NCBI GenBank assembly: GCA_026387175.1
Contig: JAPLME010000012.1
Span: 69,849 to 133,848 of the forward strand
Direction: 5' to 3'
Length of the DNA stretch: 64,000 nt
Source of the DNA: Candidatus Omnitrophota bacterium
GTDB taxonomy: Bacteria; Omnitrophota; Gorgyraeia; 2-01-FULL-45-10
Shown here: positions 1-64,000 of the stretch, piece by piece
Layout: each line of letters opens with the position of its first letter
How positions within the stretch are numbered: position 1 is the stretch's first letter
Notes under the pieces: generated by a model
Seen by the model: only the letters and a program-made list of their open reading frames with translations
Database searches by the model: none
What the model was told of the DNA's origin: nothing
Position numbers and translations under genes: made by a program

Positions 1-287
1 TTTTAAATAATACGAAGATCTCCGACGCCCTGTCCGGTAATAAGGTAAGAGTCGGCATGACTAAAAAGGAGCTTGTCGCCCAGATCGGGTATCCGCCCGA
101 CGGTGCGATCGGGCAGGGCCCGCTCTTCTCCAACTTTGTCCAGTCCAGAGCAACGGCCGCGGGCAAGGAGGAGTCCTGGACCTATCAGATCAGTAAGACG
201 GTTGACGGCGTGAAAAGCGTTACCTTCAAGATCGTCGATGGAAAGGTCGCCGCGTGGAACGAGTGGCTGGACACAGGCAGAAAATAA
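1..287 (+). CDS. partial (5'-truncated by window) small lipoprotein with SmpA/OmlA (BamE-like) fold
   Basis: Frame is open from nt 3 to the stop at 287. Motif GMTKKELVAQIGYPPD matches the BamE-family G-M-T-k-x-x-V-x-x-x-l-G-x-P start of the domain. Confidence 0.45.
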   Translation, partial: LNNTKISDALSGNKVRVGMTKKELVAQIGYPPDGAIGQGPLFSNFVQSRATAAGKEESWTYQISKTVDGVKSVTFKIVDGKVAAWNEWLDTGRK

Positions 288-316
288 GTTTTTAACTTTA
301 GGGATGGTTCATAAAG

Positions 317-1690
317 ATGACTAAATTAAATTGTTGGGAATACAAAAAGTGCGGGAGGGAAAAAGGCGGCTCCAAAGCCGCTAAGTTAGGTATATGTCCT
401 TCTTATCCCGATCATGGTCGAGATTGCTGGTTTGTTGCCGGGACACTTTGTGGGGGTAAGATTCAGGGGACTTCTGCTGAAAAGTTCGGCAATTGCCAAA
501 AGTGTGATTTCTTTAAGAAAGCTACGAAAAATCAAGAAGGGCTGATTAACGCACTTAGTGAAAAATATGCTTTGAGTAACAATATTTTACTCAATACCAA
601 TGATTCTGTGATCGAAGTAGATAAGAATCAAGCCATTACTTTTATCAATAAAACCTGCCTTAAAAAGACCGGATATAAGCAGGAAGAGGTCTTGGGGAGA
701 ATTAAAGCTAATGAGTTATGGCAAGGCCGCGGCAGGAAGGGCCATATTCCTGAAAAATGTTTAAAAGGAAGCCGAGTGATTAAACCTATAAAGCGCCTAC
801 TTGAAAATAGACAAGGAGATAAAAAGTGGTTTCTTGTCAGCGCCGGACCATTAATAAATGTTTTGGGGACGGTAAAAGGCGCGTTTGTCGTATATACCGA
901 TATTGATCTTATGGTAAAACAAAACGAAGAAATCAAAAGAAAAAATAAAGAATTAAAGAAACTTGATCAACTAAAATCACAATTTGTTGCTAATGTTTCA
1001 CATGAATTCAAAACCCCCCTTGCCATTATTAAGGGGTCTTTAACCATTATTCTTGATGGGCTGGTAGGCCGAATAACACCCGAACAAGAAAGCATGCTTA
1101 AGGCGGGAAAAAATAATATAGAGCGCCTCATTCGATTAGTTATGAATATCCTGGATGTTTCCAAAATAGAATCAGGAAAGATGAAGATGAAGGTGGTTCC
1201 GGTAAATATCTCTACGTTAGTGGAAGAAGTATTGGAAGACTATAAAGACGAACTGCTTAAAAGGCACCTGGTTCTTAAATATGAAGGTCGCCTTTCCGGG
1301 GAACAGGTTACTCGACAACTTTTAGCCGATAGAGACATGATGATTCAGGTTATTACAAATTTATTAACTAACGCGATTAAATATACCCCTGATAATGGGA
1401 TTATCAGCGTTAAAATCAAAGGGGATAAAGAGAAAGTTCGATTAGAGATTGCTGATACCGGTCCAGGTATTCCGAAGAAGTATGTCAATAAGATATTTGA
1501 TAAATTTGAACGTATTACCGCTGAAAAAGAAGAGGGTACAGGATTGGGCCTTCCAATAGCAAAAGATATTGTCAATCTTCACAAAGGAAAGATTTGGGTA
1601 GAAAGCGATATTGGGAAGGGTAGTCGTTTTATCGTTATTTTGCCGCTCGCTTCAACAAGAAGCCGAATGAGCTTAATAAAAAAAACATGA
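317..1690 (+). CDS. sensor histidine kinase: N-terminal Cys-rich domain with two C-W motifs, PAS, HisKA, HATPase_c
   Basis: N-terminus NCWEYKKCG...CPSYPDHGRDCWFVAGTLCGG...CQKCD (8 Cys, two CW dipeptides). H-box SHEFKTPLAIIKG. N/G1/G2 boxes NLLTNAIKYTPDNG, DTGPGIP, GTGLGLPIAK. Confidence 0.85.
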   Translation: MTKLNCWEYKKCGREKGGSKAAKLGICPSYPDHGRDCWFVAGTLCGGKIQGTSAEKFGNCQKCDFFKKATKNQEGLINALSEKYALSNNILLNTNDSVIEVDKNQAITFINKTCLKKTGYKQEEVLGRIKANELWQGRGRKGHIPEKCLKGSRVIKPIKRLLENRQGDKKWFLVSAGPLINVLGTVKGAFVVYTDIDLMVKQNEEIKRKNKELKKLDQLKSQFVANVSHEFKTPLAIIKGSLTIILDGLVGRITPEQESMLKAGKNNIERLIRLVMNILDVSKIESGKMKMKVVPVNISTLVEEVLEDYKDELLKRHLVLKYEGRLSGEQVTRQLLADRDMMIQVITNLLTNAIKYTPDNGIISVKIKGDKEKVRLEIADTGPGIPKKYVNKIFDKFERITAEKEEGTGLGLPIAKDIVNLHKGKIWVESDIGKGSRFIVILPLASTRSRMSLIKKT

Positions 1691-1753
1691 TAAGAGGACA
1701 GTTAATCAAGGGACAGATATGGTATAATTTATCTTATGGAAATGAGGTGAAAA

Positions 1754-2977
1754 ATGATCCCCCAGCAAAATAATCAACTGAAGCTTTTAAAGCTGCGAAA
1801 ACGCCTTAATCAGTTGTCTCTGGAAGACTCTCACACCGGACTTTATAATCATCGCTATCTTATGTACAGGATAGATGCCGAGTTCGCCCGCGCAAAAAGA
1901 TTTAATCTGAAACTCTCTGTAATGATGATGGACCTGGACTATTTTAAATCGATAAACGATACGTATGGCCATCGCTTTGGGGATGTGATCCTGTGCCAAT
2001 TCGCTTTGCAGCTTAAGAAGATCCTCCGTAAGGGAGACGTTATTGCGAGATTCGGCGGGGATGAATTCGTCGTTATACTTATAGATACTGATAATGTCAC
2101 CGCAGAGTCTGTCGGTCAAAAGATAATTGAGCGAATTAACGAATATGCTTTCGGCAATAAAAAATATTCAATAAATCTTAGGGTGAGCATAGGCATCTCG
2201 TCGTATCCTATGCACAACGTCCAAAAAGCCATCGATTTGATCGATATAGCCGACAAACATCTTAATATAGCTAAAGAGCTCGGAGGGGGCAGGTTAGTAC
2301 TGTCTCCGGACACCAAACAAGAGATATCTAAATACAACCAGGAAGGTATCCAGGTCTCTCTTGTAAAAAAGAGGATAGCTAATCTGGCAAAAAGGGCAAA
2401 CCGAAGTTTTGTTGAGGCGATATATGCCTTGGCAAAGGCGTTGGAGTTTAAAGATCGCTACAGCGTAAAGAATGTGGAAAAGAGTTTATATTATGCCCAA
2501 GAGATCGCTAAGAGATCTGGTTTTGTATCGCGAGACATCGATCTTATAAGGCACGCCGCCATGCTGCACGATCTGGGAAAGATTGGCATAAAAGAAAAGG
2601 TCTTGTTTAAAAAAAGGCGGCTGTCGAAGTCGGAATTTGAAAAGGCCAAGATGCACCCACAAATCGCCGTTGATATTATCAGGCCTATCCATTTCTTAAA
2701 AGATGTTATACCATGGATCCTGCACCATCATGAAAGATGGGATGGTAAGGGTTACCCGGACGGCCTGAAAGGAGAAGATATACCGCTGGGCTCTCGCATC
2801 ATTGCGATAACGGACGTTTATCAAGCATTGAGTTCCGATAGGGTATATAGGAAGGCATACGGTAAAAAGAAGGCTATAAATATAATAAAAGAGTGGGCAG
2901 GCACTAAATTCGATCCTCGCCTTGTTGATATATTTCTCGATATTCTCCAGTTAGAGAAGAAAAATAAAAGGGCATAA
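1754..2977 (+). CDS. GGDEF diguanylate cyclase fused to HD-GYP phosphodiesterase domain
   Basis: RFGGDEFVVIL active-site motif. Downstream HD motif HAAMLHDLGKIGI and HHERWDGKGYPDGL (GYP). SD gaggtga upstream of ATG. Confidence 0.85.
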   Translation: MIPQQNNQLKLLKLRKRLNQLSLEDSHTGLYNHRYLMYRIDAEFARAKRFNLKLSVMMMDLDYFKSINDTYGHRFGDVILCQFALQLKKILRKGDVIARFGGDEFVVILIDTDNVTAESVGQKIIERINEYAFGNKKYSINLRVSIGISSYPMHNVQKAIDLIDIADKHLNIAKELGGGRLVLSPDTKQEISKYNQEGIQVSLVKKRIANLAKRANRSFVEAIYALAKALEFKDRYSVKNVEKSLYYAQEIAKRSGFVSRDIDLIRHAAMLHDLGKIGIKEKVLFKKRRLSKSEFEKAKMHPQIAVDIIRPIHFLKDVIPWILHHHERWDGKGYPDGLKGEDIPLGSRIIAITDVYQALSSDRVYRKAYGKKKAINIIKEWAGTKFDPRLVDIFLDILQLEKKNKRA

Positions 2978-3192
2978 GCGAGGCCCAACAATGTCAAGCC
3001 GAGCACGATAAGAGTGAAGCTTGAAATTCTACGGTAAAGTAGTTAGTGAAACCTCACTTCGCGTTAATGGAGCAGGCATTAGCATATTATCTTTTAGGAT
3101 TGACCTATTTATGCCAAAGTGGTACGATTTATCATCGGTCGGGCCGTAAAGAGGGCTATGTGCCGGAGACGGTAAAAACAAGGAGGGCAGTA

Positions 3193-3537
3193 ATGAAAAA
3201 GATAGCAATTGTTTTGCTGGCGCTTGCATTCGTCAGCCCTGCGATTTTTGCGCAGACGGCGACCCCAGAGAAAAAATCTGTTGCGGAAAAGGCAAGCACG
3301 GTTGTAGGTAAAATAGTCGATGTTACGGTGGCAGATCCTGCGAAAGGCGTCACCGCAGGAGTCATAACCGTTGCAGACGAGACGGGGAAAACTACCACCT
3401 TTACGGTAAAAGCGACCGCAAAGATTCTCGCGCACACCTTGGATGTCATTACCTTAAATAAATTAAAGGTAGGAGATAAGGTTAAAATAGAAACATCTTC
3501 AGCAAACGATGCGCAGTCAATAAAAGTTGTAAGATAA
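3193..3537 (+). CDS. small secreted protein (signal peptide), unknown function
   Basis: AGGAGGG SD at 3181-3187, ATG 3193. MKKIAIVLLALAFVSPAIFAQ signal peptide. The track's upstream extension (3046) lacks an SD. Confidence 0.5.
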   Translation: MKKIAIVLLALAFVSPAIFAQTATPEKKSVAEKASTVVGKIVDVTVADPAKGVTAGVITVADETGKTTTFTVKATAKILAHTLDVITLNKLKVGDKVKIETSSANDAQSIKVVR

Positions 3538-3560
3538 AGAAAATATATCACAATCGTAGA

Positions 3561-3598
3561 GGACGTTCTTACCTACCTGTCGGTAGGTAAGAACGTCC
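3561..3598. repeat. perfect 17-bp stem / 4-nt loop hairpin (possible terminator or protein-binding site)
   Basis: ggacgttcttacctacc-tgtc-ggtaggtaagaacgtcc. No U-tract follows on either strand. Confidence 0.5.
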
Positions 3599-3679
3599 CC
3601 TACGTTGTAGATAAACCTGATGGCTAATCTGTTACGTTGACCAAAGTTAAATATCAAAAAGTAATATTTCAAAATCATA

Positions 3680-3712
3680 AAAAGACCTCTAAAGTTGAGA
3701 GGTCTTTTTTGT
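3680..3712 (+). terminator. rho-independent terminator
   Basis: aaaagacctct-aaagtt-gagaggtctttttt: GC stem plus T-run. Confidence 0.6.
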
Positions 3713-3770
3713 TCCCAAAATTTATGGTATAATCAAAAAAATTGCTTCACAATGACATTTGAATACCCAT

Positions 3771-4727
3771 ATGAAACCCATGAAAAATCAACGTTCCAAA
3801 AAACCCACGATGTCGTTCCCTAGGTATGGAAAATATACGCCGCTCCTCTCAGAGCTGTTTACAAGATTGGGTGCGAACGTCATAATACCTCCTCCCATAA
3901 CAAAACGCACTACGGAGCTGGGAACGCTCTATTCTCCTTCGGAAGTATGCTATCCATTCAAAATCACGCTTGGCACACTGATAGAGGCGTCGGAGCTGGG
4001 CGCCGAGTCTGTCGTCATGGCCAATTCGGAAGGCTGGTGCATTTTACGCTGCTATAACATCGTACAGGCTGAGATCATGAAGGCACATGGCTATAAAGCC
4101 GCGATGGCTCCCATATGTATACGTAAACCTATTAAATTCGTGCGCGACGCTAAACGGCTCATCCCGGGATTATCTGTTTTTAAACTCACAAAGGAGATGT
4201 ATAGGTTTTTTAAAAAAGTGAAAGAGCTCGATAAGATCGAGGGCTCGATTAACAAGAATGCGGATATAAAGATAGGGATAGCGGGCGAGGTGTATGTCTG
4301 CAATGAAAATACGGTCAATATGGATATAGTAAAAAAACTTCAGGCATTAGGCGTCTTTGTGGACAGATGGTTATGTCTTTCCAATAATGTCTCGATGCTT
4401 TTTCAGGACATGTTCGGCGTCAGTAATATTTCTAAATATTCCAGGTTGGCAAAGAAATATTTTCCGGTCCGGATAGGAGGGCATGCCAATGAGAATCTGG
4501 TCAAGCTGATAAAATATGCCGAGGAGGGTTACGACGGCGCGATAATGCTTAAACCGTTCGCGTGTAATCCCGAAACAGTCATCGAGCCGATAGTGGACCG
4601 CATAAGCCGCGATTACGATATGCCGATACTATGCCTTAGCATCGATGAGTCCACCCTGGAGACGCATTTTCAGACCAGAGTCGAATCATTCGTTGACATG
4701 CTTAAGATGAGAAAGGCTTTAATATGA
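3771..4727 (+). CDS. putative partner of CoA-enzyme activase (DUF2229-like / 2-hydroxyacyl-CoA dehydratase-associated family), start uncertain
   Basis: Sequence style YSPSEVCYPFKITLGTLIEA and location directly upstream of, and 4-nt overlapping, a BadF/BadG ATPase. Track start 3759 is a TTG. ATG at 3771, 3780 and 3810 are alternative starts. TATAAT at 3727. Confidence 0.5.
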   Translation: MKPMKNQRSKKPTMSFPRYGKYTPLLSELFTRLGANVIIPPPITKRTTELGTLYSPSEVCYPFKITLGTLIEASELGAESVVMANSEGWCILRCYNIVQAEIMKAHGYKAAMAPICIRKPIKFVRDAKRLIPGLSVFKLTKEMYRFFKKVKELDKIEGSINKNADIKIGIAGEVYVCNENTVNMDIVKKLQALGVFVDRWLCLSNNVSMLFQDMFGVSNISKYSRLAKKYFPVRIGGHANENLVKLIKYAEEGYDGAIMLKPFACNPETVIEPIVDRISRDYDMPILCLSIDESTLETHFQTRVESFVDMLKMRKALI

Positions 4728-5683
4728 AATTCTTCCTCGGAGTGGATATAGGGTCTGTCTCCGTCAAGATGGCTGTATTGAATGAAGAGAAGGCCCTGAT
4801 GGGAAGCGTATATGTGGAAACTGCCGGCGCGCCCCTTGAAGCTCTGTGCAAAGCGGCGGCAGAGATAAAAAATACTGTTGAAAAACATTCGGCGCAAATA
4901 TGCGGCATAGGTATCACCGGAAGCAGCAGAAAGCTGGCAGCGCTTGTTCTGGGGGCGGACGTAATAAAAAATGAGGTTACTGCGCAAACCGTGGCCGCTT
5001 TACATTACGATCCGCGCATAGCTACCGTAATAGAAATCGGCGGGCAAGATTCAAAGGTTATACTCCTTAAGGACGGCATACCTACCTGGCATAACCTTAA
5101 TACGTTATGCGCGGCGGGCACCGGATCGTTCCTTGCCTCGCAGGCAATACGGCTTGGCATCCCGATAGAGGAATTTGGAAACTACGCCCTTCGATCGACA
5201 GTCAGGGTAAACATCGCTTCGAAGTGCACAGTATTCTCGGAAAGCGATATGATACATAAGGCGGCGCTTGGCTGTCGAAAGGAAGATATAATAAACGGCC
5301 TTTGCGAAGGCCTGGCGCGAAATTTTATAAATAATGTGGCGCGCAACAGAGAAATGCCCGATCCCGTTATTTTCGTCGGAGGCGTAGCGTCGAATATAGG
5401 TGTAGTTCGCGCATTTGAGGCGGCGCTCAAGACCAGGATAACCGTACCTGAAGAACACCGGATCACCGGATGCGTAGCTATGGCGCTTCTGGCTCTAAGG
5501 AGCGGCATAAAAGAATCGGCGTTTAAAGGCTTTGGCCTGCTCGACAAAGAAGTAAGGGCCGGCTTCTTTTTATGCGAAGACTGCCCAAACCAGTGTGAGA
5601 TAACCAGGGTTAATGTTGAAGAGAAAAGCGTCGGCTGTTTTGGCTCCAGATGCGGGAAACATAACAGCGCGCTTTCAGCATAA
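4724..5683 (+). CDS. BadF/BadG/BcrA/BcrD-type ATPase (CoA-substrate-specific enzyme activase-like) with C-terminal Cys cluster
   Basis: MKFFLGVDIGSVSVKMAVL (actin-fold phosphate-1 motif) and GIGITGSSRK. C-terminal CEDCPNQCEI...CFGSRCG. Confidence 0.8.
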   Translation: MKFFLGVDIGSVSVKMAVLNEEKALMGSVYVETAGAPLEALCKAAAEIKNTVEKHSAQICGIGITGSSRKLAALVLGADVIKNEVTAQTVAALHYDPRIATVIEIGGQDSKVILLKDGIPTWHNLNTLCAAGTGSFLASQAIRLGIPIEEFGNYALRSTVRVNIASKCTVFSESDMIHKAALGCRKEDIINGLCEGLARNFINNVARNREMPDPVIFVGGVASNIGVVRAFEAALKTRITVPEEHRITGCVAMALLALRSGIKESAFKGFGLLDKEVRAGFFLCEDCPNQCEITRVNVEEKSVGCFGSRCGKHNSALSA

Positions 5684-5724
5684 ACTGGTTTATGGTATAA
5701 TTATAAAAATTACCGAGGTGAGAA

Positions 5725-6066
5725 ATGCTCAGAGGCTGTATAGTTATTTTAATCCTGACGTTCGGAATATTGATATTTTCTCCCTCCTGCCCTAAAGATA
5801 GTCTTGCCCAACAAAACATACGCGCCGTGGAAGGCAAGATATACGCGATAGATACATTCAAATCCACCGTTACCGTGAAGTCACTCATGCTCGCTCCGGT
5901 TATCAAATATAGCGATGTCACTCTCTTCGTCGGGCCCAATACGAAAATAAAGCGTTTAGGCAGTGACATAAGCATTTTCGATCTTACTATGGGTTGCCCT
6001 GTAAATGTCCAATATGCCGATAAAGTTGGCACCCCGGAAGCATTATCGATCACGGTTACTAAATGA
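5725..6066 (+). CDS. secreted/lipoprotein-like hypothetical protein
   Basis: SD gaggtgag. Hydrophobic N-terminus LILTFGILIFSPSCP (lipobox-like Cys). Confidence 0.5.
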   Translation: MLRGCIVILILTFGILIFSPSCPKDSLAQQNIRAVEGKIYAIDTFKSTVTVKSLMLAPVIKYSDVTLFVGPNTKIKRLGSDISIFDLTMGCPVNVQYADKVGTPEALSITVTK

Positions 6067-6083
6067 TGATAAGGAGATACCAG

Positions 6084-6959
6084 ATGAATAGAAGCGTGTT
6101 TATTGCCGGGGCGGTTCTTTTTGCCGGCTTAATTTTTGCCGGCTTATCCTGTGCCGCGGACGCCCCGAAACTGACCGCAGGTCATGTTGAGCGGGTGGTA
6201 GCGGATGCCGTTAAGCTCCTCCAGGAGAAAGGGGAAAGCGCTTTTCCTGAATTCAAGAAAGAAGTGGAGAGGTGGGAAGTAGGCGATACATATATATTCG
6301 TTCTCGACACAGACGGAAATATGGTCATTCATCCGGACCCCGCGCTTGAAGGAAAGAATCAGATAAATCTTAAAGATATGGTCGGCAGGCCGATAACAAA
6401 GATGTTTATAGAAACGACTTCCGATAAAGACGGCGTGGGCTGGGTGCATTATATGTGGCCGAGGCCCAACGGGATATTCCCCACATGGAAGAGCACTTTC
6501 GTCAGAAGGGTGACCGCGCCGTCCGGGAAGACGTATATTGTCGGCTGCGGCATATATAACATGAAAATGGAAGAGGAATTTATCGTGGACGAAGTGAACG
6601 ATGCGGCGGCGCTTATCGAGCAAAAAGGAGGGGCTGCGTTCGACGTATTGCGCGATAAGACAGGGCCGTTCGTTTTCTTCGATACATACATATTTGTGGA
6701 TGCGCCGGACGGCACAGAGCTGGTGAACGGCGGCTTTCCCGGTATCGAGGGGAAGAATATCATGGATTTTAAAGACGTTAACGGCAAATACCTGGTGCGC
6801 GATTATATAAACCTGGCGCTTAAAGACGGTGAGGGATGGATAAAATATTTCTGGCCAAAACCGGGAAGCGACGTGCCTTCTGAAAAGCGCACCTATGTGA
6901 AAAAAGTAAAGTACGGCGATGAGACATTTATAGTAGGATGCGGCGCGTATCTGGAATAA
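6084..6959 (+). CDS. periplasmic tandem single-Cache (sCache_2-like) domain protein
   Basis: AAGGAGA SD then ATG 6084 and a signal peptide. Two internally repeated ~130-aa units (…GDTYIFVLDTDGNMVIHP… and …FDTYIFVDAPDGTELVNG…, each ending …IVGCGIY / IVGCGAY) are typical of Cache_2. Confidence 0.7.
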   Translation: MNRSVFIAGAVLFAGLIFAGLSCAADAPKLTAGHVERVVADAVKLLQEKGESAFPEFKKEVERWEVGDTYIFVLDTDGNMVIHPDPALEGKNQINLKDMVGRPITKMFIETTSDKDGVGWVHYMWPRPNGIFPTWKSTFVRRVTAPSGKTYIVGCGIYNMKMEEEFIVDEVNDAAALIEQKGGAAFDVLRDKTGPFVFFDTYIFVDAPDGTELVNGGFPGIEGKNIMDFKDVNGKYLVRDYINLALKDGEGWIKYFWPKPGSDVPSEKRTYVKKVKYGDETFIVGCGAYLE

Positions 6960-6966
6960 ATGGAAG

Positions 6967-7368
6967 ATGATAAAAAAACTCATAAGGACGATCGCTGTTA
7001 TAGAATTGTCAATAGGCGCCTTCACCATATGCGGTATCACGATATACGGGTTACTTGCGATATCGAGAAAGCCGCTTAATGTATTTATATTCGTTTTCCT
7101 GGCAGGCGTGGCATCCAGCGTTATCGGGATGGGGCTTTTCAATTATAAACACTGGGCGAGAAATTTATTAATCTTCTTCTCCGGATATATCATTCTTATC
7201 AAGATAATGATTTTCGCAGATCTACTACACTTAAATGGGGAGATAATGACATTTCCTCCGGCCAGTTTAAAAAATTACATCTCGATAGCATACCATGGTT
7301 TCATAGTGCTGTTTCTCACCAGACAGACCGTCAAAGAGTGCTTTATTAAAAATGAGCTCCGCAATTAA
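6967..7368 (+). CDS. small integral membrane protein, unknown function
   Basis: 3-4 hydrophobic helices. Overlaps the next gene by 17 nt. Confidence 0.45.
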   Translation: MIKKLIRTIAVIELSIGAFTICGITIYGLLAISRKPLNVFIFVFLAGVASSVIGMGLFNYKHWARNLLIFFSGYIILIKIMIFADLLHLNGEIMTFPPASLKNYISIAYHGFIVLFLTRQTVKECFIKNELRN

Positions 7369-8086
7369 TAAATTTGCTTTAGAACGCGCTTTGTCGAAAA
7401 TGGGCGTGGCTTCTCGCAGTCAGACCCGGGAATGGATCCTGGAGGGGCGGCTAAAAGTTAATGGAAAGACGGTTAAAGACCCTCTTCGCATTGTTCTTCC
7501 CGGGAAAGATAAAATTACTTTGGACGGAAAGGAAGCGCGGAAAAAGACCCGGGAGACGATCCTGCTGTATAAGCCGAGATCCGTTGTGACGACTCGGTCT
7601 GATGAGCATGGCCGCCGCACGATTTTTAATCTGCTACCCGAAGAGCTGCAATCTCTTCATCCGGTGGGCCGTCTGGATATGGCTACTACCGGGCTGCTAC
7701 TGTTGACCAATGATACGAAGCTTTCAGCTTATTTGGCCGACCCCGCCAATGCTATTGTGCGCGTCTATGCGGTATCCGTTAAGGGTAAGGTCACGGACGC
7801 GGAAGTCCGTAAACTTATCGAGGGTGTTTGGGACCGCGGCGAATTTTTAAAACCGTTAAAGCTAACCCTGCGTAAATCCAGCAATAGAGAGTCCCATCTG
7901 ATCATGGAATTAACTGAAGGGAAAAACAGAGAGATCCGAAGGATATTTGAATCTATCGGCCATGAGGTGACGAGTCTTAAGCGCATTGCCTTCGGTGCCC
8001 TGAAGCTTGGAGACATGCAGCCGGGTGAGTTTCGCCACCTGACGCCGGAAGAGATCAGGGCATTCTTAATTTATATTGATTTATAA
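7352..8086 (+). CDS. RsuA/RluB-family rRNA pseudouridine synthase (S4 domain + PseudoU_synth_2)
   Basis: S4-like N-terminus (LERALSKMGVASRSQ...GRLKVNGK). Catalytic region HPVGRLDMATTGLLLLTNDTKL with the conserved Asp. Confidence 0.9.
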   Translation: MSSAINKFALERALSKMGVASRSQTREWILEGRLKVNGKTVKDPLRIVLPGKDKITLDGKEARKKTRETILLYKPRSVVTTRSDEHGRRTIFNLLPEELQSLHPVGRLDMATTGLLLLTNDTKLSAYLADPANAIVRVYAVSVKGKVTDAEVRKLIEGVWDRGEFLKPLKLTLRKSSNRESHLIMELTEGKNREIRRIFESIGHEVTSLKRIAFGALKLGDMQPGEFRHLTPEEIRAFLIYIDL

Positions 8087-8109
8087 TGAGCACAATGTTA
8101 TAACTAATG

Positions 8110-8265
8110 AAGTTTTAGCATCCCGGAACACGGCGTAAATCCGTGGCGGACCCACCGCTGTAATCGGTACGATGCGCATAGCAATAATAGCTAGCCACTT
8201 TTAACTAATGTTAGAGGGAAGGCATGCGCATCTGGAAAGAACCGTAAGCCAGAAGACCTGCTAAA
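8110..8265 (+). promoter_or_regulatory. cobalamin (B12) riboswitch aptamer
   Basis: CCCGGAACACGGCGTAAATCCGTGGCGGACCCACCGCTGTAA ... TAGCCACTT ... GAGGGAAGGC ... AAGCCAGAAGACCTGC matches the RF00174 cores (GGUGAAAUCC / CNGCAACUGUAA / GCCACUG / GGGAAGGC / B12-box AGYCAGGAGACCUGCC) in the correct order. Confidence 0.8.
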
Positions 8266-8290
8266 GCTGTAGAAAACCGAATCCAACGGC

Positions 8291-8345
8291 AAAGGATTTT
8301 GGCGAAGCGTATAGACGCTTTGTCAGAGTCCTTTTTTATTTTTAT
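8291..8345 (+). terminator. intrinsic terminator (probable riboswitch expression platform)
   Basis: AAAGGA..GGCGAAGCGT-atag-ACGCTTTGTC..TCCTTTTTTATTTTTAT: a 10-bp stem (2 G-U pairs) inside an outer AAAGGA/TCCTTT stem, followed by a U-tract. Confidence 0.55.
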
Positions 8346-8362
8346 ATTCAATAAACCAAAAA

Positions 8363-8415
8363 GGCCGATGTCAGAGACATCGGCACTTAGCCTGTAATAC
8401 GGCTGAATAAACTTG
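8363..8415 (+). repeat. copy 1 of a conserved ~53-nt two-hairpin leader motif (recurs at 32619-32722)
   Basis: ggCCGATGTCagaGACATCGGcacttAGCCtgtaatacGGCTgaataaacttg, followed by GGAGGA SD and ATG 8424. Confidence 0.75.
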
Positions 8416-8423
8416 GAGGACGT

Positions 8424-8558
8424 ATGAATAGGAACAGAAAAAGCAATAAGGGCGGGACGAAAAAAAATAGAAATGATATTATCGCGAGCCGGAAAACTTG
8501 CACGGCCGACGGGACAGGTTTGTCGCATTACGTTCTGATGGACAAGAAGACCAAATAA
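8424..8558 (+). CDS. small basic peptide (44 aa), candidate RiPP precursor; below the ORF-track size cutoff
   Basis: ATG 8424 is 7 nt after GGAGGA. Translation MNRNRKSNKGGTKKNRNDIIASRKTCTADGTGLSHYVLMDKKTK, TAA at 8556. Only 4 nt from the radical SAM gene. Confidence 0.45.
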   Translation: MNRNRKSNKGGTKKNRNDIIASRKTCTADGTGLSHYVLMDKKTK

Positions 8559-8562
8559 GGTA

Positions 8563-9930
8563 ATGGATCGTTTTGTCAATTCAGGGGACGGCCCGGCATT
8601 CCAGCCGATAGAGATAGGCCATCCGCGTTATATTGGGCTCATAGATCCCGATACCGCATTTTGGTCATTGGTTGAACGCGGTAAACTATCTGATATTATG
8701 CGTGACAGTGAACTGTTGAGGGCCTACCGTAAGAAAAGGGAAAGTTTTCGCGCGGAGATGGATCGTCTCCGTTTTGGTCTGAGACCGTCCGCGGTATATT
8801 TTAATATTACCGAAAGATGTAATCTTAATTGCCGCTATTGTTATATTCCCGAACATATGCGCCGCAATGGCAGGCACATGTCCGAAAAGACCGTGATCGA
8901 TGCCCTTCAATTATTGAAAGCATACTTTAAAACGTCGGCCGGTAATGCCTCATTACCTAAAATAATATTTCACGGAGCCGAACCTCTGCTGAATAAAAAG
9001 GCATTGAGAGCCGCTATCGAAAAGTTTAGCGGGGACTTTATGTTTGGCATACAAACGAACACCGTTTTATTGGATGCCGAAATGGTTTCGTTTTTGAAAT
9101 CCAACAAAGTAAGCATCGGTATCTCACTTGATGGCCCGACGGCCGAAACAGTTAACAGGACCAGGGCGAGCTGGTCCGGCGAAGGTGTATTTCACAGCGT
9201 TATAGAGGCGATGAAGTTGCTCAGGGGTTATGATGCATGGAGCGCGATATGCACGATCACAACTGAAAATGTGCGCTCCCTTCCCGGTCTTACAGCTTTT
9301 TTACATAAGAACGAAGTTCCCACCTGTCTTTTAAATGTTGTTCGATGTACTCTTCCTTCCGCTCGAAAAATTAAACCTGCGGATGCGCTTGCCGCGCGAT
9401 ATTTTATTAAAGCTCTCGAGACGAGCCATAGACTTTATAAAGAGAGCGGCCGCAAGCTTGTGGTGGCTAACTTTGCCAATATACTGATAAGCATCCTTGC
9501 CCCAACAGCTCGCAGATTGATGTGCGATATCTCGCCGTGTGGGGGAGGAAGAAGCTTTTTTGCCTTAGTGCCAAACGGCGACATATTTCCCTGCAGCGAA
9601 TTTATCGGGTTGAAACGTTTTAAAGGCGGCAATATTTTTAAGGATAGTGTAAAAAATATTTTAAAAAGTGATCCATTTAAGCTGGTTACAGAAAGAAAAG
9701 TAGAGAAGATCGAACCATGCCGCCGATGCGCTATCCGGCATTTTTGCGGCTCGCCCTGTCCCGCCGAAGCGTATGAAATGAACGGCGGAATGAATAAAAC
9801 GGGTTCGTTCTGCGAATTCTATGAAGAACAGACCCGTTTTGCATTTCGGCTCATAGCGGATAACAGGCATGAAGCTTTTCTATGGGATGGCTGGGATAGG
9901 GGCACCAAAGAAATCTTTAATGTCACATAG
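8563..9930 (+). CDS. radical SAM enzyme with C-terminal SPASM/twitch domain (anSME-like peptide-modifying family)
   Basis: NITERCNLNCRYCY (CX3CX2C) at ~aa 85. C-terminal CDISPCGGG...CSEF...CRRCAIRHFCGSPCPAEAY (CX2CX5CX3C). ~85-aa N-terminal extension could be a peptide-recognition domain. Confidence 0.85.
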   Translation: MDRFVNSGDGPAFQPIEIGHPRYIGLIDPDTAFWSLVERGKLSDIMRDSELLRAYRKKRESFRAEMDRLRFGLRPSAVYFNITERCNLNCRYCYIPEHMRRNGRHMSEKTVIDALQLLKAYFKTSAGNASLPKIIFHGAEPLLNKKALRAAIEKFSGDFMFGIQTNTVLLDAEMVSFLKSNKVSIGISLDGPTAETVNRTRASWSGEGVFHSVIEAMKLLRGYDAWSAICTITTENVRSLPGLTAFLHKNEVPTCLLNVVRCTLPSARKIKPADALAARYFIKALETSHRLYKESGRKLVVANFANILISILAPTARRLMCDISPCGGGRSFFALVPNGDIFPCSEFIGLKRFKGGNIFKDSVKNILKSDPFKLVTERKVEKIEPCRRCAIRHFCGSPCPAEAYEMNGGMNKTGSFCEFYEEQTRFAFRLIADNRHEAFLWDGWDRGTKEIFNVT

Positions 9931-9995
9931 CCGCATTAAGCATAACCCATCGAAATTTATCTTGCATATTTTGAAAATTGGCAGTATTCTTGGGA

Positions 9996-10457
9996 ATGAT
10001 GAGTCACTTCTACTTACTAAACAAAAAAGGCTTTGCCCTTCTTGAGGTTTTAATAGGCGTCATCATTTTAAGTGTAGGCCTATTTACCGTAGGGGCTGTT
10101 TTTTTCGGAGAGTTTGGCACTATTAATAAGCTGAGCGAAACGCTGGTGGCTACCTTAGCGGTTCAGGAAGAAATCGATAAAATCAGGGCCCTGCCTTTTA
10201 ACAATATCGCCGCGTATACATGTTCAGGATATAACGCGGCGGATCCTATGTGCCCCTCCGGCTTTAAATATCTGGCAAATAAAAGCCCCGTCTGCACAGT
10301 ATTGGTTGACGGATGCGCAAACGCGGTTGATAATTTTAGCGGCGACGCAAATATTAAAAAAGTTTCAGTTACCGCGACCTGGAATTCTGCCTCAGGGAGA
10401 ATATTGTCAAAAAGCCTGGTAACTCTGATAACTTATCAGGGCATCGATAAGTGGTGA
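9996..10457 (+). CDS. prepilin-type N-terminal cleavage/methylation domain protein (pseudopilin/minor pilin)
   Basis: LNKKGFALLEVLIGVIILSV = G|FxLLE class III signal. Track start 9978 is a TTG. ATG at 9996. Confidence 0.7.
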   Translation: MMSHFYLLNKKGFALLEVLIGVIILSVGLFTVGAVFFGEFGTINKLSETLVATLAVQEEIDKIRALPFNNIAAYTCSGYNAADPMCPSGFKYLANKSPVCTVLVDGCANAVDNFSGDANIKKVSVTATWNSASGRILSKSLVTLITYQGIDKW

Positions 10458-10470
10458 AAACGAGGAAAAT

Positions 10471-11154
10471 TTGAATAAACGAAAGAGCGGATTTACAATG
10501 GTTGAGATTCAGATAGCGGCATTTATCGCTTCTATCATATTATTAGCCGCTGTTTCTTTGTACACGATGTATTGGCGGACTTTCGTAACGGACAGCGCTT
10601 ATCTGGACGTTTATTCAAGTTCAAGAATCGCGGTGGACCACATGGTAAGAGATATCAGGTGCGCGGCGCAAGTAGTGACGAACTATGGTTCTTATACGAC
10701 CACCGACAATACCATCGTTCTTCAGGTCCCTTCTATAGATAACTCGAACCCACCGATCACTATAAACTCTATAACCTCAGACACAAATCTTTATTACGAT
10801 TATATAATTTATACATTGATCTATAATAATAATCTGCAAAGCTACGATCTGTACAGAATTGTCCAAATAGACGGGAAGTTCACTACCGCCGGAGACTCGT
10901 ATTATCATAAAAACGGCAGGGTAAATGAAAATCGCGCCGTAGCCCACCATTGCGGCACTAATTCCGGAAACTTACTGACTTTCAGCTCCGGAAGCGTCGG
11001 TGGCACAACGTTATCACATGTTACATATCTGTCGGATGTCAATACCATAGGTATCTCTTTGCCGATTAATGAAAAAATGCTTTCTTTAAGCGGATCGGGA
11101 ACGAACACGGCGCAGATGATCCCGACAGCGGTAGTCAGGATGCGTAATAAATAA
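10471..11154 (+). CDS. prepilin-type N-terminal cleavage/methylation domain protein (pseudopilin/minor pilin)
   Basis: KRKSGFTMVEIQIAAFIASIILLAA. TTG start preceded by GAGGA. Confidence 0.7.
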   Translation: MNKRKSGFTMVEIQIAAFIASIILLAAVSLYTMYWRTFVTDSAYLDVYSSSRIAVDHMVRDIRCAAQVVTNYGSYTTTDNTIVLQVPSIDNSNPPITINSITSDTNLYYDYIIYTLIYNNNLQSYDLYRIVQIDGKFTTAGDSYYHKNGRVNENRAVAHHCGTNSGNLLTFSSGSVGGTTLSHVTYLSDVNTIGISLPINEKMLSLSGSGTNTAQMIPTAVVRMRNK

Positions 11155-11156
11155 AT

Positions 11157-12431
11157 ATGAATTCCAATAAACATAAAAATCCGGACGGCTTTATATTAGT
11201 TACCTCTCTTTTAATAGTAGCCATATTGCTTATACTGGTATCAGCCTGCATGGCCAGGCTTGTCACCGAATATGGGCTTGCGGCAAAATTTTATAATTCG
11301 ACCGCTGCCTTCGATTTGGGAGAAGTAGGATTAGAGCGGGCAATTTGGCATTACTTAAATAATAATCTTACCGGCTGGACTCCTTCGCCGGATCCGTCCC
11401 ACCCAGGTAATACACTATACACCCTTCCTCACCAGTTTCTTAAGGCGCATGTCGGAAGCGTCTATCTTAACATAGGGGAATACGACGCAAGCATTTCAAT
11501 TTCCGCCGATGGGACGGCTGCCGTTATCTCCGCTAATGGGTATGTGCCAAATTACTCATCATATAGCGCAAAAAGAACGTTGGGGGCTACATACAAAAAA
11601 TGGGGCGCTTTTACACACGCTGTCTCCAGCCTTCATAATATTACGATGAGCGGTCAGGCCAAAGCGGATAGCTATGATTCTTCGAAAGGGGCCTATAATT
11701 GTATATTATCGGGTGGGTCCAGAAATATCGGACAAAAAGGCAGTATGGCGTCTAACGGTTCGATAACCCTGAGCGGAGAAGTATATATCAATGGAGACGC
11801 GACTCCAGGATCCGGCCATCCATTTCCGGCCAGCCCCTCGCCTTCGACTTATATATCGGGTAAATACGGAACCATGTCGACCCCGATAACAGTTGATGCG
11901 GCTATGACTTCAGCCCTGGCTTCGACCATTGCCGCTACAAAAACAAGCAATAGCAACAGCGGTATCACCATTACTCATAACGGCACTACAACGCCTTACA
12001 CCGGAGGAAACAATCTTTCCGTAAGCGGCCAGGATGTAATGACAATACCCGGCGGCACATATTATTTTACAGCGATAAGCACGAGCGGCCAGGCGCAGAT
12101 TAATGTTACAGGGCCCTCAGTTATATATGTGGATGGCGGCAGTATAAATATTTCCGGGCAGGGAATTGTAAATAGCGGGCAGCCGAAAGATATGCAAATC
12201 TACTCTACAGGTTCTACTGTCAGTTTATCGGGTCAGGCCGCTGTTACCGGAGCCATATATGCCCCTTCCGCTACTATTACCCTGAGCGGACAGGAGAATT
12301 TTTATGGCTCTATTTTTTGCGGCTCCGATGTCGATAGCGGCCAAGCGGTGGTACATTATGATACTAGCCTGTCAAGCGTGACGCCATCTTTTGCGACGAA
12401 TGGAGTGACTTCCTGGGCGGATATAAAATAA
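11157..12431 (+). CDS. large PilX-like minor pilin / pseudopilin with Ser/Thr/Gly-rich beta-rich C-terminal region
   Basis: N-terminus NPDGFILVTSLLIVAILLILVSAC (PilX-N-like, no Glu5). 424 aa, S/T/G-rich. Confidence 0.5.
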   Translation: MNSNKHKNPDGFILVTSLLIVAILLILVSACMARLVTEYGLAAKFYNSTAAFDLGEVGLERAIWHYLNNNLTGWTPSPDPSHPGNTLYTLPHQFLKAHVGSVYLNIGEYDASISISADGTAAVISANGYVPNYSSYSAKRTLGATYKKWGAFTHAVSSLHNITMSGQAKADSYDSSKGAYNCILSGGSRNIGQKGSMASNGSITLSGEVYINGDATPGSGHPFPASPSPSTYISGKYGTMSTPITVDAAMTSALASTIAATKTSNSNSGITITHNGTTTPYTGGNNLSVSGQDVMTIPGGTYYFTAISTSGQAQINVTGPSVIYVDGGSINISGQGIVNSGQPKDMQIYSTGSTVSLSGQAAVTGAIYAPSATITLSGQENFYGSIFCGSDVDSGQAVVHYDTSLSSVTPSFATNGVTSWADIK

Positions 12432-12622
12432 GCTGATATTGCGCAATAAACATGATGATTCTCGATGCGCATTATTCTCTTTACAGGGGAAGAGCTCCAA
12501 GATACAATAAAACAAATTTAATATACCGCACTATGTTGTGCGGGTAGATACGTAATGAACGCAGGCGTTCACTTTGGCAAAGCAGATAAGCCAGATTGAG
12601 CGCTATTTTTTTGTCCAATTTA

Positions 12623-12648
12623 TATTCAATTGTGTACACAATTGAATA
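12623..12648. promoter_or_regulatory. 26-bp perfect palindrome 17 nt upstream of amt start (candidate operator)
   Basis: TATTCAATTGTGT|ACACAATTGAATA, followed by AAGGGAGGG SD and ATG 12665. Confidence 0.4.
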
Positions 12649-12664
12649 ACCACAAAGGGAGGGT

Positions 12665-13903
12665 ATGATGATAAATTCCGGTGACACGGCGTGGGTCCTG
12701 ATAGCTACCGCGCTCGTAATGCTTATGACTATCCCGGGCCTCGCGCTTTTTTACGGCGGCCTGGTGCGAAGGAAGAATGTCCTTGCTACCATGATGCAGT
12801 CTTTTTTTGTATTGTGCCTAATAAGCTTGCAATGGATATTGTTTGGGTATAGTCTATCCTTTGGGCCCGACAAATGGCACCTGATAGGGAACCTGTCATG
12901 GTTTGGCCTGAACGGTGTTGGCGCGAGCCCGAATGCCACTTATGCCGCGACCATTCCCCACATTCTCTTTATGGCATTTCAAATGATGTTCGCGGTAATC
13001 ACCCCCGGGCTTATAACAGGCGCATTTGCCGAAAGAATGAAATTTTCCACATATGTGGTCTTCACTTTATTGTGGGCAACCCTTGTATATAATCCTGTGT
13101 GCCACTGGATCTGGGGCGCCGGCGGATGGCTGGGCAAGATGGGCGTAATGGATTTTGCCGGAGGGCTTGTCGTGCATGTTACAGCGGGTTTTTCGGCGCT
13201 TGTATGCGCGCTGTATATGGGATCGAGAAGAGGGTATGGTAAGGAGCCCATGCCGCCGCATAATCTCCCATTGACCATTATAGGCGCCGGGCTTCTATGG
13301 TTCGGCTGGTTCGGATTTAATGCCGGAAGCGCGCTGGGAGCAAATGCTGTCGCGGCGACAACGTTCGTTGTAACCAATACAGCCGCCGCTACCGCCGCGC
13401 TTACCTGGATGCTGATCGAATGGAAAATTACCGGAAAACCCACCCTCCTCGGTGGAGCTACCGGCGCCGTAGCGGGGCTGGCGACCATAACTCCCGCGTC
13501 CGGCTTTGTGAGTCCGATTTCGGCTATTATCATCGGCATCGCGGCCTCCCTGATATGCTATTTTTCAGTCGCCGTGGTGAAGCTTAAATTCTCTTACGAT
13601 GACTCACTTGACGCGTTTGGCGTGCATGGCATCGGAGGGCTGGTCGGCGTTATCTTTACGGGAGCCCTTGCTCAGAAGATATTAAACCCCGCGGGCAACA
13701 ACGGCCTGTTCTTTGGGAACGTCCCACAGCTTGGCATTCAGGCATTCGGCTCATTAATTGTTATCATCTACTCTGTCGGCATGACATTCGCGATGCTTAA
13801 AATACTCGATCTCACCATGGGGCTCAGGGTGAGCGACGAGGAAGAGGTGATAGGCCTTGATATCACTCAGCACGAAGAGAGCGCATACACATTATTAGAC
13901 TAA
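12665..13903 (+). CDS. amt: ammonium transporter (Amt family)
   Basis: N-terminus [36 protein letters not shown] is the Amt signature. 11 TM. Followed by a PII gene. Confidence 0.9.
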
Positions 13904-13913
13904 GGAGAAAAAT

Positions 13914-14255
13914 ATGAAATTGATAATAGCCGTAATTCAGCCGCATAAGCTTGAAGATGTCATGCAGGAACTTGACAAGAGCGAGATCCATCTAAGGACC
14001 GTTTCCAATGTTCTGGGGTGCGGGAGGCAGAAGGGCCGGACGGAAGTATACCGCGGGAGAAAAGAGACGGGAAACCTTCTTAAAAAGGTCCGCATCGAGA
14101 TCGCCGTTAACGAAAAATTTGTCGAACCGGCTATAGCGGCGATAACGCGCGGCGCCAGGACCGGTAATATAGGCGACGGTAAGATATTTGTGCTGGATCT
14201 TGAGGAATGCGTAAGGATACGAACGAATGAAAAAGGCAGCGAAGCCATAGGGTAG
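13914..14255 (+). CDS. glnK: nitrogen regulatory protein P-II (GlnK, amt-linked)
   Basis: [16 protein letters not shown]...VLGCGRQKG...YRG...[11 protein letters not shown]; 113 aa; classic amt-glnK pairing. Confidence 0.9.
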
Positions 14256-14261
14256 AACCAT

Positions 14262-14924
14262 ATGCGCACTTTTGTTATAGGCGATATTCATGGTGCCTAT
14301 CAAGCGTTTTTGCAATGCTTGAAAAAGGCGGATTTCAACAAGAATAAGGATCATTTGATCTGTCTTGGCGATGTCTGCGATCGCGGGCCGCATGTTAAAG
14401 AATGCATCGATGAATTATTGAGCATCCAAAAGCGCACTTATCTTTTAGGTAATCATGATGCGTGGGCCCTGGACTGGGCCATTAAAGGTATATCTGTCAG
14501 GGAATGGCTGGAGCAGGGCGGCTCTGATACGATAGCTTCATATAAAGACGGTGGAATGCCTGTGGAACATATTCGGTTACTTGCCCAGGCGCCGTTATGG
14601 TTATTAGACAAAAACCGCCTGTTCCTTCATGCCGGGTTTGATGTAGATAATGGGCTGGAAGGCACCCCAAAGAATGTGATACTTTGGGATCGGGAGCTCC
14701 TCTGCAGGGCAAAATTATTACATCAGTCCTGCCCGGAATTTAAATTTGGCGGTTACGATGAAATATTTGTCGGGCACACCCCGACGTTGATATTCAATAA
14801 AGACACCCCTCAGAAATTCTGCAATGTGTGGGCTATCGATACCGGCGCCGTATGGAGCGGTAAATTAACGATAATGGATGTCGATACGAAAGAATACTGG
14901 CAATCAACCCCGGCAGCATTGTGA
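14262..14924 (+). CDS. metallophosphoesterase, PPP-family Ser/Thr phosphatase / ApaH-like
   Basis: GDIHG, GDVCDRGP, GNHD motifs in canonical order. Confidence 0.75.
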   Translation: MRTFVIGDIHGAYQAFLQCLKKADFNKNKDHLICLGDVCDRGPHVKECIDELLSIQKRTYLLGNHDAWALDWAIKGISVREWLEQGGSDTIASYKDGGMPVEHIRLLAQAPLWLLDKNRLFLHAGFDVDNGLEGTPKNVILWDRELLCRAKLLHQSCPEFKFGGYDEIFVGHTPTLIFNKDTPQKFCNVWAIDTGAVWSGKLTIMDVDTKEYWQSTPAAL

Positions 14925-14942
14925 TAGATTCTTCCTTAACTT

Positions 14943-14978
14943 ATTGACACATTTTCACCGTAGTAGTACCATATGAAT
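14943..14978 (+). promoter_or_regulatory. sigma70-like promoter candidate
   Basis: TTGACA, 17-nt spacer, TACCAT, about 12 nt before the receiver gene. Confidence 0.3.
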
Positions 14979-14989
14979 AGAGGGAATAT

Positions 14990-15364
14990 ATGAAGAAAAA
15001 GATAATGGTTATTGACGATGAAGAGGGTTTCACGGCACTGATCAAGACGACTCTTGAGGAAAGAGGAAATTACGAAGTCCGGACAGAAAATAACGCGTTG
15101 CTGGCAATTCCCGCCGTTCGAGAATTCAGGCCGGACCTGATATTGCTGGATATAATGATGCCGGGTGATATAGACGGCGCTGAAATAGCCAGAAGGATCG
15201 AAAACGATAGAAGTGTTAAAAATATCCCAATGGTATTTCTGACCGCGGTAGCGACGGGAGAAGAAGTGGAATCCGGAGGCGGTTTCATAGGCGGGCATCC
15301 TTTTATAGCCAAACCGGTAAACATAAAAAAACTTATCGAATATCTTGAAAAAAAGCTGTCATAA
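14990..15364 (+). CDS. stand-alone CheY-like response regulator receiver domain
   Basis: MVIDDEEG...DLILLDIMMPGDIDG...: phospho-acceptor Asp context. 124 aa. Confidence 0.8.
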   Translation: MKKKIMVIDDEEGFTALIKTTLEERGNYEVRTENNALLAIPAVREFRPDLILLDIMMPGDIDGAEIARRIENDRSVKNIPMVFLTAVATGEEVESGGGFIGGHPFIAKPVNIKKLIEYLEKKLS

Positions 15365-15371
15365 ATTTTAG

Positions 15372-16934
15372 ATGATAAAACGGATCATATTCGCCCTGAT
15401 AATAGTTGTCGCGTTCTTCGGTTTGGTCGAGCTCTCCTTCCGTATATTTCTCTTCCCCGGTTCCTATGATTATATAGAGCGATGTGTAATGGACCAGGGT
15501 CTTCATCAAAGGAAGGCCCACGACGAATACCGGATATTTCTATTCGGAGAGTCCACTATGCATGGGCACTACCTGTATCCCCGCTCAACTATCAAGACAT
15601 GGATGAAGCTTTATCTGCAGGATCTTTTGCCTGAGACGGCAGCGCATCGCGTCACTATTACCAATTTCGGGCGGCTCGGCGAAGGCAGCGATTTCATAAC
15701 ACAAGCTTTCATCGAAACGATCCCTTATAAGCCGGATCTCGCCATATTCTATATTGCGCATAACGACTATACTCTGATCAGGCACAGGGAGGCCTATTTC
15801 AAACCGATACCGTTTAAAGAGAAGATGAAGCATTTTTTCGGGGAGATACCCAAGAAGAGCTCATTCCTTACGTTTATGAACAGGTTGTATATCTCGGCGC
15901 GCGGTAAGGCGCGCGCGGCAAAAGACAGCCGCCGCAAAGTCGATGACGGATGGTATACCGAAAGCCAGAGGCCGGTTTCTTATAATCAGGAGGAGATGCT
16001 CCTCTACCCGGACTCGCGAGAATTTAATATTATTAAAGAGCGGTTCGAGGCAAACATAAATAAAGCCATACGTTTGGCCGGGTCCCATTCTATAAAGACT
16101 ATATTTTTTGAAGGTGTGGCAAAATGGACAGGATATGAACCCGTGCGGTCGGTACATAACAGGTTGCTTACAGGAGATGCGCTTAACAGGTGGAATGATA
16201 TAGATAAAAGGGCGGAGGAGTTTTTTAGGGATAATAAATTCCAGAACGCGATGGCCCTGTATCAGGAGTGCCTTAATATCGACAACGCATATGCTCTTAC
16301 CTATTATCGTATCGGTCAGTGCTATGAGCATATGGGCGATGCGGCGCAGGCGAACAAATATTATATAATGGCCAATGACAAAGATTGTTTCCCCATCCGC
16401 GGGCCGTCGGTCGTTAACCGTTTTTACGAAAGCGTCCGTGATGCCGGCATACAGGATGTCAGCGTCATACGGACGCGGGATATCTTTGAACAGAATTCCC
16501 CGGGGGGTATAATCGGGGACGATCTGATCGCGGATCAGATACATCCAACGATAAAAGGTCAGGCGCTGATGGCGCTGGAGATAATCCGCGTTATGTACCA
16601 GAACGATCTTATTATCCCCAAGGAGGAATGGCGGTGGAATAAGCTTAAGAGCCCGGAGGAAATGATGGGAGAGCTCGGTCTCGAGCAGGCGTTTAAATTC
16701 AATATGTATATAACGCTGGCCGGTTATGTCGAGAGGCGGTATGATAAGGCCGCGGAATTTTTAGAAAAGGCTGTCGAGATAAAACCGAATTCGATATTTG
16801 CGAACAGCTGGCTCGCCTGGGCATATTGGAAGGAAGGCAATAAAACGAAAGCGTTCGAAATATATGAAAAATTGCGCGGGCAGGCCCCTGACGAAGCGGC
16901 CAAGTTTTTTAAAGAGCATCCCGAAATCGAATAA
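15372..16934 (+). CDS. membrane-anchored protein with SGNH-hydrolase-like N-terminal region and C-terminal TPR repeats
   Basis: N-terminal TM helix. TPR-like ALYQECLNIDNAYALTYYRIGQCYEHMGD and AEFLEKAVEIKPNSIFANSWLAWAYWKEG. Confidence 0.55.
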   Translation: MIKRIIFALIIVVAFFGLVELSFRIFLFPGSYDYIERCVMDQGLHQRKAHDEYRIFLFGESTMHGHYLYPRSTIKTWMKLYLQDLLPETAAHRVTITNFGRLGEGSDFITQAFIETIPYKPDLAIFYIAHNDYTLIRHREAYFKPIPFKEKMKHFFGEIPKKSSFLTFMNRLYISARGKARAAKDSRRKVDDGWYTESQRPVSYNQEEMLLYPDSREFNIIKERFEANINKAIRLAGSHSIKTIFFEGVAKWTGYEPVRSVHNRLLTGDALNRWNDIDKRAEEFFRDNKFQNAMALYQECLNIDNAYALTYYRIGQCYEHMGDAAQANKYYIMANDKDCFPIRGPSVVNRFYESVRDAGIQDVSVIRTRDIFEQNSPGGIIGDDLIADQIHPTIKGQALMALEIIRVMYQNDLIIPKEEWRWNKLKSPEEMMGELGLEQAFKFNMYITLAGYVERRYDKAAEFLEKAVEIKPNSIFANSWLAWAYWKEGNKTKAFEIYEKLRGQAPDEAAKFFKEHPEIE

Positions 16935-17292
16935 ATCTTGTTTATCGCCTCTACGGGGGGTATAATAGAAATCCGTGAATTCAAAACCTGTTTATATAGC
17001 CTTAATTTGTGTATTAATACTCTTATTGGGCCTCTGTGTAAAAAACACCGTCGCGGAAACCCCGGATAAGGGTAAAGAATTCGTATTACAGGCATTTTGC
17101 TTATCCGTTCAAATTATTTTTGATCATTACGCCTCTTTCTCTATCTGGTTTATTATAGCATTCGCTTTTGTTATATTTCCGCGGGGATTTCTTATACAAT
17201 GCATAGGCAGGCATGAACAATCCCCGCCCGGCACCCTTCGAGTCACAACGTTTTAAATTTTCGCACATTAAATTAAAAATAAAAGGAGATAC

Positions 17293-17505
17293 ATGAAAAA
17301 GTCACTGTTTGCTTTATTCGCGGCATTATTGGTAAGTTCGTTATGTTTTGCTGAACAGGCGCCTGTCGCCGCTCCCGGCGACCAGACGAAGACGGTTGAA
17401 ACCAAAAAGCAGAACGCCGTTAAAAAATCTGTAAAGCCGAGGGTAAAAAAATCGGTTAGCAAAGTTCAAAAAACAGATAAAGTAGACAATACAGTAAAAA
17501 AATAA
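17293..17505 (+). CDS. small secreted Lys-rich protein
   Basis: AAAAGGAGA SD. Signal peptide MKKSLFALFAALLVSSLCFA. K-rich tail. Confidence 0.5.
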   Translation: MKKSLFALFAALLVSSLCFAEQAPVAAPGDQTKTVETKKQNAVKKSVKPRVKKSVSKVQKTDKVDNTVKK

Positions 17506-17535
17506 AAAATTTTACGGTCAGATCGGTCGAGAAGG

Positions 17536-17572
17536 GCGTAAGAGGTTACAATCTTACGCCTTTCTTTTGACT
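17536..17572 (+). terminator. hairpin terminator candidate
   Basis: ggcgtaagaggttacaatcttacgcc followed by tttctttt. Confidence 0.45.
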
Positions 17573-17604
17573 TTATTCGGGAAAAGAGGTACATTTTATA
17601 TTGT

Positions 17605-19032
17605 ATGGAAGATCATATCATTACGGAAAAGAGCGGGCAGAATTGGCTTATCGCGATCATCTCCCTGACAGTATTCATGTTCTGCATAGATTACAGTATG
17701 TTAAATATTTCGCTGCCTGTGATCGCGAAGTATTTTAATGCCACTATCGGCCATGTCTCAAGGCTGCCGCTGGCGTATCTACTGGTGGTTACGAGCACCG
17801 TCCTTTTATTCGGCAAACTCGGGGACATCGCGGGATTTAAAAAAATATTTGTAACCGGCCTGGTTATTTTTGTGACCGGAACGCTCCTATGCGGTATCGC
17901 GCCTACATTAAATATCCTTCTGGGATTAAGAGTATATCAGTGCATCGGCGAGGCGATGTTTAGCCCGATAGGGATCGCCATCGTGACGGTCTTTTTGCCA
18001 TCAACGATCAAAGGCAGGGCGCTGGGTATTATGGCTACGGCGCAGGGGCTCGGTTTTTGCCTGGGCCCTGTTTTAGGAGGCTATATTAATGACCATCTGG
18101 GCTGGCACAGCATATTCTTTGTTAACATTCCACTCGGGATATTTGCGATCGTCGCGGCCATTAAGCTGATCCCATCCAAACAGCCTGTTCCGGAGGATAG
18201 GCGCGTGGATTTTTTTGGCGCGAGCCTGATATTCATATGTTTGTCGACCCTGATCTATGCCCTAAATTCGATTTCAGGTATGGGACTGAAAAACCCGGTG
18301 ATAATATCTAGTTTCGTGATATCGGCCGTTACGTTCATCTTATTTATAATGCAGGAAAAGAGAGCGTCGAATCCCATACTTGATCTTTCGCTTTTTTCAA
18401 ACCGCGATTTCGCGTTTGCCACCGTTTCGGCATTCTGTGTCATCTTTGTGTATATGGGGTTAATTTTTCTTCTCCCATTCTATCTGAACATGGTGCGGGG
18501 CCTAGACATCATGCATTCCGGGCTCATGCTTATGATCCCGGCGCTCATGGTGATAATCTCCGCGCCGATAGCAGGGCTCATCTCCGACAGGCTGGGCTCC
18601 AGATCGATATGCACTTTCGGCATATCGATGACGACTTTAGCGTTTTTTATGTTTTCTCTGCTTAAGCCGGATACCCCTCTATCGCATCTCATGCCTTCAT
18701 TGATAATAGCGGGTATAGCGATAGGGTGTTTTTTGCCCGCGAATAATAAATTGGTCATGGCCCTGGCGCCTTCGGATAAGCAGGGGATGGCATCCGCCGT
18801 ATATAAAATACTTAACAGCACCGGCGGTGTATTCGGAATAGCCATATTACCTCTTATTATCATGACTACAATTCGCGCTCAAATAGCGCTCGCGCGTATA
18901 AATATGTCGGCGGTTAAAGAGCACCCTGAAATTTTAATAATGGGCTTCGATGCCGCTTTTAAATTCGGCATGATAGTCTGTCTGGCCGGTTTGGTGTTTA
19001 CTGTTTTGGCGAAAGATAAAAAGGCACAGTGA
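17605..19032 (+). CDS. MFS transporter, 14-TMS DHA2/EmrB-like drug:H+ antiporter family
   Basis: 475 aa, ~14 hydrophobic helices. MFS motif-A-like GKLGDIAGFKK. Confidence 0.85.
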   Translation: MEDHIITEKSGQNWLIAIISLTVFMFCIDYSMLNISLPVIAKYFNATIGHVSRLPLAYLLVVTSTVLLFGKLGDIAGFKKIFVTGLVIFVTGTLLCGIAPTLNILLGLRVYQCIGEAMFSPIGIAIVTVFLPSTIKGRALGIMATAQGLGFCLGPVLGGYINDHLGWHSIFFVNIPLGIFAIVAAIKLIPSKQPVPEDRRVDFFGASLIFICLSTLIYALNSISGMGLKNPVIISSFVISAVTFILFIMQEKRASNPILDLSLFSNRDFAFATVSAFCVIFVYMGLIFLLPFYLNMVRGLDIMHSGLMLMIPALMVIISAPIAGLISDRLGSRSICTFGISMTTLAFFMFSLLKPDTPLSHLMPSLIIAGIAIGCFLPANNKLVMALAPSDKQGMASAVYKILNSTGGVFGIAILPLIIMTTIRAQIALARINMSAVKEHPEILIMGFDAAFKFGMIVCLAGLVFTVLAKDKKAQ

Positions 19033-19871
19033 AGCTTACAATCGCAAAGAGCGCGGGTTTCTGTTTCGGCGTGAAGAGAGCGCTTGCTATCGCCCTCGAG
19101 GCCGCGAATCAGGGGCGTGAAGTCTATATGCTCGGCGACATCGTGCACAACGAAGTCGTTGTGGAGAAGATGAAGGCTTCCGGCATCAAGAAGATAGCCA
19201 AGCCGCTGAAAGGCGCAGGGAAGAGGGCGCTTCTTATCCGGGCGCATGGCGCCGGACGGTATACTATCGCGAGCGCCCGGCGCGCGGGATATGAGATCAT
19301 CGACGCGACGTGCCCGATGGTAAAAGAGATACACGCTATCGCAAAGTCCCTGGAACAGGATAAGCGGACGGTCATAATCATAGGCGATAAAAAGCACGAT
19401 GAGGTCCGCGGCATAATTGGCCAGCTTAATAATAAACCCGTCATTATAAGCTCACGCTCGGACGTTTTCCGTAAAGCGCTACAACATATCGATAGGGCCG
19501 GCGTTGTTGTCCAATCGACACAGGAAGAGGCGAAGGTGCTCGATATCGTCAGCGCCTTACGAAAACGCGTAAAAGATCTCGTCTTTAAAAATACAATATG
19601 TAATCCTACCAGGATAAAACAGAAAGAAGCTAAAAGCCTTCCCGCGGAAAACGGTGTCGTGATAGTGGTCGGGTCCAAGTCGAGCGCGAATACGAAACGC
19701 CTTTATCAGATAGCCAGGTCCCTTAACAAAAGAACTTACTGGGTGAATTCTCCGGGCGAGATCAAGCCCGCATGGTTTAAAGGCGCAAAATCGGTTGGTA
19801 TTACCGCCGGAGCGTCCACTCCGGAAAGTTCGATAAGAGATGTCGTAAAAAGCATATGCTTAATAAGTTAA
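19029..19871 (+). CDS. ispH: 4-hydroxy-3-methylbut-2-enyl diphosphate reductase (IspH/LytB)
   Basis: GTG start. KSAGFCFGVKRALAIA LytB signature, conserved Cys, and SSNT-like motif GSKSSANTKRL. Confidence 0.9.
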   Translation: MKLTIAKSAGFCFGVKRALAIALEAANQGREVYMLGDIVHNEVVVEKMKASGIKKIAKPLKGAGKRALLIRAHGAGRYTIASARRAGYEIIDATCPMVKEIHAIAKSLEQDKRTVIIIGDKKHDEVRGIIGQLNNKPVIISSRSDVFRKALQHIDRAGVVVQSTQEEAKVLDIVSALRKRVKDLVFKNTICNPTRIKQKEAKSLPAENGVVIVVGSKSSANTKRLYQIARSLNKRTYWVNSPGEIKPAWFKGAKSVGITAGASTPESSIRDVVKSICLIS

Positions 19872-20569
19872 AGAAGGATCTGCGTGCTCAGGCGGATCCT
19901 GAGAAAGCAAAGATACTTCAGCGGTTCTTCAAAACAGCCGCGGGAGAGTACGGAGAAGGCGATGTATTTTTAGGCCTTGTGGTCCCGAAGATAAGGGCTC
20001 TGTCAAAAAAATACGCCCACCTCGATATCCGCAACACCGAAATATTATTAAGATCGCCTATTCATGAGGAAAGGCTCTCGGCCCTACTCATACTTGTATT
20101 GAAATTTGAGAAAGGCAGCGCCCGGGAGAAGGCGGAGATATACCGGACCTATCTGAAAAATACCGAATACATAAATAGCTGGGACCTTGTGGACCTTACC
20201 GCCGACCGTATTGCGGGCGCGTTTCTGAAAGACAGAGATAAGGCCATTTTATATAAACTCGCCCGTTCTGAGAATATGTGGGAACGCCGCATAGCGATAA
20301 TAGCGACGTTCCATTTTATCAAGAACGGTTCATTCAGGCATACATTCGCGATCGCGAAAGTCCTTCTCAGCGACGATCATGACCTGATCCATAAGGCTGT
20401 CGGATGGATGCTTCGGGAAACAGGGAAGCGCATTGATATGGCTGCCGAAGAACGTTTTTTGGAAAATTATTATAAGAAGATGCCGCGTACTATGCTGCGT
20501 TACGCGATCGAACGTTTTCCGGAATCAAAACGTAAAGCCTACCTGAAGGGGCGCGGTCCCCGGACATAA
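19856..20569 (+). CDS. DNA alkylation repair enzyme (AlkD-like HEAT-repeat glycosylase family)
   Basis: LRAQADPEKAKILQRFFKT...W.LVD...: PF08713-like layout. 237 aa. Confidence 0.7.
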   Translation: MLNKLKKDLRAQADPEKAKILQRFFKTAAGEYGEGDVFLGLVVPKIRALSKKYAHLDIRNTEILLRSPIHEERLSALLILVLKFEKGSAREKAEIYRTYLKNTEYINSWDLVDLTADRIAGAFLKDRDKAILYKLARSENMWERRIAIIATFHFIKNGSFRHTFAIAKVLLSDDHDLIHKAVGWMLRETGKRIDMAAEERFLENYYKKMPRTMLRYAIERFPESKRKAYLKGRGPRT

Positions 20570-20602
20570 AAAAGAGCGGCAGTGATGCCGCTCTTTTTTA
20601 TT
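20570..20602. terminator. bidirectional intrinsic terminator between convergent genes
   Basis: AAAAAGAGCGGC-agtgat-GCCGCTCTTTTTTATTTAT: A-run 5' and T-run 3'. Confidence 0.6.
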
Positions 20603-20617
20603 TATATGAAGAAACGA

Positions 20618-20965
20618 TTAATAATCATCCCCTGTTGTAGCCTGCTCCGCAGTATCAGAAACCGCTTCAACGGTATTACCGGCTGCGTCGGTTACACCCT
20701 TGGTAACCTTTGCGGCAGTATCAGAAACAGCGGTGACAGCGTCACCGGTCTTTCCGGTCACTTCCTTAGTGGCATTTACGGTAGTGTCGGAAACGGTGCT
20801 TACTGTATCGCCGGTCACTTCGCCGACTTTCTTTGTGGTATCCGCGGCGGCAGAGACTACTTTACCGACCGGGCCCTTCTTATCCTGGTCCACAGCCATG
20901 GCGCATACGGTCATTACAAACATGCCGATCACCAATACCATGACTAAACTCATTAAACGCTTCAT
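20618..20965 (-). CDS. secreted low-complexity repeat protein (VSDT..K.VTG.TGD repeats)
   Basis: Minus strand: AAGGGGG SD, ATG (20965) or GTG (20971). Signal peptide MKRLMSLVMVLVIGMFVMTVCAMA. + strand ORFs 20582 and 20700 are shadows. Confidence 0.55.
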   Translation of the reverse strand: MKRLMSLVMVLVIGMFVMTVCAMAVDQDKKGPVGKVVSAAADTTKKVGEVTGDTVSTVSDTTVNATKEVTGKTGDAVTAVSDTAAKVTKGVTDAAGNTVEAVSDTAEQATTGDDY

Positions 20966-21072
20966 TCTCACTCACCCCCTTTAAAATTAATGCGTATAGT
21001 ATATATCTTTTCCGAAACGAAAAGCAATAAATAAGTGAAATTTATCTTCAATGGTGATATATTGAGTACGAC

Positions 21073-21147
21073 GCGCCTGTAGCGTAACGGATAACGCGTT
21101 GGCCTCCGAAGCCATGTATGGCAGTTCGATTCTGCCCAGGCGCGCCA
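21073..21147 (+). tRNA. tRNA-Arg (anticodon CCG)
   Basis: Cloverleaf: acceptor GCGCCTG/CAGGCGC; D-stem GCGT/ACGC; anticodon arm TTGGC-CTCCGAA-GCCAT; T-arm GGCAG-TTCGATT-CTGCC; discriminator G plus encoded CCA. Confidence 0.85.
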
Positions 21148-21212
21148 TTTAAGCAAAATGTTGAATTTAGAATCACTTTGTATTAAAATATGAAAAACAG
21201 GAGAGGTGAGAT

Positions 21213-21602
21213 ATGAGAAAGTTGATTATAGCCATGCTGATACTTGCAGGCACCGCGTCTTTTTCTTTCGCTGATGAGGGCGAGCAATCGGCGGCTCAAG
21301 AGGCGCCTAAAAAAGTCATCAAAGAGGTGACGCTAAGGACCGGGTCTACTGATTTTGTCACAGGCAAAGTCGACAGCGTAATGCCCGCCGATCTATTGAC
21401 CAGGCCAAGGGCGAAGATCGTCATCGTCGATGGCTCCGGCAATTCACAGGAATTTGCCATTAAAACGCTTGCTGTTATATATGATTCAACCGGCCGTTTT
21501 TTGACCCTTAGCGATGTACATCCGGCTCAGGAAGTCCAAGTGAATTATATAACCAAAGCCGATAAAACAAGAGAAGCTGCCTCTATAAAGATCCTGAAGT
21601 AG
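21213..21602 (+). CDS. secreted hypothetical protein
   Basis: GGAGAGGTGAG SD. Signal peptide MRKLIIAMLILAGTASFSFA. Confidence 0.5.
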   Translation: MRKLIIAMLILAGTASFSFADEGEQSAAQEAPKKVIKEVTLRTGSTDFVTGKVDSVMPADLLTRPRAKIVIVDGSGNSQEFAIKTLAVIYDSTGRFLTLSDVHPAQEVQVNYITKADKTREAASIKILK

Positions 21603-21724
21603 CGCTTCATGAAGCCATAAGAGCTGTTTTTTCTTGAATAACCAGGTTTTTAAGTCTATACTATCCGAAAGCGATTAAATGATTAAAGATCAATTAATGA
21701 TTATAACCAGAAGAGAGGTATGAT

Positions 21725-22696
21725 ATGAAATCAAACAGGATCAGCCGGATAGTAATTTCATTGATGATATTTTCGTTCTTATCCGGTTCCGCGTTCGTGC
21801 TGGCCCAATCGTCGCGGGAAGATGGCCGGGCAAAGGATATGCAAAAATTACAGGAAAAGTTCAGCTGGTGGGGAACGAGCGACGCTCAGCCCGCTCCTGT
21901 AAGGGACGCCGAGAAGGGCGGTTACTGGTGGATGCCGAAACACCCCGGGCCCAAATCTCCGAAGAGATGGGGTAACGGCGGCTATATTTATGTCTATAAA
22001 ATAATTTTCGATTATAAAGAAGAGGAATTACCGCCCGCGAAGCCGAAAGAGATGAGGCCGTCATTGCTCATTAAGAAGATCATCAAGAACGTTAAAGTTT
22101 ATTTCGATTACGATAAAGCGGACATCAGGGACGATGCGGCGAAGATCCTGGCTAACGCGGCCGATCTTGTGAAGCGCAACGAGGGATCGAGCATACTTAT
22201 AAGCGGGAACTGCGACGCCCGCGGCAGCGAGAAGTATAATGAAAAGCTGGGCAAAAAGAGAGGCCAGGCCGTTAAAGATTACATGCTTGAGCACGGAGTG
22301 ACGGATGAGCGCATAAAGATCATAAGCCGCGGCAAGCTCGACGCCATAGCTCCGGTGACGGACCTCGAGGGAATGCAGAAGGACCGCAATGCCCAATTTA
22401 TGGTCGCGGAAGTGGAGGAAGTCATGATACCCGCTCCCGGCGAAGTCAAGGAGCCGGGCGCCGTATCCGTCGAAGAAGGCAAATATATGGTCGAGAAGGA
22501 AGAGACCGTAGAGTCGGAGCCGAAAGTTTCGACGAAAGAATATGTGACGAAGAAGGGCGATACCCTGTGGAAGATCGCCGAAGAGGTTTACGGAAACGGC
22601 CGTAAATGGAAGAATATATACCGTTTCAATAAAGATAAGATAAAAGATCCGAACCGCCTTAAGGCCGGAGTGACGCTTACTATACCTATCGAATAG
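21725..22696 (+). CDS. OmpA/MotB-family peptidoglycan-binding protein with C-terminal LysM domain
   Basis: VYFDYDKADIRDDAAKILANAADLV...ILISGNCDARGSEKYNEKLGKKRGQAVKDYM (OmpA_C). C-terminal YVTKKGDTLWKIAEEVYGNGRKWKNIYRFN (LysM). Confidence 0.8.
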   Translation: MKSNRISRIVISLMIFSFLSGSAFVLAQSSREDGRAKDMQKLQEKFSWWGTSDAQPAPVRDAEKGGYWWMPKHPGPKSPKRWGNGGYIYVYKIIFDYKEEELPPAKPKEMRPSLLIKKIIKNVKVYFDYDKADIRDDAAKILANAADLVKRNEGSSILISGNCDARGSEKYNEKLGKKRGQAVKDYMLEHGVTDERIKIISRGKLDAIAPVTDLEGMQKDRNAQFMVAEVEEVMIPAPGEVKEPGAVSVEEGKYMVEKEETVESEPKVSTKEYVTKKGDTLWKIAEEVYGNGRKWKNIYRFNKDKIKDPNRLKAGVTLTIPIE

Positions 22697-22699
22697 TCG

Positions 22700-23068
22700 A
22701 TGAGAAATATAGCGTTAATAGCGGCAGTCATAGTTATCATCTCCCCGGCTCAAATCCGGGCCGGGGGGATCGATTCACTGGTAGAGGTCGGTAAGTCGAT
22801 GGCCGATATTAACGCGGCTATGGACGAAGAGACCAGGGCTTTTAACCGTGTTAAAGAGGCAATCGATACCGGCATTATCAAAAAAGGCATATCGGAAGCC
22901 GAGGTCAGATCACGATGTGGAGAGCCCGTTATCGCGAATGACGACTCCGCTACCAAGAGAGAGAAATGGGTATATAAACCGGCCACCTCATCGTTCTTTA
23001 AAGGCATCCGCATATACCTCTTCTTTGATGATACGGGCGCTTTAGATGAGATCAGGACTTTGCAATAG
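22700..23068 (+). CDS. secreted hypothetical protein
   Basis: N-terminal hydrophobic signal. 122 aa. Confidence 0.45.
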   Translation: MRNIALIAAVIVIISPAQIRAGGIDSLVEVGKSMADINAAMDEETRAFNRVKEAIDTGIIKKGISEAEVRSRCGEPVIANDDSATKREKWVYKPATSSFFKGIRIYLFFDDTGALDEIRTLQ

Positions 23069-23182
23069 CGGCCATTGGCTCTTTTTTTGCTTATCCCAAG
23101 AACCTTCCGGCAATATGTCCGAATGTAAAATTCATTTACTATAGTATGTCGTGCTGATATACCAGAAAAAGGAGAGTTCCGT

Positions 23183-23503
23183 ATGGCAACATATGATGAT
23201 TTCAAAAAATTAGAATTCAAAGTAGCAAAAATTAAAGACGTGGTCGAACATCCGAACGCCGACAGGCTTTATATCGTGACGGTAGATCTTGGCGATAAGA
23301 CTAAACAGGTGATCGCGGGCATCAGGAACACGTATAAAAAAGAAGATCTGGTGGGCCGCCAGGTGGTTGTGGTGGACAATTTGGATCCAGCGGTCCTGCG
23401 GGGAGTCGAAAGTCAGGGCATGATACTGGCTGCCTCCGACGAGAACGGCAGTTCGATAGTGACTTTGGCCAGAGAAACGAAATTGGGAAGTATAGTAAAA
23501 TAG
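23183..23503 (+). CDS. tRNA-binding domain protein (CsaA/Trbp111-like, MetRS C-terminal-domain family)
   Basis: FKVAKIKDVVEHPNADRLYIVTVDLGDKTKQVIAGI...VVDNLDP...GVESQGMILAA: OB-fold tRNA-binding signature. Confidence 0.8.
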   Translation: MATYDDFKKLEFKVAKIKDVVEHPNADRLYIVTVDLGDKTKQVIAGIRNTYKKEDLVGRQVVVVDNLDPAVLRGVESQGMILAASDENGSSIVTLARETKLGSIVK

Positions 23504-23513
23504 AGATATTGGG

Positions 23514-23590
23514 GCGCCCGTAGCTCAACTGGATAGAGTAACTGGCTACGAACCAGTAGGTTGGCCGTTCGAGCCGGCCCGGGCGCGCCA
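23514..23590 (+). tRNA. tRNA-Arg (anticodon ACG)
   Basis: Acceptor GCGCCCG/CGGGCGC; D-arm GCTC-AACTGGATA-GAGT; anticodon arm ACTGG-CTACGAA-CCAGT; T-arm GGCCG-TTCGAGC-CGGCC; discriminator G plus CCA. Confidence 0.85.
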
Positions 23591-23605
23591 TCCTCCTTCG
23601 CAGAA

Positions 23606-24070
23606 ATGAATATGCCTATTAGCGATAACATATATATGTCGGAGGCTATTAAGGAAGCGGTGAAGGCGTTCGACGCCGACGAGGTGCCCGTCGGAGCTGT
23701 CATTGTGCATAACGGCAGGGTCATTGCCAGGGCGCATAACCAGATTAAGCTATTGAAGGATCCTACGGCGCATGCCGAGATGATAGCTATCACACAGGCC
23801 GCCTCTCATCTTTCCAGCGAACGGCTATTGGAAACCACTTTATATTCTACGGTCGAGCCCTGCGCGATGTGCGCCGGGGCGATGGTTTTGGGCAGGATCA
23901 AAAGGCTGGTATACGGCGCCGAAGATCCCAAGACGGGCGCCTCCGGATCCGTCATGAATGTCGTGAATAACAGGAAATTGAACCACAGGATATCCGTGGT
24001 TAAAGGTGTGATGGAGAAAGAGAGTTCAGCTCTTCTTAAAGAGTTCTTCGCCTTAAAGAGAAAGAAATAG
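23606..24070 (+). CDS. tadA: tRNA-specific adenosine deaminase (TadA, A34-to-I in tRNA-Arg ACG)
   Basis: HAEMIAI (zinc His/Glu) and VEPCAMCAGAM (PCxxC) CDA-fold motifs. Start ATG 23606; the track ORF start 23561 lies inside the tRNA. Confidence 0.85.
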   Translation: MNMPISDNIYMSEAIKEAVKAFDADEVPVGAVIVHNGRVIARAHNQIKLLKDPTAHAEMIAITQAASHLSSERLLETTLYSTVEPCAMCAGAMVLGRIKRLVYGAEDPKTGASGSVMNVVNNRKLNHRISVVKGVMEKESSALLKEFFALKRKK

Positions 24071-24101
24071 AGCCGTTTCATTTTTTCATGGAGGGAGCTA
24101 T

Positions 24102-24533
24102 ATGAAGAGAATCGCTTATATTTTTTTTGCGGTTTGTCTCATTGGATTAATCCCGATTCAGTGTCCGGCCGAGGATCAAAGCGGAATGGAATATGGTGAT
24201 ACCCCTGCTTCACCTGATGGCACTTATACCACTGCCTCGCCTGATAGTACCTATGCCTCATCTGATAACAAAGAAGCCAATATAGAGATACCTCCGGGTA
24301 TGGAGCTGAGGATGATGGGCAGTATCAAGATGATAGTACCGAAGGGCACCCAGCTCCACAAAAAAGGCAGCCTCGTGGTTATGGAGGGGCCGGATGAATA
24401 CGCGGCCAGGAATATCTACGAGATGAACGGCCGTCTCGTGGGGCTGGAAGCGCGGCAGCTGAATATCGAAAAGGAGCTGGAAGGTTTAAGGCAGGCCGTA
24501 TTAAAACAGCAGAAGAAACCCGCCGGTCAATAG
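24102..24533 (+). CDS. secreted hypothetical protein
   Basis: GGAGGGAG SD. Signal peptide MKRIAYIFFAVCLIGLIPIQCPA. Confidence 0.45.
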   Translation: MKRIAYIFFAVCLIGLIPIQCPAEDQSGMEYGDTPASPDGTYTTASPDSTYASSDNKEANIEIPPGMELRMMGSIKMIVPKGTQLHKKGSLVVMEGPDEYAARNIYEMNGRLVGLEARQLNIEKELEGLRQAVLKQQKKPAGQ

Positions 24534-24708
24534 CCGCCGGCCCGGACTTTATTGTTTGACATCCCACCGTCGTTAATATAGAATAATTTCACTATAATAT
24601 ACAATAAAATGGCTAATAAACGAAGATTACTCATCGGATCGTCATTCCAGAGAAAAGACCTAATTTTTTCTTTCCACTCAAAAACTAAGCGCTTGAGGAG
24701 GTAATATC

Positions 24709-25089
24709 ATGACAGGAGTCGGTATGGGAGAGCTCATCTGGTTAATATTAGCTGTCCTGTTAGGGCTGGGTGTGGTTATCGCCTGGATCATTAAAGCCGA
24801 GATAAGCCGCAACTTTTTCAGGCTTGAGGTAAAAAAATTAAGATCGCAATTGGAATCTTCGGATCGCGAGAAGGTCGTGATGATCGAGGAGATGCAGGCT
24901 TTTAAAGAAAGCGCCGGCGCGCCCGTGAATACCGGCACCCCGAGTGATGCGGACCCCGGAAAAATGATGATCGGCAAAATGGTGGAGAGGACCGGGGAGC
25001 TTGAGAAGGAGAACGAGAGGCTAAAGAAAGAACTTAGCGAGGCGAAGAGCTCGCTGGAAGAAGTTTATAAGGCGCTATGCAGTAAGTAG
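24709..25089 (+). CDS. small membrane-anchored coiled-coil protein
   Basis: GAGGAGG SD. N-terminal TM LIWLILAVLLGLGVVIAWII. C-terminal heptad-rich ELEKENERLKKELSEAKSSLEEV. Confidence 0.45.
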   Translation: MTGVGMGELIWLILAVLLGLGVVIAWIIKAEISRNFFRLEVKKLRSQLESSDREKVVMIEEMQAFKESAGAPVNTGTPSDADPGKMMIGKMVERTGELEKENERLKKELSEAKSSLEEVYKALCSK

Positions 25090-25108
25090 GGCCCCGGAGA
25101 CCAAGAGT

Positions 25109-26941
25109 ATGGAAATAAGCGATATGAAGAGACAGATCCTGGAGAAGCTCAAAGAGAAGCGCTCGAGCGCTCCGGCCGTTGTCGATACCGGGAAACCGGC
25201 TATAAGCCGGGAGGAGATATTAAACGCGATAAAGAGGCCGTTCGGCACATTGCGGCCCGAAGGACGTATTGTCATAAAGAAAGACGAGGAGCTTTTAAAA
25301 CGATACGAGAGTCTTAAGGCAGAGCTGGATCGGAAGACCGCCGTTGTTCAGGATCTGGAGAGGCGCTTGAAAGAGGAAAAAGGCCGCGCAGCCGCATTAG
25401 CCGAGACCGTGAAAGCCAGAGATGATAAGGCCGCCCATGCCAGCAGGTTATCCAAAGAGCTTGAAGATATCAGGAAGATCAGCGAGGAACAGCGCTTAAG
25501 ACACGAGAACCTGCAGGCCGAGCACAAGAAAGCGACGCTGAGCAGGGACGAGACGGCGAAGCTGCTCAAGATACTGCGTTCCGAGGCCGATGTGAAGGAG
25601 CGGACCATTCGCGACCTCCAGAAAAAAGTAACGAGGCTGGATGAGCTGGAAGAGATGCTTCGAGTAAAGAATAATAAGACGGCGGAGACAGCGAAGGTAT
25701 ATAAAGAACTTGAAGAAGCCAAGAAGCTGAACGATGAATACCGGGCGAAGATAGAAAGCGTTCGGGCGGAAAAGCGCGATGAAGAGGCGTTGCGGAGCGA
25801 AAAGATCAAAGACGAGCTGGTGCGTAAAGACGCGTTTGTACTGGATCTGCAAAAGAAATTCGCGACCGAGATCGATGAAATTACGAAGGACCGGGACAGG
25901 ACCGCATCGAATGTGGAATCGTTAAGATCAAAGCTTTACGCCGCGACAAAAGAGATAAAAGAGCAGAGCGTTAAGATGTCGCAGCTTGAAGAAGCCTCGA
26001 GGGCTAAGGACAAAAGGATACTGGAGACGGAGAAGCTGCATGCGGCGCTTGATCTCGCGAAGAGCGAGATGGAATCGAAGCTTCTGGCGGCCGAAAATGA
26101 TAATAAAAATCTCAATGAGAGGTACGCCAAGTCAAATGATGAGCTTGGGGCCGGCATAACCAGGATAGAGCAGGCCGAGAAATCTTATAAGGAGCTTGAG
26201 GCCTCTTATGGCGAGATCAGTTCCGAGCTCCAGGCAAGCCTTCGCGGCAAGAAAGAGCTCGAGGCTAAACTTGAGCAGGCGCATATAGAGCTGGAAGCGA
26301 AGACGACCCGCCTTGCGGAGGCCGATAAATTATATAAAGAGCTCGACTCAAGCGTGCGCGAGTTGACATCGAAACTTCAGGCAAACCAGCACCACACTAA
26401 AGAGGTGGAGGCCTCTAATGAAGATCTTGCGCTCAGGCTTTCAAACGCTAATCGCGATAGAAAAGAGTTTGAGGCGCGCATAACCGAGCTCGAATCAGAA
26501 GCCGAAGCAAAAACAGTTCGTCTTGAGAGCGCGGATAAATTACACAAGGAACTGGAATCTATAATAAAGGACGCTGAAGCGAAGCTTCAGGCGAGCCAGC
26601 ACAGGGTCGGTGATCTGGAAAAGGAAACGGCTCTTCTTGCGGAATCGTTGAAGGCCTCCAATCTTAAGCTGAAAGAAGTTGAGGATGAAGCGAAGAGTGA
26701 GATGGAGAAGCTTCGCGCGGAGCTGGGACCTCTCAAGAATACCGTTATACAAAAAGAGAAGAATGAGCTTGAGCTTAGAAGTTCAATAGAACATCTAGAG
26801 GTCGAGATGCAGGCGCGCGATTCTAAGATCGAAGGAGATCTTAGATATACCGAAAAGGTCATAAAAGAGATCAGCGAACTTCGTAAGAAAGTGGCGGCCC
26901 TTCAGAGGCAATCCGAGAGGACAAAGAGTGCAGGCGCTTAA
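25109..26941 (+). CDS. 610-aa coiled-coil protein with internal ~60-aa repeats
   Basis: Almost entirely E/K/L/A/R-rich heptads. Repeated EAKT[TV]RL..ADKL[YH]KEL..S...KLQA.QH blocks. 14-nt overlap with the ParA-like gene. Confidence 0.6.
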   Translation: MEISDMKRQILEKLKEKRSSAPAVVDTGKPAISREEILNAIKRPFGTLRPEGRIVIKKDEELLKRYESLKAELDRKTAVVQDLERRLKEEKGRAAALAETVKARDDKAAHASRLSKELEDIRKISEEQRLRHENLQAEHKKATLSRDETAKLLKILRSEADVKERTIRDLQKKVTRLDELEEMLRVKNNKTAETAKVYKELEEAKKLNDEYRAKIESVRAEKRDEEALRSEKIKDELVRKDAFVLDLQKKFATEIDEITKDRDRTASNVESLRSKLYAATKEIKEQSVKMSQLEEASRAKDKRILETEKLHAALDLAKSEMESKLLAAENDNKNLNERYAKSNDELGAGITRIEQAEKSYKELEASYGEISSELQASLRGKKELEAKLEQAHIELEAKTTRLAEADKLYKELDSSVRELTSKLQANQHHTKEVEASNEDLALRLSNANRDRKEFEARITELESEAEAKTVRLESADKLHKELESIIKDAEAKLQASQHRVGDLEKETALLAESLKASNLKLKEVEDEAKSEMEKLRAELGPLKNTVIQKEKNELELRSSIEHLEVEMQARDSKIEGDLRYTEKVIKEISELRKKVAALQRQSERTKSAGA

Positions 26942-27761
26942 CGGCAAACTGGACAAGATGTTTGGATGGTGGAAGGGAGAGTTTTCCGTCACAAGCGGCA
27001 AGACCGCCAAGAAACAGCTTTTCCTGAACTATAAGGGCGGTACCGGCAAAACCTCTATATCCGCGGCATATGGATATTATCTTGCGATGACGGGAAAGAG
27101 AGTGCTGATGATAGACCTGGACGCCCAGGCGCACCTGACCACCTGTTTAAACCAGAAGACCGCGCGCCATGAGAAGAGCCTGTACAGCGTGCTGATACGT
27201 TCCGCGCGGATCTCGGACGTCATAGTCGGCACGTCTCTGCCTACGCTGAAGCTTGCGCCGTCATCAATATCGCTCTCGGCTCTAGAGATGCCTTTATTCA
27301 AGATGCCGTACAGAGAATTCAGGTTACGCCGCGCGATAAAAGAGATAGAGCGCGAATTCGACTTCATAATAATAGACTCGAGCCCCAATATAGGGCTCGT
27401 AAGCCTGAACGCTATACTCGCCTCGAACGAGATACTGGTGCCTCTTCTCGCGGATTTTCTCTCGTTTCACGGGCTCAAGATACTTATGGAGACGCTCGCT
27501 TCGGTGCAGGACGATTTTAATTTTTATTTCAAAAAAATTAATATATTTTTAAACAGGTTTAACCCCGGCTACTCTATATGCAATGAATGCCTGGAAGCCG
27601 TGCGTAAGTATTATCCGGGTTATGCGCTCAAGACGGTAATAGAAGAATCGCATGAGATGATGGATGCCTCGAGCTTCGGAAAATCGATATTCGAGTTCAG
27701 TCCGGATTCGAAAGCCGCCCAAAATATTAAAGATCTTGTGCGGGAAGTCAACGGAATCTAA
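26928..27761 (+). CDS. ParA/MinD-family P-loop ATPase
   Basis: Deviant Walker A NYKGGTGKTSISAAYGYYLAMTGKRVLMIDLDAQ. Walker B-like FDFIIIDSSP. Confidence 0.8.
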   Translation: MQALNGKLDKMFGWWKGEFSVTSGKTAKKQLFLNYKGGTGKTSISAAYGYYLAMTGKRVLMIDLDAQAHLTTCLNQKTARHEKSLYSVLIRSARISDVIVGTSLPTLKLAPSSISLSALEMPLFKMPYREFRLRRAIKEIEREFDFIIIDSSPNIGLVSLNAILASNEILVPLLADFLSFHGLKILMETLASVQDDFNFYFKKINIFLNRFNPGYSICNECLEAVRKYYPGYALKTVIEESHEMMDASSFGKSIFEFSPDSKAAQNIKDLVREVNGI

Positions 27762-27797
27762 TCTGGTTAGAGACTCAAGAATTCAAGGGAGATCGTT

Positions 27798-28250
27798 ATG
27801 AAAACAAAGTTCGATGATAACGTCGCGCAGAATATACCGGTAACTAAAAATTCCGCCGAGCCGGAGCTGCCATGGAAGCTTTCCGAATCGGAGATAACCC
27901 GGATAGAAGCTACCGACGAGGAACATAAGAGCGCGATAACGGCCCCCCCGCTGCATGTGAGGGCGATATTCGTGGTGCTTTTGGTGCTCACCATATTCGT
28001 TGTGATACTGAACAGCGTAGTCAATATGACCATCGATAACGCCGAGATGAGGCTTAATATGTCAAAAAAAGAGAAACAGGTCGTCTCTATACAGACTGCG
28101 CTGACGAATGCCGCGAGCGAAAAAGCGGCCCTGAGCGATACCGCCGCAAAGCTTGAAAAACGCGTCAGTGATCTTAACGCTCAGAAAGAACTCTACACCG
28201 CGGTCATAGAGACATTGACAAAAAAGACGGATGATACACAGACCAACTAA
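27798..28250 (+). CDS. membrane-anchored coiled-coil protein
   Basis: GGGAGATCG..ATG. Single TM IFVVLLVLTIFVVILNSVV. C-terminal heptads. Confidence 0.45.
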   Translation: MKTKFDDNVAQNIPVTKNSAEPELPWKLSESEITRIEATDEEHKSAITAPPLHVRAIFVVLLVLTIFVVILNSVVNMTIDNAEMRLNMSKKEKQVVSIQTALTNAASEKAALSDTAAKLEKRVSDLNAQKELYTAVIETLTKKTDDTQTN

Positions 28251-28275
28251 AACCTAAACTAAACCCCGGGGGTCT

Positions 28276-30879
28276 ATGTTATTTAGAAGACTTGCTTTAT
28301 TTATAATTATATCCTTTCTGGGAATTTCGGCGGCATTCTGCCAGAACCTTGCATGGGAAGATCTCAGTAAACAATCATGGGAGTCCGCTAAAAAGGGTAA
28401 TTTCCCGGAAGCCATTGATGTCGCGATCAAAGCGCTGAATGTCGCCACCGAGCGGTATGGCCCGCGGCATAATAACGTCATAATATCCCTGAACCAGATA
28501 GCGTCTATATATAAGGCGCACGAAAGATACAGGGAGGCGGAACCGTTTTTAAAGAAAGCGCTCGCCGTGAGAGCTCTTTTGGTAAGTGACCCTATTTCTA
28601 GAGAGGATTACGCGGACATATATACGGCCATGAAGAACCTTTACGATATATATAAACTTCAGAATAAATTAGCGCGGGCGGGAAAAGTTTTGAATCGCGC
28701 TATAATGATCGAAGAGAAGTTCGCGTTCAGGAACAATTCCGGCGTTGAATCGGACATAAGAGAGCTGATATCCATATATGAGGCTCAGGATAAGCCGCAG
28801 AGGACAGAGCCTCTATATAAGAAGCTGATGGAGCTGGAAGAGAAACGGTATGGCGCTCATAGCGCCGAGGTCACCAATACGATGAATAATCTGGCTTCCG
28901 CTTACAGGGCCATGAAAAAATATTCGCAAGCCGAACCGCTTCTCAGGTCCGTAATAGAATCGGCCGAGAGTGTTCACGACGGCCCCGCCAGCCAGAATCT
29001 CCCGACATATCTTAATAACCTCGGGACAGTCTATTTCTATCAGGGGAAACTTGCCGAAGCGGAACCGCTTTTTAAGAGAGCGCTTGATATAGATGAGAAG
29101 GCCCTGGGAGCAGCTTCACCCGACATCGTCACAGACCTGAATAACATTGCCACTCTTTATTCATATCAAAAAAAATATCAGGAAGCGGAAGAGCTTTATA
29201 ACAGAGTCCTCGATATAAATGAGAAGGCGTACGGCGCCGACAGCGCCAAACTGATAAAATATATGAATAATATCGCGGCGATATTAACGTACCAGAAGAA
29301 ATATAATGACGCGGAAGGTCTTTATAAGAAAACGCTGGAGATAAGCGAGAAGTCGTTAGGGCCCGATCATTCCACCACAGCCATAGCTCTAAATAATCTG
29401 GCGTTTGTGTATGAAGCCAGAGAAGAATACGCCGAGGCCGAAAGGCTTTATTCCAGATCGGCCCTGATATGCGAGAAGGACCTCGATAAAAATTACTCTA
29501 CGATGAAGACAGCTATTAATAACCTCGTCGCTATCTACAAGATCCAGAACAGGACGCCCGAGGCCGAACAGGCTCTGCGCAGATTGATCGCCGCGCGCGA
29601 AGGCGCTAAAAAAAAAGATAATTCCGATTCCATCCCTGCCATAAAAGAGCTGATCGCGTTATACGCCTCCCAAAATAATTTTAAGATGATGGAAGACAGC
29701 TACCTGAAACTTATACTTATGGAAGCGAATGTCTTTGGCCCCGAAAGCGCGGAGCTTATTAACACAATGAACGAGTTGGCGGGTATTTACAGGAGCCGGA
29801 AAAAAATGTCCGAGGCGGAACCGCTGCTTAAAAGGGTGGTGGCGATAGCTCAAGACGTCGAAGGGCTGCCAGGGTCGAGCCTCTCAATCTATCTTAATAA
29901 CCTCGGCGCTTCATATTTTTATCAGGGCAAATTCGCTGAAGCCGAGCCCATTCTTAAAAAAGCGCTTGTCCTGGACGAAAAAGCGCTGGGCAAAGACAGC
30001 TCCGAGATGATAACGCCTCTCAATAACCTTGCCACCGTGTATTCCTATCAGAAGAAATACAGAGAAGCGGAAGCTCTTTACAATAGGGTTCTTGAGATAT
30101 CCAAAAAGACGTTAGGCCCGGAGAACATCGGCACAAGCTCAGCGCTCAATAATCTGGCCTATCTTTATGAGTCGGAGGAAAATTACGACGAAGCTGCGAA
30201 GTTTTATAACAGTGCCGTAGAGATATGCGAAAAAGACATGAAGGGCAATTATTCCGAACTTAAGTATTCGCTCAACGGCCTCGCCAACATTTACAGAAGC
30301 CAGGGCAAATATGAAGATGCCGAATCGTATTTGAAGAAAATCCTCGCGATAGAGGAAAAGGTCGCGGGAGCCCAGAGCGCGGATCTAGCGGATACGTTGA
30401 ATTCTCTCGCCAGGCTTTACAGGGCGCAGGGGCGTTATTCGGAAGCGGAGGCTGCGCTCAAGAACGCTATAGAGATAGGCGAAAAGGCCCTGGGGGCGAA
30501 TAGCCCGTCCATGAAACCTTACCTGAACAATCTTGCTACAGTATATTTTTATCAGAAAAGGTATGATGACGCGGAGCCGCTCCTTGAAAAGGTCCTTGAT
30601 ATAGATGAACAGTCAACGGGCATGGACAGCGCCGGCCTTATAAAAGACCTGAATAATCTGGCGGCGGTGTATTCGAGCCAGAAAAAATTCGGAGACGCCG
30701 AGTTACTTTACGCAAGGGCGGCATATATATGCCAGAATTTCAGCAATGACCCGAGAGAGCTTTCCAGCGTGCTCGAAAACATGGCCAATATGTACGAGCT
30801 GAGCGATGATTCAGGAAGAGCTGATACATTACGGAAGCAATCCGAAGCAATAACCGCAAAAATAGCAACTCCGCAGTAA
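28276..30879 (+). CDS. secreted 867-aa tetratricopeptide (TPR_10/12, kinesin-light-chain-like) repeat protein
   Basis: Signal peptide, then more than 15 repeats of NNLA..Y..Q.KY.EAEPL..RAL.I.EKALG. Confidence 0.8.
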   Translation: MLFRRLALFIIISFLGISAAFCQNLAWEDLSKQSWESAKKGNFPEAIDVAIKALNVATERYGPRHNNVIISLNQIASIYKAHERYREAEPFLKKALAVRALLVSDPISREDYADIYTAMKNLYDIYKLQNKLARAGKVLNRAIMIEEKFAFRNNSGVESDIRELISIYEAQDKPQRTEPLYKKLMELEEKRYGAHSAEVTNTMNNLASAYRAMKKYSQAEPLLRSVIESAESVHDGPASQNLPTYLNNLGTVYFYQGKLAEAEPLFKRALDIDEKALGAASPDIVTDLNNIATLYSYQKKYQEAEELYNRVLDINEKAYGADSAKLIKYMNNIAAILTYQKKYNDAEGLYKKTLEISEKSLGPDHSTTAIALNNLAFVYEAREEYAEAERLYSRSALICEKDLDKNYSTMKTAINNLVAIYKIQNRTPEAEQALRRLIAAREGAKKKDNSDSIPAIKELIALYASQNNFKMMEDSYLKLILMEANVFGPESAELINTMNELAGIYRSRKKMSEAEPLLKRVVAIAQDVEGLPGSSLSIYLNNLGASYFYQGKFAEAEPILKKALVLDEKALGKDSSEMITPLNNLATVYSYQKKYREAEALYNRVLEISKKTLGPENIGTSSALNNLAYLYESEENYDEAAKFYNSAVEICEKDMKGNYSELKYSLNGLANIYRSQGKYEDAESYLKKILAIEEKVAGAQSADLADTLNSLARLYRAQGRYSEAEAALKNAIEIGEKALGANSPSMKPYLNNLATVYFYQKRYDDAEPLLEKVLDIDEQSTGMDSAGLIKDLNNLAAVYSSQKKFGDAELLYARAAYICQNFSNDPRELSSVLENMANMYELSDDSGRADTLRKQSEAITAKIATPQ

Positions 30880-31000
30880 AGCGCCAGTTAAAGCCACTGT
30901 TAACCATGAAAAAGTAAGCTTTATATCCCATCTCCTTAAATAGTCTTGTGATATACTTCTAATTGGGTTAAGTAATTATAAAGTTAACCAATTTAAAAGT

Positions 31001-31381
31001 ATGGATAAAATAAAATTATCGATTTCCATATTATTGATAGTAGCCGTCGCAAGCTCCCTGGGCTTTGCGGAAATATTTGAGACGGGTATTGCGAGTTATT
31101 ACTCTTATGAATGCGCGAAATCTCCCATGGCAAATGGTAAGCCATTCGATCCGGAGAAGAGGACATGCGCGAGCTGGTTTTACGATTTTGGGACGGTGTT
31201 ATCCGTGCAAAGCCTCGATACCGGACGCTCTACGTATGTTGTTGTGACAGACCGCGGGCCGAATAAAAGGCTTGTGAAAAAAGGAAGAGTGATAGACTTA
31301 TCAAAGAGAGCATTCGAAGATATCTGCGATTTAAAGAAAGGTTTTACACGAGTTATCATCACTGTAAAGACCCGCCTATAG
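31001..31381 (+). CDS. RlpA-like double-psi beta-barrel (DPBB) domain protein
   Basis: GIASYYS...G...TCASW...GTVLSV....GRSTYVVVTDRGP....RVIDLSKRAFE.I matches the RlpA/DPBB_1 pattern. Signal peptide. Confidence 0.7.
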   Translation: MDKIKLSISILLIVAVASSLGFAEIFETGIASYYSYECAKSPMANGKPFDPEKRTCASWFYDFGTVLSVQSLDTGRSTYVVVTDRGPNKRLVKKGRVIDLSKRAFEDICDLKKGFTRVIITVKTRL

Positions 31382-31402
31382 ATAATAATATTATCAAATC
31401 TT

Positions 31403-31437
31403 GACAATACTATATTCATTAGGTATACTTAATTCAA
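31403..31437 (+). promoter_or_regulatory. sigma70-like promoter candidate
   Basis: TTGACA, 17 nt, TATACT, about 55 nt upstream of ATG 31492. Confidence 0.3.
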
Positions 31438-31491
31438 AAGTTAGTTACTAACTTCAGGAAGTTATGGTTTTTTATATATGGAGTTAAGAAA

Positions 31492-32616
31492 ATGAAAATA
31501 GAGAGAAATTATTTTTTCACCTGTCAAGAGCTGAATGACAAAGAAAAAAGGAATTTGTTAATATACGACTTGATAAGAAAAAAAGGCGTGATATCCCGGG
31601 CGGAGATTACTAAAGCCACCGGGATAAACGCGGTATCGGTCTCCAATTACGTAAATAATTTTATTGAAAAGAAGATGGTTCTCGAAAAAGGATTTGATGT
31701 ATCCTCCGGCGGAAGAAAGCCGGAACTCGTTGAGCTCGATTCCGAATCGAACTACGTTATAGGTATAAATATCGGTAAGGCTAATATACGGAGCGTGGTC
31801 GCGGATATCGGATTAAGCGTGAAAGCCAGGAAGCAGGTTTCCAGGCCATCGGACCGGGGAATGTCCGGAGAGATCGTTAAATTAATAGAAGAGATCATCC
31901 GCGATTCCAAGATCAGCGCTTCAAATATAAAAGCTATAGGACTGGGCGTATCGGCCGCAAAATTTGATCAGGCCGCCGGCGTAATCAAAAAAGAGACCGG
32001 CATAGACGCGTATGCAGGTCCTTCCGCTGTGTGCGCGGCTTTCGCGGAGAAGCGCTTTAATAAGGCCGCGGAAAACTTCGAGAATATGTTATATATATAT
32101 TCGGACGTCGGCGAAGGCGTTATGACGCGCGGCGAAGCGTATCTGAGCGCGTCGGAAGATGCGGAGCTTTTGGACGGGAAGCTCAGGTACTTAAGGCCAT
32201 GGGATGATTATTTAAGCATAGTGGAGAGCGCGAAGCGCGAAGTGGCCAGAGGCGTGGGGACCAAAATCGTGAGCCTGGCCAGCGGAAGAATGGATAACAT
32301 AACAAAAGAAGTAGTAGTAGCTGCCGCGAAAGCCGATGACGAAGTCGCGCTTAACATAGCGTTCGGCGTCGGTATAAACCTGGGACTAAGGATAGCGTAT
32401 CTAATCAATCTTTTCACCCCCGAAGTTATAGTGATAGGGGACGGCCTCCAGGATACCGGCGATATAATATTCATGCCGCTCAAAAAGATGATAGAGCGGC
32501 TATCTTATAGAAACAATATGAAAAATCTGAAGATAATATTGGGCGCTTTCGGTGAAGACGCGCCTGAAATCGGAGCGGCATCGCTCGCTGTCAGAGAAAT
32601 ATTTCTTAAAGCGTAA
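31492..32616 (+). CDS. ROK-like transcriptional regulator / sugar-kinase-fold protein with N-terminal wHTH
   Basis: N-terminal LLIYDLIRKKGVISRAEITKATGINAVSVSNYVNNF (MarR-like wHTH), followed by an actin-like ATPase fold (VIGINIG...). Canonical ROK Zn motif not evident. Confidence 0.55.
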   Translation: MKIERNYFFTCQELNDKEKRNLLIYDLIRKKGVISRAEITKATGINAVSVSNYVNNFIEKKMVLEKGFDVSSGGRKPELVELDSESNYVIGINIGKANIRSVVADIGLSVKARKQVSRPSDRGMSGEIVKLIEEIIRDSKISASNIKAIGLGVSAAKFDQAAGVIKKETGIDAYAGPSAVCAAFAEKRFNKAAENFENMLYIYSDVGEGVMTRGEAYLSASEDAELLDGKLRYLRPWDDYLSIVESAKREVARGVGTKIVSLASGRMDNITKEVVVAAAKADDEVALNIAFGVGINLGLRIAYLINLFTPEVIVIGDGLQDTGDIIFMPLKKMIERLSYRNNMKNLKIILGAFGEDAPEIGAASLAVREIFLKA

Positions 32617-32618
32617 AA

Positions 32619-32722
32619 GGCCGATGTCGGAGACATCGGCACTTAGCTTGTAATGCGGCTTAATAAACTTGACCGATGTCGGAGACATCGGCACTTAGCC
32701 TGTAATATGGCTGAATAAACTT
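32619..32722 (+). repeat. two tandem copies of the ~53-nt two-hairpin leader motif (copies 2 and 3)
   Basis: 32619-32671 and 32672-32722 each read CCGATGTCggaGACATCGG-cactt-AGCYtgtaatRYGGCT-Kaataaacttg. The last copy is followed by GGAGGA and ATG 32734. Confidence 0.75.
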
Positions 32723-32733
32723 GGAGGAAAAGT

Positions 32734-33087
32734 ATGTCTGAAGAGAAAAATTGCAGGCTCTGCGGAAAACCGTTCCTTGCCAATAAGTACAGACCCAATC
32801 AGACGATCTGTTCTTCGCTCGAATGCCAATATCAGAGGCAGCTGGAGAATATGAAACAGTGGCGCGATCGAAACCCCCAGTACTTCAAGTATAAAGAAAG
32901 CCAGGATTCCTCCTGGAAAGAGACCTGCAGGCAGCGATCGCTCGAATGGCGCAAGCGCCATATGGACTATCTGAAACTCTACAGAGAAGAGCATAGAGAG
33001 CGCCATCGTAATTACATGAGAGATTACATGAGGCAGTATAGAAAGCAGAAGGGCGTCGGGGAAACAAAAGACTGGAAGGCCGAATAA
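32734..33087 (+). CDS. zinc-ribbon protein with extremely basic Arg/Tyr/Lys/Glu-rich C-terminal region
   Basis: CRLCGKPF...CSSLECQYQRQ (C4), then RKRHMDYLKLYREEHRERHRNYMRDYMRQYRKQKG. Confidence 0.5.
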   Translation: MSEEKNCRLCGKPFLANKYRPNQTICSSLECQYQRQLENMKQWRDRNPQYFKYKESQDSSWKETCRQRSLEWRKRHMDYLKLYREEHRERHRNYMRDYMRQYRKQKGVGETKDWKAE

Positions 33088-33095
33088 ACTTTCCC

Positions 33096-35099
33096 ATGCC
33101 CATATTTAAACACGCGGTAAAGATCATAATATCAGCCACACTTATTTTCGGCTTATCGGCCTGGAGCACCGTTTTCGCGAGCCAGCTTGGTTCTAAAGAA
33201 GAACTTAATCTGGACCTTAATCCCGTCGTGCCTGAGGCCGAGACCTCTGAACCGAAGGCTCCCGCAAAAACAACTCCACAGCCTACAATTGTAAAAAAGG
33301 CCCCCGCGCCGATCCCTGAGCTTCCCAAAAAAGAGATTGCCGAACAGAAGCCGGACATGAATAAAGCCGCCGTGGCGCCTGTAGTGTCGCCGAAAGCGCC
33401 AGTGGTTGCGCCAAAAACACCGGCAGTCGCGCCGAAAGCAATGCCGAAAGATACGGTGAAGAAGGCCGAGCCTGTCGCGCCGCAGACAATAAAAACTCAG
33501 CCGATAAAAGTGACAGAGAAAAGCGCTGAAGAGATGAAGCCGCCGGAAGTGAAGAAGCCGGTAGAGAGTAAAGTCGAGATCATAAAGCCTCCCAAAATAA
33601 GTAAAGTAAGCAGGAAGCCTTATGAGAAGGGATCGGGAATTGTCAATAAATGGTTTGGCCTCGAAACCGGAGTGGAAAAGATGGGCTCGCCCCGCGGCGT
33701 CAATCCGCAGATAAATCCGGTTCCGAGCTTCGGCGACGTATTTACTCTTGACGATTGTATAAGCATCGCGATAAAGAATGACATCCCTTTACAGGTATCG
33801 GAGAAGAGCGTAAAGCTCGCGCAGATGAGAATTATTGAGGCCCGGCGCAATATGCTGCCTTCGGTCACCGTAGCCTTTGAGCCATACACCGGAAAAGTCA
33901 ATGAACGGAACTATATAGGGAGAAAACAGTACATAGAGGGCAAACAGCCGCTCTACCACGGCGGTGAATTATACTACACTTTAAAACAGGCAGAGACAAA
34001 CCTTGAGATAACGAAGACCGAAGGGGATAAGATAAAAAATGAGCTCGTGCTCCAGGTCAAAAAGGCTTACTATACTCTCGCGAAGACGGAGGATAACCTG
34101 CGTATGCAGACAGAGCTCTCCGGCGAAGTCGAACGTATTTTCCAAATGGTCAACGACCAGTATGATGCCAATGTCGCTTCCAAACTGGAGCTTCTTAATG
34201 TGAGCTCGCAGGCAAGCCAGGTCAAATTTCAATTCGCTTCCGCGGAAGGCGATGTCTCTGTGGCGGAATTGATATTAAAGCAGGCGATGAATATAGATCC
34301 GGAAATAAAGATAAACGTGAAACCAAAACTCGCGTTTAATAGAGTAAAAGTGAGATATGAAGACGCGCTGACGGCAGCTTTTATGAACAGGCCGGAGGTG
34401 AAGACCAACCTGCTGATGATAGAATATTATACTTACGGCAAAAAGATAGCCGCATCCAAGAGCCTGCCAAAAGTAGATCTTATGGGAAGCTGGGGCTACG
34501 CGAAGGAATATTTTACACCACTGGATAACGCGTGGGCCGATACAGGTTTTCCCGGACAGACCCCTATATATCCGGAGCAGAAGCTCGAAGAGCAGTGGTA
34601 CGCCGGAGTAAAGGCATCGGTTCCGTTCTGGGGATCCACCGCGGAATATTCCTTTACCAAAGAACAGTGGACTCCGGTGATAAGCGCGTACCAGGGGACA
34701 GAGGCCACCACAAATTCTTATAAACTGAAGCTCTTCGACAATCTCGCCATGTACTCCGATAAACAGCTCTCGGAAGTAGACTTTGACAGGGCAAGACAGG
34801 AACTTAACAAGATAAAGCAGGATGTCACTCTCGAGGTGAAAGAACAGTGTTTCAATTACCAGAAAGCGCTTATACAGCTCGATACGGCTTCCAATAAAGT
34901 AAGGTACCAGGAAAATGACTTCGAATTTACGAAAACGAAACGCTCGCTCGATGAGGCGCCGGACTCCGGCGTCATAGAGAGCATGATAAAGCTTTTTCAG
35001 GAGAGATTCGGGTATGTGCAGGCTTTAGCGGATTGTCATACGGCCATAGCAAGTATAAATAAAGCGATCGGCATCGAAGATTATTTTAAGGATGAATAA
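33096..35099 (+). CDS. TolC-like outer membrane efflux protein (OEP) with Pro/Ala/Lys-rich N-terminal extension
   Basis: Signal peptide. ~150-aa PAK-rich low-complexity region. Then two OEP repeats (LTLDDCISIAIKNDIPLQVSEKSVKLAQMRIIEARRNMLPSV...). Confidence 0.8.
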   Translation: MPIFKHAVKIIISATLIFGLSAWSTVFASQLGSKEELNLDLNPVVPEAETSEPKAPAKTTPQPTIVKKAPAPIPELPKKEIAEQKPDMNKAAVAPVVSPKAPVVAPKTPAVAPKAMPKDTVKKAEPVAPQTIKTQPIKVTEKSAEEMKPPEVKKPVESKVEIIKPPKISKVSRKPYEKGSGIVNKWFGLETGVEKMGSPRGVNPQINPVPSFGDVFTLDDCISIAIKNDIPLQVSEKSVKLAQMRIIEARRNMLPSVTVAFEPYTGKVNERNYIGRKQYIEGKQPLYHGGELYYTLKQAETNLEITKTEGDKIKNELVLQVKKAYYTLAKTEDNLRMQTELSGEVERIFQMVNDQYDANVASKLELLNVSSQASQVKFQFASAEGDVSVAELILKQAMNIDPEIKINVKPKLAFNRVKVRYEDALTAAFMNRPEVKTNLLMIEYYTYGKKIAASKSLPKVDLMGSWGYAKEYFTPLDNAWADTGFPGQTPIYPEQKLEEQWYAGVKASVPFWGSTAEYSFTKEQWTPVISAYQGTEATTNSYKLKLFDNLAMYSDKQLSEVDFDRARQELNKIKQDVTLEVKEQCFNYQKALIQLDTASNKVRYQENDFEFTKTKRSLDEAPDSGVIESMIKLFQERFGYVQALADCHTAIASINKAIGIEDYFKDE

Positions 35100-35135
35100 A
35101 ATTTATCAGGACACAAAAAAAGGGGCGCTTCATAT

Positions 35136-36338
35136 ATGGACATAAAAAATAAGAAGAAATTTCTTTTTATCGCGATTGTCGCGGTAGTGGCGGTGGTAAT
35201 CCTGGTAAGGACGACCGGGAACATCCAGAAGGCGATATTCAAGAAAAAACCCAGCGCCGCCGGCAAGGTCCCCGCCGTAAGTTTCGAAGAGGAAGTTACG
35301 CCGGTAAAGGTCTATAAGGTCAGGCGCATGGATTTTAAAGATACGCTGCCGGCCATAGGAAACATAAAAGGTTTCAAAGAAGTCGATCTTCGCTTTCAGG
35401 CGGCGGGCGTTATAGAGAGCATGAACTTTGAGGAAGGCGAGAAGATCCAGGAAGGCGACATCATAGCGAGCGTTGTGCAGAAGGACGCGCTCTTAAAACT
35501 AAAATATGCTGAAGTTGAATTGAATAAAAATAAGAGGCTCTTCGAGATAGGGGCGATATCGCCCTTGAAGATGGAGCAGGCCAAGCTTGAATACGAATCC
35601 GCGAAATCGGATCTCGACAAGACAAATATATACGCGATGTACAACGGTTTTATGGGACCAAAGACTTTAGATGTCGGCAGTTACGTAAATCCCAGTACCA
35701 GCGATAAGGTCGGAACATTTATAGTTATGGATAAAGTATACGCCGAGTTCAGCATAATAGAGAAGGACATGCCTAATGTCACATTGGGCCAGAAAGTGGA
35801 TGTATTCGCCGAATCCTATCCCAATAAATCTTTCAGCGGCACTGTCGACAGGATCTCTCCTATTATTGAGGGCCGTTCGCGCACGATGACTATAAAGGTA
35901 GAGCTTGATAATAAAGACGGAATCTTGAAACCCGGATTATTCATCAGGGCGCTCATCTATACGTATGACAAGAAGGACGCGATAGTGGTGCCGACATCCG
36001 CGATGAAGAAGAAGGACGCCGATGTCTTTGTTTACATCGTGACTAAGGAGGAGCCGAAGAAAGAGGTAGTTGAGGAGAAGCCGAAAGAGAAGAAGCGCGG
36101 GCTCTTCGGATTCATGGCCGGAAAGAAGAAGGAGGAGCCGAAGAAAGAGCCGATGGTGAAAGAGAAAGAGGCCCAGTTCGGCACCGTCGAAGTGAGAAAG
36201 ATCAAGATGGGCCATACCACACCGGATCTTATGGAAGTCGACGACGGCGTGAAAGAGGACGATCTCGTGATAGTGGAGGTCCAGGAAGAATTTAAGGATA
36301 AAGCCCGGGTAGAGATATCAGAAGTGCAGGAGACGTAA
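35136..36338 (+). CDS. RND efflux membrane-fusion (periplasmic adaptor) protein, HlyD family, with K/E-rich insertion
   Basis: N-terminal TM. Biotinyl-lipoyl-like and beta-barrel MFP motifs (GNIKGFKEVDLRFQAAGVIESMNFEEGEKIQEGDIIASV). EEPKKE repeats near the C-terminus. Confidence 0.85.
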   Translation: MDIKNKKKFLFIAIVAVVAVVILVRTTGNIQKAIFKKKPSAAGKVPAVSFEEEVTPVKVYKVRRMDFKDTLPAIGNIKGFKEVDLRFQAAGVIESMNFEEGEKIQEGDIIASVVQKDALLKLKYAEVELNKNKRLFEIGAISPLKMEQAKLEYESAKSDLDKTNIYAMYNGFMGPKTLDVGSYVNPSTSDKVGTFIVMDKVYAEFSIIEKDMPNVTLGQKVDVFAESYPNKSFSGTVDRISPIIEGRSRTMTIKVELDNKDGILKPGLFIRALIYTYDKKDAIVVPTSAMKKKDADVFVYIVTKEEPKKEVVEEKPKEKKRGLFGFMAGKKKEEPKKEPMVKEKEAQFGTVEVRKIKMGHTTPDLMEVDDGVKEDDLVIVEVQEEFKDKARVEISEVQET

Positions 36339-36342
36339 TCTT

Positions 36343-36412
36343 TAAAATAGGGACAGCGCCCTATTTGTTTTCGAATAAGTCCGGAAAAATAGGGCGCTGT
36401 CCCTATTTTTCA
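36343..36412 (+). terminator. palindromic double hairpin with T-tract between MFP and RND genes (intra-operon attenuator/terminator candidate)
   Basis: aaaATAGGGacagcgCCCTATtt ... aaATAGGGcgctgtCCCTATTTTT. The two arms are exact reverse complements. Confidence 0.45.
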
Positions 36413-36426
36413 AGAGAAAATAACCA

Positions 36427-39400
36427 ATGAGCCTTCCGTCTTTTTCCATCAATAGACCTGTCACGATGCTGATGATCTATACGATGCTCCTTTTGTTGGG
36501 CATAGTATGCATGATGCAGCTGCCGGTGGAACTATATCCTAATATAAGTTTCGGCGAGATAAGCATAATAATCGAGGTGCGAGGCGGCATTCCGCCCACA
36601 GAAGTCGAATCGATGGTGACGAAACTCGTCGAGGAGGGCGTGGGCAGCGTAACGCATCTGGAAGAGATGCTTTCGATATCCAAAGAGGGCGAATCGACGG
36701 TTGTCCTGAGTTTCACGCCGGGAATAGCCATGGAGTTCGCCGCGCTCGAGGTTCGTGAAAAATTCGCCCGTGTCAAGAATAAGCTCCCCAAAGAGATAGA
36801 AAAACCGATCATAGCCCAGTTCAAACGCTCCGATGTCCCCATAGTTATCATTTCTATAACGAGCCTGAAGCGCACTACCGAAGAGATCCGGAAGATCGTG
36901 GACGAGAATGTGCGCGAGGTGATAAAACGCATACCCGGCGTAGCCGATGCGGAGGTCGCCGGCGGGAGAGAACGCAAGATCCTGATAGAGGCCGATCAAA
37001 GAAAGATGGCCGCGTATAATCTTTCGCTGGATCGTATCATCGCTATGATAGGCGCCAATAATCTGAACCTGCTATCCGGCGATATAGAGCGCGCTAAAGA
37101 CAAGTATCTCATAAGAACGATCGGTCTTTACAGGACGGTAGATGATATAAAGAATATTCCTGTAACGGCCCTGCCCGACGGAACGATGGTACGCCTTAAG
37201 GATGTGGCAAGTGTGCTTGATTCTTACCTCGACCCTACAGGATACGCCCGCGTCAATGTGCGCCCCGTCGTATCGATATATGTGCAGAAGGAGTCGACCG
37301 CCAACACCATTAAGGTCGCACAAGCGATTGTAGCGGAAGTCGACCGCTTACGCGGGATATTGCCCAAGGACCTGCAGCTGGTAATAACGAGTAATCAGGC
37401 GGATTTTATAGAAAAATCCATCGAAAATCTTAAGGTGGCCCTTCTTCAGGGAGCCGGCCTTATTATAATAGTTCTCTCGTACTTCATGATAAAACTGAGC
37501 AGGAAAGCAATGCTGTTGGTAACAGCTCTTTTAATCACGATTCTTTTCATACCCACGAAATTCTTATATATACTCCTGGTGGTAATGGTAATAGCGGCGA
37601 TCGCGATCAAGAAAGTGCGGCCGGTCCTGATAGTGAGCTCGGCGATTCCCATTTCCATTATCATCACTTTTATATTCATGTGGATGGTGAAGCTGTCGAT
37701 AAACTTCATGACGCTCTTTGGCTTGGCGCTCGGGGTAGGTATGCTCGTCGATAACGCCATAGTCGTATTTGAAAATATAGCCCATAAACATGAAAAAGGC
37801 ATAAGCGGGATCCCCGCGGCGATAGAGGGCACCGAAGAAGTATGGGTGGCGATACTTGCCGGCACGCTTACGCACGTCTCAGTATTCCTGCCGATGATCT
37901 TTGTGGGACAGGAAATAAAACTGCTTTACGGCGGCGTTGCCTGGACGGTGACGATCTCACTTTTTATATCGCTCTTCGTCGCTATCACGGTCGTGCCGCT
38001 CCTTTCCTCAAGAACACGCTTTTCGATCGAAGATATACCGAAAGGTTACGGAAAGGCCAATGTGGTTGGCTTCATGAAGGCGCTGTATGCCGCCCAGCGC
38101 AGGGGCGTTATTTACGTCATAAGGAATATAAGGAACGTATATATTATAGCGTTTATAGCATTTTTGATCGCACTCTTCGGCTTAGGCAGGCTCGGCATGG
38201 AATTCATGGGCACTACCGAACAGAACAAGTTCACCATATTCATAGAATTACCTACGGGGGCCAAGCTTGACGCTACCGATTCGATAGTTAAAAAAGTCGA
38301 AGCTATAGTCAAGGAAATCCCCGAAGTCAAAACGTTCTCGGCCCGCGTCGAGCCGTGGTCAAGCAAGGTCTATGTGGAGCTTGTAAGCCTTCTAAGGCGC
38401 AAGCGTTCCGTCGCCGAAGTCATTGAGTCCCTCCGTCCTAAGGTTGAAAAATTTAGGCCTGCGTTCATATACTTCGAGGAAGAGCAGGAGGTCGGCACAA
38501 AAGAGGTGATAGTGGAACTATTCGGTTACGAGTATGACACTATGCGTGAAGTGGCGATATCGATGGCGACGCGCCTCGGGGCCGTAAAAGGCTTCACAGA
38601 TACCAAGATAAGGATGAGGGAAGGGCGCCCTGAGCTCGGGCTAAGGGTGGATAAAAAGAAGGCCTACATATTCGATATGACGACTACCGATATAGCCGAT
38701 GCCGTGCATGCCCAGATGAGAGGATTGCGCGCGACACTTTTCCACACGGCATCGAGCGAGGTCGAGACCATAGCGCGGCTTGACGAGAAATACCGTAAAA
38801 CGTTTAAAGATGTTCACAAGCTCATGTTCATAAATAAGAATGACGAAAGGATATATCTCGATCAGGTGGCTGATTTTAAATATGGCCTTGGCCCCAGCGA
38901 AATATGGCGCAAGAACAAGACCAGAATGATACAGGTGAGCGCCAATATAGGTAAATATCCGCTGAGTAAAGCCGCGACACTTGCCAAGGAGGCCTTCGGC
39001 GACTTGAAGCTTCCGGATGGTTATTATTACAGGATCGGCGGTAACTACCCTACTATGATGGCCACCCAGAAGCAGTTCAAGATAATAATCTGGCTGATAG
39101 TGGTACTTATATATCTGGTGCTGGCATCGCTCTTTGAGTCGTATCACCAGCCGTTCATAATAATGGTTTCGGTGCCGCTCGCGCTTATAGGTGTTACGAT
39201 AGCGCTCTACGTGACCGGTAAATCAGTGGGGATGGGCGTCCTGGTGGGGATAATGATGCTCGGCGGCATCGTGGTCAATAACGCTATACTCCTGATCGAT
39301 CACGCTAACAACCTGCGCAGGCAGAAAGTTAATTACCTGAAAGCGGTAATAATAGCGTCAAGAGACAGGCTCAGGCCGATACTTATGACCACAATGACCA

Positions 39401-39615
39401 CGCTCCTGGGGTTACTGCCTATGGCTGTCAGCACCTCGGAAGGGTCTAACCTGTGGAGCCCGCTGGCCATAACAGTCGGAGGAGGCCTCACCAGCTCTAC
39501 GATCCTTACGCTTCTTATAGTACCCAGCGTATACATTGTGTCTGAAAATGCGGGCATCCGTATAAAAGAACTAACGGGGAAGATCCGCATATTCAAGCCA
39601 CGTGATAAGACATAA
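36427..39615 (+). CDS. RND efflux permease (AcrB/MdtB-like), subunit 1
   Basis: MSLPSFSINRPVTMLMIYTMLLLLGIVCMMQLPVELYP is a canonical AcrB N-terminus. 1062 aa, 12 TM. Confidence 0.9.
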   Translation: MSLPSFSINRPVTMLMIYTMLLLLGIVCMMQLPVELYPNISFGEISIIIEVRGGIPPTEVESMVTKLVEEGVGSVTHLEEMLSISKEGESTVVLSFTPGIAMEFAALEVREKFARVKNKLPKEIEKPIIAQFKRSDVPIVIISITSLKRTTEEIRKIVDENVREVIKRIPGVADAEVAGGRERKILIEADQRKMAAYNLSLDRIIAMIGANNLNLLSGDIERAKDKYLIRTIGLYRTVDDIKNIPVTALPDGTMVRLKDVASVLDSYLDPTGYARVNVRPVVSIYVQKESTANTIKVAQAIVAEVDRLRGILPKDLQLVITSNQADFIEKSIENLKVALLQGAGLIIIVLSYFMIKLSRKAMLLVTALLITILFIPTKFLYILLVVMVIAAIAIKKVRPVLIVSSAIPISIIITFIFMWMVKLSINFMTLFGLALGVGMLVDNAIVVFENIAHKHEKGISGIPAAIEGTEEVWVAILAGTLTHVSVFLPMIFVGQEIKLLYGGVAWTVTISLFISLFVAITVVPLLSSRTRFSIEDIPKGYGKANVVGFMKALYAAQRRGVIYVIRNIRNVYIIAFIAFLIALFGLGRLGMEFMGTTEQNKFTIFIELPTGAKLDATDSIVKKVEAIVKEIPEVKTFSARVEPWSSKVYVELVSLLRRKRSVAEVIESLRPKVEKFRPAFIYFEEEQEVGTKEVIVELFGYEYDTMREVAISMATRLGAVKGFTDTKIRMREGRPELGLRVDKKKAYIFDMTTTDIADAVHAQMRGLRATLFHTASSEVETIARLDEKYRKTFKDVHKLMFINKNDERIYLDQVADFKYGLGPSEIWRKNKTRMIQVSANIGKYPLSKAATLAKEAFGDLKLPDGYYYRIGGNYPTMMATQKQFKIIIWLIVVLIYLVLASLFESYHQPFIIMVSVPLALIGVTIALYVTGKSVGMGVLVGIMMLGGIVVNNAILLIDHANNLRRQKVNYLKAVIIASRDRLRPILMTTMTTLLGLLPMAVSTSEGSNLWSPLAITVGGGLTSSTILTLLIVPSVYIVSENAGIRIKELTGKIRIFKPRDKT

Positions 39616-39679
39616 AATCTGATCCACCGAGGGATTGGTCTTGACAAGCTTGACTACTTAAACTTATAATAAAAATTAT

Positions 39680-42600
39680 ATGAGTCTATCCCAATTTTCT
39701 ATAGAGAGACCTGTGACAATCATAATGATTGTCTCAGGAATTTTGATATTTGGCTGTATTTCGTTAGGATTATTGCCCCAGGAACTGTTCCCGCAGATAG
39801 TATATCCACAGCTCACAGTCGTTACCCCTTATGAGAACGCCGCGCCGGAAGAGATAGAGACCCTTATAACTAAGCCGATAGAAGAGGCGGTCGGTACCGT
39901 TGCCGGCGTAAAAAGAATACGCTCCATATCGAAGGAAGGTCTGTCTCTTGTCATAGCCGAATTCGGATGGAGCCAGAATATAAACTTCGCCGCTCTCGGG
40001 ATGAGGGAAAAGATAGATCTCGTGAAGGAGAGGCTGCCCAGAGAAGCGGAAGAACCTATCGTATTAGCCTATAACCCTTTCGACAAACCCATCCTGCTTT
40101 TGAGCGTGACCTCCAGTTCCGAGAGCCGTTCGCCCGTAAATTTAAGGCGCCTGGCGAAGAAGATGATAAAAGACGAGATCGAGAAAGTCGAAGGGGTCGC
40201 GTCGGCAACCATCTCCGGCGGGCTCGAGCGCGAGATCCTGGTCGACATTAACCAGGGCAGGCTTCAATCACGGCAGATACCTATCCTCGATGTGTCGAAA
40301 GCCGTAAGCAACGCAAACCTCAACTACCCTGCCGGCACTATCAAAGAAAGCTTTTATGAATATCTTATCAGGACGCTCGGTGAATTTGAAAAGGTCAGCG
40401 ATGTAGAGACCGTCCCTGTCGGCTCCGAAGAAGCGCGGGGACAGCAGCCCCAGCAGCAGGAAGATGAGCCGGGTAAGCCCTCAAAAAGAAATGTCAGCAA
40501 GGATAAGCGGCTCATTTACCTCCGGGACATAGCGACCATCACCGATGATGTCAAGGAGCGGACGAGTTATTCTAGGTACAATGGTAAAGAGAACATATCG
40601 ATAGCCATACAGAAACAGGCGCTCGGTAATACCGTCAGGATCATCGACAGGGTAAAAAAGAAACTCGAGGAGCTTAAAGGAGACCTGCCCAAGGATATCA
40701 GCTTCAAGGTTGTATATGATCAGTCCGGTTTTATAAAAGATTCCATCAACGGCGTATGGGACGCTGCCTGGCAGGGGGCCGTTCTCGTAATAATAGTTCT
40801 GTATTATTTTTTAAGAAACGCCAAGAGTTCCCTTATAGTCGCGTTTACTATCCCCATATCGATAATGGCAACATTTTCTTTAATGTTCCTCTCAGGCGTA
40901 TCGATAAATATGATGTCATTGAGCGGATTAGCTTTTGGCGTCGGCAGCCTTGTCGATGCCGCAATTGTCGTTATTGAAAATATATTCAGCCACATGCAGT
41001 CCGGTGAAGATCCGAAAAAAGCAGCTATTATCGGAGCAAACGAAGTCTCCACCGCGGTGGCAGGGGCTATATTAACCACAGTGGTGGTCTTCCTGCCGCT
41101 GATATTTGTCGTCGGAATTGTCGGCCAGATAACAAAAGATTTTGCCCTCACGGTGACATTCTCGCTTATGACTTCGTGGGTCGCCTCCATGACGATAATC
41201 CCTCTTCTCGCCTCAAGAGGCTTGAAGATATTGGATAAAGATCCGAAGACCGTCGCGATAGTGCGTCACTTCTACGAAAAGCAGACAGTAAAATATGTAA
41301 ACGCGCCGGGGAAATATATATTTCAGACATTTATTGTATTCCTGTTATCGCTCACACTTTTCATATTCATGGATAAAGAGCTGATGCCGAAGGTAGACCA
41401 GGGCCAGTTTACCGTAAAGATCGATATGCCGGCGGGAACCAGGTTAGAGGTTACCAATACGGTCTCCGAAAAGATAGAAAAATTCCTTTTAACAATACCG
41501 GAGGTGGAAGCTGTCAGCGCAACGGTGGGCTCCACGAAAGAATCCTCGACGAAAAGTATCGTAGACCGCTTAAACTATAATCAAGCTGAGATAGTCGTAT
41601 CTCTTAAGAAGAAAAGGAAGCTGAAGAGCTCCGATGTAGTTCAGATAGTAAAGAGCCACTTGGCCACCATGAAACTTGAAGGAGCGCGCATAGATTACGT
41701 ATTGCAGGAAAACGTCCTGGCGGCAGGCACGGCGGTACAAGCGCCTGTGACCATAGAAATAAAGGGAAATGACTTAAAGGTCCTGGAAAATTTAGCCCGT
41801 GAGGTGCAAAAGGCCTTAGGAAGTATCAAGGGGATATACGGCGTTAAAAATAACCTGTCAGAACCTTCCCCGGAAATCAAAGTCTATATAGATAAAGATA
41901 AGGCCTCTCTTTACGGCCTCTCGGTTACGGATATAGCGCAGACCTCCCTGATAGGGCTGAAAGGCTTTGTTTCCAGCAAGCTGAAAGATAAGGGAGAAGA
42001 ATATGATATTCGAGTGCGCCTGAGGAAACAGGATAGGGACAATTTCGATAAACTTGCAAGGATCGAGCTGCAAACACCGACAGGCGCTAAAATACAATTA
42101 TCGAGCGTGGCCAGTTTCACAAGGGGTAAAGGCCCCAGTGAAATAATAAGGATGGAGCAGGAGAGGGTGGTATTGGTCTATGCCAATATTTATGATAGGG
42201 CCTTAAAAGACGTTACCTCCGATGTAGACAATATATTAACCAAAATTCATGTCCCGAATAACTATACCTTCAAACTGGCGGGCGAATCGGAAGAGATGAA
42301 GACATCTTTCGATAGTTTAAGAAACGCCATAATTGCCGCGTTTCTACTGGTGTATATGATAATGGCGGCGCTATTCGAATCTTTATGGCAGCCTTTCGTC
42401 GTAATGTTCAGTATACCTCTGTCACTTATAGGAGTCGCATGGGGACTATTCATTACCCATACAAGCGTGAGCGCATATGTATTGATAGGCATTGGGATAC
42501 TTGGCGGAATAGACGTAGCCCACACGGTGGTCTTGATCGACTGTATTAATCTGTATATATCAAGAGGAATGAGTACCAAAGAAGCTGCTTTAGCCGCCAG

Positions 42601-42838
42601 TATCTCCAGAGTCAGGCCTATACTTATGACAGCGTTTTCGACGATACTGGGGCTTGTACCTATGGCATTTTTAGGCGGCGAAGGCGCGGAACTCCGCGCA
42701 CCTATGGCCATAACGGTTATGGCCGGCCTTACAGTCGCGACATTTCGCACACTTACGGTAATTCCGGCAATCTATTTAAGTGTTACAAACATAGGAAAAA
42801 AACTTTTTAAGAGAAAAATAACAGAGCCAAGCTTATAA
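39680..42838 (+). CDS. RND efflux permease, subunit 2 (tandem paralogue, MdtBC-like arrangement)
   Basis: MSLSQFSIERPVTIIMIVSGILIFGCISLGLLPQELFPQ. 1052 aa. Confidence 0.9.
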   Translation: MSLSQFSIERPVTIIMIVSGILIFGCISLGLLPQELFPQIVYPQLTVVTPYENAAPEEIETLITKPIEEAVGTVAGVKRIRSISKEGLSLVIAEFGWSQNINFAALGMREKIDLVKERLPREAEEPIVLAYNPFDKPILLLSVTSSSESRSPVNLRRLAKKMIKDEIEKVEGVASATISGGLEREILVDINQGRLQSRQIPILDVSKAVSNANLNYPAGTIKESFYEYLIRTLGEFEKVSDVETVPVGSEEARGQQPQQQEDEPGKPSKRNVSKDKRLIYLRDIATITDDVKERTSYSRYNGKENISIAIQKQALGNTVRIIDRVKKKLEELKGDLPKDISFKVVYDQSGFIKDSINGVWDAAWQGAVLVIIVLYYFLRNAKSSLIVAFTIPISIMATFSLMFLSGVSINMMSLSGLAFGVGSLVDAAIVVIENIFSHMQSGEDPKKAAIIGANEVSTAVAGAILTTVVVFLPLIFVVGIVGQITKDFALTVTFSLMTSWVASMTIIPLLASRGLKILDKDPKTVAIVRHFYEKQTVKYVNAPGKYIFQTFIVFLLSLTLFIFMDKELMPKVDQGQFTVKIDMPAGTRLEVTNTVSEKIEKFLLTIPEVEAVSATVGSTKESSTKSIVDRLNYNQAEIVVSLKKKRKLKSSDVVQIVKSHLATMKLEGARIDYVLQENVLAAGTAVQAPVTIEIKGNDLKVLENLAREVQKALGSIKGIYGVKNNLSEPSPEIKVYIDKDKASLYGLSVTDIAQTSLIGLKGFVSSKLKDKGEEYDIRVRLRKQDRDNFDKLARIELQTPTGAKIQLSSVASFTRGKGPSEIIRMEQERVVLVYANIYDRALKDVTSDVDNILTKIHVPNNYTFKLAGESEEMKTSFDSLRNAIIAAFLLVYMIMAALFESLWQPFVVMFSIPLSLIGVAWGLFITHTSVSAYVLIGIGILGGIDVAHTVVLIDCINLYISRGMSTKEAALAASISRVRPILMTAFSTILGLVPMAFLGGEGAELRAPMAITVMAGLTVATFRTLTVIPAIYLSVTNIGKKLFKRKITEPSL

Positions 42839-43032
42839 ACCGCGAAGATCGGAAATGACGTCCCATCATACAGTTCCGCTTCAATCGCCACAGGTGTTTT
42901 CCGCAGCATAAAATGCAAAGTAGCCGCAGGCTAAAGAGCACTGTTTTTTAAGCTAGGTTTTCATAGACGTAACTAGCTATAAAATAAGCAAGTTACAATT
43001 GGATTAAGAGCTAAAAAAGGTAGATATTAAGA

Positions 43033-43062
43033 CTTGACAAAGGTTGCATGTATGATATACTT
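43033..43062 (+). promoter_or_regulatory. sigma70-like promoter candidate for the giant gene
   Basis: TTGACA, 17 nt, TATACT, within the 350-bp gap after the RND genes. Confidence 0.3.
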
Positions 43063-43188
43063 AGTATGTAAATATGAATAGAAAGGCAGATAGTAAAAAT
43101 TTGAAAAGGTTTTTGATAACAAGCGTGGCGCATAGTTTCTTTATATTATAGTGGTATCATATAATTAGCTACAAGAGGGCGGCCTCTA

Positions 43189-46100
43189 ATGGATATCCGA
43201 AACGACGAAAAGACTATTGATTCGGCCAGAGAAGAACTTGGCTCGAAATCTTTGATAATGGACTTACAAAGTCCTCGGCATAAGATATGGATGCGTGCTA
43301 TAGCGGTAATTCTCGTCGTCACATTTATAAATCAGGATATCATATGGGCGCAGGATGGAGCTCCTGTCTGGTCCAAAGGACAGAATGGGAGCTTTTCTTT
43401 TAAGCCGCCCGTCAATGTAAACAGTCCGATCAATGTCCCCAAGGATGTCGCCGTCACTAAGGAAGTCTATACCGCTCCCGGCGATAAGACTATCATAAAC
43501 ATCCAGGATGCCCACTCATCTCTCGGCGCCCAGGAGTCGATAGCTTCAGTGCTCGACTCATTAGTGACTAATTATGACCTAAAGCTTATAGCTATAGAAG
43601 GCTCTTCAGGTTACATAGATACGTCCATCCTCAGGGCTTTTTCAAACGAAAATGTCAGAAAAGGAACCGCAAGCTACTTGGTTAAAGAAGGCAGGATGTC
43701 AGCGGGCGAATTCTTCACTGTCACATCGAATAAGCCGGTGGCCCTCTACGGAATCGAAGACAAGCCCCTATACCAGGAAAACCTTGAACAATTCAGAGCT
43801 GTTTACCAGGCAAACAGTGAAATCAGGAAAGACATTGAAAACCTGCTCTCATCGCTTAAAACCCTCCAAGATAAGATCTATTCCCAGGAGTTGAAAGACC
43901 TTACCACCAATTCGGTTCTGCACAAGGACGGCAAGCTTACATTCACCGAGAGGTGGAGCCTGGTGAAGGCCCTTGCTGATAGGACCGGCTCTGACTACAA
44001 GAGATACGAGAACTTGACCAAGCTTGTCGAGTCTCTGAAACTGGAGAAAGATATCAGTTTCGAGAAGGCTAATAAGGAGAGAGACTCTCTTATAGACGCG
44101 CTTAGCAAAAAGGCCTCCAAGCAGGACCTGGAACAGATAGTCCTGAAATCGCTTTCATACAAGACCGGCAAGATTTCACATGGTGAGTATTATGTCTTCC
44201 TGCAGGAACAGGCCGAGAAGGCCGGCATTGACGCGGAGCCTTATAAGAACCTGATATCATACACAAATTACATTACGCTCTATGAATCGATAGATCTCAC
44301 CGCCATCTTCGAAGAGGTGAGGGATTTTGAAGACCAGATAAAAGAAAAACTCTTCACCGGAGAAGACCAGAAGAAGCTTTACGAGATAACGAAGTGCATG
44401 GAATATTTGAGAGATATCTTTGACCTGAAGCTGACTAACGGTGACTTTGAATATCTGGCCAAGAATATCGAGCACTGCAACGCTGGCTTTGTGGCATCCT
44501 TCATAAGGGACGCCTCGATAAAATACGGCGTTACGATCGACACGGATTACGATCTCGGTAAGATATTCGGCGCTCTCCCCCAAGCGATGGATTTCTACAG
44601 GACGGCCGAGAAGAGAAATCATACGATACTCGCCAACACAATTGCCACAATGAAAGAGCGTAATCAGAACGTAGCGGCTCTTATAACAGGCGGTTACCAC
44701 TCGCAGGGCATAACGGAACTATTAAGACAGAACCGCACATCCTATATTGTAATACTCCCGAAGTTCGACGCCTCGAAGGGCGAGAGGCCATATGTGGCGA
44801 TCCTTACGAATAAATCAGCTCCGTACGAGAAACTCCTCAAGAGCGGACAATACTTCATCGCCACGAGCGCGTATCTGGCCGGAATAAGCAAACTCAATGA
44901 GGATGTCAATAATCTGCCGGCGGGCAAAGATTCAAAGGAGTTGATTAATAGCTCGGAATTTAAGGAGCTGCGGGCTAGGCTCGCTGATAGTTTGATCGCG
45001 TCCTTATTACAGTCAGTTACTGGCGCCGCAGGTGTAGATGCGGCTGTCCTGGCGTTTAAGAAGAGACAGCAAGTTAATTTATTAGGCGCCGGCAGGGAAA
45101 TGAAAGCCGCGGTCGAGCAATATCTGAGAGACTATACAATGCTTCTAGAGCGAGAAGGAGCAGGATTTCGTGATGCAAATGTTAAGCCGCTCTCTCCTGA
45201 AGTATTGCAAGAGCTGGTTCGCGAAGTTATATTGGATTATGCGGGTTTTGATATTTCCGCAGAGGAGCCGACGGAAGCTAAGGGCCTAGCCACCGAAAAA
45301 GTTATTCCGCTGGTTGAAGAGCGGATAAAAGGACTAACCAAGAGAATAGAAGTGCTCGAAGATCAGGACAAGCAGGCGAAGATCGATAAGATAATAGACA
45401 TTGTGAAGTCCGCGGCCAATCTTGAATCGAGCGACTGGAAAGAGAAGGTTGCCACTGCGGTTGCCACCGAGTTACGGCGCAAGGGTTTGGGCACAGAAGA
45501 GCAGGATAATATTACAAACCGGATTATAACGGATCTCGAGCAGCAGGCCGTTGCGGCGGCGAAACCGGTTGTAGTTGCCGTGCCTGCAGCTCAGACTCCT
45601 GCAGTTCCGATGGTTTTAAGTCAAGCGCCGACAGCTGTTGAGCCGGCCGCATTGCCTGCGCCAACTATGCTTGATCAGGGCGGAAAAGATCTTGCAGGGA
45701 AGCTTGCTGAGGCAATCGGTAAGCAGTTAGATATTATAGAAGAAAATATGAATGGTATACCATGGGGAGAGAAAAACTTAAGCGCTGATACCATGAAAAA
45801 GCTGCAACAGATGAAAGAAGCTGGACTCGGAATAACTAAGATTATAGACCAAACAGCTAAAAACATAGACTTATCTCCTCACCAAAGGGCGTTAATCGAT
45901 ACTATATCGCGTGGTGGGGAAATTAAGTTTTATGATTTAAAGAACGGCATTGCGCCTTTAGTTTCATATCTAGACATGATTATAAAAGATGAAAATGCGC
46001 ACGAATTGCTAACAAAAATTTTGGAAAGATGTAAACAAACTGTTTCTTATCTAAAGAGGGCTTCGTTTGAGAATGAGCCAATGGCAGTTTTAACTATTAG

Positions 46101-49100
46101 AATTTCCGGAGAAGAGCTTAACTTCGTACAGTTACGTGATTGGAAAAAAGAGCCGCCAGAAACTCCGGAAGAATGGAAGGGTAAGTTAGCTCAGGATGGA
46201 TTAAACGCGCGAGAGATAGATGCAAAGTTAAAAGAGCTTGCCGATAAAACAGTTATTGCACCAACCCCTCCTATAAAGCCCACTCCAACGGTTAGCGAAT
46301 CAGCCGCACAGCGGGTTATATTAGATTTCTCAAGCAAAAATGCTAAGTTGGCCTTTGACGCGCTTATTGAGACCTTGAAAACCGAAACCGTCGATACTGA
46401 AAAAGCTATTATAGATAGCATGATTCCAAAGAATAGCACCCCCGACCAGCCGACCACGGTCTTGCATTTAGCCGGAGCAGAACAAAGAGGTTTTAACGAC
46501 TTTTTACGGAATGAAGTAGAGGTGAAGAGAAATGCAAAGCTTATAGGGCTTGACTTAAATTATTCACTAGCTGATGAGGAAAAGAAGTTATTTATAGGAG
46601 ACATTACAGGAGATAACTCTCGCAAAATAGCCGATGGATCGGTTAACACTATAATATCCGTAAATTTCTTTAATGCGGAGTGCTATAAGTTATATGAAAA
46701 AGCCCGCGAAACACCACTCTCCGAAACGGACTATTATATTAATATCGCGGCGGAAATTTACAGAATGTTAAGAAACGGCGGAAAGCTTTATATTGCCGGT
46801 TCTAGTGTGACCAGTGAGTTTGAAAAAGCATTCAAAGCAGAATCCTTCAAGATGATGCCGCTGGACGATACCATGCCTGGATTTTATGAAATAATCAAGA
46901 TCGCGAAAGCCGGCCCGGAGACACCCGGCGGACCTAGCGAACGCGTCGGGTCCGTGGCAGGAGAAACTCCTGTCGCACCGCCGGCAGTGCAAGCGGCTCA
47001 AAGAATTTTAGTCGAAGTTTGTGGAAAAGCAGGCTATCCATTCGTCAATATTTTATTAACATTTATCCTTACACTATTTATACTTGTCTCAAGCTCAGTT
47101 TACTCAATAGCCGCTCCGGCGCGAACTGTTCCGGGAGGTCCACAGATAAAACTGGCACAAGCAGTAAAAATGCCTACGGCGGTACGAACTAAGGCCCCGG
47201 TAAAAGCGCAACCTGCGCCGGTACAGGCTGTTAAGCCGCCGTCTTTGGTGGCCGAAAAGCAGTTCGCGCTTGACCAGAAAAAGCTCCGGGATGCGATCGA
47301 TACTTATTTCGCAAAAATGGCTTCTTCGCAGTATTTCATGTATAGAGCTCCACGCCTCAACTCCGAAAGCAAGATGATAGAAAACCCTCTCCTTATAGAT
47401 GCATTCGTCAATAACCGGGGAAAGTTAGCTCTAAAAGATTTTCGTGGTGTTCCCGGCCTGGAAAATATGCCTGAAACCAGGATAGATAACATCAACCGCA
47501 TCATCGATGAAATATGGAGGAGCGTTGACAAGACGGCCCTGCCGGAATATATAAAAGGTAAGCTGGTGCTGGACAGGAAAACAGGACGATTATCGCCGGT
47601 AGAGGAGCTTCAGAAGACGCTGTTTGCGCTCTCTGTTCTTGCTCCCGATACGTATGAGTATCTGAAAAATGATAATGCGCCTATTGTTTTGGTTGATACC
47701 GATTGGTTTTCCGGCGCCACTAAAGGCGATACTTTTTTCGGCATGATAGCGCGCAATCCTCGCGGAGTGAAAATAGAGCTAAGCAGCCGGAATAACACCG
47801 TTAAAAGAGTCGGGACGGCCGTTCATGAGGCCATTCATCGTAAGAGAGGCGATGTTGCCACAGGTTATTTTAGCCTCTATCTTAAAACGTTGGGCCGCAT
47901 CCGGGAGCTTTTTGTCAGCCTCCCTTCGTTCGAAAAAGAGCCAATTAAGAAACAGCAGGATTTTTATAAGAAAGAATTGCTCATAAATGTGTCGGCAGAG
48001 GTTTTAAACAATGCCTATTTAAGCCAGCGCTGGTGGCTGGGCCTGATCGGTGTCATGGCCTGGGTATTGACGATTATTACGCCTGCCGTATTGATTGCGA
48101 AACTCATTGTCTCTTTGGTCTCGAGCAAAAAAGAAGGTGCTGGGAGACGTCCCGGGCCCACCACATTTATGCTGGCATTCATTTTACCGCTCATCGCGAC
48201 CGGTCTCGCGGGACTGCCCGTGATAGGCCAGCAAGTGAACAATTTTGCCGGTATGCTCTTTTCGCCGATACCATTGCCGGAGATCGCTCCCGGAGAAAAG
48301 GTCGCCGCTAAGAAGAAAGCAGGTTCGGATGTCCAGACAATAGTTGACAGGACTATCGGGAAATTTTACGCCGGCATAAACGCGCCTCCCGTGGTGCTCG
48401 ATAATAACCTCTTTGACCGTTTCTGCGCGTTCGATCCGGAAGACGGCACCATTCATATAAGTCCCAGAGCGTATGATCCTAAAACCGGAAGGGTAATAGA
48501 AGAGGTAAGACTCTTCCACCTGCCGCATGAAGCATTCCACTATGCTTTGCAGATGACACCCATTAATAAGAATGAGAAAGCGCATGAGATCGCAGCCACA
48601 TATCTCGCCCTCCTTAATATAATCACCAATCGCAGCAGCTTGACAAAATTGATAAATGCTGCAAATCCCGTAGATGGGCGTGAGGTCTCTGCCGGCATGA
48701 AGGGGATAGTTAAGTATTTTGAAAGCTTCGGATTCGATGTAAAGAATATAAATAATTACCGCGCCCTCTTATCCGCTTTAAACGTCGATGGATTAAGAGG
48801 GATCGCTTCATACCTTGCCTCGACCAACCCTGATTTTAGAAATATTTCCGATAGAGATATGGCTTCGGCTGTAAGGCTCATTAGCTCTAAGCCTCAGGAT
48901 GGGATATTCAAACCCTTAAAGAAATTAGATGCCCTCGGGATTAATAAAAAAGGTTATCTTGCAAACCCATACCTGTATGCCGATAAGCTGGTGCGGTTCG
49001 AAGATGCCGGAGTTAAGCTGAGCGCCAAGAATTTAAGTCTACTCTCATTAGGTAGAGATAATATAAAGCCGTATGTAGAAATAGCGTTAGCTAGTGGTAT

Positions 49101-52100
49101 CAACCCCAATGACATGACTCTCGCCATATTGAGAGCGCAAAAGGCTGAGGTGGCGGTGCCTGCCGCTGCGCCGGCTATATTATTAGAGGAAGCCAAGGCT
49201 CCGGCACCGGTTGAGCCGGCTGAATTACAGTTGCCCGCCGCAATACCGCCAGTTGTGGAGATTATCCCCGGTGAAACTGACATTCAGAAAAAAGCTCTTC
49301 AGGTGTTCGGAGAAGTTCGCGGGATACCTGCGGAGAAATTGAGTTATAGGAAGGGACAGATAGAAGCGGTCGAGGCGATGAAAGAAGGGAAATTCGCTGA
49401 ACTGCGAACAGGCGGTGGTAAGACGCTTACCGAGGGCGTGACTGCGCTCGAAGTGCTCAATGATCCTATTCGGCAAACGGTATGGCCGGGTGAAAAAGTC
49501 CTGATAATGACTCACGAAGACAATCTTACCGAACAGGCAATGGTGAAGGATAAGATGGGCGCTATATTGAGCAAGTGCGGCGCTGTGACAGGGTTTATTC
49601 TTCCGAAAGTTATGGCTAATGGAAGCGTTGCCGAGATCGGCGTAATATTCGAGAATGGGGTGGAAGTTGAGAGTGAGGCCGCTATCGACAAGGTTTTCGA
49701 GCGCTGCGATATCATATATGGTAAGTGGGACAGGTTCGTCCATCGTAATATGAAGGAGAGGCTTGGGACCGATACTCTCGAGATGAATACGAACAAGTAT
49801 TTTACACTCTTTGATGAGGCGGATCTGATGCTCGTATTTGGTTCCGCGACGCCGTGCATTATATCAGGCAAAGATATGGACGATGCTGAGAAGCGCCTTG
49901 CTGTACGCAAGGGGATAAACAGTATAGTTAAAGAGATGGTATTAAAAAATCAAAAACGCTATTTATATATTCCGCAAGGGACAAGAGAAGCATATTTGAC
50001 TGACAGCGGAGAGCAGGCAATCGAGAAGAAGATCCGGGAATTATATAAAGACAATGAATATAAAGAGCTTCTAGATATAGCGGTTAAAAACTGGAAGATC
50101 TTTGCCATGGACGCGTTACAGGCGAACCTTTTCTATAAAGTTGACGAACAGTACTTCCTTAGAACGGATGAGAAGGGAAAAGTCATTGGTGTTGATGTTT
50201 GCGACACGGACACTAAAGCCAGAAAGACCGGCATGTCTTTTGGCGAAGGTCTTCAGCAAGCCATAGAAATTTCCGCAGGTGTAGCGGACGCGAATTTAAC
50301 TCCCGAAACGTATACTTCGATGTCGATGGCTATAGGCAATTTCCTCTCGAGAGATATTATCACAGATTACGCGGGCGCCAGCGGCACAATGGAAAAAGAG
50401 CGTTTTGAGAATATGTATATGGATAAACACGGCAAAATCAAAACCGTGCTCAAGATAGAAGGTGAATCACAGACGCTGGATAAGAGTGCCGGCCACACGG
50501 GATTTAATACAAGGGAAGAGAAGTGGGCGGCCCTGATAGATAGATTGCCTGCAAAGATGTCCCTTGGACAGCCAATCCTAATAAAGATTGAATCGGATGC
50601 CGAGATGGCAGAGCTAAAGAAGTATATAGAGGCTAATATGGCTTCTATGCTGGCTGAGCGAGGAACGATAATAAATCTGGCCAGCGGCAGGAATGCTGCA
50701 GAGTTTACTGAAAATATAGCCAAAGCCGGATATGGAAATGTTATAACGATAGTTACCAATATAGCGCATCGCGGTATCGATATAGAGATAAAGGGCCGTT
50801 TCCTTAATAATGACGGAACCGAAGGCGCCAAAGTGCCGCCGATAGATAAAGATGCCCCCGGGTTGCACGTAATATCGACTTATTTGGATGAACCTGAGGC
50901 ATTCGAGATCCAAACTCAGGGCCGCGCGGATAGAGGCGCCAATAAAGGTTCGTGGGAAGGGCTATTCTCGTTAGATGAAAAAATATTTACTGAGCATGTC
51001 ACTCTATTGGACCAGCAGATAGCCGCGCTGCGTAATGCGGTGGGGAAAGGTGATAAGACCGCTATCGACGGGCTTATGGCAGCGGATGGGCGCACAGTAA
51101 GACTGGGTTTAATAGCTGAGATCAGAGACAGGATAGTGAGTGAGCAGAGCCGCAATGATGAGAAACGCCGCGAATATGAGAACGAGGTATTCGCATATCA
51201 GGAAAAGATCCTGGGTCTTCTTAATATAACAACATCGCGTGACGAATTTATAAAATTCCTTAAGGCGATAGGCGCCTATGATGGTATAGTGAATAATCTC
51301 AAAGAGGGTGAGACGATCGATGAGAAGATAGCCGTTCTGGCACAGTTGACTGTTTCCGTGCTGACCGATGAGATGAGTAAATTCCAGACGGAACAGCAGG
51401 TTATCCGGAAACGGCTTGACTATCTGGCCCGGGAAGCAAGGCTGGGATTGAGGCCCGCTCTTATACAGTTCAATAAGGAGATAGCGAACCTGGCGTTACT
51501 TGCCAGGACTTTTGACGCCAGGATAAAAGATGCCAAAGCATTCGTGTCCGCCATTATTGCCCAGGACATGGGAGATAAAGTCGAGAATGTGGCGGAGACC
51601 GGGAAACGGAGCTTGCGCGATCTTATCTCCACCAACTTTATCAAAACATTCGCATCCATAATTATGATCGTAGGAGCAGGTTTCCTGACGGCTAAATACG
51701 GCTTCTCTTCGCTGGCTGATAGCATACTGCAGCCCTTAGTCACGCTGTTGACGGCGCATCCTCTCCTAGCCGGTATTGCCGCGGCGATGATGCTCATCTC
51801 GGCTGTATATTTAAAACAGCTTTACGGTAAGAAGATAGGCGTGCTCGATACATCTAATACGGAGTTCCTGAGATTCACAGTCGGCGTAGGCAGAGGGAAC
51901 TTCTTCAAGGCTTTTGGCCGATGGACAGGCATAATGGCCTTACAGATCCTTGCAGGTCCCGGACTATTTGTTGGCGCCGGCACGCTGATAGCCGCGATAG
52001 CACATCCTATACTTGCGGTGGGATCAGTAGCGCTTCCGCTTGCGCTGGTCACAGTAACACTTGCGCTCGCGGCCAATATAACCCTTATCGCGATATTTAA

Positions 52101-55100
52101 GTCGAAACTCGAAACAGTCAGAGATATCACGCCTACGCGCTTCCAATCAGGGTTCAATACATTCGTGAGGGCGCTGGCCATTTCTATAGGCGTCGTCTTT
52201 GCATTGCAGATGGCCGGCGGTATTCTCGCCACCACTCTCATCTCGCTTGGTTTTATAGTCGTGACTGCGGTGGTTGCCGGCTTGGTGGCCAGAAGTATCG
52301 AGAATAGATCTTACAGAGCGAAACTGCCGGTATTTATAGGCGGAGCCTACGGTATTATCGCGGCAGTGGGTCTTATAGTCTTGTCCGCAATATTCGGAAC
52401 GCCCGCTGTATTCTCCTCGGCCCTTATCATGCCGCTCATATCCATTCCGGTCGCGGTTATCGGGATAGCGATGATGATATTGCAGGTGGTCCAGGCGCGC
52501 AAGGTGGCCTTGGAAGCTGAACGCGCCGGCCAGAGTTACTGGAGAACTTTAGCGGAATCGTTCGTGCCAAATTCGCGCAATATATTGATGTACGCTATGT
52601 CGCTACCGGCCGTGTTTATACTATTCAGCGGAGCTGTTCCAGCGCTGATATTTGTGGGCGCGGTAGGGTTTGGAACTCTCCTTATTAATAAATACAGCGT
52701 GAACATCGAGAAGATGACCGGCCGTAAGATGTCGGAAACTATTTCAGGAATGGCAGGACAGGCTATAATGTTATCGGCAGGCGCCGCTCCGATGGTGGCC
52801 TACCCGCAGGCCGCGTATTCTGCGCAGGTGGAGAGCTTAAAGGCCGGTCTGAAGCAGGGCGCGATGGACCGAGCTGCCATAGCCGCCGCTGAAACTATAG
52901 GCAAATATTCTCCGAAGCAGTTCTCCGGATTCGAAAGATTGAGCAATAATATTAGCAGTGTTTTTGATGATATCATGAATGGGAAAGCGGTTGTGGCGCC
53001 TGAAACACTTCAAATTACCGCACCCGCGGCTCCGCAAGTTACTGAAAAAGCTATTGAAGAGCAAGTGAAGCCGAAGGAGAAGCCTCAGGTCGGCGAAACC
53101 CCCGGTGGCGGCACTGCAGGACAGGGCCCTGCAGCAGGGCCCGGCGCGGGTGGAATTCCTCCGCCACCGCCTGTTATTCCCGAAGTGCAACCTGCTCCTG
53201 AGCAGATTTCGCCTGTGCCTACGCCTGTAAGGATGGAAAAACCGGATCTTGCGAGTGTCTTGAAGGATGCCCGGGAAAGTAACCTCGCTGTCGCGAAACT
53301 CGTATCCCCGCTCGCAAATTTTATAAATCAGGGTAATGTTATAAGCAATGTTGGTGGCCCCACCGATAACCCAAACATCCTGATAATCCGAAATATTCTT
53401 AAAGCTCTGGATTATAATCTAGACGGAGAGGCTGTCGCAGCGCTCCAGGAAAAGCATAACCTCGCGAAACAAGATGGAAAGATCGGCCGCGAAACTATGG
53501 CTGCGCTAATAGGAGAGCTATTAGCGCTGGATAACAGCGCGGATGTCGCTAAAACGATAAGCAAGAACACCGCTATGGAAATAGCGTCCCTTCGGGAAAA
53601 AGCGGCAGAGGTCGAAAAGAAGCAATTTGCCGGCGCGGCAGGGGTTAATCAAGCTGGAGCTAATCCAAAACTTCTTGATAATATGGCAGCGCTCCAAGAG
53701 GAGATATACGCTAAGTATGGCTGGCGGTTCTACAAGCTTAGCGTAGTGCGGACGAAAGAAAGAGAAGCCATGGTCGTTAAGAAACACTATAAGGATCTTA
53801 AGTATAAGGATAGCGAGAAGATAGCGGAGCTCGCCGATTATATCATTGATCCCGCAAATTCTCTGCTTCCCGCTGATGAGGCGAATCAACTTAAGGCGAG
53901 ATATCCTGATGTTGAGCGGCTTATTAACAACAGCCCGCATGTTAGAGGGATCGCCATGGATATCTATTTAATAGATGAAAATGGGATAGTTCGCGATTCA
54001 CATGTTTCCGCTAATCGTTATATGTATGATATAGTCGGCAAGCTTGCGGCGGAAAAATACGGCATGATATATGGCGGCAATTTCAAAGGCCTATTCAAAG
54101 ACGACACTATGCATTTCCAGCTTGATCCTCGTAATCTAGCAATTGAACTGGCCAAAGAGGAAGCTGCCGCGGCCAAAGAGCCAAAGAAGGTTACGAAGAA
54201 GGCAATGGAAAGAAAGCCTCGCGCCGGGCTTGACGAAGCATTCAAGAGAATAGAGAATTGGGCAGGAAAGGTGGCAGCCACCGTTAAGTCTGCAGCCGAT
54301 AAATTAACATTAACGCCTATGGGATTTCCGATCTGGGGAACTTCGGCCGCATGCAGTCCGTCGAACGGGGAATATTTAATTGCCGGAGGCCCGCTTGGCA
54401 GTATAGGTAAAGCTGACAAGTGCTATGTTTTTGGTAGAGAAGGAATTATAGCCCCTCATGCGAGTTTCCTCGCCCTTGACGTAGCGCCTGCTGAAGCGAT
54501 GTGGAATATAGACGAAATGATAAAATTATATCCTCAGGTGCTCGGTAAATACGGAATGTATGATTCCGTAAATGCGAAGAACGAACAATCCTCCAGACAG
54601 TATGTAGCGGTCAACCAGGCCATGAGTTTCATAGCTATGGTCAATTGCCTAAAAGGTGGAGTTATACAAGACCGTTTTGCCTCAAATGCAGCTATCAAAA
54701 AGTCAATCAGCTTATTGAACGAGACGTTCGACAAGATAGAGACTCCTGCCGGCCTATCACTCGATAGAAACATTTCTTCGGAAGACAGGAATAGGCTTCT
54801 GAGTATAGCTCAAAAGACCTGGGACTACTTTAAAGATAACGTTAATGAGAGCACAAACTGGCTGCCGCCAAACATGATAGATTCGCGAGGAGCCGCCGTT
54901 AAGCATACTTCCATAACCGACATAGGGCTCTACCTTACAAGCATTGTCGGAGCAAAAGAATTAGGGCTTATCGATGAGGCTGAGGCCAGGACCAGGATCA
55001 TCAACACTATAAATACTCTCAAGAAATTGGACAAGTGGAACGGGCTATACCGGAACTATTATCATACGGATGACTTGAAGTCCGTGACAAAGGGAGACAG

Positions 55101-58100
55101 GCACATCTCTACCGTTGACAATGGATGGCTCGCCGCAGGCCTTATAATTGCCGGTGAGACATTCCCTGGATTACAGGCAGAGACGGCAAACATCGTCATG
55201 AACATGAAGTTCGATAAGTTGTATGATGCTAAAGAGCAAAAGTTCGCCAATGGATATGACGAAGATACAGGGCTGACAAAGTCGCACTATGGACTTATCT
55301 ATACCGAGATACGCCCGGCGTTACTGATAGCGATAGCAAAAGGCGATATACCTAAAGAAGCCTGGCTGAAGACATCTAAGACATTACCCGAAGCGTGGGA
55401 TTGGCAGGCCCAGAAACCGAAAGAAGGCTATTACGAACACCGGGTTAAGACGGGCGTAGGAGTTGAGACGGCCCATTTCATCCCTTCATGGAACGGCACT
55501 ATGTTCGAGGGTCTGATGCCGAACATGATTTTAAATAATAGAACGCTTTCACCGAACGGCTACGCGAAACAGGACGCGATGTATGTATTCCTGCAGAAGT
55601 ATTTCGCTACGGGATTCCGCGAGGTAGCGCCGCCGGTTACTGAAACGCCAACACCAGTTACCCAGCCACAGGTGGCACCAGCGCCAGCTGCTCCGGAAAA
55701 GGGAGAGATACCGCAGTTCGCGGATCTTGCGAATGCTTTAAAATATGCCCGGGAAAATAATCCTGCCGTCGCAATCCTTATATCGAGACCATCTAACTTC
55801 ATAAATCAGGGTAATGTTATAAAGAGGACCAAGAGCCCTGGTATTGATCCAAACACTAAAGTGATTCAGGGCGCTTTGATCTCGCTCGGCTATGATCTAC
55901 CGAAGTATAAAGATGACGGAATATACTGGACGGAGACGGAAGCCGCGGTTAGAAAATTCCAGGAAGATCACAGACTAGCAAAGCGTGATGGAAAAGTCGG
56001 CCGCGAGACGATGACTTCCTTAATAAGAGAGCTGCTATTACGCGAGAGTAAGGCAAGACCTACTCCAATTGAGACGGCCGTTACTCCGGTTGCTCCATCT
56101 GCTAAGCCGATCGTTATCGCAGCTCCCAAGCCTGCTGTTACCGCGGTCCCTTCACCCGCCAAGCCGGCCGTGACCGTTCCGCAGGCTAAGCCAACTGTTA
56201 CTGCAGTTCCCCGGCCCGCTGAACCGGCTGTGGCTATCGCACCGGCTAAGCCAGCTGTCTCCGTGGTTCCTTCATCCGCCAAGCCGGCCGTTACCGCGGC
56301 GCCTAAGCTCGCTAAACCGCAAGTCAGCCCGGCTCCGGAAACCGCTGTAGCCGCAACTCCGGCGGAGTTAAAAGCCGCGCGGCAAGCACTCTTCAGAAAG
56401 AAGGGAGAGTATGGCGCTGAACTATCGAAAGCAACCAGAAAGCTTGACGAACTAAAAGAGGTTAAGGTAAGAGCCTCTGCGCAGATTAGCGGTAATCTTA
56501 AAGAGCTTGACAGGGAAACAATTCCTGCCGGGGCATTGGTCCCGACCGGTCCGCAGCGTAGGGTATCGTTCAGGGATGCTTCTGAAAATAGCACTGCATC
56601 AGCTGATGCCGAGATGAAGAGGCTCAGGATAACAAGGCAGGAACTTCTCGCGAAGCGCACATCGCGGTTATATTGGCCGGAAGTCATCGGTTTTGCGGGC
56701 ATTGGTTTCCCGGGGGCCGCATTTGTAGGAGTGACTGTAAGTCATTGGCTGAAATACCCTGGACGAGAGACTATAGTAGAGAGCGCCGAAATGAAAACTG
56801 AGCGGGCGAAGCAGGAAGAAGCCTTGTTCAAGAGGCAGCTTCTCTTCGGATTGACCAGGGCGTTCGGCCTTTGCCAGATAGCGGAAAAGGAGCTTGACGC
56901 CGCCCAGGTCTCATATAAAACAAGCTTAGAAGCGCTAAAGACGGCGCTTGCGCAGTTTGAAAAAGGGGAACTTACGAAGGGCGAGCTGGAGAATTTAAAA
57001 GCGAAACAGAACGAAGCGAACGTCAGGTATCTGAAAGCGCAGCAGGCATCGAGAAACGCGAGAGAGCTGGTAAAGTCATTAGCAGGCTATGACGTTAGAG
57101 AAGGAGTGGAGATAGATACTTCAGTTTCGCCGGATAAAGAATTTGCCAGGGAACTGGAAAAATTGGAAGACAGGAACAGGCAACCCCGTATATTACTTAA
57201 AGTCTTGGGTATTAAGGACCAGACATTGAATACCCTTTTCGCTATGGAGCAGCGTAATACAGCAGTAAAGTTAAATGCCCGCGCGACGCTCAATTTAGGC
57301 GCTGTAACGAGCGCCAATTTCGGAGTCGGATTTGAGATCACTCTCGGTAAAGATGTAGATCTCCAGCTCCGCCAATTAGAGGAGAGGCTGGCGGAAGGCA
57401 AATATATTCAGGAATTGAGAAACATGTACTTGGAAAGTGCCGAACTGATGCATGGTTTGAAACTGTATAACGACACATTAGCGCGGCTCGTAAAGATAGC
57501 TAAGAACGCGAGAGAAAAGGCGGAAGAAGATAAAGTAAAAGCTAAAAATAATATTATTTCACAGGATGATTATCTAAAGAAAGAATTGGAAGCGATAAGA
57601 GCCGAGGTGCTGGTAAAACAATTCAAGGCTTTGATAAAAAATGTTCGCAGCATGCTGGCGGAACTGGGCATCGAATCAAATGACATACCCCGCAATCTCT
57701 CGGAGGAGAATATGCTCGTCGCCGCTAAAGAGTTGATGCGGCGCAGAGCCAACGAATCGATATTATATCTAAAGGCATTAAAGACTCCCGAGAGCACACT
57801 TCGGAAGATAGACGAAAACGTCAATAACCTTTTAGCGGATAGATCGTTCTATCGCGAGGCCACGAACAGATGGGTAGTAGAGGAAGCGGAGATCTTCGAA
57901 AAGATACAGAAGAGAATAGTTTCGGAAGAGATTATGAAGAACAAGTCTTTAAAAGAACGCGTTCAGACATTGAGCGCCGGCTATACATATACAAGAGAAC
58001 AAGCTGTTGCGCAGCAGACTCTTTCCACAGGACAGGCGCCTATCGGAGGAGGAGGCGGCGCGCCGATAATTCAGCCGTGGCCGTCAACAGCCGTTTCTTC

Positions 58101-61100
58101 TACAGGAGCCGCTCCTTCTGCAGGAAGCAACCCTTCCACAGGAGCCGCTCCTTCGGAGCCGAGCGCTGCCACTACGTCCGGCACGCTTTCAATGGGCGCC
58201 GTTATACGAGTAGCCGATCCCGCATTCAAAGCGAGAATTGCTTACAGAGGCAGCCTCCAAGAAATGTTCAATGCGTATGTAAGGGCGGCAAAGAGCGATC
58301 AGATGATAGAGGCTGAGAGGGCTCAGATCGATGAAGAATTGCTAAAATTCGAACTGCGGGAAGCCAAGAAAAGGCTGGATCTGGCGGTAAGATTAAGAGA
58401 GCTTCGCGATCGCCAGGATAAGGATCAGAAAGTAAGGATAGATGCCGCCGGAAAAGATTTCGACGTTCATAATAACGAACTTCAGGCGAAGAACGATGTT
58501 GCCGATCTTGAACGAAGGCTCAAAGAAATACAATTTAAATATTCCGTGAGAAAGAGTTCGCTTAAATACGGCGTGGATCTTACCGCGGAAGTCGATAAGC
58601 TCATAAAGACATTGGAGTCGATAGATCGGGTGGTCGATATAGCCGATAAGGGAGAGCCATATGATCTTTCTATAACTGGAGAAAATAATATAAAGAATAA
58701 GAGCTGGTGGATAGGCTTGCAGTTGCCTTTCCCCATATGGTTTACAAGCAGGTGGGCCGCTAAAAAGATCAATGTCAAACAAGTGAAAAAAGACCAGCAG
58801 TTGGAGCAGGAGAAAGCAGCGAGTGTAATAATAGGGTGGATAAATGATGATCTGAAAACCGATAATGATCTTACAACCGCCAAGGCGAATGTTAAAGGGG
58901 CGGAGGAGATGATAGCGAAGATCACCAAAGAATTAGACAGGTTAAAAGGAAAAGGCTCGCGAGAAGATATCGTTCTTCGTATAGAGATGGACCTTGCCAG
59001 ATCCAGGATGGCGCTGGAAAATGCAAAAGGAGTTTTAAAGAAAGCAGGGCTCGTAAAAGAACGATCGAAGAAGATCCTTACGGCACTGGACAACTCTCTC
59101 AGAAGAACAGACGATGTTTTGATGGAGTCGCCTTCTGTGACTAAGCTAAAAGATTTTGCGAGAGAGGCATTGAGCCAAAAACGCAGAGGCGACAAGATCT
59201 CGATCACATGGGAAAAGTTTAAAGAGCTGGCGGAAAAGAATGCTGTCCCGGTCAAAATCGCTACCACCGAAAAAGAGAAGAGCGAACTGGAGCTGACGAA
59301 GAAAAAATTGACGGCCCGTCTACCGTACCTCTTCCTTGGAGCCCCTTATGCGCCGGGCGCCGGAAACGACACTTTCCGCTATGGCCTTACGGCTTATACC
59401 GACCCTTCAAGATGGTTTGAGCTCACCAACCCCGCCATTAAAGAGGCCAGGCTCGAAGATATGATAAAACAATTGGATAGCGAAAAGGAAAAGCTTAACA
59501 CGAGATTAGATATAGACGGCGCATACGGAGCCTACAGAGTCGCGCTTGTGAAAGCGGAATCCCTGAAATCTATACTTAAGAAGATGAGAGAGCAAAGATC
59601 GCGCATGGAAGCGCATACCAGGATATATCCAGAATCCGGCGGCGAAGCAGTCAATAGATATGATGTCCTTATCGCGGATACGGAAAAGACGCTGAGAGAT
59701 ACGACGGCTCAGATCAATGATCTCAAGATAAAGATGATGAATATGCTGCAGAGCGTAGGCGATATAGATTTTAAGGATGAGTCCGGCAGATCCGTAGGAT
59801 TGGAGAAGGTAGATTTTGATGCTATCTGGCCCAAAATAGAGGCCGGCCACCCCGATATAAAAGCGCTCAAACTTAGAATAGATAAAGAAGAAGTCTCCGC
59901 AAGGGCCGTATTGCGCGACAATTGGTGGACGGAGCTTTCAATTTCGCTCGTAAACAGCGAAAAATTAACGCCAGGGCTGAATTTAGTTTTAAATGTCAGG
60001 TTGAACCCGAGCTATTGGGAAAATAACGCGGAAAAGATCAGGGTAAAGGAAGTAAAGGAAGAGCTTAGAAAGAACCTTTTTGAATTAAGGCGTAAGATAG
60101 ATGACTCTATATCGAGACGCGCCAATCTTATTGCATCGATAAAGTTGGCAGAAGGTGTTTACAAAGAGAGAGCGCGTATGGTGGTGGAGGAAAGAAAGAA
60201 CTACCTCAACACCACTATTCCCACGGACAAATTACGCGAGAGAGAATACGATCTTCTGGAGGCCCAGAAGGAATACTTTGCGCAGCTTGCGGAACTCCGT
60301 ACAATAGACGCGCAGTTAAAAGATATTGTGGAAAAAGTAGGCGGCAGGATAGAAGAGACCGGCGTGGAAGAGGTTAGGAAAGATATAGTGCGTACTGAGG
60401 AACTCAGCAATGATTTTGCGGATCTCGGCGCGCAGATAGCTATGGCGGAACAGGCCAGACGAGTGGCTTCAAGGGGGATCAAATGGGTCGATAAAGCTTT
60501 AAATAGATTATCGAAAGGCATTACGCCGGAAGACGATCTGGCCGCAGCTCTCGTAAAGACGATGGAGAAGAGTGCTTCGATCGAAGTCAACGCAGCCAAT
60601 TTAAAAGAAGCCGGATATATATCCAGGGAGAAAATGGCCGAGATAGCCGTGCTTATGGGAATGCCGAAGACCCGGGCCCAGGAGCTTGAACGCGTTCAGG
60701 ATCTTCTCAGAGTAGTCTTTGATAGATATAGAAAAGCGCATAACATGACAAAAGATGAAATGTCGGCATATATAGGCAACTTCATATATTTCGCCCGGAC
60801 CATCCTGCCCAAAGTCAAGACAATCGAAACGTTACCCGAATTTGTCGGCACCCAATTCGCGTTCGTGGATAGAGATGAAACCTTAAGTTACAAAAAGCTC
60901 GGGCTGGTAAGCTACTACGCAAGGCGGGCGACCCTTCTTCTGTCGCCGGGATACAGTTGCGAAGGGAAAGGCCAGGGCGCGGCCAGAGATACGCTAGTGA
61001 AGAAAGAGGCCCCTGAAGATATCAAATTCTTAAATATGTATGACAGGATGGCCAAAGGCGGGACCTTAACCGCCGCCGATTACGAGCAATATATAAAATG

Positions 61101-64000
61101 GCACGATGAATTTGTAGCGAAGTTTGACGAGTCCGAATGGGCCAAGTTCACTTTGGACGAGATAACCGTGATGTCGAACCGCGCGAAGGAGTTCGCGACG
61201 CTTCTCCAGAAAAAGGGCCTTTACCTCTTCGGCGACATGAAAGACAAGGGTATCCTAAGCCTCATAGCGAGCCTTATTAAAGTAAACGGCTGGGAAGGAA
61301 AGATGCCGTCGGTGGTCGATACGGTCGCCGCTGTATCGCCAGCTGTGAACAAGTTCTACGGCGAAGTGACGGCCAAAGAGATAGCGAGTACACCAGAAGG
61401 CGCCAAGCTGAAGATGCTTTCCGGGTTAGTGAGCACGGAATCCGACAAAGAGAAGCTGGAATTTTATAAGAATGAATACAGTAAAACCCTTAAAGAGGCA
61501 AAAGAATCGCTAGCGCTCGGCAGGGCCATCTCGTGGGCACGTTTTGTGCTGGACAGGAACCTCGCCCCCGAAGATATGGATATGATGTTCCGCAGATTAT
61601 CCAATCTATCCGCTATAGATAAATACCTGATCGGGACAAAATCCGAGAAAGAGGGGCAGAAGATCGCCATAGTGATAGATCTGGTTACAAATCATAGGGT
61701 CTACAAAGATTTCTTCAATAAAGATGGCACTGTCAAAGATGAGGCGAAGGTTAAGAAGCTGTTTAGTATCTTCGGCAATCTTTCGGCTCTTGACCCTACG
61801 CTAAAAGCTTACGGGTATGCGGCACCTTCCGAGAGAAACGGAATGAAGATAGCGATCGCAAGGGATATCGCCCTTCAGACCGATGCCGATGCATGGAGCG
61901 CGTTTTTTGACTTAGAGGGCCGTATTATAAATCCCGGCAATGTGGATAAGCTGGTTAAATCCTTTACCAATATCTTTGTCCTCGATAGCCTGGGTTATCT
62001 CAAAAACGCAGGCTACGCGAAAAAATCCGATAAAGAAGGTGTGAGAATGGCCATAGCCAGAGACCTGGTCCTGAGGCCAAACGCTTGGAAGAGCTTCTTC
62101 GATCCTGACGGCAATATAGTCGATCAAGAGAAGGTCAAAACTTTATTCAATGTGATACTACCTAACATTGCCAAAGGCCTCGTTTCCGAAAAGATCGAGG
62201 TGCCCGGCACTGAATATGAAAAGACCGGATATATCATGGCCATAGCCAGAGACCTTGTAGAATATCCGCAGAAATGGTCGGGTTTCTTTGACGCAAAAGG
62301 CAACATAATAAAAGAAAATAATTATGTCAAAACCCTGTTCGAGGTTATTCTAAAGAATAAAGATATTCTAGAGAGTTACATGCTTCATATAGACGATAGA
62401 AAAAAAGGATCGACAGGATTTTATACAAAATCCTCTCGGCTTGAGAGAAGCGGTATGCTTACTCCGATGGCGAGAGACCTTACTACTACAGGCATAGATT
62501 CGAAAGAAAAACTGATAGAAGAGCTGGATTACAGAAAAGAGATTTTCAAGGCAGCGAATTCAAACGACGTAAAGTTATTTGATGAGCACCTTCCTTATCT
62601 TTCCGTATACACCAGGAAAGTATTTAAAGAATACGGAGACATATATAAAGACAAGACAGGAAAAGAGCTTACTCTGGACATACTGTTTAAGAATATCGCT
62701 TATGCTCGAGATACGGTCTATCCGATGGCAGGAAAAGATCTCTTAGAAGATTTGAAGGGTAAGCGCGAAAGTTGGGAGACAGATAGCGAAAGAAAGGCAC
62801 TGCTTAAACACATTGAGATGCTTAGGAATGAAGAGATAAATTTTGAATCGGCGGTTTATCTTGGCACAAAATATATGGTCTTAAAAGGCTATACGATAGA
62901 AGACGATAAGAGTAAGGAAACATATTTCCAGGAAGTCAAAAACAGGTTATATTTCCAGGCCGTGTATATGGCCAATAATGAAAATGAAAGATTGCAGCAA
63001 GGCGAGATAGGCCAGCTGCTTACTTTCCGTGCAACGGATAACTATAGCAGAATAGACATGGGTAAATTCATAAAATATGCGTCTGTATTCATCAGGAAAG
63101 AAAAAGAACTGTTAAATTCATTAGTTAAAAAGTTCGGGGAAGAGGCAATGGGAGCGTATCAATTTGCCACTAGAGGCCAGCGGTCCGGATTTATTACCTA
63201 TATGCATCGCAAAGGCTGGGACCAGAAAAAGATGGACGAGATATTTAAAGATATCGAATTCATCCAGATGGAAGAATACACTGCCACAAGTAATAAAAAG
63301 TTTATCGGATGGGAGAATATATTCCCTGTTCTTTATCAGTTGCGCGGTGATGGTGATAAGCCGCTCGATATGTGGGAGCAAAAACGCGCGCACCTCAGGT
63401 TCCAAAGCACTTTTAAACAGGATTACGCATTTATGTACGCAGGGCCTTATGAACCGCTCGCTCAGCTTATGAGAAAATGGAAGGGTGACTTTGGTGAGTT
63501 GCCATCCGCGGCTGAAAGATCGGATACTTTAAAAGTCATGGGTCTCTTGCCCGAAAAATTGCGTGATGATAATACGGAATTGCCCGAGACAAGGCTCCGT
63601 CAGGCTAAGTTAGGCGAATTCACCGAAGAGCTTGGCAGTATATATAAATCATTCGCTGTTCTCATGGCAGGACCTGTTTATGAAAAGGATATGAATGCAG
63701 ATATCCTGGCCGGACTAGAGGAACCTTGGAAAGATATGAGAGAATTTGTTGGCGATAAACTCATGAGATTTATCACCGACAAAACAGACCGATACTACAG
63801 GATAGAAGATAATCATGAAAGGCTGAACTTAAAGGAAGAGACATTAAGGCACTATCGGTATGAACTAAAGGATGAAAAGAAGAATAGGGAGAAAGGGAAT
63901 ACCGACATTCTATTGGATCCGGCCAGAAGAGCGGAAGCCATTGCCAGGCTGCAGAGGAAAGCCGAGGAGAAGACACCAGAGAAAGAAAGTTATAAGATAA
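43189..64000 (+). CDS. giant multidomain protein, 3'-truncated by window end (at least 6,937 codons in-window)
   Basis: ATG 43189 is 9 nt after AGAGGG. Reading triplets in that phase gives sensible protein with no stop through 64000; phase was rechecked at 43189, 48031, 49321, 57841 and 63931. The ORF track shows no stop-terminated + ORF in this phase anywhere in 20.8 kb, and only short out-of-phase or antisense ORFs. Confidence 0.85.
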   Translation, partial: MDIRNDEKTIDSAREELGSKSLIMDLQSPRHKIWMRAIAVILVVTFINQDIIWAQDGAPVWSKGQNGSFSFKPPVNVNSPINVPKDVAVTKEVYTAPGDKTIINIQDAHSSLGAQESIASVLDSLVTNYDLKLIAIEGSSGYIDTSILRAFSNENVRKGTASYLVKEGRMSAGEFFTVTSNKPVALYGIEDKPLYQENLEQFRAVYQANSEIRKDIENLLSSLKTLQDKIYSQELKDLTTNSVLHKDGKLTFTERWSLVKALADRTGSDYKRYENLTKLVESLKLEKDISFEKANKERDSLIDALSKKASKQDLEQIVLKSLSYKTGKISHGEYYVFLQEQAEKAGIDAEPYKNLISYTNYITLYESIDLTAIFEEVRDFEDQIKEKLFTGEDQKKLYEITKCMEYLRDIFDLKLTNGDFEYLAKNIEHCNAGFVASFIRDASIKYGVTIDTDYDLGKIFGALPQAMDFYRTAEKRNHTILANTIATMKERNQNVAALITGGYHSQGITELLRQNRTSYIVILPKFDASKGERPYVAILTNKSAPYEKLLKSGQYFIATSAYLAGISKLNEDVNNLPAGKDSKELINSSEFKELRARLADSLIASLLQSVTGAAGVDAAVLAFKKRQQVNLLGAGREMKAAVEQYLRDYTMLLEREGAGFRDANVKPLSPEVLQELVREVILDYAGFDISAEEPTEAKGLATEKVIPLVEERIKGLTKRIEVLEDQDKQAKIDKIIDIVKSAANLESSDWKEKVATAVATELRRKGLGTEEQDNITNRIITDLEQQAVAAAKPVVVAVPAAQTPAVPMVLSQAPTAVEPAALPAPTMLDQGGKDLAGKLAEAIGKQLDIIEENMNGIPWGEKNLSADTMKKLQQMKEAGLGITKIIDQTAKNIDLSPHQRALIDTISRGGEIKFYDLKNGIAPLVSYLDMIIKDENAHELLTKILERCKQTVSYLKRASFENEPMAVLTIRISGEELNFVQLRDWKKEPPETPEEWKGKLAQDGLNAREIDAKLKELADKTVIAPTPPIKPTPTVSESAAQRVILDFSSKNAKLAFDALIETLKTETVDTEKAIIDSMIPKNSTPDQPTTVLHLAGAEQRGFNDFLRNEVEVKRNAKLIGLDLNYSLADEEKKLFIGDITGDNSRKIADGSVNTIISVNFFNAECYKLYEKARETPLSETDYYINIAAEIYRMLRNGGKLYIAGSSVTSEFEKAFKAESFKMMPLDDTMPGFYEIIKIAKAGPETPGGPSERVGSVAGETPVAPPAVQAAQRILVEVCGKAGYPFVNILLTFILTLFILVSSSVYSIAAPARTVPGGPQIKLAQAVKMPTAVRTKAPVKAQPAPVQAVKPPSLVAEKQFALDQKKLRDAIDTYFAKMASSQYFMYRAPRLNSESKMIENPLLIDAFVNNRGKLALKDFRGVPGLENMPETRIDNINRIIDEIWRSVDKTALPEYIKGKLVLDRKTGRLSPVEELQKTLFALSVLAPDTYEYLKNDNAPIVLVDTDWFSGATKGDTFFGMIARNPRGVKIELSSRNNTVKRVGTAVHEAIHRKRGDVATGYFSLYLKTLGRIRELFVSLPSFEKEPIKKQQDFYKKELLINVSAEVLNNAYLSQRWWLGLIGVMAWVLTIITPAVLIAKLIVSLVSSKKEGAGRRPGPTTFMLAFILPLIATGLAGLPVIGQQVNNFAGMLFSPIPLPEIAPGEKVAAKKKAGSDVQTIVDRTIGKFYAGINAPPVVLDNNLFDRFCAFDPEDGTIHISPRAYDPKTGRVIEEVRLFHLPHEAFHYALQMTPINKNEKAHEIAATYLALLNIITNRSSLTKLINAANPVDGREVSAGMKGIVKYFESFGFDVKNINNYRALLSALNVDGLRGIASYLASTNPDFRNISDRDMASAVRLISSKPQDGIFKPLKKLDALGINKKGYLANPYLYADKLVRFEDAGVKLSAKNLSLLSLGRDNIKPYVEIALASGINPNDMTLAILRAQKAEVAVPAAAPAILLEEAKAPAPVEPAELQLPAAIPPVVEIIPGETDIQKKALQVFGEVRGIPAEKLSYRKGQIEAVEAMKEGKFAELRTGGGKTLTEGVTALEVLNDPIRQTVWPGEKVLIMTHEDNLTEQAMVKDKMGAILSKCGAVTGFILPKVMANGSVAEIGVIFENGVEVESEAAIDKVFERCDIIYGKWDRFVHRNMKERLGTDTLEMNTNKYFTLFDEADLMLVFGSATPCIISGKDMDDAEKRLAVRKGINSIVKEMVLKNQKRYLYIPQGTREAYLTDSGEQAIEKKIRELYKDNEYKELLDIAVKNWKIFAMDALQANLFYKVDEQYFLRTDEKGKVIGVDVCDTDTKARKTGMSFGEGLQQAIEISAGVADANLTPETYTSMSMAIGNFLSRDIITDYAGASGTMEKERFENMYMDKHGKIKTVLKIEGESQTLDKSAGHTGFNTREEKWAALIDRLPAKMSLGQPILIKIESDAEMAELKKYIEANMASMLAERGTIINLASGRNAAEFTENIAKAGYGNVITIVTNIAHRGIDIEIKGRFLNNDGTEGAKVPPIDKDAPGLHVISTYLDEPEAFEIQTQGRADRGANKGSWEGLFSLDEKIFTEHVTLLDQQIAALRNAVGKGDKTAIDGLMAADGRTVRLGLIAEIRDRIVSEQSRNDEKRREYENEVFAYQEKILGLLNITTSRDEFIKFLKAIGAYDGIVNNLKEGETIDEKIAVLAQLTVSVLTDEMSKFQTEQQVIRKRLDYLAREARLGLRPALIQFNKEIANLALLARTFDARIKDAKAFVSAIIAQDMGDKVENVAETGKRSLRDLISTNFIKTFASIIMIVGAGFLTAKYGFSSLADSILQPLVTLLTAHPLLAGIAAAMMLISAVYLKQLYGKKIGVLDTSNTEFLRFTVGVGRGNFFKAFGRWTGIMALQILAGPGLFVGAGTLIAAIAHPILAVGSVALPLALVTVTLALAANITLIAIFKSKLETVRDITPTRFQSGFNTFVRALAISIGVVFALQMAGGILATTLISLGFIVVTAVVAGLVARSIENRSYRAKLPVFIGGAYGIIAAVGLIVLSAIFGTPAVFSSALIMPLISIPVAVIGIAMMILQVVQARKVALEAERAGQSYWRTLAESFVPNSRNILMYAMSLPAVFILFSGAVPALIFVGAVGFGTLLINKYSVNIEKMTGRKMSETISGMAGQAIMLSAGAAPMVAYPQAAYSAQVESLKAGLKQGAMDRAAIAAAETIGKYSPKQFSGFERLSNNISSVFDDIMNGKAVVAPETLQITAPAAPQVTEKAIEEQVKPKEKPQVGETPGGGTAGQGPAAGPGAGGIPPPPPVIPEVQPAPEQISPVPTPVRMEKPDLASVLKDARESNLAVAKLVSPLANFINQGNVISNVGGPTDNPNILIIRNILKALDYNLDGEAVAALQEKHNLAKQDGKIGRETMAALIGELLALDNSADVAKTISKNTAMEIASLREKAAEVEKKQFAGAAGVNQAGANPKLLDNMAALQEEIYAKYGWRFYKLSVVRTKEREAMVVKKHYKDLKYKDSEKIAELADYIIDPANSLLPADEANQLKARYPDVERLINNSPHVRGIAMDIYLIDENGIVRDSHVSANRYMYDIVGKLAAEKYGMIYGGNFKGLFKDDTMHFQLDPRNLAIELAKEEAAAAKEPKKVTKKAMERKPRAGLDEAFKRIENWAGKVAATVKSAADKLTLTPMGFPIWGTSAACSPSNGEYLIAGGPLGSIGKADKCYVFGREGIIAPHASFLALDVAPAEAMWNIDEMIKLYPQVLGKYGMYDSVNAKNEQSSRQYVAVNQAMSFIAMVNCLKGGVIQDRFASNAAIKKSISLLNETFDKIETPAGLSLDRNISSEDRNRLLSIAQKTWDYFKDNVNESTNWLPPNMIDSRGAAVKHTSITDIGLYLTSIVGAKELGLIDEAEARTRIINTINTLKKLDKWNGLYRNYYHTDDLKSVTKGDRHISTVDNGWLAAGLIIAGETFPGLQAETANIVMNMKFDKLYDAKEQKFANGYDEDTGLTKSHYGLIYTEIRPALLIAIAKGDIPKEAWLKTSKTLPEAWDWQAQKPKEGYYEHRVKTGVGVETAHFIPSWNGTMFEGLMPNMILNNRTLSPNGYAKQDAMYVFLQKYFATGFREVAPPVTETPTPVTQPQVAPAPAAPEKGEIPQFADLANALKYARENNPAVAILISRPSNFINQGNVIKRTKSPGIDPNTKVIQGALISLGYDLPKYKDDGIYWTETEAAVRKFQEDHRLAKRDGKVGRETMTSLIRELLLRESKARPTPIETAVTPVAPSAKPIVIAAPKPAVTAVPSPAKPAVTVPQAKPTVTAVPRPAEPAVAIAPAKPAVSVVPSSAKPAVTAAPKLAKPQVSPAPETAVAATPAELKAARQALFRKKGEYGAELSKATRKLDELKEVKVRASAQISGNLKELDRETIPAGALVPTGPQRRVSFRDASENSTASADAEMKRLRITRQELLAKRTSRLYWPEVIGFAGIGFPGAAFVGVTVSHWLKYPGRETIVESAEMKTERAKQEEALFKRQLLFGLTRAFGLCQIAEKELDAAQVSYKTSLEALKTALAQFEKGELTKGELENLKAKQNEANVRYLKAQQASRNARELVKSLAGYDVREGVEIDTSVSPDKEFARELEKLEDRNRQPRILLKVLGIKDQTLNTLFAMEQRNTAVKLNARATLNLGAVTSANFGVGFEITLGKDVDLQLRQLEERLAEGKYIQELRNMYLESAELMHGLKLYNDTLARLVKIAKNAREKAEEDKVKAKNNIISQDDYLKKELEAIRAEVLVKQFKALIKNVRSMLAELGIESNDIPRNLSEENMLVAAKELMRRRANESILYLKALKTPESTLRKIDENVNNLLADRSFYREATNRWVVEEAEIFEKIQKRIVSEEIMKNKSLKERVQTLSAGYTYTREQAVAQQTLSTGQAPIGGGGGAPIIQPWPSTAVSSTGAAPSAGSNPSTGAAPSEPSAATTSGTLSMGAVIRVADPAFKARIAYRGSLQEMFNAYVRAAKSDQMIEAERAQIDEELLKFELREAKKRLDLAVRLRELRDRQDKDQKVRIDAAGKDFDVHNNELQAKNDVADLERRLKEIQFKYSVRKSSLKYGVDLTAEVDKLIKTLESIDRVVDIADKGEPYDLSITGENNIKNKSWWIGLQLPFPIWFTSRWAAKKINVKQVKKDQQLEQEKAASVIIGWINDDLKTDNDLTTAKANVKGAEEMIAKITKELDRLKGKGSREDIVLRIEMDLARSRMALENAKGVLKKAGLVKERSKKILTALDNSLRRTDDVLMESPSVTKLKDFAREALSQKRRGDKISITWEKFKELAEKNAVPVKIATTEKEKSELELTKKKLTARLPYLFLGAPYAPGAGNDTFRYGLTAYTDPSRWFELTNPAIKEARLEDMIKQLDSEKEKLNTRLDIDGAYGAYRVALVKAESLKSILKKMREQRSRMEAHTRIYPESGGEAVNRYDVLIADTEKTLRDTTAQINDLKIKMMNMLQSVGDIDFKDESGRSVGLEKVDFDAIWPKIEAGHPDIKALKLRIDKEEVSARAVLRDNWWTELSISLVNSEKLTPGLNLVLNVRLNPSYWENNAEKIRVKEVKEELRKNLFELRRKIDDSISRRANLIASIKLAEGVYKERARMVVEERKNYLNTTIPTDKLREREYDLLEAQKEYFAQLAELRTIDAQLKDIVEKVGGRIEETGVEEVRKDIVRTEELSNDFADLGAQIAMAEQARRVASRGIKWVDKALNRLSKGITPEDDLAAALVKTMEKSASIEVNAANLKEAGYISREKMAEIAVLMGMPKTRAQELERVQDLLRVVFDRYRKAHNMTKDEMSAYIGNFIYFARTILPKVKTIETLPEFVGTQFAFVDRDETLSYKKLGLVSYYARRATLLLSPGYSCEGKGQGAARDTLVKKEAPEDIKFLNMYDRMAKGGTLTAADYEQYIKWHDEFVAKFDESEWAKFTLDEITVMSNRAKEFATLLQKKGLYLFGDMKDKGILSLIASLIKVNGWEGKMPSVVDTVAAVSPAVNKFYGEVTAKEIASTPEGAKLKMLSGLVSTESDKEKLEFYKNEYSKTLKEAKESLALGRAISWARFVLDRNLAPEDMDMMFRRLSNLSAIDKYLIGTKSEKEGQKIAIVIDLVTNHRVYKDFFNKDGTVKDEAKVKKLFSIFGNLSALDPTLKAYGYAAPSERNGMKIAIARDIALQTDADAWSAFFDLEGRIINPGNVDKLVKSFTNIFVLDSLGYLKNAGYAKKSDKEGVRMAIARDLVLRPNAWKSFFDPDGNIVDQEKVKTLFNVILPNIAKGLVSEKIEVPGTEYEKTGYIMAIARDLVEYPQKWSGFFDAKGNIIKENNYVKTLFEVILKNKDILESYMLHIDDRKKGSTGFYTKSSRLERSGMLTPMARDLTTTGIDSKEKLIEELDYRKEIFKAANSNDVKLFDEHLPYLSVYTRKVFKEYGDIYKDKTGKELTLDILFKNIAYARDTVYPMAGKDLLEDLKGKRESWETDSERKALLKHIEMLRNEEINFESAVYLGTKYMVLKGYTIEDDKSKETYFQEVKNRLYFQAVYMANNENERLQQGEIGQLLTFRATDNYSRIDMGKFIKYASVFIRKEKELLNSLVKKFGEEAMGAYQFATRGQRSGFITYMHRKGWDQKKMDEIFKDIEFIQMEEYTATSNKKFIGWENIFPVLYQLRGDGDKPLDMWEQKRAHLRFQSTFKQDYAFMYAGPYEPLAQLMRKWKGDFGELPSAAERSDTLKVMGLLPEKLRDDNTELPETRLRQAKLGEFTEELGSIYKSFAVLMAGPVYEKDMNADILAGLEEPWKDMREFVGDKLMRFITDKTDRYYRIEDNHERLNLKEETLRHYRYELKDEKKNREKGNTDILLDPARRAEAIARLQRKAEEKTPEKESYKI
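46450..46810 (+). other. giant protein sub-region: class-I SAM-methyltransferase-like fold (degenerate)
   Basis: VLHLAGAEQRG...KLIGLDLN....LFIGDITGDNSRKIADGSVNTIISVNFF......INIAAEIYRMLRNGGKLYIAG follows the motif I / post-I / II / III spacing of Methyltransf_11-type domains. Confidence 0.4.
49290..50990 (+). other. giant protein sub-region: SecA-homologous ATPase motor (NBD1-PPXD-NBD2)
   Basis: Motifs in SecA order: AELRTGGGKTLT; IIYGKWDRFVHRNM; LFDEADLMLVFGSATPCIISG; MSFGEGLQQAIEISAGV; YAGASGTM; TNIAHRGIDI; QTQGRADRGANKGSWEGLFSLDE. Confidence 0.8.
51630..52810 (+). other. giant protein sub-region: polytopic membrane domain (~8-10 TM helices)
   Basis: Consecutive 20-25-aa hydrophobic stretches (FASIIMIVGAGFLTA..., IMALQILAGPGLFVGAGTLIAAIA..., ALAISIGVVFALQMAGGILATTLISLGFIVVTAVVAGLVA..., and others). 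Confidence 0.65.
53230..53520 (+). other. giant protein sub-region: PG_binding_1-like domain, copy 1
   Basis: NFINQGNVI...ILIIRNILKALDYNLDGEAVAALQEKHNLAKQDGKIGRETMAALIGEL. Confidence 0.55.
53650..54130 (+). other. giant protein sub-region: M15-family zinc D,D/L,D-peptidase-like domain
   Basis: SPHVRGIAMDIYL fits the SxHxxGxAxD zinc motif. DDTMHFQLD fits the C-terminal His of VanY/M15_4-type peptidases. Confidence 0.55.
54290..55610 (+). other. giant protein sub-region: alpha/alpha-barrel glycoside-hydrolase-like domain (GH144/putative-glucoamylase-like)
   Basis: STNWLPPNMIDSRGAAVKHTSITDIGLYLTSIVGAKELGLI...NGWLAAGLIIAGETF...W resembles DUF3131/glucoamylase-like patterns. Recalled from memory, weaker than the other calls. 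Confidence 0.4.
55720..56040 (+). other. giant protein sub-region: PG_binding_1-like domain, copy 2
   Basis: NFINQGNVI...VIQGALISLGYDLPKYKDDGIYWTETEAAVRKFQEDHRLAKRDGKVGRETMTSLIREL. Confidence 0.65.
56050..56340 (+). repeat. in-frame tandem ~33-nt repeats encoding (P/S)AKPAVTAVP units
   Basis: AKPIVIAAPKPAVTAVPSPAKPAVTVPQAKPTVTAVPRPAEPAVAIAPAKPAVSVVPSSAKPAVTAAPKLAKPQV. Confidence 0.7.
56800..60400 (+). other. giant protein sub-region: several TolC/OEP-like repeats
   Basis: ATLNLGAVTSANFGVGFEITLGKD, KNKSWWIGLQLPFPIWF, DNWWTELSISLVNSEKLTPGLNLVLNVRL, each followed by helical QL..LE..L..G.IS..D.L-type segments characteristic of the OEP family (PF02321). Confidence 0.55.
61650..62480 (+). repeat. 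four in-frame ~58-aa tandem repeats ([GN]xKIAIARD[IL]..x..W..FFDxxGNI.......VKxLF.)
   Basis: QKIAIVIDLV...FFNKDGTV; MKIAIARDIALQTDADAWSAFFDLEGRII; VRMAIARDLVLRPNAWKSFFDPDGNIV; YIMAIARDLVEYPQKWSGFFDAKGNII. Confidence 0.65.

Follow-up and report, generated by a model that had tools for sequence, protein, structure and literature searches.

The window analyzed here, a 64,000-nucleotide stretch of DNA, comes from Candidatus Omnitrophota, a group of uncultivated and, for the most part, ultra-small bacteria. Four genes are tightly packed on the + strand at positions 24709-28250, where an earlier sequence-only reading had placed them and where their open reading frames (ORFs) were recovered at the same coordinates. 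They encode a small membrane-anchored coiled-coil protein (g1), a coiled-coil rod (g2), a ParA/MinD-superfamily ATPase (g3), and a second small membrane protein (g4) (Table 1). The rod and ATPase genes overlap by exactly 14 nt, as had been stated earlier, and the remaining gaps in the four-gene set are 19 nt and 36 nt. The gene for an exported tetratricopeptide repeat (TPR) protein (g5) follows g4 after 25 nt.

Table 1. Features of the locus
Feature	Position	Strand	Remarks
Sigma-70-like promoter candidate	24556..24584	+	TTGACA, 17 nt, TAGAAT; 11/12 consensus matches only
g1, 126-aa bitopic membrane-anchored coiled-coil protein	24709..25089	+	
g2, 610-aa coiled-coil rod	25109..26941	+	
Two best internal repeat copies in g2	26288..26617	+	
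g3, 277-aa ParA/MinD-superfamily ATPase, GTG start	26928..27761	+	
g4, 150-aa bitopic membrane protein	27798..28250	+	
g5, 867-aa exported all-TPR protein	28276..30879	+	TPR_12, E 5e-145
126-aa exported RlpA-like double-psi beta-barrel protein	31001..31381	+	Pfam DPBB_1, E 1e-13

The promoter candidate sits in a 175-nt gap 5' of g1, and a GAGGAGG ribosome-binding site (24695-24701) lies ahead of g1. A Shine-Dalgarno-like purine run was found upstream of all three starts that were read (g1, the ATPase gene, and g4). Within 23400-33200, the only equally strong + strand promoter-like site is at 31401-31429, before a ROK gene, and no + strand terminator-like sites were found between the two promoter-like sites.

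Conservation of the gene order

A search for the same synteny, proposed by the sequence-only reading as a check, recovered the order g1-g2-ATPase-g4 in every related locus that reached far enough. When g4 alone was used as the query, 28 metagenome loci were retrieved; in all 27 that had upstream sequence, the ATPase gene immediately preceded g4, and g1 and g2 were found whenever the contig extended to them. The gap at the ATPase/g4 junction ranges from -23 to +49 nt across loci, and the other junction gaps are similarly short, save three outliers that are an artifact of longest-ORF start calls. The most divergent g4 relatives, which are 29 to 35% identical, are still preceded by an ATPase that is 60 to 67% identical, and at loci L125 and L126 the divergent g4 relatives are also preceded by g1- and g2-like genes. 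The invariant core is a set of four co-oriented, tightly packed genes: g1, g2, the ATPase gene, and g4. The four-gene unit recognized earlier holds as a core at the loci that could be read but is incomplete for the window's own clade, where g5 is a tightly linked fifth gene. The module is known so far from Omnitrophota only, and no published description of it was found.

This conservation bears on the idea that the genes are neighbors without a common function or part of a mobile or defense element. One faint PADLOC match to the coiled-coil protein LmuB would fit such an element, but no significant defense-system or mobile-element signal was found around the module, which is surrounded by ordinary chromosomal and housekeeping genes of uniform base composition. 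Moreover, order, orientation, and tight spacing persist while the partners diverge to about 30% identity. We consider this explanation very improbable.

The ATPase and its divergence from chromosomal ParA

The deviant Walker A motif noted earlier, KGGTGKTS, was found at residues 36-43 of the ATPase (nt 27033-27056), and the protein matches the Pfam profiles AAA_31 (E 5e-45) and CbiA (E 1e-16). K36, G37, G38, K41, and T42 are invariant in 121/121 orthologs, as are the catalytic aspartates and the Walker B aspartate (D63, D65, and D150); D65 aligns with D60 of Myxococcus xanthus ParA. An AlphaFold model (pLDDT 81.8) was compared with known structures using Foldseek and matched Soj/ParA with a TM-score of 0.85 and an rmsd of 1.7 to 1.9 Å. 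Judged by its sequence, the ATPase retains all requirements for ATP-dependent sandwich dimerization and hydrolysis.

Identity among the ATPases is 60 to 92% inside the module clade versus at most 37% to canonical ParA. The group takes in 120 clusters, all with at least 62% identity, after which identity falls to 37% or less; it is set off from canonical ParA by 38 clade-defining substitutions. Where canonical parA was read in other Omnitrophota genomes, yidC and parB adjoin it, with parB directly downstream. The sequence-only reading had named clustering with a parB-linked ParA as evidence against its proposal; the ATPase instead forms a discrete clade that never adjoins parB.

The search for partition and Min components covered the window's + strand ORFs no shorter than 100 aa, ending with the first 2000 aa of an open-ended ORF from 43189. 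In agreement with the earlier statement that no parB or parS is evident nearby, the ParB domain was absent from these ORFs, and over 40 related loci likewise had no ParB gene next to the ATPase gene. A test with the common chromosomal parS consensus alone gave one match with three mismatches, inside a giant ORF, against a chance expectation of 0.72 matches. MinC and MinE domains were found neither in the scanned window ORFs nor in neighbors at related loci.

We then consider the residues through which ParA proteins contact DNA, among which R189 of Bacillus subtilis Soj is a conserved basic residue for nonspecific binding. The equivalents of M. xanthus ParA R209, R235, and R238 are D/E/Q/G/A/S, E, and E/D, respectively, in 121/121 orthologs (G214, E240, and E243 in the window ATPase); arginine occupies the DNA-binding positions in 9/9 canonical Omnitrophota ParA proteins. 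An M. xanthus ParA variant carrying R238E has no nonspecific DNA binding (PMC12462528). The net charge of residues 200-277 is -2.7 in the clade, whereas canonical ParA lies mostly between +1 and +2 and spans -2 to +2. A clade-specific conserved arginine, R210, lies near the old DNA-binding loop, and loss of the canonical arginines would not in itself prove loss of DNA binding.

These data argue against a nucleoid-based system of the PomXYZ, McdAB, or ParABS type that binds DNA via noncanonical residues, and against a replacement chromosomal ParA. With all three DNA-binding arginines gone and acidic residues at two of their positions, in a region that is net acidic, with no ParB, parS, or HTH- or RHH-type partner, and with two of the three partners being integral membrane proteins, a poor fit to a nucleoid-traveling cargo, such a system is clearly unlikely, even though the sequence and fold are overall nearest to chromosomal ParA/Soj, an ATPase among coiled-coil proteins recalls pomXYZ, and R210 is placed as described.

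The ATPase also has a MinD-like NRFNP motif. A C-terminal membrane-targeting helix is absent, the chain ending right after the last core helix (…LVREVNGI). An N-terminal helix (residues 4-15, LNGKLDKMFGWW) is lineage specific, being present in only 25/147 sequences, and its hydrophobic moment is modest at 0.34 versus 0.45 for the MinD helix. The same C terminus lacks a tyrosine cluster, which counts against a split bacterial tyrosine kinase or polysaccharide copolymerase, in which a membrane activator and a Walker-type kinase would control exopolysaccharide export. That arrangement would be consistent with a membrane partner gene adjoining the ATPase gene, with a periplasmic TPR protein, and with weak NCBIfam matches to eps_fam and Wzc. 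However, those matches are far under the cutoffs, ParA/Soj proteins are the best matches by far, and no glycosyltransferase, Wza, Wzx, Wzy, or polysaccharide export genes are nearby, making it a highly unlikely explanation.

Partner proteins and neighboring genes

In the g1 protein, a transmembrane (TM) segment (residues 10-28; hydropathy 2.9 over 19 residues) is followed by a basic juxtamembrane stretch, then by a variable middle, and finally by a nearly invariant C-terminal helix, ENxRLKKELxEAKSSLEEVYKAL. Within its C-terminal 26 residues, 13 columns are at least 90% conserved. Because positive-inside counts over 20 orthologs gave K+R values of 0.2 before the TM segment and 4.0 after it, g1 is predicted to have its N terminus outside and its coiled coil in the cytoplasm. 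Searches of Pfam, NCBIfam, and PDB gave no significant family match for g1, only generic leucine zippers.

The g2 protein begins with a conserved basic helix at residues 1-18 (MEISDMKRQILEKLKEKR; helical at 4-18, with basic residues K7, R8, K13, K15, K17, and R18), followed by a disordered linker (residues 19-60). A single-sequence AlphaFold model is about 90% helix, with long helices at 61-188, 195-437, and 446-608. The heptad repeats recognized earlier were supported by a periodicity exceeding that of shuffled controls. Conserved motifs lie in the middle of the rod (NVExLRSKLYAATKExKEQ) and at its C terminus (RDxKIExDxKYxEKxxKEVxELRxK), and orthologs range from 389 to 807 aa, with length set by repeat number. 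Residues 394-433 (nt 26288-26407) and 464-503 (nt 26498-26617) are identical at 21/40 positions when offset by 70 aa, with a score of 109 versus a shuffle maximum of 53; the recurring unit is xEADKLYKELxxxxxxxxxKLQAxQH, and the DNA repeat families D4 and D5 are 210 nt apart. The diverged internal repeats of about 60 aa described by the sequence-only reading are thus real, but their period is 70 aa, and a further copy lies 49 aa upstream. Profile searches of Pfam, NCBIfam, and PDB with g2 returned generic coiled-coil matches only.

In g4, the TM segment (residues 57-75, nt 27966-28022) follows a conserved 55-residue N-terminal tail. Both small proteins had been assigned a single N-terminal TM anchor, which is correct for g1; in g4 the segment is central. 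Residues 1-28 of g4 form a highly conserved peptide, MKTKFxxNVAxxIPxTKxxxEPxLPWK, whose basic residues include K2, K4, and K17; 12/28 of its columns are at least 90% conserved versus 0/22 in the variable linker (47 sequences). The C-terminal coiled coil ends in LEKRVSDLxAQKELxxxVIExLTKK. From positive-inside counts over 32 orthologs (K+R/D+E of 2.5/0.8 before the TM segment and 1.8/2.4 after it), a cytoplasmic N terminus and a periplasmic coiled coil are predicted, the charge bias being modest. Among 1.84 billion proteins, only 31 cluster representatives matched g4. In Clostridia, genes for DUF4446 membrane proteins lie downstream of parAB. Assignment of g4 to this family was rejected: the match scored 18.5 bits versus a cutoff of 27.4 and covered only the TM segment and a helix rather than extending to the C-terminal globular domain, and the profile-profile probability was 0.5%. 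Conservation in g1, g2, and g4 is concentrated in short terminal motifs, and no similarity of the three to any described family was detected.

The g5 protein is of the TPR_12/TPR_10 type and has a Sec-type signal peptide, as do all 14 g5 orthologs. In the main clade, g5 lies downstream in every locus with enough sequence. The L125/L126 lineage carries other genes there, encoding a sensor kinase and a coiled-coil protein of 234 aa, and g5 is therefore accessory rather than core; since it is not universal, periplasmic coupling may be clade specific. The RlpA-like gene lies downstream of the TPR gene here, downstream also in L094, L100, and L007, and directly upstream of g1 in L016-L018, L105-L107, L113, and L119; it is missing from some loci, so that the association is loose. 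Its DPBB_1 domain is annotated as a lytic transglycosylase fold, and its product is the sole neighbor hinting at a cell-wall function.

In many lineages, the genes downstream of the module encode, in a shared order, ROK, CxxC, OEP, MFP, and RND proteins. This order would suit an assembly or localization factor for one envelope machine, in the manner of BcsQ, FlhG/FleN, TadZ/CpaE, or ParC, which serve cellulose synthase, flagella, Tad pili, and chemoreceptor arrays, respectively. The ATPase and coiled coils would then bring a secretion, efflux, or adhesion apparatus to one site or license it there, rather than set up a spatial pattern of their own, and candidate clients are the conserved downstream OEP-MFP-RND efflux genes or giant surface proteins, which are typical of the Omnitrophota phylum. 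The window also contains, 12 kb downstream, an ORF no shorter than 6,937 aa, a periplasmic TPR scaffold, typical of envelope-spanning export systems, is present, and the structural search also gave BcsQ and FleN, with scores lower than that of Soj. We regard this explanation as possible but rather unlikely: the ROK gene has a separate strong promoter-like site ahead of it, and the module adjoins no gene for a synthase, a pilus, a flagellum, or a secretion ATPase. In addition, the divergent lineage has the core but sensor kinase, OprB, and Feo neighbors, and the downstream efflux linkage is therefore not obligatory.

Proposed mechanism and comparison with known systems

The best explanation, in which we have moderate confidence, is a chromosomal module, not a DNA-partition system, in which an orphan ParA/MinD-type switch acts on a membrane-anchored coiled-coil scaffold and is coupled across the inner membrane. 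The sequence-only reading had proposed a positioning module resembling PomXYZ, MipZ, or McdAB rather than a plasmid partition locus. The synteny and the lack of parB and parS agree with this proposal, but the nucleoid, which is the working surface of the PomXYZ, MipZ, and McdAB ATPases, is less likely to be used here. A membrane-tethered mode not involving DNA is likelier than a Pom- or Mcd-like one because the arginines are replaced throughout the orthologs and most of the partners are membrane proteins. From the architecture, we infer a positioning or cytoskeletal role.

In the proposed mechanism, the ATP-bound ATPase dimer would use proteins at the inner membrane, instead of the nucleoid or lipid, as its docking surface. 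The g2 rod and g1, the latter with a cytoplasmic coiled coil, would provide this surface. ATP hydrolysis and release would be set off by g2, g4, or both, each through its conserved basic N-terminal peptide; ParB, MinE, and PomX trigger their ATPases via such peptides. The membrane-spanning g4 could connect the ATP-driven cycle with the periplasm; there, in the main clade, the g4 coiled coil could contact the exported TPR protein. The system as a whole would place or space an envelope-associated structure or time its assembly. Cell-wall remodeling or division is a first guess at the cargo, for which the loose RlpA-like linkage is the one pointer, and this is the weakest step. Omnitrophota are reported to keep ftsZ and dcw genes (PMC12283558), so that the known division machinery shows no gap that would demand a new system. 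If the mechanism is correct, the module would represent an undescribed membrane-tethered positioning or scaffold machine.

Like PomXYZ, which positions the division site in M. xanthus, the module has an orphan ParA-type ATPase gene beside coiled-coil genes, and the partners are much less conserved than the ATPase. PomZ uses the nucleoid as its working surface and has soluble partners, PomX and PomY; the module differs in its lost DNA-binding arginines and its two membrane partners, and it is set apart on these features rather than by direct sequence comparison with PomX or PomY. As in PomX, g2 combines a short conserved basic N-terminal peptide, a disordered linker, and a coiled-coil rod. In PomX, the N-terminal 22 residues activate PomZ and are followed by a disordered linker and a self-associating coiled coil, and an N-terminal charged helix with a disordered linker and rod is an architecture reported for ParA/MinD ATPase activators (PMC7993993).

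The ATPase resembles MinD at the ParA DNA-binding positions (NR(Y/F)NP versus TRYNP in Escherichia coli MinD; I-E-E-S versus I-P-E-D), and, from its predicted proteins, the module appears to be membrane associated. In Bacillus, MinD recruitment uses a membrane protein together with a coiled-coil protein (MinD-MinJ-DivIVA). However, the ATPase is 23% identical to E. coli MinD versus 30 to 36% to ParA/Soj, its TM-score is 0.72 to 0.77 to MinD versus 0.85 to Soj/ParA, and it has neither a C-terminal amphipathic membrane-targeting helix nor a minC or minE neighbor.

Chromosomal ParABS proteins (Soj/Spo0J; M. xanthus ParA, PDB 8RAY) are the best sequence and fold match for the ATPase, which shares with ParA the signature-lysine deviant Walker A motif, the catalytic aspartates, and the type Ib size. 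The module differs from ParABS in having no ParB or parS, in its replaced R209, R235, and R238 equivalents, and in its 38 clade-defining substitutions. The canonical Omnitrophota parAB loci adjoin yidC and were read in other genomes.

In Caulobacter TipN-ParA and in Vibrio HubP with ParA1/ParC/FlhG, a bitopic landmark with a large coiled-coil or repeat region in the cytoplasm docks a ParA-family ATPase. By analogy, the bitopic membrane protein with a cytoplasmic coiled coil would be a candidate ATPase dock, although no homology was detected. The TipN and HubP landmarks are not in a conserved operon with their ATPases, which still have DNA or another matrix; the module, in contrast, encodes the ATPase and the membrane coiled coils together.

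Organization and conservation of the module

The sequence-only reading had described four consecutive plus-strand genes, and all four open reading frames were found where it placed them: g1, a membrane-anchored coiled-coil protein; g2, a coiled-coil rod; g3, the ParA-like ATPase; and g4, a second bitopic membrane protein. The 14-nt overlap that it had noted between g2 and g3 was confirmed, and the remaining gaps within the module are 19 nt (g1/g2) and 36 nt (g3/g4). The gene for g5, an exported TPR protein, follows g4 after 25 nt. A purine-rich Shine-Dalgarno-like run precedes each start inspected (g1, g3, and g4). By consensus match only, a near-consensus sigma-70-type promoter candidate lies inside the 175-nt gap before g1, the next plus-strand site of comparable strength lies at 31401-31429, and no terminator-like site was found on the plus strand between the two.

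Features of the module and its surroundings (coordinates are those of the window)
Feature	Coordinates	Strand	Description
Cobalamin riboswitch	8099-8279	+	71.6 bits
Radical SAM/SPASM gene	8563-9930		downstream of the riboswitch
tRNA-Arg(ACG) gene	23514-23590
tadA-like gene	23561-24070		tRNA adenosine deaminase, longest ORF
Promoter candidate	24556-24584	+	TTGACA-17 nt-TAGAAT
g1	24709-25089	+	126 aa
g2	25109-26941	+	610 aa
g3 (ATPase)	26928-27761	+	277 aa, GTG start
ATPase N-terminal extension	26937-26972		residues 4-15
ATPase C73	27144-27146
ATPase C218-x-x-C221	27579-27590
g4	27798-28250	+	150 aa
g5	28276-30879	+	867 aa; all TPR_12/TPR_10 repeats; N-terminal signal peptide
RlpA-like DPBB gene	31001-31381		loose associate, on either side of the module across loci
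Promoter-like site	31401-31429	+
ROK-CxxC protein-OEP-MFP-RND block	31492-42838	+	3' of the module
CxxC protein gene	32734-33087	+	117 aa, basic; between ROK regulator and OEP genes
RND gene, first	36427-39615	+
RND gene, second	39680-42838	+
Giant ORF	43189-64000	+	at least 6,937 aa, open at window edge

Identical copies of the ATPase were found on several metagenome contigs with unchanged neighbors. Its best 120 database relatives are 62-92% identical, and all those with a source name belong to Candidatus Omnitrophota/Omnitrophica; the taxonomy of the remaining metagenome contigs was assumed from similarity. On long contigs with an ATPase 68-71% identical, the order is a small TM protein, an unannotated protein of 389-807 aa, the ATPase, a protein of 150-191 aa, and a protein of 825-937 aa, followed by a ROK regulator, a 116-120-aa CxxC protein, and OEP-MFP-RND genes. 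As an independent test of synteny, metagenome contigs were searched with the g4 alignment alone. This search yielded 28 loci (g4 41-89% identical), with the ATPase directly upstream in 27/27 that had upstream sequence, a TPR gene directly downstream wherever sequence continued, and g1 and g2 upstream in every contig long enough. Gene spacing was short across all loci compared. HMMER, run exhaustively against 1.84 billion representative proteins, recovered only 31 relatives of g4; those of full length (about 140-176 aa) are colinear, and approximately one third are shorter fragments. The most divergent (29-35% identical) directly follow an ATPase 60-67% identical. In two such loci, L125 and L126, the divergent g4 is also preceded by g1-like (129 aa) and g2-like (699 and 647 aa) genes, and the place of the TPR gene is taken by a coiled-coil protein of 234 aa and a hybrid sensor kinase. 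Because these loci keep all four genes and have the TPR gene replaced, the invariant core is g1-g4, and g5 is a clade-specific fifth member. The four-gene order that the sequence-only reading had proposed to look for in related genomes thus recurs.

These data also bear on whether the genes are neighbors by chance or belong to a defense or mobile element, which we consider highly improbable: order and spacing are conserved, the context is one of housekeeping genes, and defense models gave no meaningful match. The window is ordinary chromosome, with two tRNA-Arg genes, a tadA-like deaminase, ispH, amtB-glnB, a cobalamin riboswitch, sensor kinases, and RND efflux genes, and its base composition is even. 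Practically all credible genes of the 64-kb window lie on the plus strand, and GC skew is positive save in one 2-kb bin (10001-12000, -0.017), which fits a long codirectional stretch of one replichore. The tRNA-Arg(ACG) gene lies directly 5' of the tadA-like gene and overlaps the start of its longest ORF. Since homologs in related loci L002 and L013 are 152 and 153 aa, translation of the tadA-like gene probably begins further 3'. TadA acts on tRNA-Arg(ACG), and the genes for enzyme and substrate therefore adjoin.

Across much of the phylum, the ROK-to-RND block lies 3' of the module with its gene order unchanged (also in related loci L007, L009, L011, L014-L016, L096, L114-L116, and L119), and its position may reflect either a functional link or frozen gene order. 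Its CxxC protein has a zinc-ribbon-like CxxC…C…C N terminus (MSEEKNCRLCGKPFLANKYRPNQTICSSLECQYQRQ…) and no Pfam match. This uncharacterized protein is the most conserved of the neighborhood, being 76-100% identical across lineages whose TPR protein is only 35-40% identical. The giant ORF contains hydrophobic TM-like stretches, with the first 2,000 aa free of Pfam matches; a hallmark reported for Omnitrophota is the presence of giant proteins (bioRxiv 10.64898/2026.06.07.730766; 10.1101/2023.11.21.568195).

Descent and surface residues of the ATPase

The ATPase carries a deviant Walker A motif (KGGTGKTS, residues 36-43) and matches the AAA_31 (E 5e-45) and CbiA domains. Its closest solved relatives are chromosomal ParA proteins, led by Myxococcus xanthus ParA (8RAY, E 3e-34) and followed by those of H. 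pylori and T. thermophilus (Soj); E values were near 1e-10 for archaeal MinD and for McdA. An AlphaFold model built with 68 orthologs as input (pLDDT 81.8, pTM 0.83) superposed best on Soj/ParA (TM-score 0.85, rmsd 1.7-1.9 Å), with TM-scores of 0.83 for McdA and 0.72-0.77 for MinD.

In a collection of species-representative genomes, six Omnitrophota genomes encode proteins 70-85% identical to the ATPase, and all other relatives are at most 37% identical. Many of the latter are themselves from Omnitrophota, where a 265-aa ParA is encoded between yidC and the gene for a 283-aa ParB, followed by ndk, which is the classic origin-proximal arrangement. These canonical Omnitrophota ParA proteins share 55-58% identity with M. 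xanthus ParA, versus 30% for the ATPase. Grouping with a parB-linked ParA had been named as evidence against the sequence-only reading; what was found is a 70-85% group that excludes canonical ParA (≤37%). Judged by these identities, the ATPase is probably a separate paralog, distinct from the chromosomal ParA. A search of the window for the common chromosomal parS consensus stayed at chance level.

Residues were compared in an alignment of 121 orthologs with nine canonical Omnitrophota ParA proteins, M. xanthus ParA, and H. pylori Soj. Among the 121 orthologs, the catalytic residues K36, K41, T42, D63, D65, and D150 are invariant. At the position of M. xanthus R209, which our alignment equates with B. 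subtilis Soj R189, all 121 have D, E, Q, G, A, or S; at R235, all have E; and at R238, all have E or D. Arginine occupies each of these positions in 9/9 canonical Omnitrophota ParA proteins. Non-specific DNA binding is reportedly absent from M. xanthus ParA with the R238E substitution (PMC12462528). The mean net charge of residues 200-277 is -2.7 in the clade, versus +1 to +2 for most canonical ParA proteins (range, -2 to +2). In BLASTP alignments with E. coli MinD (query checked against PDB 3Q9L), LNRFNPGYS was paired with LTRYNPGRV and VIEESHE with VIPEDQS; at the replaced DNA-binding positions, the aligned clade resembles MinD. The MinD-type C-terminal amphipathic helix is absent from the ATPase. 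Because the catalytic set is invariant, the arginines are replaced, and this helix is absent, alignment and model indicate that the ATPase is a ParA by descent and fold, predicted to be competent for the ATP switch and to be without either known means (DNA-binding arginines or membrane helix) by which such ATPases bind their surface. These residue changes, together with the membrane partners, argue against a nucleoid-based Pom/Mcd/Par-like system, which we consider improbable.

Two further features of the ATPase were observed. An N-terminal extension (L-D/E-K/R-M/I-F-G-W-L/M-K/R) is limited to the subclade that contains the ATPase of the window (25/147 orthologs). Its predicted helix, LxKMFGWLKG, has a modest hydrophobic moment and is low confidence in the model; in this lineage it may serve to bind the membrane or a partner. 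The clade also has its own cysteines, C73 (118/121), C218 (119/121), and C221 (105/121), at positions occupied by G, T, and V in canonical ParA. The C218-x-x-C221 pair, directly after the former DNA-binding loop, stands at what we take to be approximately the position of the cluster-bridging CxxC in Mrp/NBP35 ATPases and is a possible metal or redox site. It was rejected as a defining core metal site: the pair occurs in 103/121 sequences, the second cysteine being lost in divergent lineages.

Membrane partners and coiled-coil rod

The sequence-only reading had both small proteins anchored by N-terminal TM segments. This holds for g1, which has a single strongly hydrophobic segment at residues 10-28, and fails for g4, whose single segment lies at residues 57-75. 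K+R counts around the g1 segment average 0.2 before and 4.0 after (n = 20), and by positive-inside counts its coiled coil is predicted to be cytoplasmic. For g4, K+R/D+E counts are 2.5/0.8 before and 1.8/2.4 after (n = 32). From charge bias alone, and less decisively, its N-peptide is predicted to be cytoplasmic and its coiled coil periplasmic. Sec-type signal peptides begin all 14 of the 14 distinct g5 orthologs examined.

E, K, L, and A abound in the rod, which has five prolines and no Trp or Cys. A single-sequence model has a short helix (4-18), a linker modeled with low confidence up to about residue 60, and long helices at 61-188, 195-437, and 446-608. A crude heptad score exceeded the 95th percentile of shuffles in 27% of g2 windows, versus 2% for the ATPase. 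The internal repeats described earlier were borne out: residues 394-433 and 464-503, offset by 70 aa, share 21/40 identities (score 109; shuffle maximum, 53), and weaker xEADKLYKELxxx copies lie further upstream. The g2-like genes of L125 (7034-9133; 699 aa) and L126 (1766-3709; 647 aa), from sister metagenomes, are identical save for one 52-aa in-frame repeat unit, and orthologs overall span 389-807 aa. Rod length, as read from these sequences, therefore shifts by repeat gain and loss, even among close relatives. Conservation in the partners sits mainly in short terminal motifs, with a variable or repeat-expanded rod between them (see the following table).

Conservation of segments in the partner proteins
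Protein	Segment	Mean commonest-residue frequency	Columns ≥90% conserved
g1	Last 26 residues (…SLEEVYKAL)	0.80	13/26
g2	N-terminal helix M-E-I-S-E-M/I-K-R/K-x-I-L/M-E-K-I	0.60	1/18
g2	First rod	0.26	0/195
g2	Mid-rod motif	0.65	8/45
g2	C-terminal motif	0.66	11/38
g4	N-terminal 28 residues MKTKFxxNVAxxIPxTKxxxEPxLPWK	0.74	12/28
g4	Linker after N-peptide	0.37	0/22
g4	C-terminal coiled coil	0.66	7/36

Profile searches of g1, g2, and g4 against Pfam, NCBIfam, PADLOC, and PDB returned generic sub-threshold coiled coils only and placed none of the three proteins in a described family. Remote kinship to solved structures was rejected, the matches being GCN4, myosin, reovirus sigma-1, and Vipp1 with nonsignificant E values. 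The g4 N-peptide was likewise rejected as a ParB-like ParA-interaction motif: a peptide HMM recovered no ParB N terminus among the 4,346 ORFs of all retrieved loci. That the module is a tyrosine-kinase type system would be far-fetched, given that neither a tyrosine cluster nor polysaccharide export genes were found. Kinship of g4 to DUF4446 was rejected too; the sub-threshold Pfam match is confined to the TM segment plus a helix (hhalign probability, 0.5%), and the C-terminal globular domain of DUF4446 is missing. A DUF4446 membrane protein (169-189 aa) is encoded one or two genes 3' of parA-parB in Clostridia/Bacillota loci from genomes with distant ParA relatives (L037, L038, L042, L045, L046, L048, L049, L053, and L073), with matches of E 1e-42 to 1e-52 in the six proteins scanned. 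It is unrelated to g4 and is a further uncharacterized membrane protein with a genetic link to a ParA system.

Proposed mechanism and comparison with known systems

In the model that we propose, the ATP-bound ATPase dimer would dock on a protein scaffold of g1 and g2 at the membrane's inner face, hydrolysis would be set off by the basic peptide at the N terminus of g2, g4, or both, and g4 would pass the switch state across the membrane to the TPR protein. We hold the general model, an ATPase switch on a membrane coiled-coil scaffold, with a confidence evenly balanced by doubt, and each single step is less likely. The ATPase could instead be a localization or assembly factor for one envelope machine in the style of BcsQ, FlhG, or TadZ, perhaps serving the conserved efflux genes downstream or the giant surface proteins of the phylum. 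This is unlikely, as the divergent lineage keeps the core intact while the neighbors change. As to function, the loosely linked RlpA-like gene gives the single hint. Because Omnitrophota are reported to retain ftsZ and the dcw genes (PMC12283558), a role of the module in wall remodeling or division is a guess.

The scaffold model has a bolder form, which we consider rather unlikely. The module would represent a third ParA/MinD mode, in which the surface is a genetically linked lattice of membrane-anchored coiled coils and one partner signals through the inner membrane to a TPR scaffold in the periplasm, making a positioning machine that is driven by ATP, spans the envelope, and is specific to ultra-small Omnitrophota. 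Such a machine might possibly place the division site, a cell wall remodeling site, or a host contact apparatus.

ParA/MinD ATPases organize chromosomes, division sites, organelles, and envelope machines, and every newly understood variant is a different route from an ATP switch to spatial order. The present one is strongly constrained across an uncultivated phylum about whose cell biology next to nothing is known, has its DNA-binding residues systematically exchanged for acidic ones, and shares an operon-like unit with membrane coiled coils bearing sharply conserved terminal motifs. If these partners are its surface and activators, the module would show a ParA-type switch retargeted from DNA to a membrane protein scaffold and would offer a first handle on spatial organization in nanobacteria; it is the more interesting if the protein scaffold mode is true. 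The literature searched contains no description of the module, a broad query on orphan ParA proteins with membrane-anchored coiled coils brought up nothing relevant, and the Omnitrophota genome papers examined do not discuss ParA, MinD, or cell division.

The ATPase is a member of the ParA/MinD superfamily that falls outside every described subfamily compared. In its parts list, an orphan ParA with coiled-coil partners and an N-terminal peptide, the module resembles PomXYZ, and in its probable site of action, the membrane, it resembles MinD. Unlike ParABS, it has no ParB, parS, or DNA-binding residues; unlike MinCDE, it has no membrane helix, MinC, or MinE; and unlike Pom-type systems, it is without nucleoid binding as judged by sequence proxy. 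The nucleoid is the surface for ParA, PomZ, McdA, and MipZ, and the lipid bilayer is that for MinD and FlhG; a third-mode module would use neither.

Follow-up and report, generated by a model that had tools for sequence, protein, structure and literature searches.

Giant multi-transmembrane (multi-TM) proteins of Omnitrophota with divergent SecA_DEAD and preprotein-binding domains, lacking the SecA scaffold and wing, have been described, and export in cis by the SecA-like domain has been proposed for them (West-Roberts 2023, 10.1101/2023.11.21.568195). The Archaeovorin set of the same study features glycosyltransferases, methyltransferases, glycosyl hydrolases, peptidases, NUDIX and HEAT domains. 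A 20-protein architecture cluster with SecA (PF07517) was documented among proteins of at least 10 kaa (Nielsen & Lui 2026, 10.64898/2026.06.07.730766), and ORFs longer than 20 kb have been tallied for five Omnitrophota classes (Seymour 2023, PMC10066038). The size thresholds of these works differ: >20 kb in Seymour 2023, at least 10,000 aa in Nielsen & Lui 2026, and at least 30,000 aa (>90 kb) in West-Roberts 2023. Type II secretion or pilus genes near the giants are common, though not universal. So far, the biochemistry of Omnitrophota giant proteins consists of peptide detection in one species.

The window analysed here, i.e., the whole stretch of 64,000 nt, holds a giant ORF that is a further member of this published class and not a new kind of system. 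Most likely, 43189–63999 represents the first 20.8 kb (5′ end) of a true giant gene of Omnitrophota, in the SecA-like multi-pass membrane class. An earlier note on this DNA had claimed a stop-free frame of at least 6,937 codons running off the window end, no stop-terminated ORF in its phase, only short ORFs elsewhere in the region, and a product above 750 kDa even when truncated. All of this held on recomputation: machine translation of 43189–63999 (table 11) returned no TAA, TAG or TGA in 6,937 codons, no listed ORF of at least 150 aa lies in the phase of 43189, the largest ORFs listed in the region are antisense and no longer than 261 aa, and the window-truncated product has a mass of 771 kDa. 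The five remaining frames of the same region contain 163–529 stops each, with 287 codons as the longest open run. A non-standard genetic code was rejected as an explanation of the open frame, since all three standard stops are absent from it.

The open length from ATG 43189 to the window end (20,811 nt) exceeds the 20 kb of Seymour 2023, with 6,937 aa visible before the window end. Relatives run on in frame for at least 145–187 aa beyond the equivalent of this point, and complete proteins of 7,834 aa with the same N-terminal (“head”) domain exist; hence, the full gene may fall below the 10,000- or 30,000-aa thresholds. It would be a comparatively small and readable giant, whose module order within 7,000 residues hints at a route leading out of the cytoplasm to the outer membrane.

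The suggested mosaic of membrane, ATPase, cell-wall-lytic, OEP-like and repeat modules was found in full (Table 1), the ATPase being SecA-like and the lytic part comprising M15, glucanase-like and PG-binding modules; the accompanying statement that no family could be named fell, as giant multi-TM SecA-like Omnitrophota proteins had already been published as a class. The ORF shares with the published giants the divergent SecA_DEAD and preprotein-binding domains with scaffold and wing absent, the many TM helices, some of them adjoining these domains, an N-terminal region that databases leave unannotated, and a set of mostly extracytoplasmic, cell-wall-directed domains. Unlike the Archaeovorins, it carries in the visible 6,937 aa only an M15 peptidase and a glycoside-hydrolase-like domain: the Pfam search revealed no glycosyltransferase, NUDIX or HEAT domain in this length, and a methyltransferase hint stayed below the threshold. 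Dockerin-type domains, reported in West-Roberts 2023, had no Pfam match in the 6,937 aa either. At the same time, M15 and TolC/OEP modules in giants are unmentioned in the main texts of West-Roberts 2023 and Nielsen & Lui 2026, and glucoamylase-like modules in the main text of West-Roberts 2023.

Table 1. Features of the giant ORF and its start region (positions in the window; aa, residues of the product).
Feature	Position	Strand	Basis or remark
Sigma-70-like promoter candidate, TTGACA-16 nt-TATACT, with TG extension	43034..43061	+	Consensus match only
Shine-Dalgarno-like AGAGGG	43174..43179	+	9 nt 5′ of the ATG; read from the sequence
Giant ORF, 6,937 codons without a stop	43189..63999	+	5′ part of the gene; passes the window end
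Signal-anchor or signal-peptide-like helix AIAVILVVTFINQDIIWAQ, aa 37–55	43297..43353	+	Kyte-Doolittle scan; R/K before the helix
Head domain, aa 56–570 (~510 aa)	43354..44898	+	EreA/ChaN/Tiki/TraB-like alpha/beta core (structure model)
Lineage-variable region, aa 571–1285	44899..47043	+	No Pfam match
TM helix 2 (aa 1286–1304), 320-aa basic segment, TM hairpin (aa 1626–1644, 1661–1679)	47044..48225	+	Hydropathy, charges
SecA-like ATPase, NBD1-PPXD-NBD2, aa 2055–2604	49351..51000	+	Pfam, NCBIfam, PDB alignment
~9-TM block, aa 2817–3163, directly after the SecA-like module	51637..52677	+	Hydropathy and charge counts
Duplicated module, copy 1, aa 3352–3445	53242..53523	+	Ends in a weak PG_binding_1 match, 19.8 bits (cut-off 23)
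Peptidase_M15_4, LAS-type cell-wall peptidase, aa 3581–3645	53929..54123	+	Pfam, 30.4–32.7 bits (cut-off 25)
(alpha/alpha)6-type beta-1,2-glucanase-like domain, aa 3712–4127	54322..55569	+	Pfam and PDB sequence matches
Duplicated module, copy 2, aa 4178–4278	55720..56022	+	PG_binding_1, 60.3 bits (Pfam)
Pro/Ala-rich linker, AKPAVT-type	56115..56329	+	Diverged 60-nt tandem repeat
TolC-like region, aa 4476–5696	56614..60276	+	Pfam OEP
Lys/Glu-rich C-terminal region, aa 5720–6937	60346..63999	+	Runs past the window end; Pfam and PDB gave no match

The hallmark of the class, the SecA-like module, scored 48.4 bits with SecA_DEAD, 41.7 with P-loop_SecA and 26.8 with SecA_PP_bind in Pfam, and carries Walker A (LRTGGGKT) and Walker B (DEAD). 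It shares with canonical SecA (E. coli, 6gox/2fsf) the Walker A xRTGxGKT, the Walker B DExD, GxxGT and the RGxxxRG region. The NCBIfam SecA models were matched only over positions ~83–560 of ~800, the PDB alignment covers only residues 82–583 of E. coli SecA, and no SecA scaffold, wing or C-terminal domain is recognisable in the giant protein. Canonical SecA is a free, soluble protein of ~800–900 aa docking on SecY, whereas this motor is internal to a giant membrane protein of at least 6,937 aa and, judging by the sequence, would be covalently joined to a 9-TM block of its own. Its identity to ordinary SecA is 25–30%, versus 38–65% to Omnitrophota giant-gene fragments.

The 9-TM block, which has no Pfam match and no meaningful PDB match, is conserved together with the SecA module in the relatives P0001, L005–L007, P0156, P0146, P0243 and P0128. 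Overall, the hydropathy scan revealed ~13 hydrophobic helices: one N-terminal, three in the variable region and nine in the block. The topology is based on a Kyte-Doolittle hydropathy scan with a K/R charge count and not on a trained predictor; the K/R counts alternate cleanly over the nine helices, therefore the chain is predicted to exit the block outside, which would place at least 3,770 aa after the block outside the cytoplasm. The domains found C-terminal to the block are all of periplasmic or outer-membrane types. The loop of the TM3–TM4 hairpin is positively charged, which is at odds with a cytoplasmic SecA segment under the simplest model.

The N-terminal hydrophobic helix is kept in the relative CP070780.1, whose alignment starts from aa 31. 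Behind it, according to the structure model, the head domain has the alpha/beta core fold of the EreA/ChaN/Tiki/TraB superfamily, which harbors erythromycin esterases, the haem-binding lipoprotein ChaN, TraB/PrgY, the Tiki and RRSP proteases, and HopBA1. The head domain differs from this superfamily by a helical insertion of ~300 aa and by its giant-protein context; in sequence searches of Pfam and PDB it matched no superfamily member. Its conserved motifs are IQDAH, IAIEG and ITGGYH, and the residues D70, H72, E100, G464, G465 and H467, near-invariant across 25 sequences, follow core strands in the model. The head domain starts ~7,900 protein clusters and, in the hits examined, sits right at the N-terminus or close to it in very large proteins of Omnitrophota, behind a signal-anchor; it is undescribed in the main texts of the preprints West-Roberts 2023 and Nielsen & Lui 2026. 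Its conserved His/Glu/His thus offers a testable enzymatic handle on the processing or action of the giants.

Between the head domain and the SecA module, the spacing among relatives ranges from ~900 to ~3,100 aa. The lineage-variable region is partly kept in L005 (aa 786–1022, 27% identity), and the segment aa 1288–1696 shows 38% identity with the same relative; a comparable hairpin is located upstream of SecA in L001. A PDB sequence search with the N-terminal 2,000 aa gave nothing meaningful. Two HExxH motifs, at aa 1546 and 1780, were weighed as candidate metalloprotease sites and dropped, there being no family match; L001 reads MHEKGE roughly where the motif at aa 1780 falls (as judged without a formal alignment).

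Downstream of the 9-TM block, the two copies of the PG-binding module flank the cutting modules; the DNA at 53243–53344 is 75% identical to that at 55721–55822, before copy 2, and PHROGs matches to endolysin families were obtained at the PG-binding module 55720–56022 only. The M15 module reads, in translation, SPHVRGIAMD with MHF downstream; the former fits SxHxxGxAxD, the metal-binding motif of M15 (LAS) peptidases. In the glucanase-like domain, Pfam recognised Glycoamylase (51.3 bits) and DUF3131 (42.7 bits), both above threshold, and the PDB matches were 8wy1_A (E 4e-44), 8rf9/8rf0 (E 6e-34) and 5gzh (E 5e-5). Judging by these sequence matches, the domain is clearly related to the GH144 endo-beta-1,2-glucanases and to the domain that carries out cyclization in cyclic beta-1,2-glucan synthase. 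The alignment with the latter (8wy1_A) consists of four segments over most of the domain (query 113–209 to 469–571, 220–490 to 4–417), so the segment order of the giant is circularly permuted relative to it. Unlike GH144 (5gzh), 8wy1 and 8rf9, the domain is one module within a giant protein, with PG-binding modules on either side.

Tandem Repeats Finder (TRF) delimits the repeat of the Pro/Ala-rich linker at 56128–56296 (period 60, 2.8 copies, 64% matches). In the TolC-like region beyond it, OEP (PF02321) scored 76.4 bits in three stretches over aa 4400–5720, above the gathering score; in single tiles, two scores (42.9 and 27.2) passed the cut-off of 22 and two (19.6 and 20.1) fell just short of it. 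The putative repeats lie at aa ~4476–4630, 5167–5280, 5344–5474 and 5547–5696. The region resembles TolC/OEP in its long helices with short hairpin-like interruptions, arranged in repeated units. In contrast to TolC, a free protein of ~450 aa with a signal peptide and two repeats, which trimerises to form a 12-strand barrel and a helical tunnel, it would be an internal region of ~1,250 aa with four to five repeats, and it is split by a linker (Gly/Ser/Pro, 58089–58154) and has thousands of residues on both sides. Five hairpin-like breaks are present among the long helices, and the six expected under the idea of a single-chain pseudo-trimeric TolC are not reached. The hhalign comparison of the five putative OEP units with each other and with the upstream OEP protein gave no significant match, and the AF2 model of aa 4476–5675 (1,200 aa, three-sequence alignment) was unusable (pLDDT 48, pTM 0.26). 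Among relatives, OEP was detected above the Pfam threshold in P0122 (NCBI name “TolC family protein”, 40.6 bits) and L007 (48.6 bits). TolC-like repeats in giants of at least three lineages make the engagement of the outer membrane a testable idea.

The Lys/Glu-rich tail bears diverged repeats of ~65 aa with the motif MAIARD (aa ~6190–6520) and is homologous at 25–34% to pieces of CP070780.1 and to L005. Self-BLAST revealed no strong protein repeats inside the giant product.

Put together, these modules suggest a protein anchored in the inner membrane, with the SecA-like motor likely residing in the cytoplasm just ahead of the 9-TM block. Being translated ahead of the long C-terminal part, the motor probably assists in cis in moving this part through the membrane, although the SecA-like domain may serve some purpose other than self-export. 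The exported part would bind peptidoglycan, and the TolC-like repeats may extend to the outer membrane or insert into it. The peptidase and glycanase modules would cut cell-wall peptides and periplasmic or envelope glucans, possibly acting on the cell’s own wall and so making room for the giant protein across the envelope; their target may instead be a host or prey cell to which the bacterium is attached, which fits the predatory or episymbiotic lifestyle proposed for the tiny bacteria of Omnitrophota.

A bolder version, which we consider improbable, is that the visible part encodes a self-contained envelope-spanning conduit in one polypeptide. The SecA motor and the 9-helix block may then form an engine with its own inner-membrane channel, followed by wall-anchoring and path-clearing modules and a TolC-like exit duct, where four to five or more OEP repeats per chain may build most or all of the barrel normally made of three subunits; the EreA/ChaN/Tiki/TraB-like head domain may serve as a processing or priming enzyme. 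If true, such a conduit would be a new covalently linked secretion or contact apparatus and not a passive surface coat.

The relatives tie the ORF to its class and bear on how the product is used. As the earlier note had supposed in linking the gene to the giant genes of Omnitrophota, all named close homologues belong to Candidatus Omnitrophota, and every named homologue of four separate parts of the protein is assigned to Candidatus Omnitrophota/Omnitrophica, which indirectly points to an Omnitrophota genome. Three independent metagenome contigs, L005, L006 and L007, contain single open frames of at least 6,063, 5,326 and 7,703 codons, respectively, and in each of them a single frame unites head domain, SecA module and TM block; the same order is seen in P0156, P0146, P0243 and P0128. 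L005 also has the C-terminal tail behind the TM block, and L006 has PG_binding_1 there; OEP is found again in L007 and in CP070780.1. The genome scan with the SecA region found just one 2.7-kb Omnitrophota fragment, a search for homologues of the C-terminal 1,217 aa one fragment only, and the metagenome scan with the C-terminal alignment no relatives. Not all relatives keep the modules together: in L003, a head-domain protein of 1,516 aa is followed 570 nt on by a separate SecA-module gene in a different frame, and in L002 a SecA-module gene without the head domain has its own start after unrelated genes.

Such separability of the modules, together with the Pro/Ala- and Gly/Ser-rich linkers between them, speaks for a fused operon or polyprotein, i.e., a real frame whose product would be split, autocatalytically or by foreign proteases, into a head-domain protein, a SecA-TM translocase, wall hydrolases, a TolC-like protein and a tail, each working by itself; the size would then serve to co-express and co-target the parts. 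The superfamily of the head-domain fold includes proteases (Tiki, RRSP, TraB), and cleavage by N-terminal peptidase domains has also been considered (West-Roberts 2023). On the other hand, L005–L007 retain everything in one frame, the 20.8 kb without a stop argue for selected continuous translation, and the HExxH motifs are weak evidence of a protease. On balance, processing of this kind seems unlikely but deserves to be taken seriously; it overlaps the explanation preferred here, a genuine giant gene of the SecA-like class, and does not exclude it.

Far less probable is an assembly artefact, in which separate genes, of one genome or several, were mis-joined across internal repeats with the joins in phase by luck. 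The window is probably metagenomic, internal repeats occur at 56.1–56.3 kb and 53.2/55.7 kb, and the pieces of CP070780.1, which lie out of order with 100-N gaps between them, show that such genes scramble easily. Still, the risk of a chimera flagged in the earlier note turned out to be slight: the longest internal DNA repeats measure 62 nt (82% identity) and 102 nt (75%), i.e., too short and diverged to mislead an assembler or cause an assembly collapse. Many random in-phase joins without a stop are very unlikely, the module order is repeated in the independent contigs, and the overlaps between the CP070780.1 pieces follow the order that this window predicts. Across the giant ORF, GC content, skews and codon usage stay even and agree with those of the upstream genes. 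The codon-usage log-likelihood, trained on 20 upstream genes and scored over thirteen 1.5-kb tiles, was positive for frame 0 in every tile (0.15–0.33) and negative for frames 1 and 2; for six of the 20 training genes, the corresponding score was 0.32–0.44. With 13 of 13 tiles coding in frame 0, the giant ORF is coding over its entire visible length in a single phase and uses codons as the host does.

A decaying or non-functional gene remnant, or a frame left open through chance or unusual composition and not through selection on a protein, is effectively refuted: although aa 571–2040 and 5720–6937 have no recognisable domain and the lowest tiles score 0.15–0.18, stops are expected at 5.6% of codons from the base composition (probability of none in 6,937, ~1e-174), no tile loses its coding signal, the catalytic and nucleotide-binding motifs are kept in the SecA and M15 modules, and the unannotated parts are conserved in distant relatives at 25–38% protein identity.

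The start of the gene seems well placed. The last in-frame stop before the ORF is a TAA ending at 43164, and ATG 43189 is the first start codon thereafter; it is supported as the start by the alignment with the closest long relative, L005, which begins at residue 1 (76% identity). The sequence elements named earlier were found again: the AGAGGG before the ATG, the gap of 350 nt after the RND operon, whose second AcrB gene ends at 42838, and, within this gap, the TTGACA/TATACT pair, matching the consensus at 11 of 12 positions and the best among the sites in 42700–43400.

Directly upstream lie an OEP-HlyD-AcrB-AcrB operon (OEP 33096–35099) and ROK, TPR and ParA-like genes. The RND operon and the other upstream neighbours show no synteny with the relatives; therefore, no functional link between this operon and the giant gene is claimed. 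No type II secretion locus adjoins the giant ORF on its upstream side within the window; 31 kb upstream, three ORFs (9978–12431) form a pseudopilin-like cluster, with two prepilin-type N-termini and a DUF7305 protein.

Translated with the bacterial code, the interval 43189–63999 comprises 6,937 codons and 0 stops, so the frame opened by ATG 43189 indeed runs to the window end without an in-phase stop, as the earlier note had claimed. The five other frames across the same 20.8 kb contain 163–529 stops each, their longest open run being 287 codons; the ORFs listed across this region are short, as had been stated, and exclusively antisense. The stop frequency expected from base composition is 5.6% of codons, therefore the chance of encountering 6,937 codons without a stop is ~1e-174. 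The last in-frame stop ahead of the gene ends at 43164, and the next start codon is ATG 43189. The landmarks reported around this start were found in place: the 350-nt gap separating it from the second AcrB gene, the promoter-like TTGACA-16-TATACT pair (43034–43061, plus a TG extension) and AGAGGG, located 9 nt 5' of the ATG. The computed mass of the visible part of the product, 771 kDa, bears out the estimate of more than 750 kDa even for a truncated chain.

The coding signal was assessed as a codon-usage log-likelihood, with 20 upstream genes as the training set. Frame 0 scored above zero in all thirteen 1.5-kb tiles of the gene (0.15–0.33), and both remaining frames scored below zero; six of the 20 training genes, taken for comparison, yielded 0.32–0.44. 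GC1, GC2, and GC3 agree with those of the neighboring genes, and the GC content and skews are uniform window-wide. The reading of this frame as a giant gene was right, and the observation underlying it is real and robust.

Features of the visible part of the giant gene product (residues counted from ATG 43189)
Feature	Residues	Window positions	Remarks
Signal-anchor, hydrophobic	37–55		preceded by a K/R-containing N-terminus
Head domain, conserved	56–570	43354–44898
Region between head domain and SecA module	571–2040		TM helix 1286–1304, TM hairpin 1626–1679
SecA-like ATPase (SecA module)	2055–2604		Pfam SecA_DEAD, SecA_PP_bind, P-loop_SecA, each above threshold
TM block, nine hydrophobic helices	2817–3163		clean alternation of flanking K/R counts
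Duplicated module ending in PG_binding_1, copy 1	3352–3445		weak match
Peptidase_M15_4 domain	between PG_binding_1 copies		motif SPHVRGIAMD
(alpha/alpha)6-type domain	3712–4127	54322–55569	homologous to beta-1,2-glucan-acting enzymes
Duplicated module ending in PG_binding_1, copy 2	4178–4278		strong match
Pro/Ala-rich linker	3' of second PG_binding_1 copy		diverged 60-nt repeat
OEP (TolC-type) repeats	4476–5696		76.4 bits, three stretches
Tail, Lys/Glu-rich, helical-looking	last 1,200		diverged ~65-aa units, MAIARD-like motif

The head domain is very widely distributed. A full HMMER search with aa 56–1255 against 1.84 billion cluster representatives returned 7,878 proteins at E<=1e-3, of which 2,601 also pass E<=1e-30. 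Among the 150 matches listed, the alignment is limited to the first ~510 query residues, i.e., the head domain, which resides at or near the N-terminus of proteins up to 7,834 aa long. One such protein of ~7.8 kaa is represented by eight identical-length copies on contigs of 50–144 kb; therefore, complete head-domain proteins of this size exist. Only 6 of the top 150 matches also harbor the SecA module. Another 11 matches (3.8–5 kaa) contain HEAT repeats along with PEP-utilising, phosphorylase, ROK, HD, and further domains, a repertoire published for other Omnitrophota giants. All named cluster members among the matches are from Omnitrophota.

The head domain has no sequence match in Pfam or PDB. 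In its AF2 model, which is based on 25 sequences (pLDDT 79.5, pTM 0.68), a small alpha/beta core accommodates a ~300-aa helical insertion, and the predicted fold is EreA/ChaN/Tiki/TraB-like. The signature of that superfamily is GxxH / E / GxxH, and the near-invariant D-x-H, E, and GG-x-H positions of the head domain parallel it. The main text of neither West-Roberts 2023 (bioRxiv 10.1101/2023.11.21.568195) nor Nielsen & Lui 2026 (bioRxiv 10.64898/2026.06.07.730766) mentions such a domain, and the former reports that identifiable domains are generally missing from the N-terminal regions of giants. This looks like an undescribed domain family, meriting a profile of its own. Between the head domain and the SecA module (aa 571–2040), the domain search found nothing recognizable.

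The SecA module aligns with residues 82–583 of E. coli SecA, retaining Walker A (LRTGGGKT), Walker B (DEAD), the GxxGT motif, and the RGxxxRG region, and NCBIfam SecA models align over positions ~83–560 of ~800 only. No match to the helical scaffold, wing, or C-terminal domains of SecA was found in the giant gene by the SecA model and PDB alignments. The TM block is without a Pfam or PDB relative; from the alternating K/R counts around its nine helices, the chain is predicted to exit on the outside. One weakness of the overall topology is the positive charge in the loop of the TM3–TM4 hairpin, which is at odds with the simplest topology.

All recognizable modules beyond aa 3163 are of periplasmic or outer-membrane types. 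The M15 and glucanase-like enzymes are bracketed by the two copies of the duplicated module, visible in the DNA as a 102-nt direct repeat (53243–53344 vs 55721–55822, 75% identity), which encodes …L(K/A)…ARE(S/N)N…AVA…FINQGNVI… ahead of each PG_binding_1 domain. The (alpha/alpha)6-type domain matches 8wy1_A (E 4e-44), cyclic beta-1,2-glucan synthases (E 6e-34), and a GH144 endo-beta-1,2-glucanase (E 5e-5); the segments matching PDB 8wy1 stand in circularly permuted order, the C-terminal part of the reference preceding its N-terminal 400 residues. Tiles of the TolC-like region scored 42.9, 27.2, 19.6, and 20.1 bits against OEP, and no more than five hairpin-like breaks can be seen there. The tail matches no known domain in Pfam or PDB.

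Homologue searches with three parts of the protein revealed a very small set of close relatives, each a fragment named Candidatus Omnitrophota or Omnitrophica: seven for the SecA-plus-TM query (38–65% identity), two for the TolC-like region, and one for the C-terminal tail; one 2.7-kb genome contig is among the Omnitrophota relatives. Scanning metagenomes with a SecA-TM alignment and fetching 23-kb loci added three long contigs, L005 (open frame of at least 6,063 codons, head-domain identity 76%), L006 (at least 5,326 codons, 47%), and L007 (at least 7,703 codons, 44%). In each, the SecA module lies within one open frame which begins with the head domain and continues past the locus. The spacing of these two domains varies among relatives from ~900 to ~3,100 aa. 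L005 shares with the giant gene aa 1288–1696 as well as the C-terminal tail (25–32% identity) and has no counterpart of aa 3300–5800; beyond the TM block, L006 carries two PG_binding_1 modules and L007, ~1,870 aa further on, OEP repeats. These differing layouts mean that the family is modular, with a conserved backbone (head domain, SecA-like motor, nine-TM block) and a variable exported part.

On the CP070780.1 scaffold, the head domain, the TolC-like region, and the tail are all represented by homologues, on pieces lying out of order with 100-N gaps in between; where one piece ends, it overlaps the beginning of the other exactly as the window predicts. This 1.43-Mb Omnitrophota record (locus L004, 352094–377036, reversed) was deposited as a single sequence with 100-N spacers; the tail piece precedes the TolC-like one, and the head piece lies 6 kb beyond. 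Its giant-gene homologue, annotated as several ‘partial’ proteins, is interrupted by a frame break within an A-run (~7787). Past the equivalent of position 64000, the CP070780.1 relative proceeds in frame for 187 aa and L005 for at least 145 aa, so the giant gene very probably continues as well.

In two other relatives the modules are separate genes. L003 encodes a 1,516-aa head-domain protein (4105–8655) and, adjacent to it in a different frame, a SecA-module gene (9224–11311); in L002, the SecA-module gene (10001–14603) starts alone, after PBP, CotH, and GH3 genes. Thus, gene fusion and fission appear to create and dismantle the giant architecture. The same loci lend some weight to the gene being a polyprotein or fused operon, as do the linkers rich in Pro/Ala or Gly/Ser and the occurrence of proteases in the superfamily of the head domain; this explanation is plausible, if on balance unlikely, and compatible with the main one, a genuine giant gene of the published Omnitrophota class. 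That the frame is an assembly chimera is very unlikely, since the internal repeats are short and diverged, the composition is uniform along the region, and the same module order recurs on independent contigs. A non-functional frame is effectively excluded by the lack of stops, the positive coding score in every tile, and the homologous frames in L005–L007.

The gene agrees with the published Omnitrophota giant class on every testable point: an ORF of more than 20 kb, Omnitrophota origin (by homologue names), numerous TM helices, and a divergent SecA domain in which scaffold and wing are missing. The earlier impression of an unnameable, near-unique architecture was hence mistaken. In its visible 6,937 aa, encoded by the 5' part of the gene, the product does not fit the ‘Archaeovorin’ or ‘Dockerin-type’ domain sets. 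Two details are possibly new: the predicted fold of the head domain together with its very wide distribution, and the recurrent embedding of TolC-like repeats in giants. OEP/TolC and M15 modules are unmentioned in the main text of either preprint (West-Roberts 2023; Nielsen & Lui 2026), and only this gene was seen to combine TolC-like repeats with a glucanase-like domain and a wall peptidase.

With the architecture and the predicted topology established, we infer a working mechanism. The SecA-like motor should be cytoplasmic because it needs ATP. It would be translated first, then the nine-TM block and the exported part, which spans at least 3,770 aa; therefore, the motor would be membrane-tethered exactly when the long segment must cross. 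The two PG_binding_1 modules of the exported part may bind peptidoglycan, the M15 domain may cut stem peptides, and the glucanase-like domain would target beta-1,2-glucans, found in the periplasm of Gram-negative bacteria. The TolC-like repeats could extend to the outer membrane or become inserted in it. That one polypeptide forms a motor–channel–duct conduit, perhaps including a TolC-like barrel made from a single chain, is improbable. The motor-first order fits the proposal that SecA-like domains of giants drive the export of their own protein (West-Roberts 2023). The lytic modules might serve remodelling of the own wall or an attack on the host or prey envelope; the literature favors attachment and cell-wall degradation in predation or episymbiosis (West-Roberts 2023; Seymour 2023, PMC10066038).

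An RND efflux operon (33096–42838) is situated directly upstream of the giant gene. In it, a single HlyD-type adaptor is followed by two tandem AcrB paralogues (1,062 and 1,052 aa), and the OEP protein is unusually long (667 aa), a Pro/Lys-rich N-terminal extension of ~200 aa preceding its first OEP repeat. The upstream neighbors, including this operon, show no conservation or synteny with the giant genes of relatives, so no functional link between the operon and the giant gene is drawn. Type II secretion or pilus genes have been reported close to many Omnitrophota giants. Three consecutive ORFs at 9978–12431, 31 kb upstream, constitute a minor-pilin or pseudopilin cluster; prepilin-type N-termini are seen in the first two (KKGFALLEV, KSGFTMVEI), and the third encodes a DUF7305 protein. 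At 25109–28250, a 610-aa ORF that no Pfam family matches overlaps the beginning of a gene for a ParA/MinD-like ATPase (AAA_31); next come a single-TM-helix ORF of 150 aa and a TPR protein of 867 aa.

Follow-up and report, generated by a model that had tools for sequence, protein, structure and literature searches.

A diverged SecA motor with an adjoining membrane block: a conserved module of giant envelope-type proteins in Omnitrophota

The stretch of DNA analysed here (the window, 64,000 nucleotides) comes from an uncultured Omnitrophota bacterium and contains a giant ORF for an envelope-type protein of more than 6,900 aa. On the plus strand, frame 0 has no stop between 43165 and the end of the window (64000), and its earliest ATG is at 43189 (Table 1). 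A TolC/HlyD/2x AcrB operon is found directly upstream. The N-terminal domain, which includes a signal-peptide-like hydrophobic segment (aa 44-62), has been detected in 10 of the 12 ORFs that carry the SecA-TM module described below, with identities of 27-74%; its relatives (n = 62) are nearly all from Omnitrophota. No credible match to this domain was found in Pfam or the PDB. Together with the SecA-TM module, it is the conserved core of a family of giant proteins.

Table 1. Features of the giant ORF in the window, with nucleotide positions counted from the first base of the window.
Feature	Nucleotides	Strand	Residues (aa)	Basis or remark
Giant ORF	43189..64000	+	at least 6,937	continues past 3' window end
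Conserved N-terminal domain	43222..44880	+	20-572	conservation among module-bearing ORFs
SecA-type NBD1 (DEAD motor domain)	49351..50439	+		Pfam SecA_DEAD, hhalign, catalytic residues
Q-motif Gln2065		+	2065	within NBD1
AELRTGGGKTLT string	49396-49431	+	2078-2089	found once
Walker A GGGKT	49411-49425	+		within NBD1
Walker B DEAD	49813-49824	+		within NBD1
PPXD (preprotein cross-linking domain)	49918..50268	+		within NBD1; Pfam SecA_PP_bind; carries conserved GMSFGEGLQQAIE motif
Motif III SGT, in YAGASGTM	50368-50391	+		within NBD1
SecA-type NBD2	50503..51003	+		Pfam P-loop_SecA, 2.6e-11; motifs V and VI
Motif V TNIAHRGIDI, arginine finger R2536	50755-50784	+		within NBD2
Motif VI GRADR (R2587, R2590), in QTQGRADRG...	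50911-50979	+		within NBD2
Helical linker, about 210 aa	51004..51627	+	2614-2821	AF2 helices
Polytopic membrane block, about 355 aa	51628..52689	+	2822-3175	hydropathy, AF2
K/R-rich loop, then weakly hydrophobic SAG..PMV.YPQ	52690..52815	+	3204-3215	residues are those of the hydrophobic segment; conservation (18 relatives), hydropathy
Periplasm/outer-membrane-type domains overall	53389..59028	+		Pfam 5e-17 to 5e-10, each better than its gathering cut-off
PG_binding_1	about 53389-53523 and 55849-56022	+		Pfam
Peptidase_M15_4	53929-54123	+		Pfam
Glycoamylase	54322-54687	+		Pfam
DUF3131	54805-55227	+		Pfam
TolC-like OEP segments	56617-57075 and 58690-59028	+		Pfam

Residues 2063-2613 of the giant ORF are a diverged SecA motor made up of NBD1, PPXD and NBD2. 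A first-pass annotation had pointed to SecA on the strength of several short peptide strings. Each of these is present exactly once at its place, and the likeness is borne out by profile searches. SecA_DEAD (PF07517) matches at 6e-14 (52.4 bits, gathering cut-off 24.6), SecA_PP_bind (PF01043) at 1e-6 (29.7 bits, cut-off 23.5; aa 2252-2368, inside the NBD1 match), and P-loop_SecA (PF21090) with 44 bits against a cut-off of 27. E. coli SecA was matched at 1.6e-20 (phmmer, PDB). When the family profile was aligned with that of canonical SecA by hhalign (probability 100%, E = 1.3e-50), SecA residues 86-600 paired with module residues 25-574, module residue 574 being aa 2613 of the ORF, and the alignment was unbroken across the PPXD region. 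An AF2 model of the entire module, of moderate confidence (pLDDT 64.6), gave SecA structures at all of Foldseek ranks 1-33, with a target-normalised TM-score of up to 0.55 against SecA of the SecA-SecY complex 5eul. The order of the domains is that of canonical SecA (E. coli, B. subtilis; TIGR00963 / NF009538), NBD1 with the PPXD inserted in it and then NBD2.

As in canonical SecA, the motor keeps all ATPase motifs and the PPXD signature. In 17-18 of 18 relatives there is no change in the Walker A lysine, Walker B D-E-x-D, SGT, arginine finger or motif VI arginines (all 18 for R2536, R2587 and R2590). The PPXD is a SecA-specific polypeptide clamp; its signature is conserved among the relatives, with G2362 and Q2365 invariant. 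The embedded motor is a SecA-derived ATPase with every catalytic residue conserved.

Canonical SecA is a free-standing soluble protein of about 800-1000 aa, and its scaffold/wing region carries the two-helix finger and contacts SecY. The first-pass description of a "complete" SecA motor holds for NBD1, PPXD and NBD2, but not for the scaffold/wing, the C-terminal domains or the N-terminal part. No Pfam match to SecA_SW (PF07516), a model the annotation had proposed for the search, was obtained even at E<=10, so that the HSD/HWD is undetectable; among the proteins that a homology search found, PF07516 was absent from all eight close Omnitrophota relatives (P0001-P0008) and present in all SecA-family proteins (P0009-P0075). 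The C-terminal Zn-binding tail (PF02810) was not detected in the segment, and the N-terminal ~85 residues of canonical SecA were unmatched in the hhalign alignment.

Unlike canonical SecA, the motor is internal to a larger protein and fused to a membrane domain, and identity to the canonical protein is ~26%. A housekeeping SecA is rejected, as the annotation had held, with 123.8 bits against a cut-off of 814 for the SecA equivalog NF009538 (108.7 against 800 for TIGR00963) and a position internal to the giant ORF (at least 6,937 aa). A separately translated secA is likewise excluded, because no in-frame stop separates the motor from the remainder of the ORF. Identity as a DEAD-box RNA helicase was also rejected (PF00270, 21.1 bits, cut-off 26). 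The accessory SecA2 proteins (SecA2/SecY2 of Gram-positives; mycobacterial SecA2) offer a likeness in that they too are a second, diverged SecA paralogue with dedicated, often very large substrates, and the C. difficile SecA2 structure is Foldseek rank 2 for the module model. SecA2 proteins are free-standing, retain the scaffold domain and act in trans, and the SecA2/SecY2 type has a recognisable SecY2 partner. In contrast, the motor described here is fused to its presumed substrate, has a membrane partner that is not SecY-like, and scores 70-108 bits where cut-offs are 725-1100; SecA2 identity was rejected with TIGR03714 (79.6 bits, cut-off 930), TIGR04221 (70.5, cut-off 725) and NF012136 (75.5, cut-off 1100).

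In the AF2 model, the linker that follows the motor contains two helices of ~41 aa (module positions 610-650 and 679-720, pLDDT 64-86). Its profile gave no significant hhalign match to the SecA C-domain (E = 0.26-0.38). Foldseek alignments span 800-880 columns with full-length SecA and 601 with the C-terminally truncated SecA-N68, which is suggestive only. As modelled, the linker may be a much-diverged scaffold-like region or structural remnant.

The polytopic hydrophobic block, correctly anticipated in the annotation, starts about 210 aa past the motor end. It has five hydrophobic hairpins (about 10 helices) with conserved K/R-rich loops between them, and its hydropathy is evident both in the window protein and in the family average. 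The AF2 model of the block alone has a pLDDT of 72 and a pTM of 0.69. Conserved residues sit in the K/R-rich, presumably cytoplasmic, loops and not in the helices. Since the inter-hairpin loops carry 3-5 K/R each at the family level, the motor would also be on the cytoplasmic side. In this probable topology, the chain may cross the membrane for the last time, into the periplasmic part, at the weakly hydrophobic segment (aa 3204-3215); crossing parity is ambiguous, because 0, 1 or 2 crossings could be assigned to block 5 (aa 3140-3175) and likewise to the weakly hydrophobic stretch at aa 3195-3217. The SecY fold has 10 TM helices in two pseudo-symmetric halves, a plug and a lateral gate. The comparison with SecY/Sec61 and other channels that had been suggested for the block detected no sequence or fold likeness to SecY/Sec61, YidC, TatC or any solved channel. 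A SecY/Sec61 channel is rejected for the block, which belongs neither to the SecY sequence family nor to the SecY fold.

At least 11 independent giant ORFs of Omnitrophota carry motor, linker and TM block collinearly (identity 36-69%), at positions that vary from aa 246 to aa 3209 of the ORF. These relatives come from Omnitrophota MAGs and measure 2.2k to >7.7k aa, and all close motor relatives are likewise Omnitrophota MAG proteins or loci. In a set of 1.84 billion representative proteins, the linker plus TM block has only 19 relatives. Each of the 19 is a long protein or a contig-truncated fragment belonging to the same giant-protein family, and those without N-terminal truncation all carry the motor upstream. 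By this count the membrane block is restricted to the Omnitrophota giant-protein family, and motor, linker and block form one conserved module of its giant cell-envelope proteins. In four of the relatives (L010, L004, L007 and L006) the module is followed by periplasm/outer-membrane-type domains similar to those in the window. TolC-like OEP segments recur 3' of the module in the window ORF, L010, L004 and L007.

That giant proteins contain SecA domains, and what role these may have, had been published by 2023. In a preprint (bioRxiv 10.1101/2023.11.21.568195), West-Roberts et al. (2023) described very divergent SecA_DEAD and PPXD without scaffold/wing in Omnitrophota giant proteins, proposed that adjacent TM regions serve as a membrane anchor and that the role is the giant protein's own export, and recorded normal secA, secYEG, secB and secD in complete Omnitrophota genomes with such giant genes. 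The window ORF shares with those proteins the phylum, SecA_DEAD and PPXD without scaffold/wing, the giant ORF and the adjoining TM regions, and is a further example of the arrangement first reported there. The proteins on which the 2023 preprint and a 2026 paper centre are much larger, reaching 85,804 aa in the former and at least 10,000 aa in the latter, compared with at least 6,937 aa here, and are of the 'Archaeovorin' and 'Dockerin' types. In the text of both that was covered, no definition was found of a fixed collinear motor-linker-TM module with a family-restricted membrane domain and no description of a conserved ~550-aa N-terminal domain; a term search of the 2023 preprint gave no hit for TolC, efflux, peptidoglycan binding or M15. 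New here are the boundaries of the module, the family-restricted membrane block and its absence of a SecY-like fold, as well as a conserved partner domain at the N-terminus and TolC-like domains that recur downstream.

It is an open question how a cell only a few hundred nm across makes and translocates proteins of thousands to >100,000 residues. A substrate with its own built-in translocation motor would, if true, offer one answer, and would depart from the textbook picture of a soluble SecA that acts in trans. The locus defines a compact conserved unit of ~1,200 aa (motor, linker, membrane block) that is clonable for tests.

The reading preferred here, with a probability of roughly 0.5, is that the membrane-tethered motor acts in cis and exports the downstream part of its own giant protein, with the block as an anchor or docking element and not a channel. 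Translation would yield the motor and linker first, and these would fold in the cytoplasm. Next, the hairpin block would insert into the inner membrane and hold the motor there, probably beside the cell's own SecYEG. With ATP and the PPXD clamp, the tethered motor could push thousands of downstream residues of its own polypeptide across the inner membrane, the cargo in cis being the PG-binding, M15 peptidase, glycoside-hydrolase-like and TolC-like domains. Consistent with this are the SecA homology, invariant catalytic residues, collinear module, family-restricted block, K/R loops and downstream domains. West-Roberts et al. (2023) arrived independently at the same proposed role. Action in cis and use of SecYEG are presumed; docking on SecY in the canonical way is unproven, because the scaffold/wing that makes this contact is undetectable by sequence. 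The ambiguous crossing parity and the moderate confidence of the module model count against export in cis, and the strict co-conservation of so large a family-restricted block exceeds what a simple anchor needs.

Another proposal is that the ~10-helix block is itself a channel through which the fused SecA-like motor drives polypeptide without SecYEG. Motor and block are inseparable in evolution, the block occurs nowhere else, its helices are about as many as those of SecY, and an undetectable scaffold/wing would suit a partner other than SecY. The self-contained translocation module suggested in the first-pass annotation is nonetheless unsupported, because the block shows no likeness to SecY, YidC, TatC or any other solved fold and its conserved residues lie in the loops, not the helices; this proposal is judged unlikely.

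The motor could instead work in trans, as part of a single-polypeptide apparatus that spans the envelope and exports other proteins, e.g., lytic enzymes for predation. Such an apparatus would combine the cytoplasmic SecA-like motor and the inner-membrane block with PG-binding parts in the periplasm and TolC-like segments in the outer membrane. The recurrent TolC-like OEP segments would fit, as would the PG_binding_1 and M15 domains of the giant ORF and the operon directly upstream, but the OEP matches, with E from 1e-9 to 1e-5, are only partial and of modest strength, and the arrangement is fully compatible with domains that are mere exported cargo; this reading is quite improbable. A complete one-polypeptide, envelope-spanning secretion machine that exports itself or prey-directed effectors without SecYEG, with the SecA-derived motor in the cytoplasm, a new type of inner-membrane conducting domain, peptidoglycan-binding and lytic parts in the periplasm and TolC-like outer-membrane segments, would be a long shot.

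SecA is a member of the superfamily 2 helicase-like ATPases. For this reason the motor might have a target other than the nascent giant chain, as a membrane-tethered unfoldase, extraction or quality-control ATPase, or as a regulatory or nucleic-acid helicase module. Weak DEAD and ResIII matches, MDA5 and RIG-I at Foldseek ranks after SecA, and the undetectable channel-contacting domains lean this way. However, the PPXD clamp is kept and conserved, the DEAD helicase family stays below its Pfam cut-off, and a membrane tether followed by periplasm-type domains fits export best, so that a motor unconnected with export is very doubtful.

An ordinary secA misjoined to its neighbours by misassembly or a lost stop is effectively refuted by a single frame that stays open for 20.8 kb, the same collinear order in at least 11 independent assemblies and the distance of the motor from housekeeping SecA (~26% identity, 124 vs 814 bits), and no support for it was found other than that breaks occur elsewhere in the family.

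Frame breaks do occur among these giant proteins. For example, relative L015 encodes the N-terminal domain in one frame and the SecA-TM part in another that overlaps it.

The forward-strand frame 0 is open from 43165 to the end of the window, and from its first ATG at 43189 it encodes at least 6,937 aa, with the C-terminus beyond the window. The presence in this giant ORF of a SecA-like motor followed by a membrane block, proposed from peptide likenesses in the first-pass annotation, is confirmed. Each peptide quoted there occurs once in the ORF, at the coordinates assigned to it, and Pfam, phmmer, profile-profile comparison and Foldseek all agree on the motor. As that annotation had led one to expect, SecA_DEAD (6e-14) and SecA_PP_bind, the PPXD (1e-6), score above the Pfam gathering values, as does the SecA P-loop domain, NBD2 (2.6e-11). 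A phmmer search of the PDB with the motor returned only SecA and SecA2 chains (best E 1.6e-20). A profile built from 18 family members aligned to the canonical SecA profile with a probability of 100% (E=1.3e-50), residues 25-574 of the module (motor, helical linker and membrane block together) corresponding to SecA 86-600. Structure prediction gave the same answer: the model that AF2 produced for aa 2040-3235 (pLDDT 64.6, pTM 0.59) retrieved SecA structures at Foldseek ranks 1-33, the best target-normalised TM-score (0.55) being with SecA of the SecA-SecY complex 5eul.

The residues expected of a working ATPase are retained. In 17-18 of the 18 relatives the Walker A Lys, the Walker B D-E-x-D, motif III SGT, the motif V arginine finger, both motif VI arginines and the Q-motif Gln are invariant or nearly so, as is the PPXD signature GxxFGEGLQQAxE. 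Because of this conservation, both ATPase and polypeptide clamp very probably work.

Description of the motor as complete holds for the ATPase motifs and the PPXD but not for what follows. In SecA, NBD2 is followed by the helical scaffold, wing, two-helix finger and C-terminal tail. None of these could be detected by sequence after NBD2; SecA_SW (PF07516), which had been anticipated, and PF02810 gave no Pfam match in this segment even at E<=10, and hhalign of the linker profile with the canonical SecA C-domain was not significant (E=0.26-0.38). The whole SecA-like segment scores 123.8 bits against an equivalog cut-off of 814 bits for SecA, and falls far under every SecA2 cut-off. A diverged scaffold-like remnant in the linker is nevertheless possible, since the AF2 model places two ~41-residue helices past NBD2 and Foldseek alignments extend over 800-880 columns with full-length SecA versus 601 with the C-terminally truncated SecA-N68. 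A by-eye likeness of the linker (…LDYLAREARLGLRPALIQFNKE…) to canonical SecA (…MDYLRQGIHLRGYAQKDP…) was borne out by no test and is not claimed.

The hydrophobic block reported after the motor is real, spanning aa 2822-3175 and starting ~210 aa past the motor end. Family-averaged hydropathy resolves five hydrophobic stretches, each 36-63 residues long and interpreted as a helical hairpin; internal duplication was looked for among them and none found. The conserved loops between them carry 3-5 Lys/Arg apiece. By the well-established positive-inside rule these loops, and therefore the motor, would be cytoplasmic, with hairpins that barely reach the periplasm. After the five stretches comes a weakly hydrophobic, strongly conserved SAG..PMV.YPQ segment, and the final membrane crossing of the block is ambiguous. 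Conservation falls mainly on loop residues and on small Gly/Ala in the helices, a pattern that points to closely packed helices and an interaction surface on the cytoplasmic side rather than to a polar pore. Foldseek, run with the AF2 model of aa 2810-3235 (pLDDT 72.2, pTM 0.69), found no fold match, its best hit being generic and MFS-like (E=0.01, TM-score 0.18); PDB profile and Pfam searches with the block gave nothing.

The module is a fixed unit. Its nearest proteins, every one partial and annotated 'hypothetical protein', come from Candidatus Omnitrophota MAGs. When one genome per species was scanned, 16 loci matched; for 15, the MAG is labelled Omnitrophota or 'uncultured Planctomycetia' (the latter label belonging to five 'binchicken'-type bins). 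Motor, linker and membrane block are collinear as one stretch in 11 of the 16 (36-69% identity), covering query residues ~20-1190, with the match at one locus (L008) in two pieces. All 11 place the module within an ORF of 2,280 to >7,700 aa, mostly ended by a contig edge, at positions that vary between aa 246 and aa 3209. Searched exhaustively by HMMER with linker and membrane block, 1.84 billion representative proteins gave only 19 matches. Each is a long protein of this family or a fragment of one cut off at a contig end, with the motor present upstream wherever the N-terminus is not truncated, so the block is confined to the module.

Past the membrane block, Pfam recognises two PG_binding_1 domains, Peptidase_M15_4, Glycoamylase/DUF3131 and TolC-like OEP segments (PF02321) in the giant ORF. 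Module-bearing loci in other genomes have Glycoamylase, DUF3131, PG_binding and OEP (L010), OEP (L004), LTD and OEP (L007) or MdoG (L006) in this position. Judged by these assignments, the recognisable domains C-terminal to the module are of periplasm or outer-membrane type. The OEP segments recur past the module in L004, L007 and L010, and they suggest that part of the giant chain reaches the outer membrane. A Pro/Ala/Val-rich low-complexity linker with (P/S)AKP(A/T)VT repeats (window ~56062-56364, aa ~4300-4400) lies after the second PG_binding_1 and before the first OEP segment. Further on, at least four tandem repeats of ~60-70 aa each are seen in the translation (window ~61650-62360, aa ~6163-6400), of the form G.(K/R)(I/M)AI(A/V).D(L/I)… (F/W)..FF(D/N)..G.(I/V)…V(K).LF and with no Pfam match.

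The best-supported reading, to which we give roughly even odds (about 0.5), is a SecA-derived, membrane-tethered motor acting in cis. The motor would be made and anchored in the membrane before the long downstream part emerges, and would then push that part of the same chain through the inner membrane, for which the cell's own SecYEG would be the simplest route. Homology, catalytic integrity, conservation of the module and the type of domains downstream are shown by the data above, whereas topology, action in cis and recourse to SecYEG are inferred. The translocation or extraction module proposed originally was self-contained, with the membrane block as its own channel; this survives as an unlikely alternative, for the block always accompanies the motor where the N-terminus is intact, but nothing in the fold, PDB-profile or Pfam searches ties it to SecY, YidC or TatC. 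The earlier interpretation is partly supported. Behind the self-contained channel ranks a single chain that spans the envelope from motor to OEP segments and exports other substrates, which we consider improbable, and then a role of the ATPase outside export, more doubtful still beside the periplasmic and outer-membrane types of domain downstream. The collinear arrangement at 11 or more independent loci effectively rules out misassembly.

Besides the SecA-TM module, one other part of the giant ORF is conserved family-wide, an N-terminal domain of ~550 aa. It is found in 10 of 12 module-bearing ORFs (27-74% identity) and has 62 relatives, nearly all Omnitrophota, with invariant motifs IQDAH..AQ, EG..G and ITGGYH. 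Pfam and PDB searches gave no credible relative, only weak matches to DUF5694 and DUF5682; the D-A-H … E-G … G-G-Y-H motifs may be Tiki/TraB/ChaN-like. The spacer between this domain and the module varies from ~350 to 2,600 aa, and Pfam recognised no domain upstream of the module in the giant ORF or its relatives. At L015 (MAG nW3bin14) the domain is a separate 905-aa ORF (6528-9245) directly upstream of, and overlapping in another frame, the SecA-TM ORF that runs from 9047 onward, which reflects either genuine splitting of the gene or a frameshift error. In the giant ORF two HExxH motifs, HEAIH and HEAFH (window 47824-47838 and 48526-48540), precede the motor and enclose a two-helix hydrophobic hairpin (aa 1623-1689, window 48031-48231). 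The pair may form a metalloprotease-like element; the region has no Pfam match.

Unusual and testable as this biology is, the SecA-in-giant-protein arrangement has already been described and interpreted, so the locus is a further example of it, and nothing in this analysis shows a new mechanism. The preprint of West-Roberts et al. (bioRxiv 10.1101/2023.11.21.568195) states that, in Omnitrophota, most giant proteins contain SecA_DEAD and PPXD domains that are divergent, overlap and lack scaffold and wing, that these form their own long-branched clade, and that the same complete genomes also carry normal secA, secYEG, secB and secD. It also suggests that the SecA domain may be anchored by TM regions next to it and may export the giant protein itself. 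A 2026 preprint includes, among the long proteins of Omnitrophota, a PF07517 architecture cluster of 20 proteins. Added here are the exact module boundaries and fixed collinearity, the limitation of a membrane block without known fold to the module family, the invariance of catalytic residues, the conserved N-terminal partner domain, and the recurrent TolC-like and PG-binding domains downstream, which searching the 2023 preprint for the relevant terms did not turn up.

Coordinates of domains of the giant ORF and of neighbouring genes
Feature	Window position	Strand	Basis or remark
Pseudopilin-like ORFs (two), N-terminal methylation motifs	9978-10457, 10471-11154
DUF7305 protein, after pseudopilin-like ORFs	11157-12431
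ParA/MinD-like ATPase, before TPR protein	26928-27761
867-aa protein, almost all TPR repeats	28276-30879		TPR_12 5e-145
TolC-like OEP gene	33096-35099	same as giant gene	RND operon
HlyD-family adaptor gene	35136-36338	same as giant gene	RND operon
AcrB-family pump genes (two, tandem)	36427-39615, 39680-42838	same as giant gene	RND operon
N-terminal domain, signal-peptide-like segment at its start	43222-44880 (aa 20-572)		conservation
TolC-like OEP (PF02321) segments in giant ORF	56617-57075, 58690-59028		Pfam

PADLOC defence models gave no match. An RND efflux-type operon (33096-42838) on the same strand as the giant gene ends ~350 bp before it. Type II secretion or pilus-like genes have been reported near Omnitrophota giant genes in the 2023 preprint (bioRxiv 10.1101/2023.11.21.568195), and the pseudopilin-like ORFs of the window fit that proximity.
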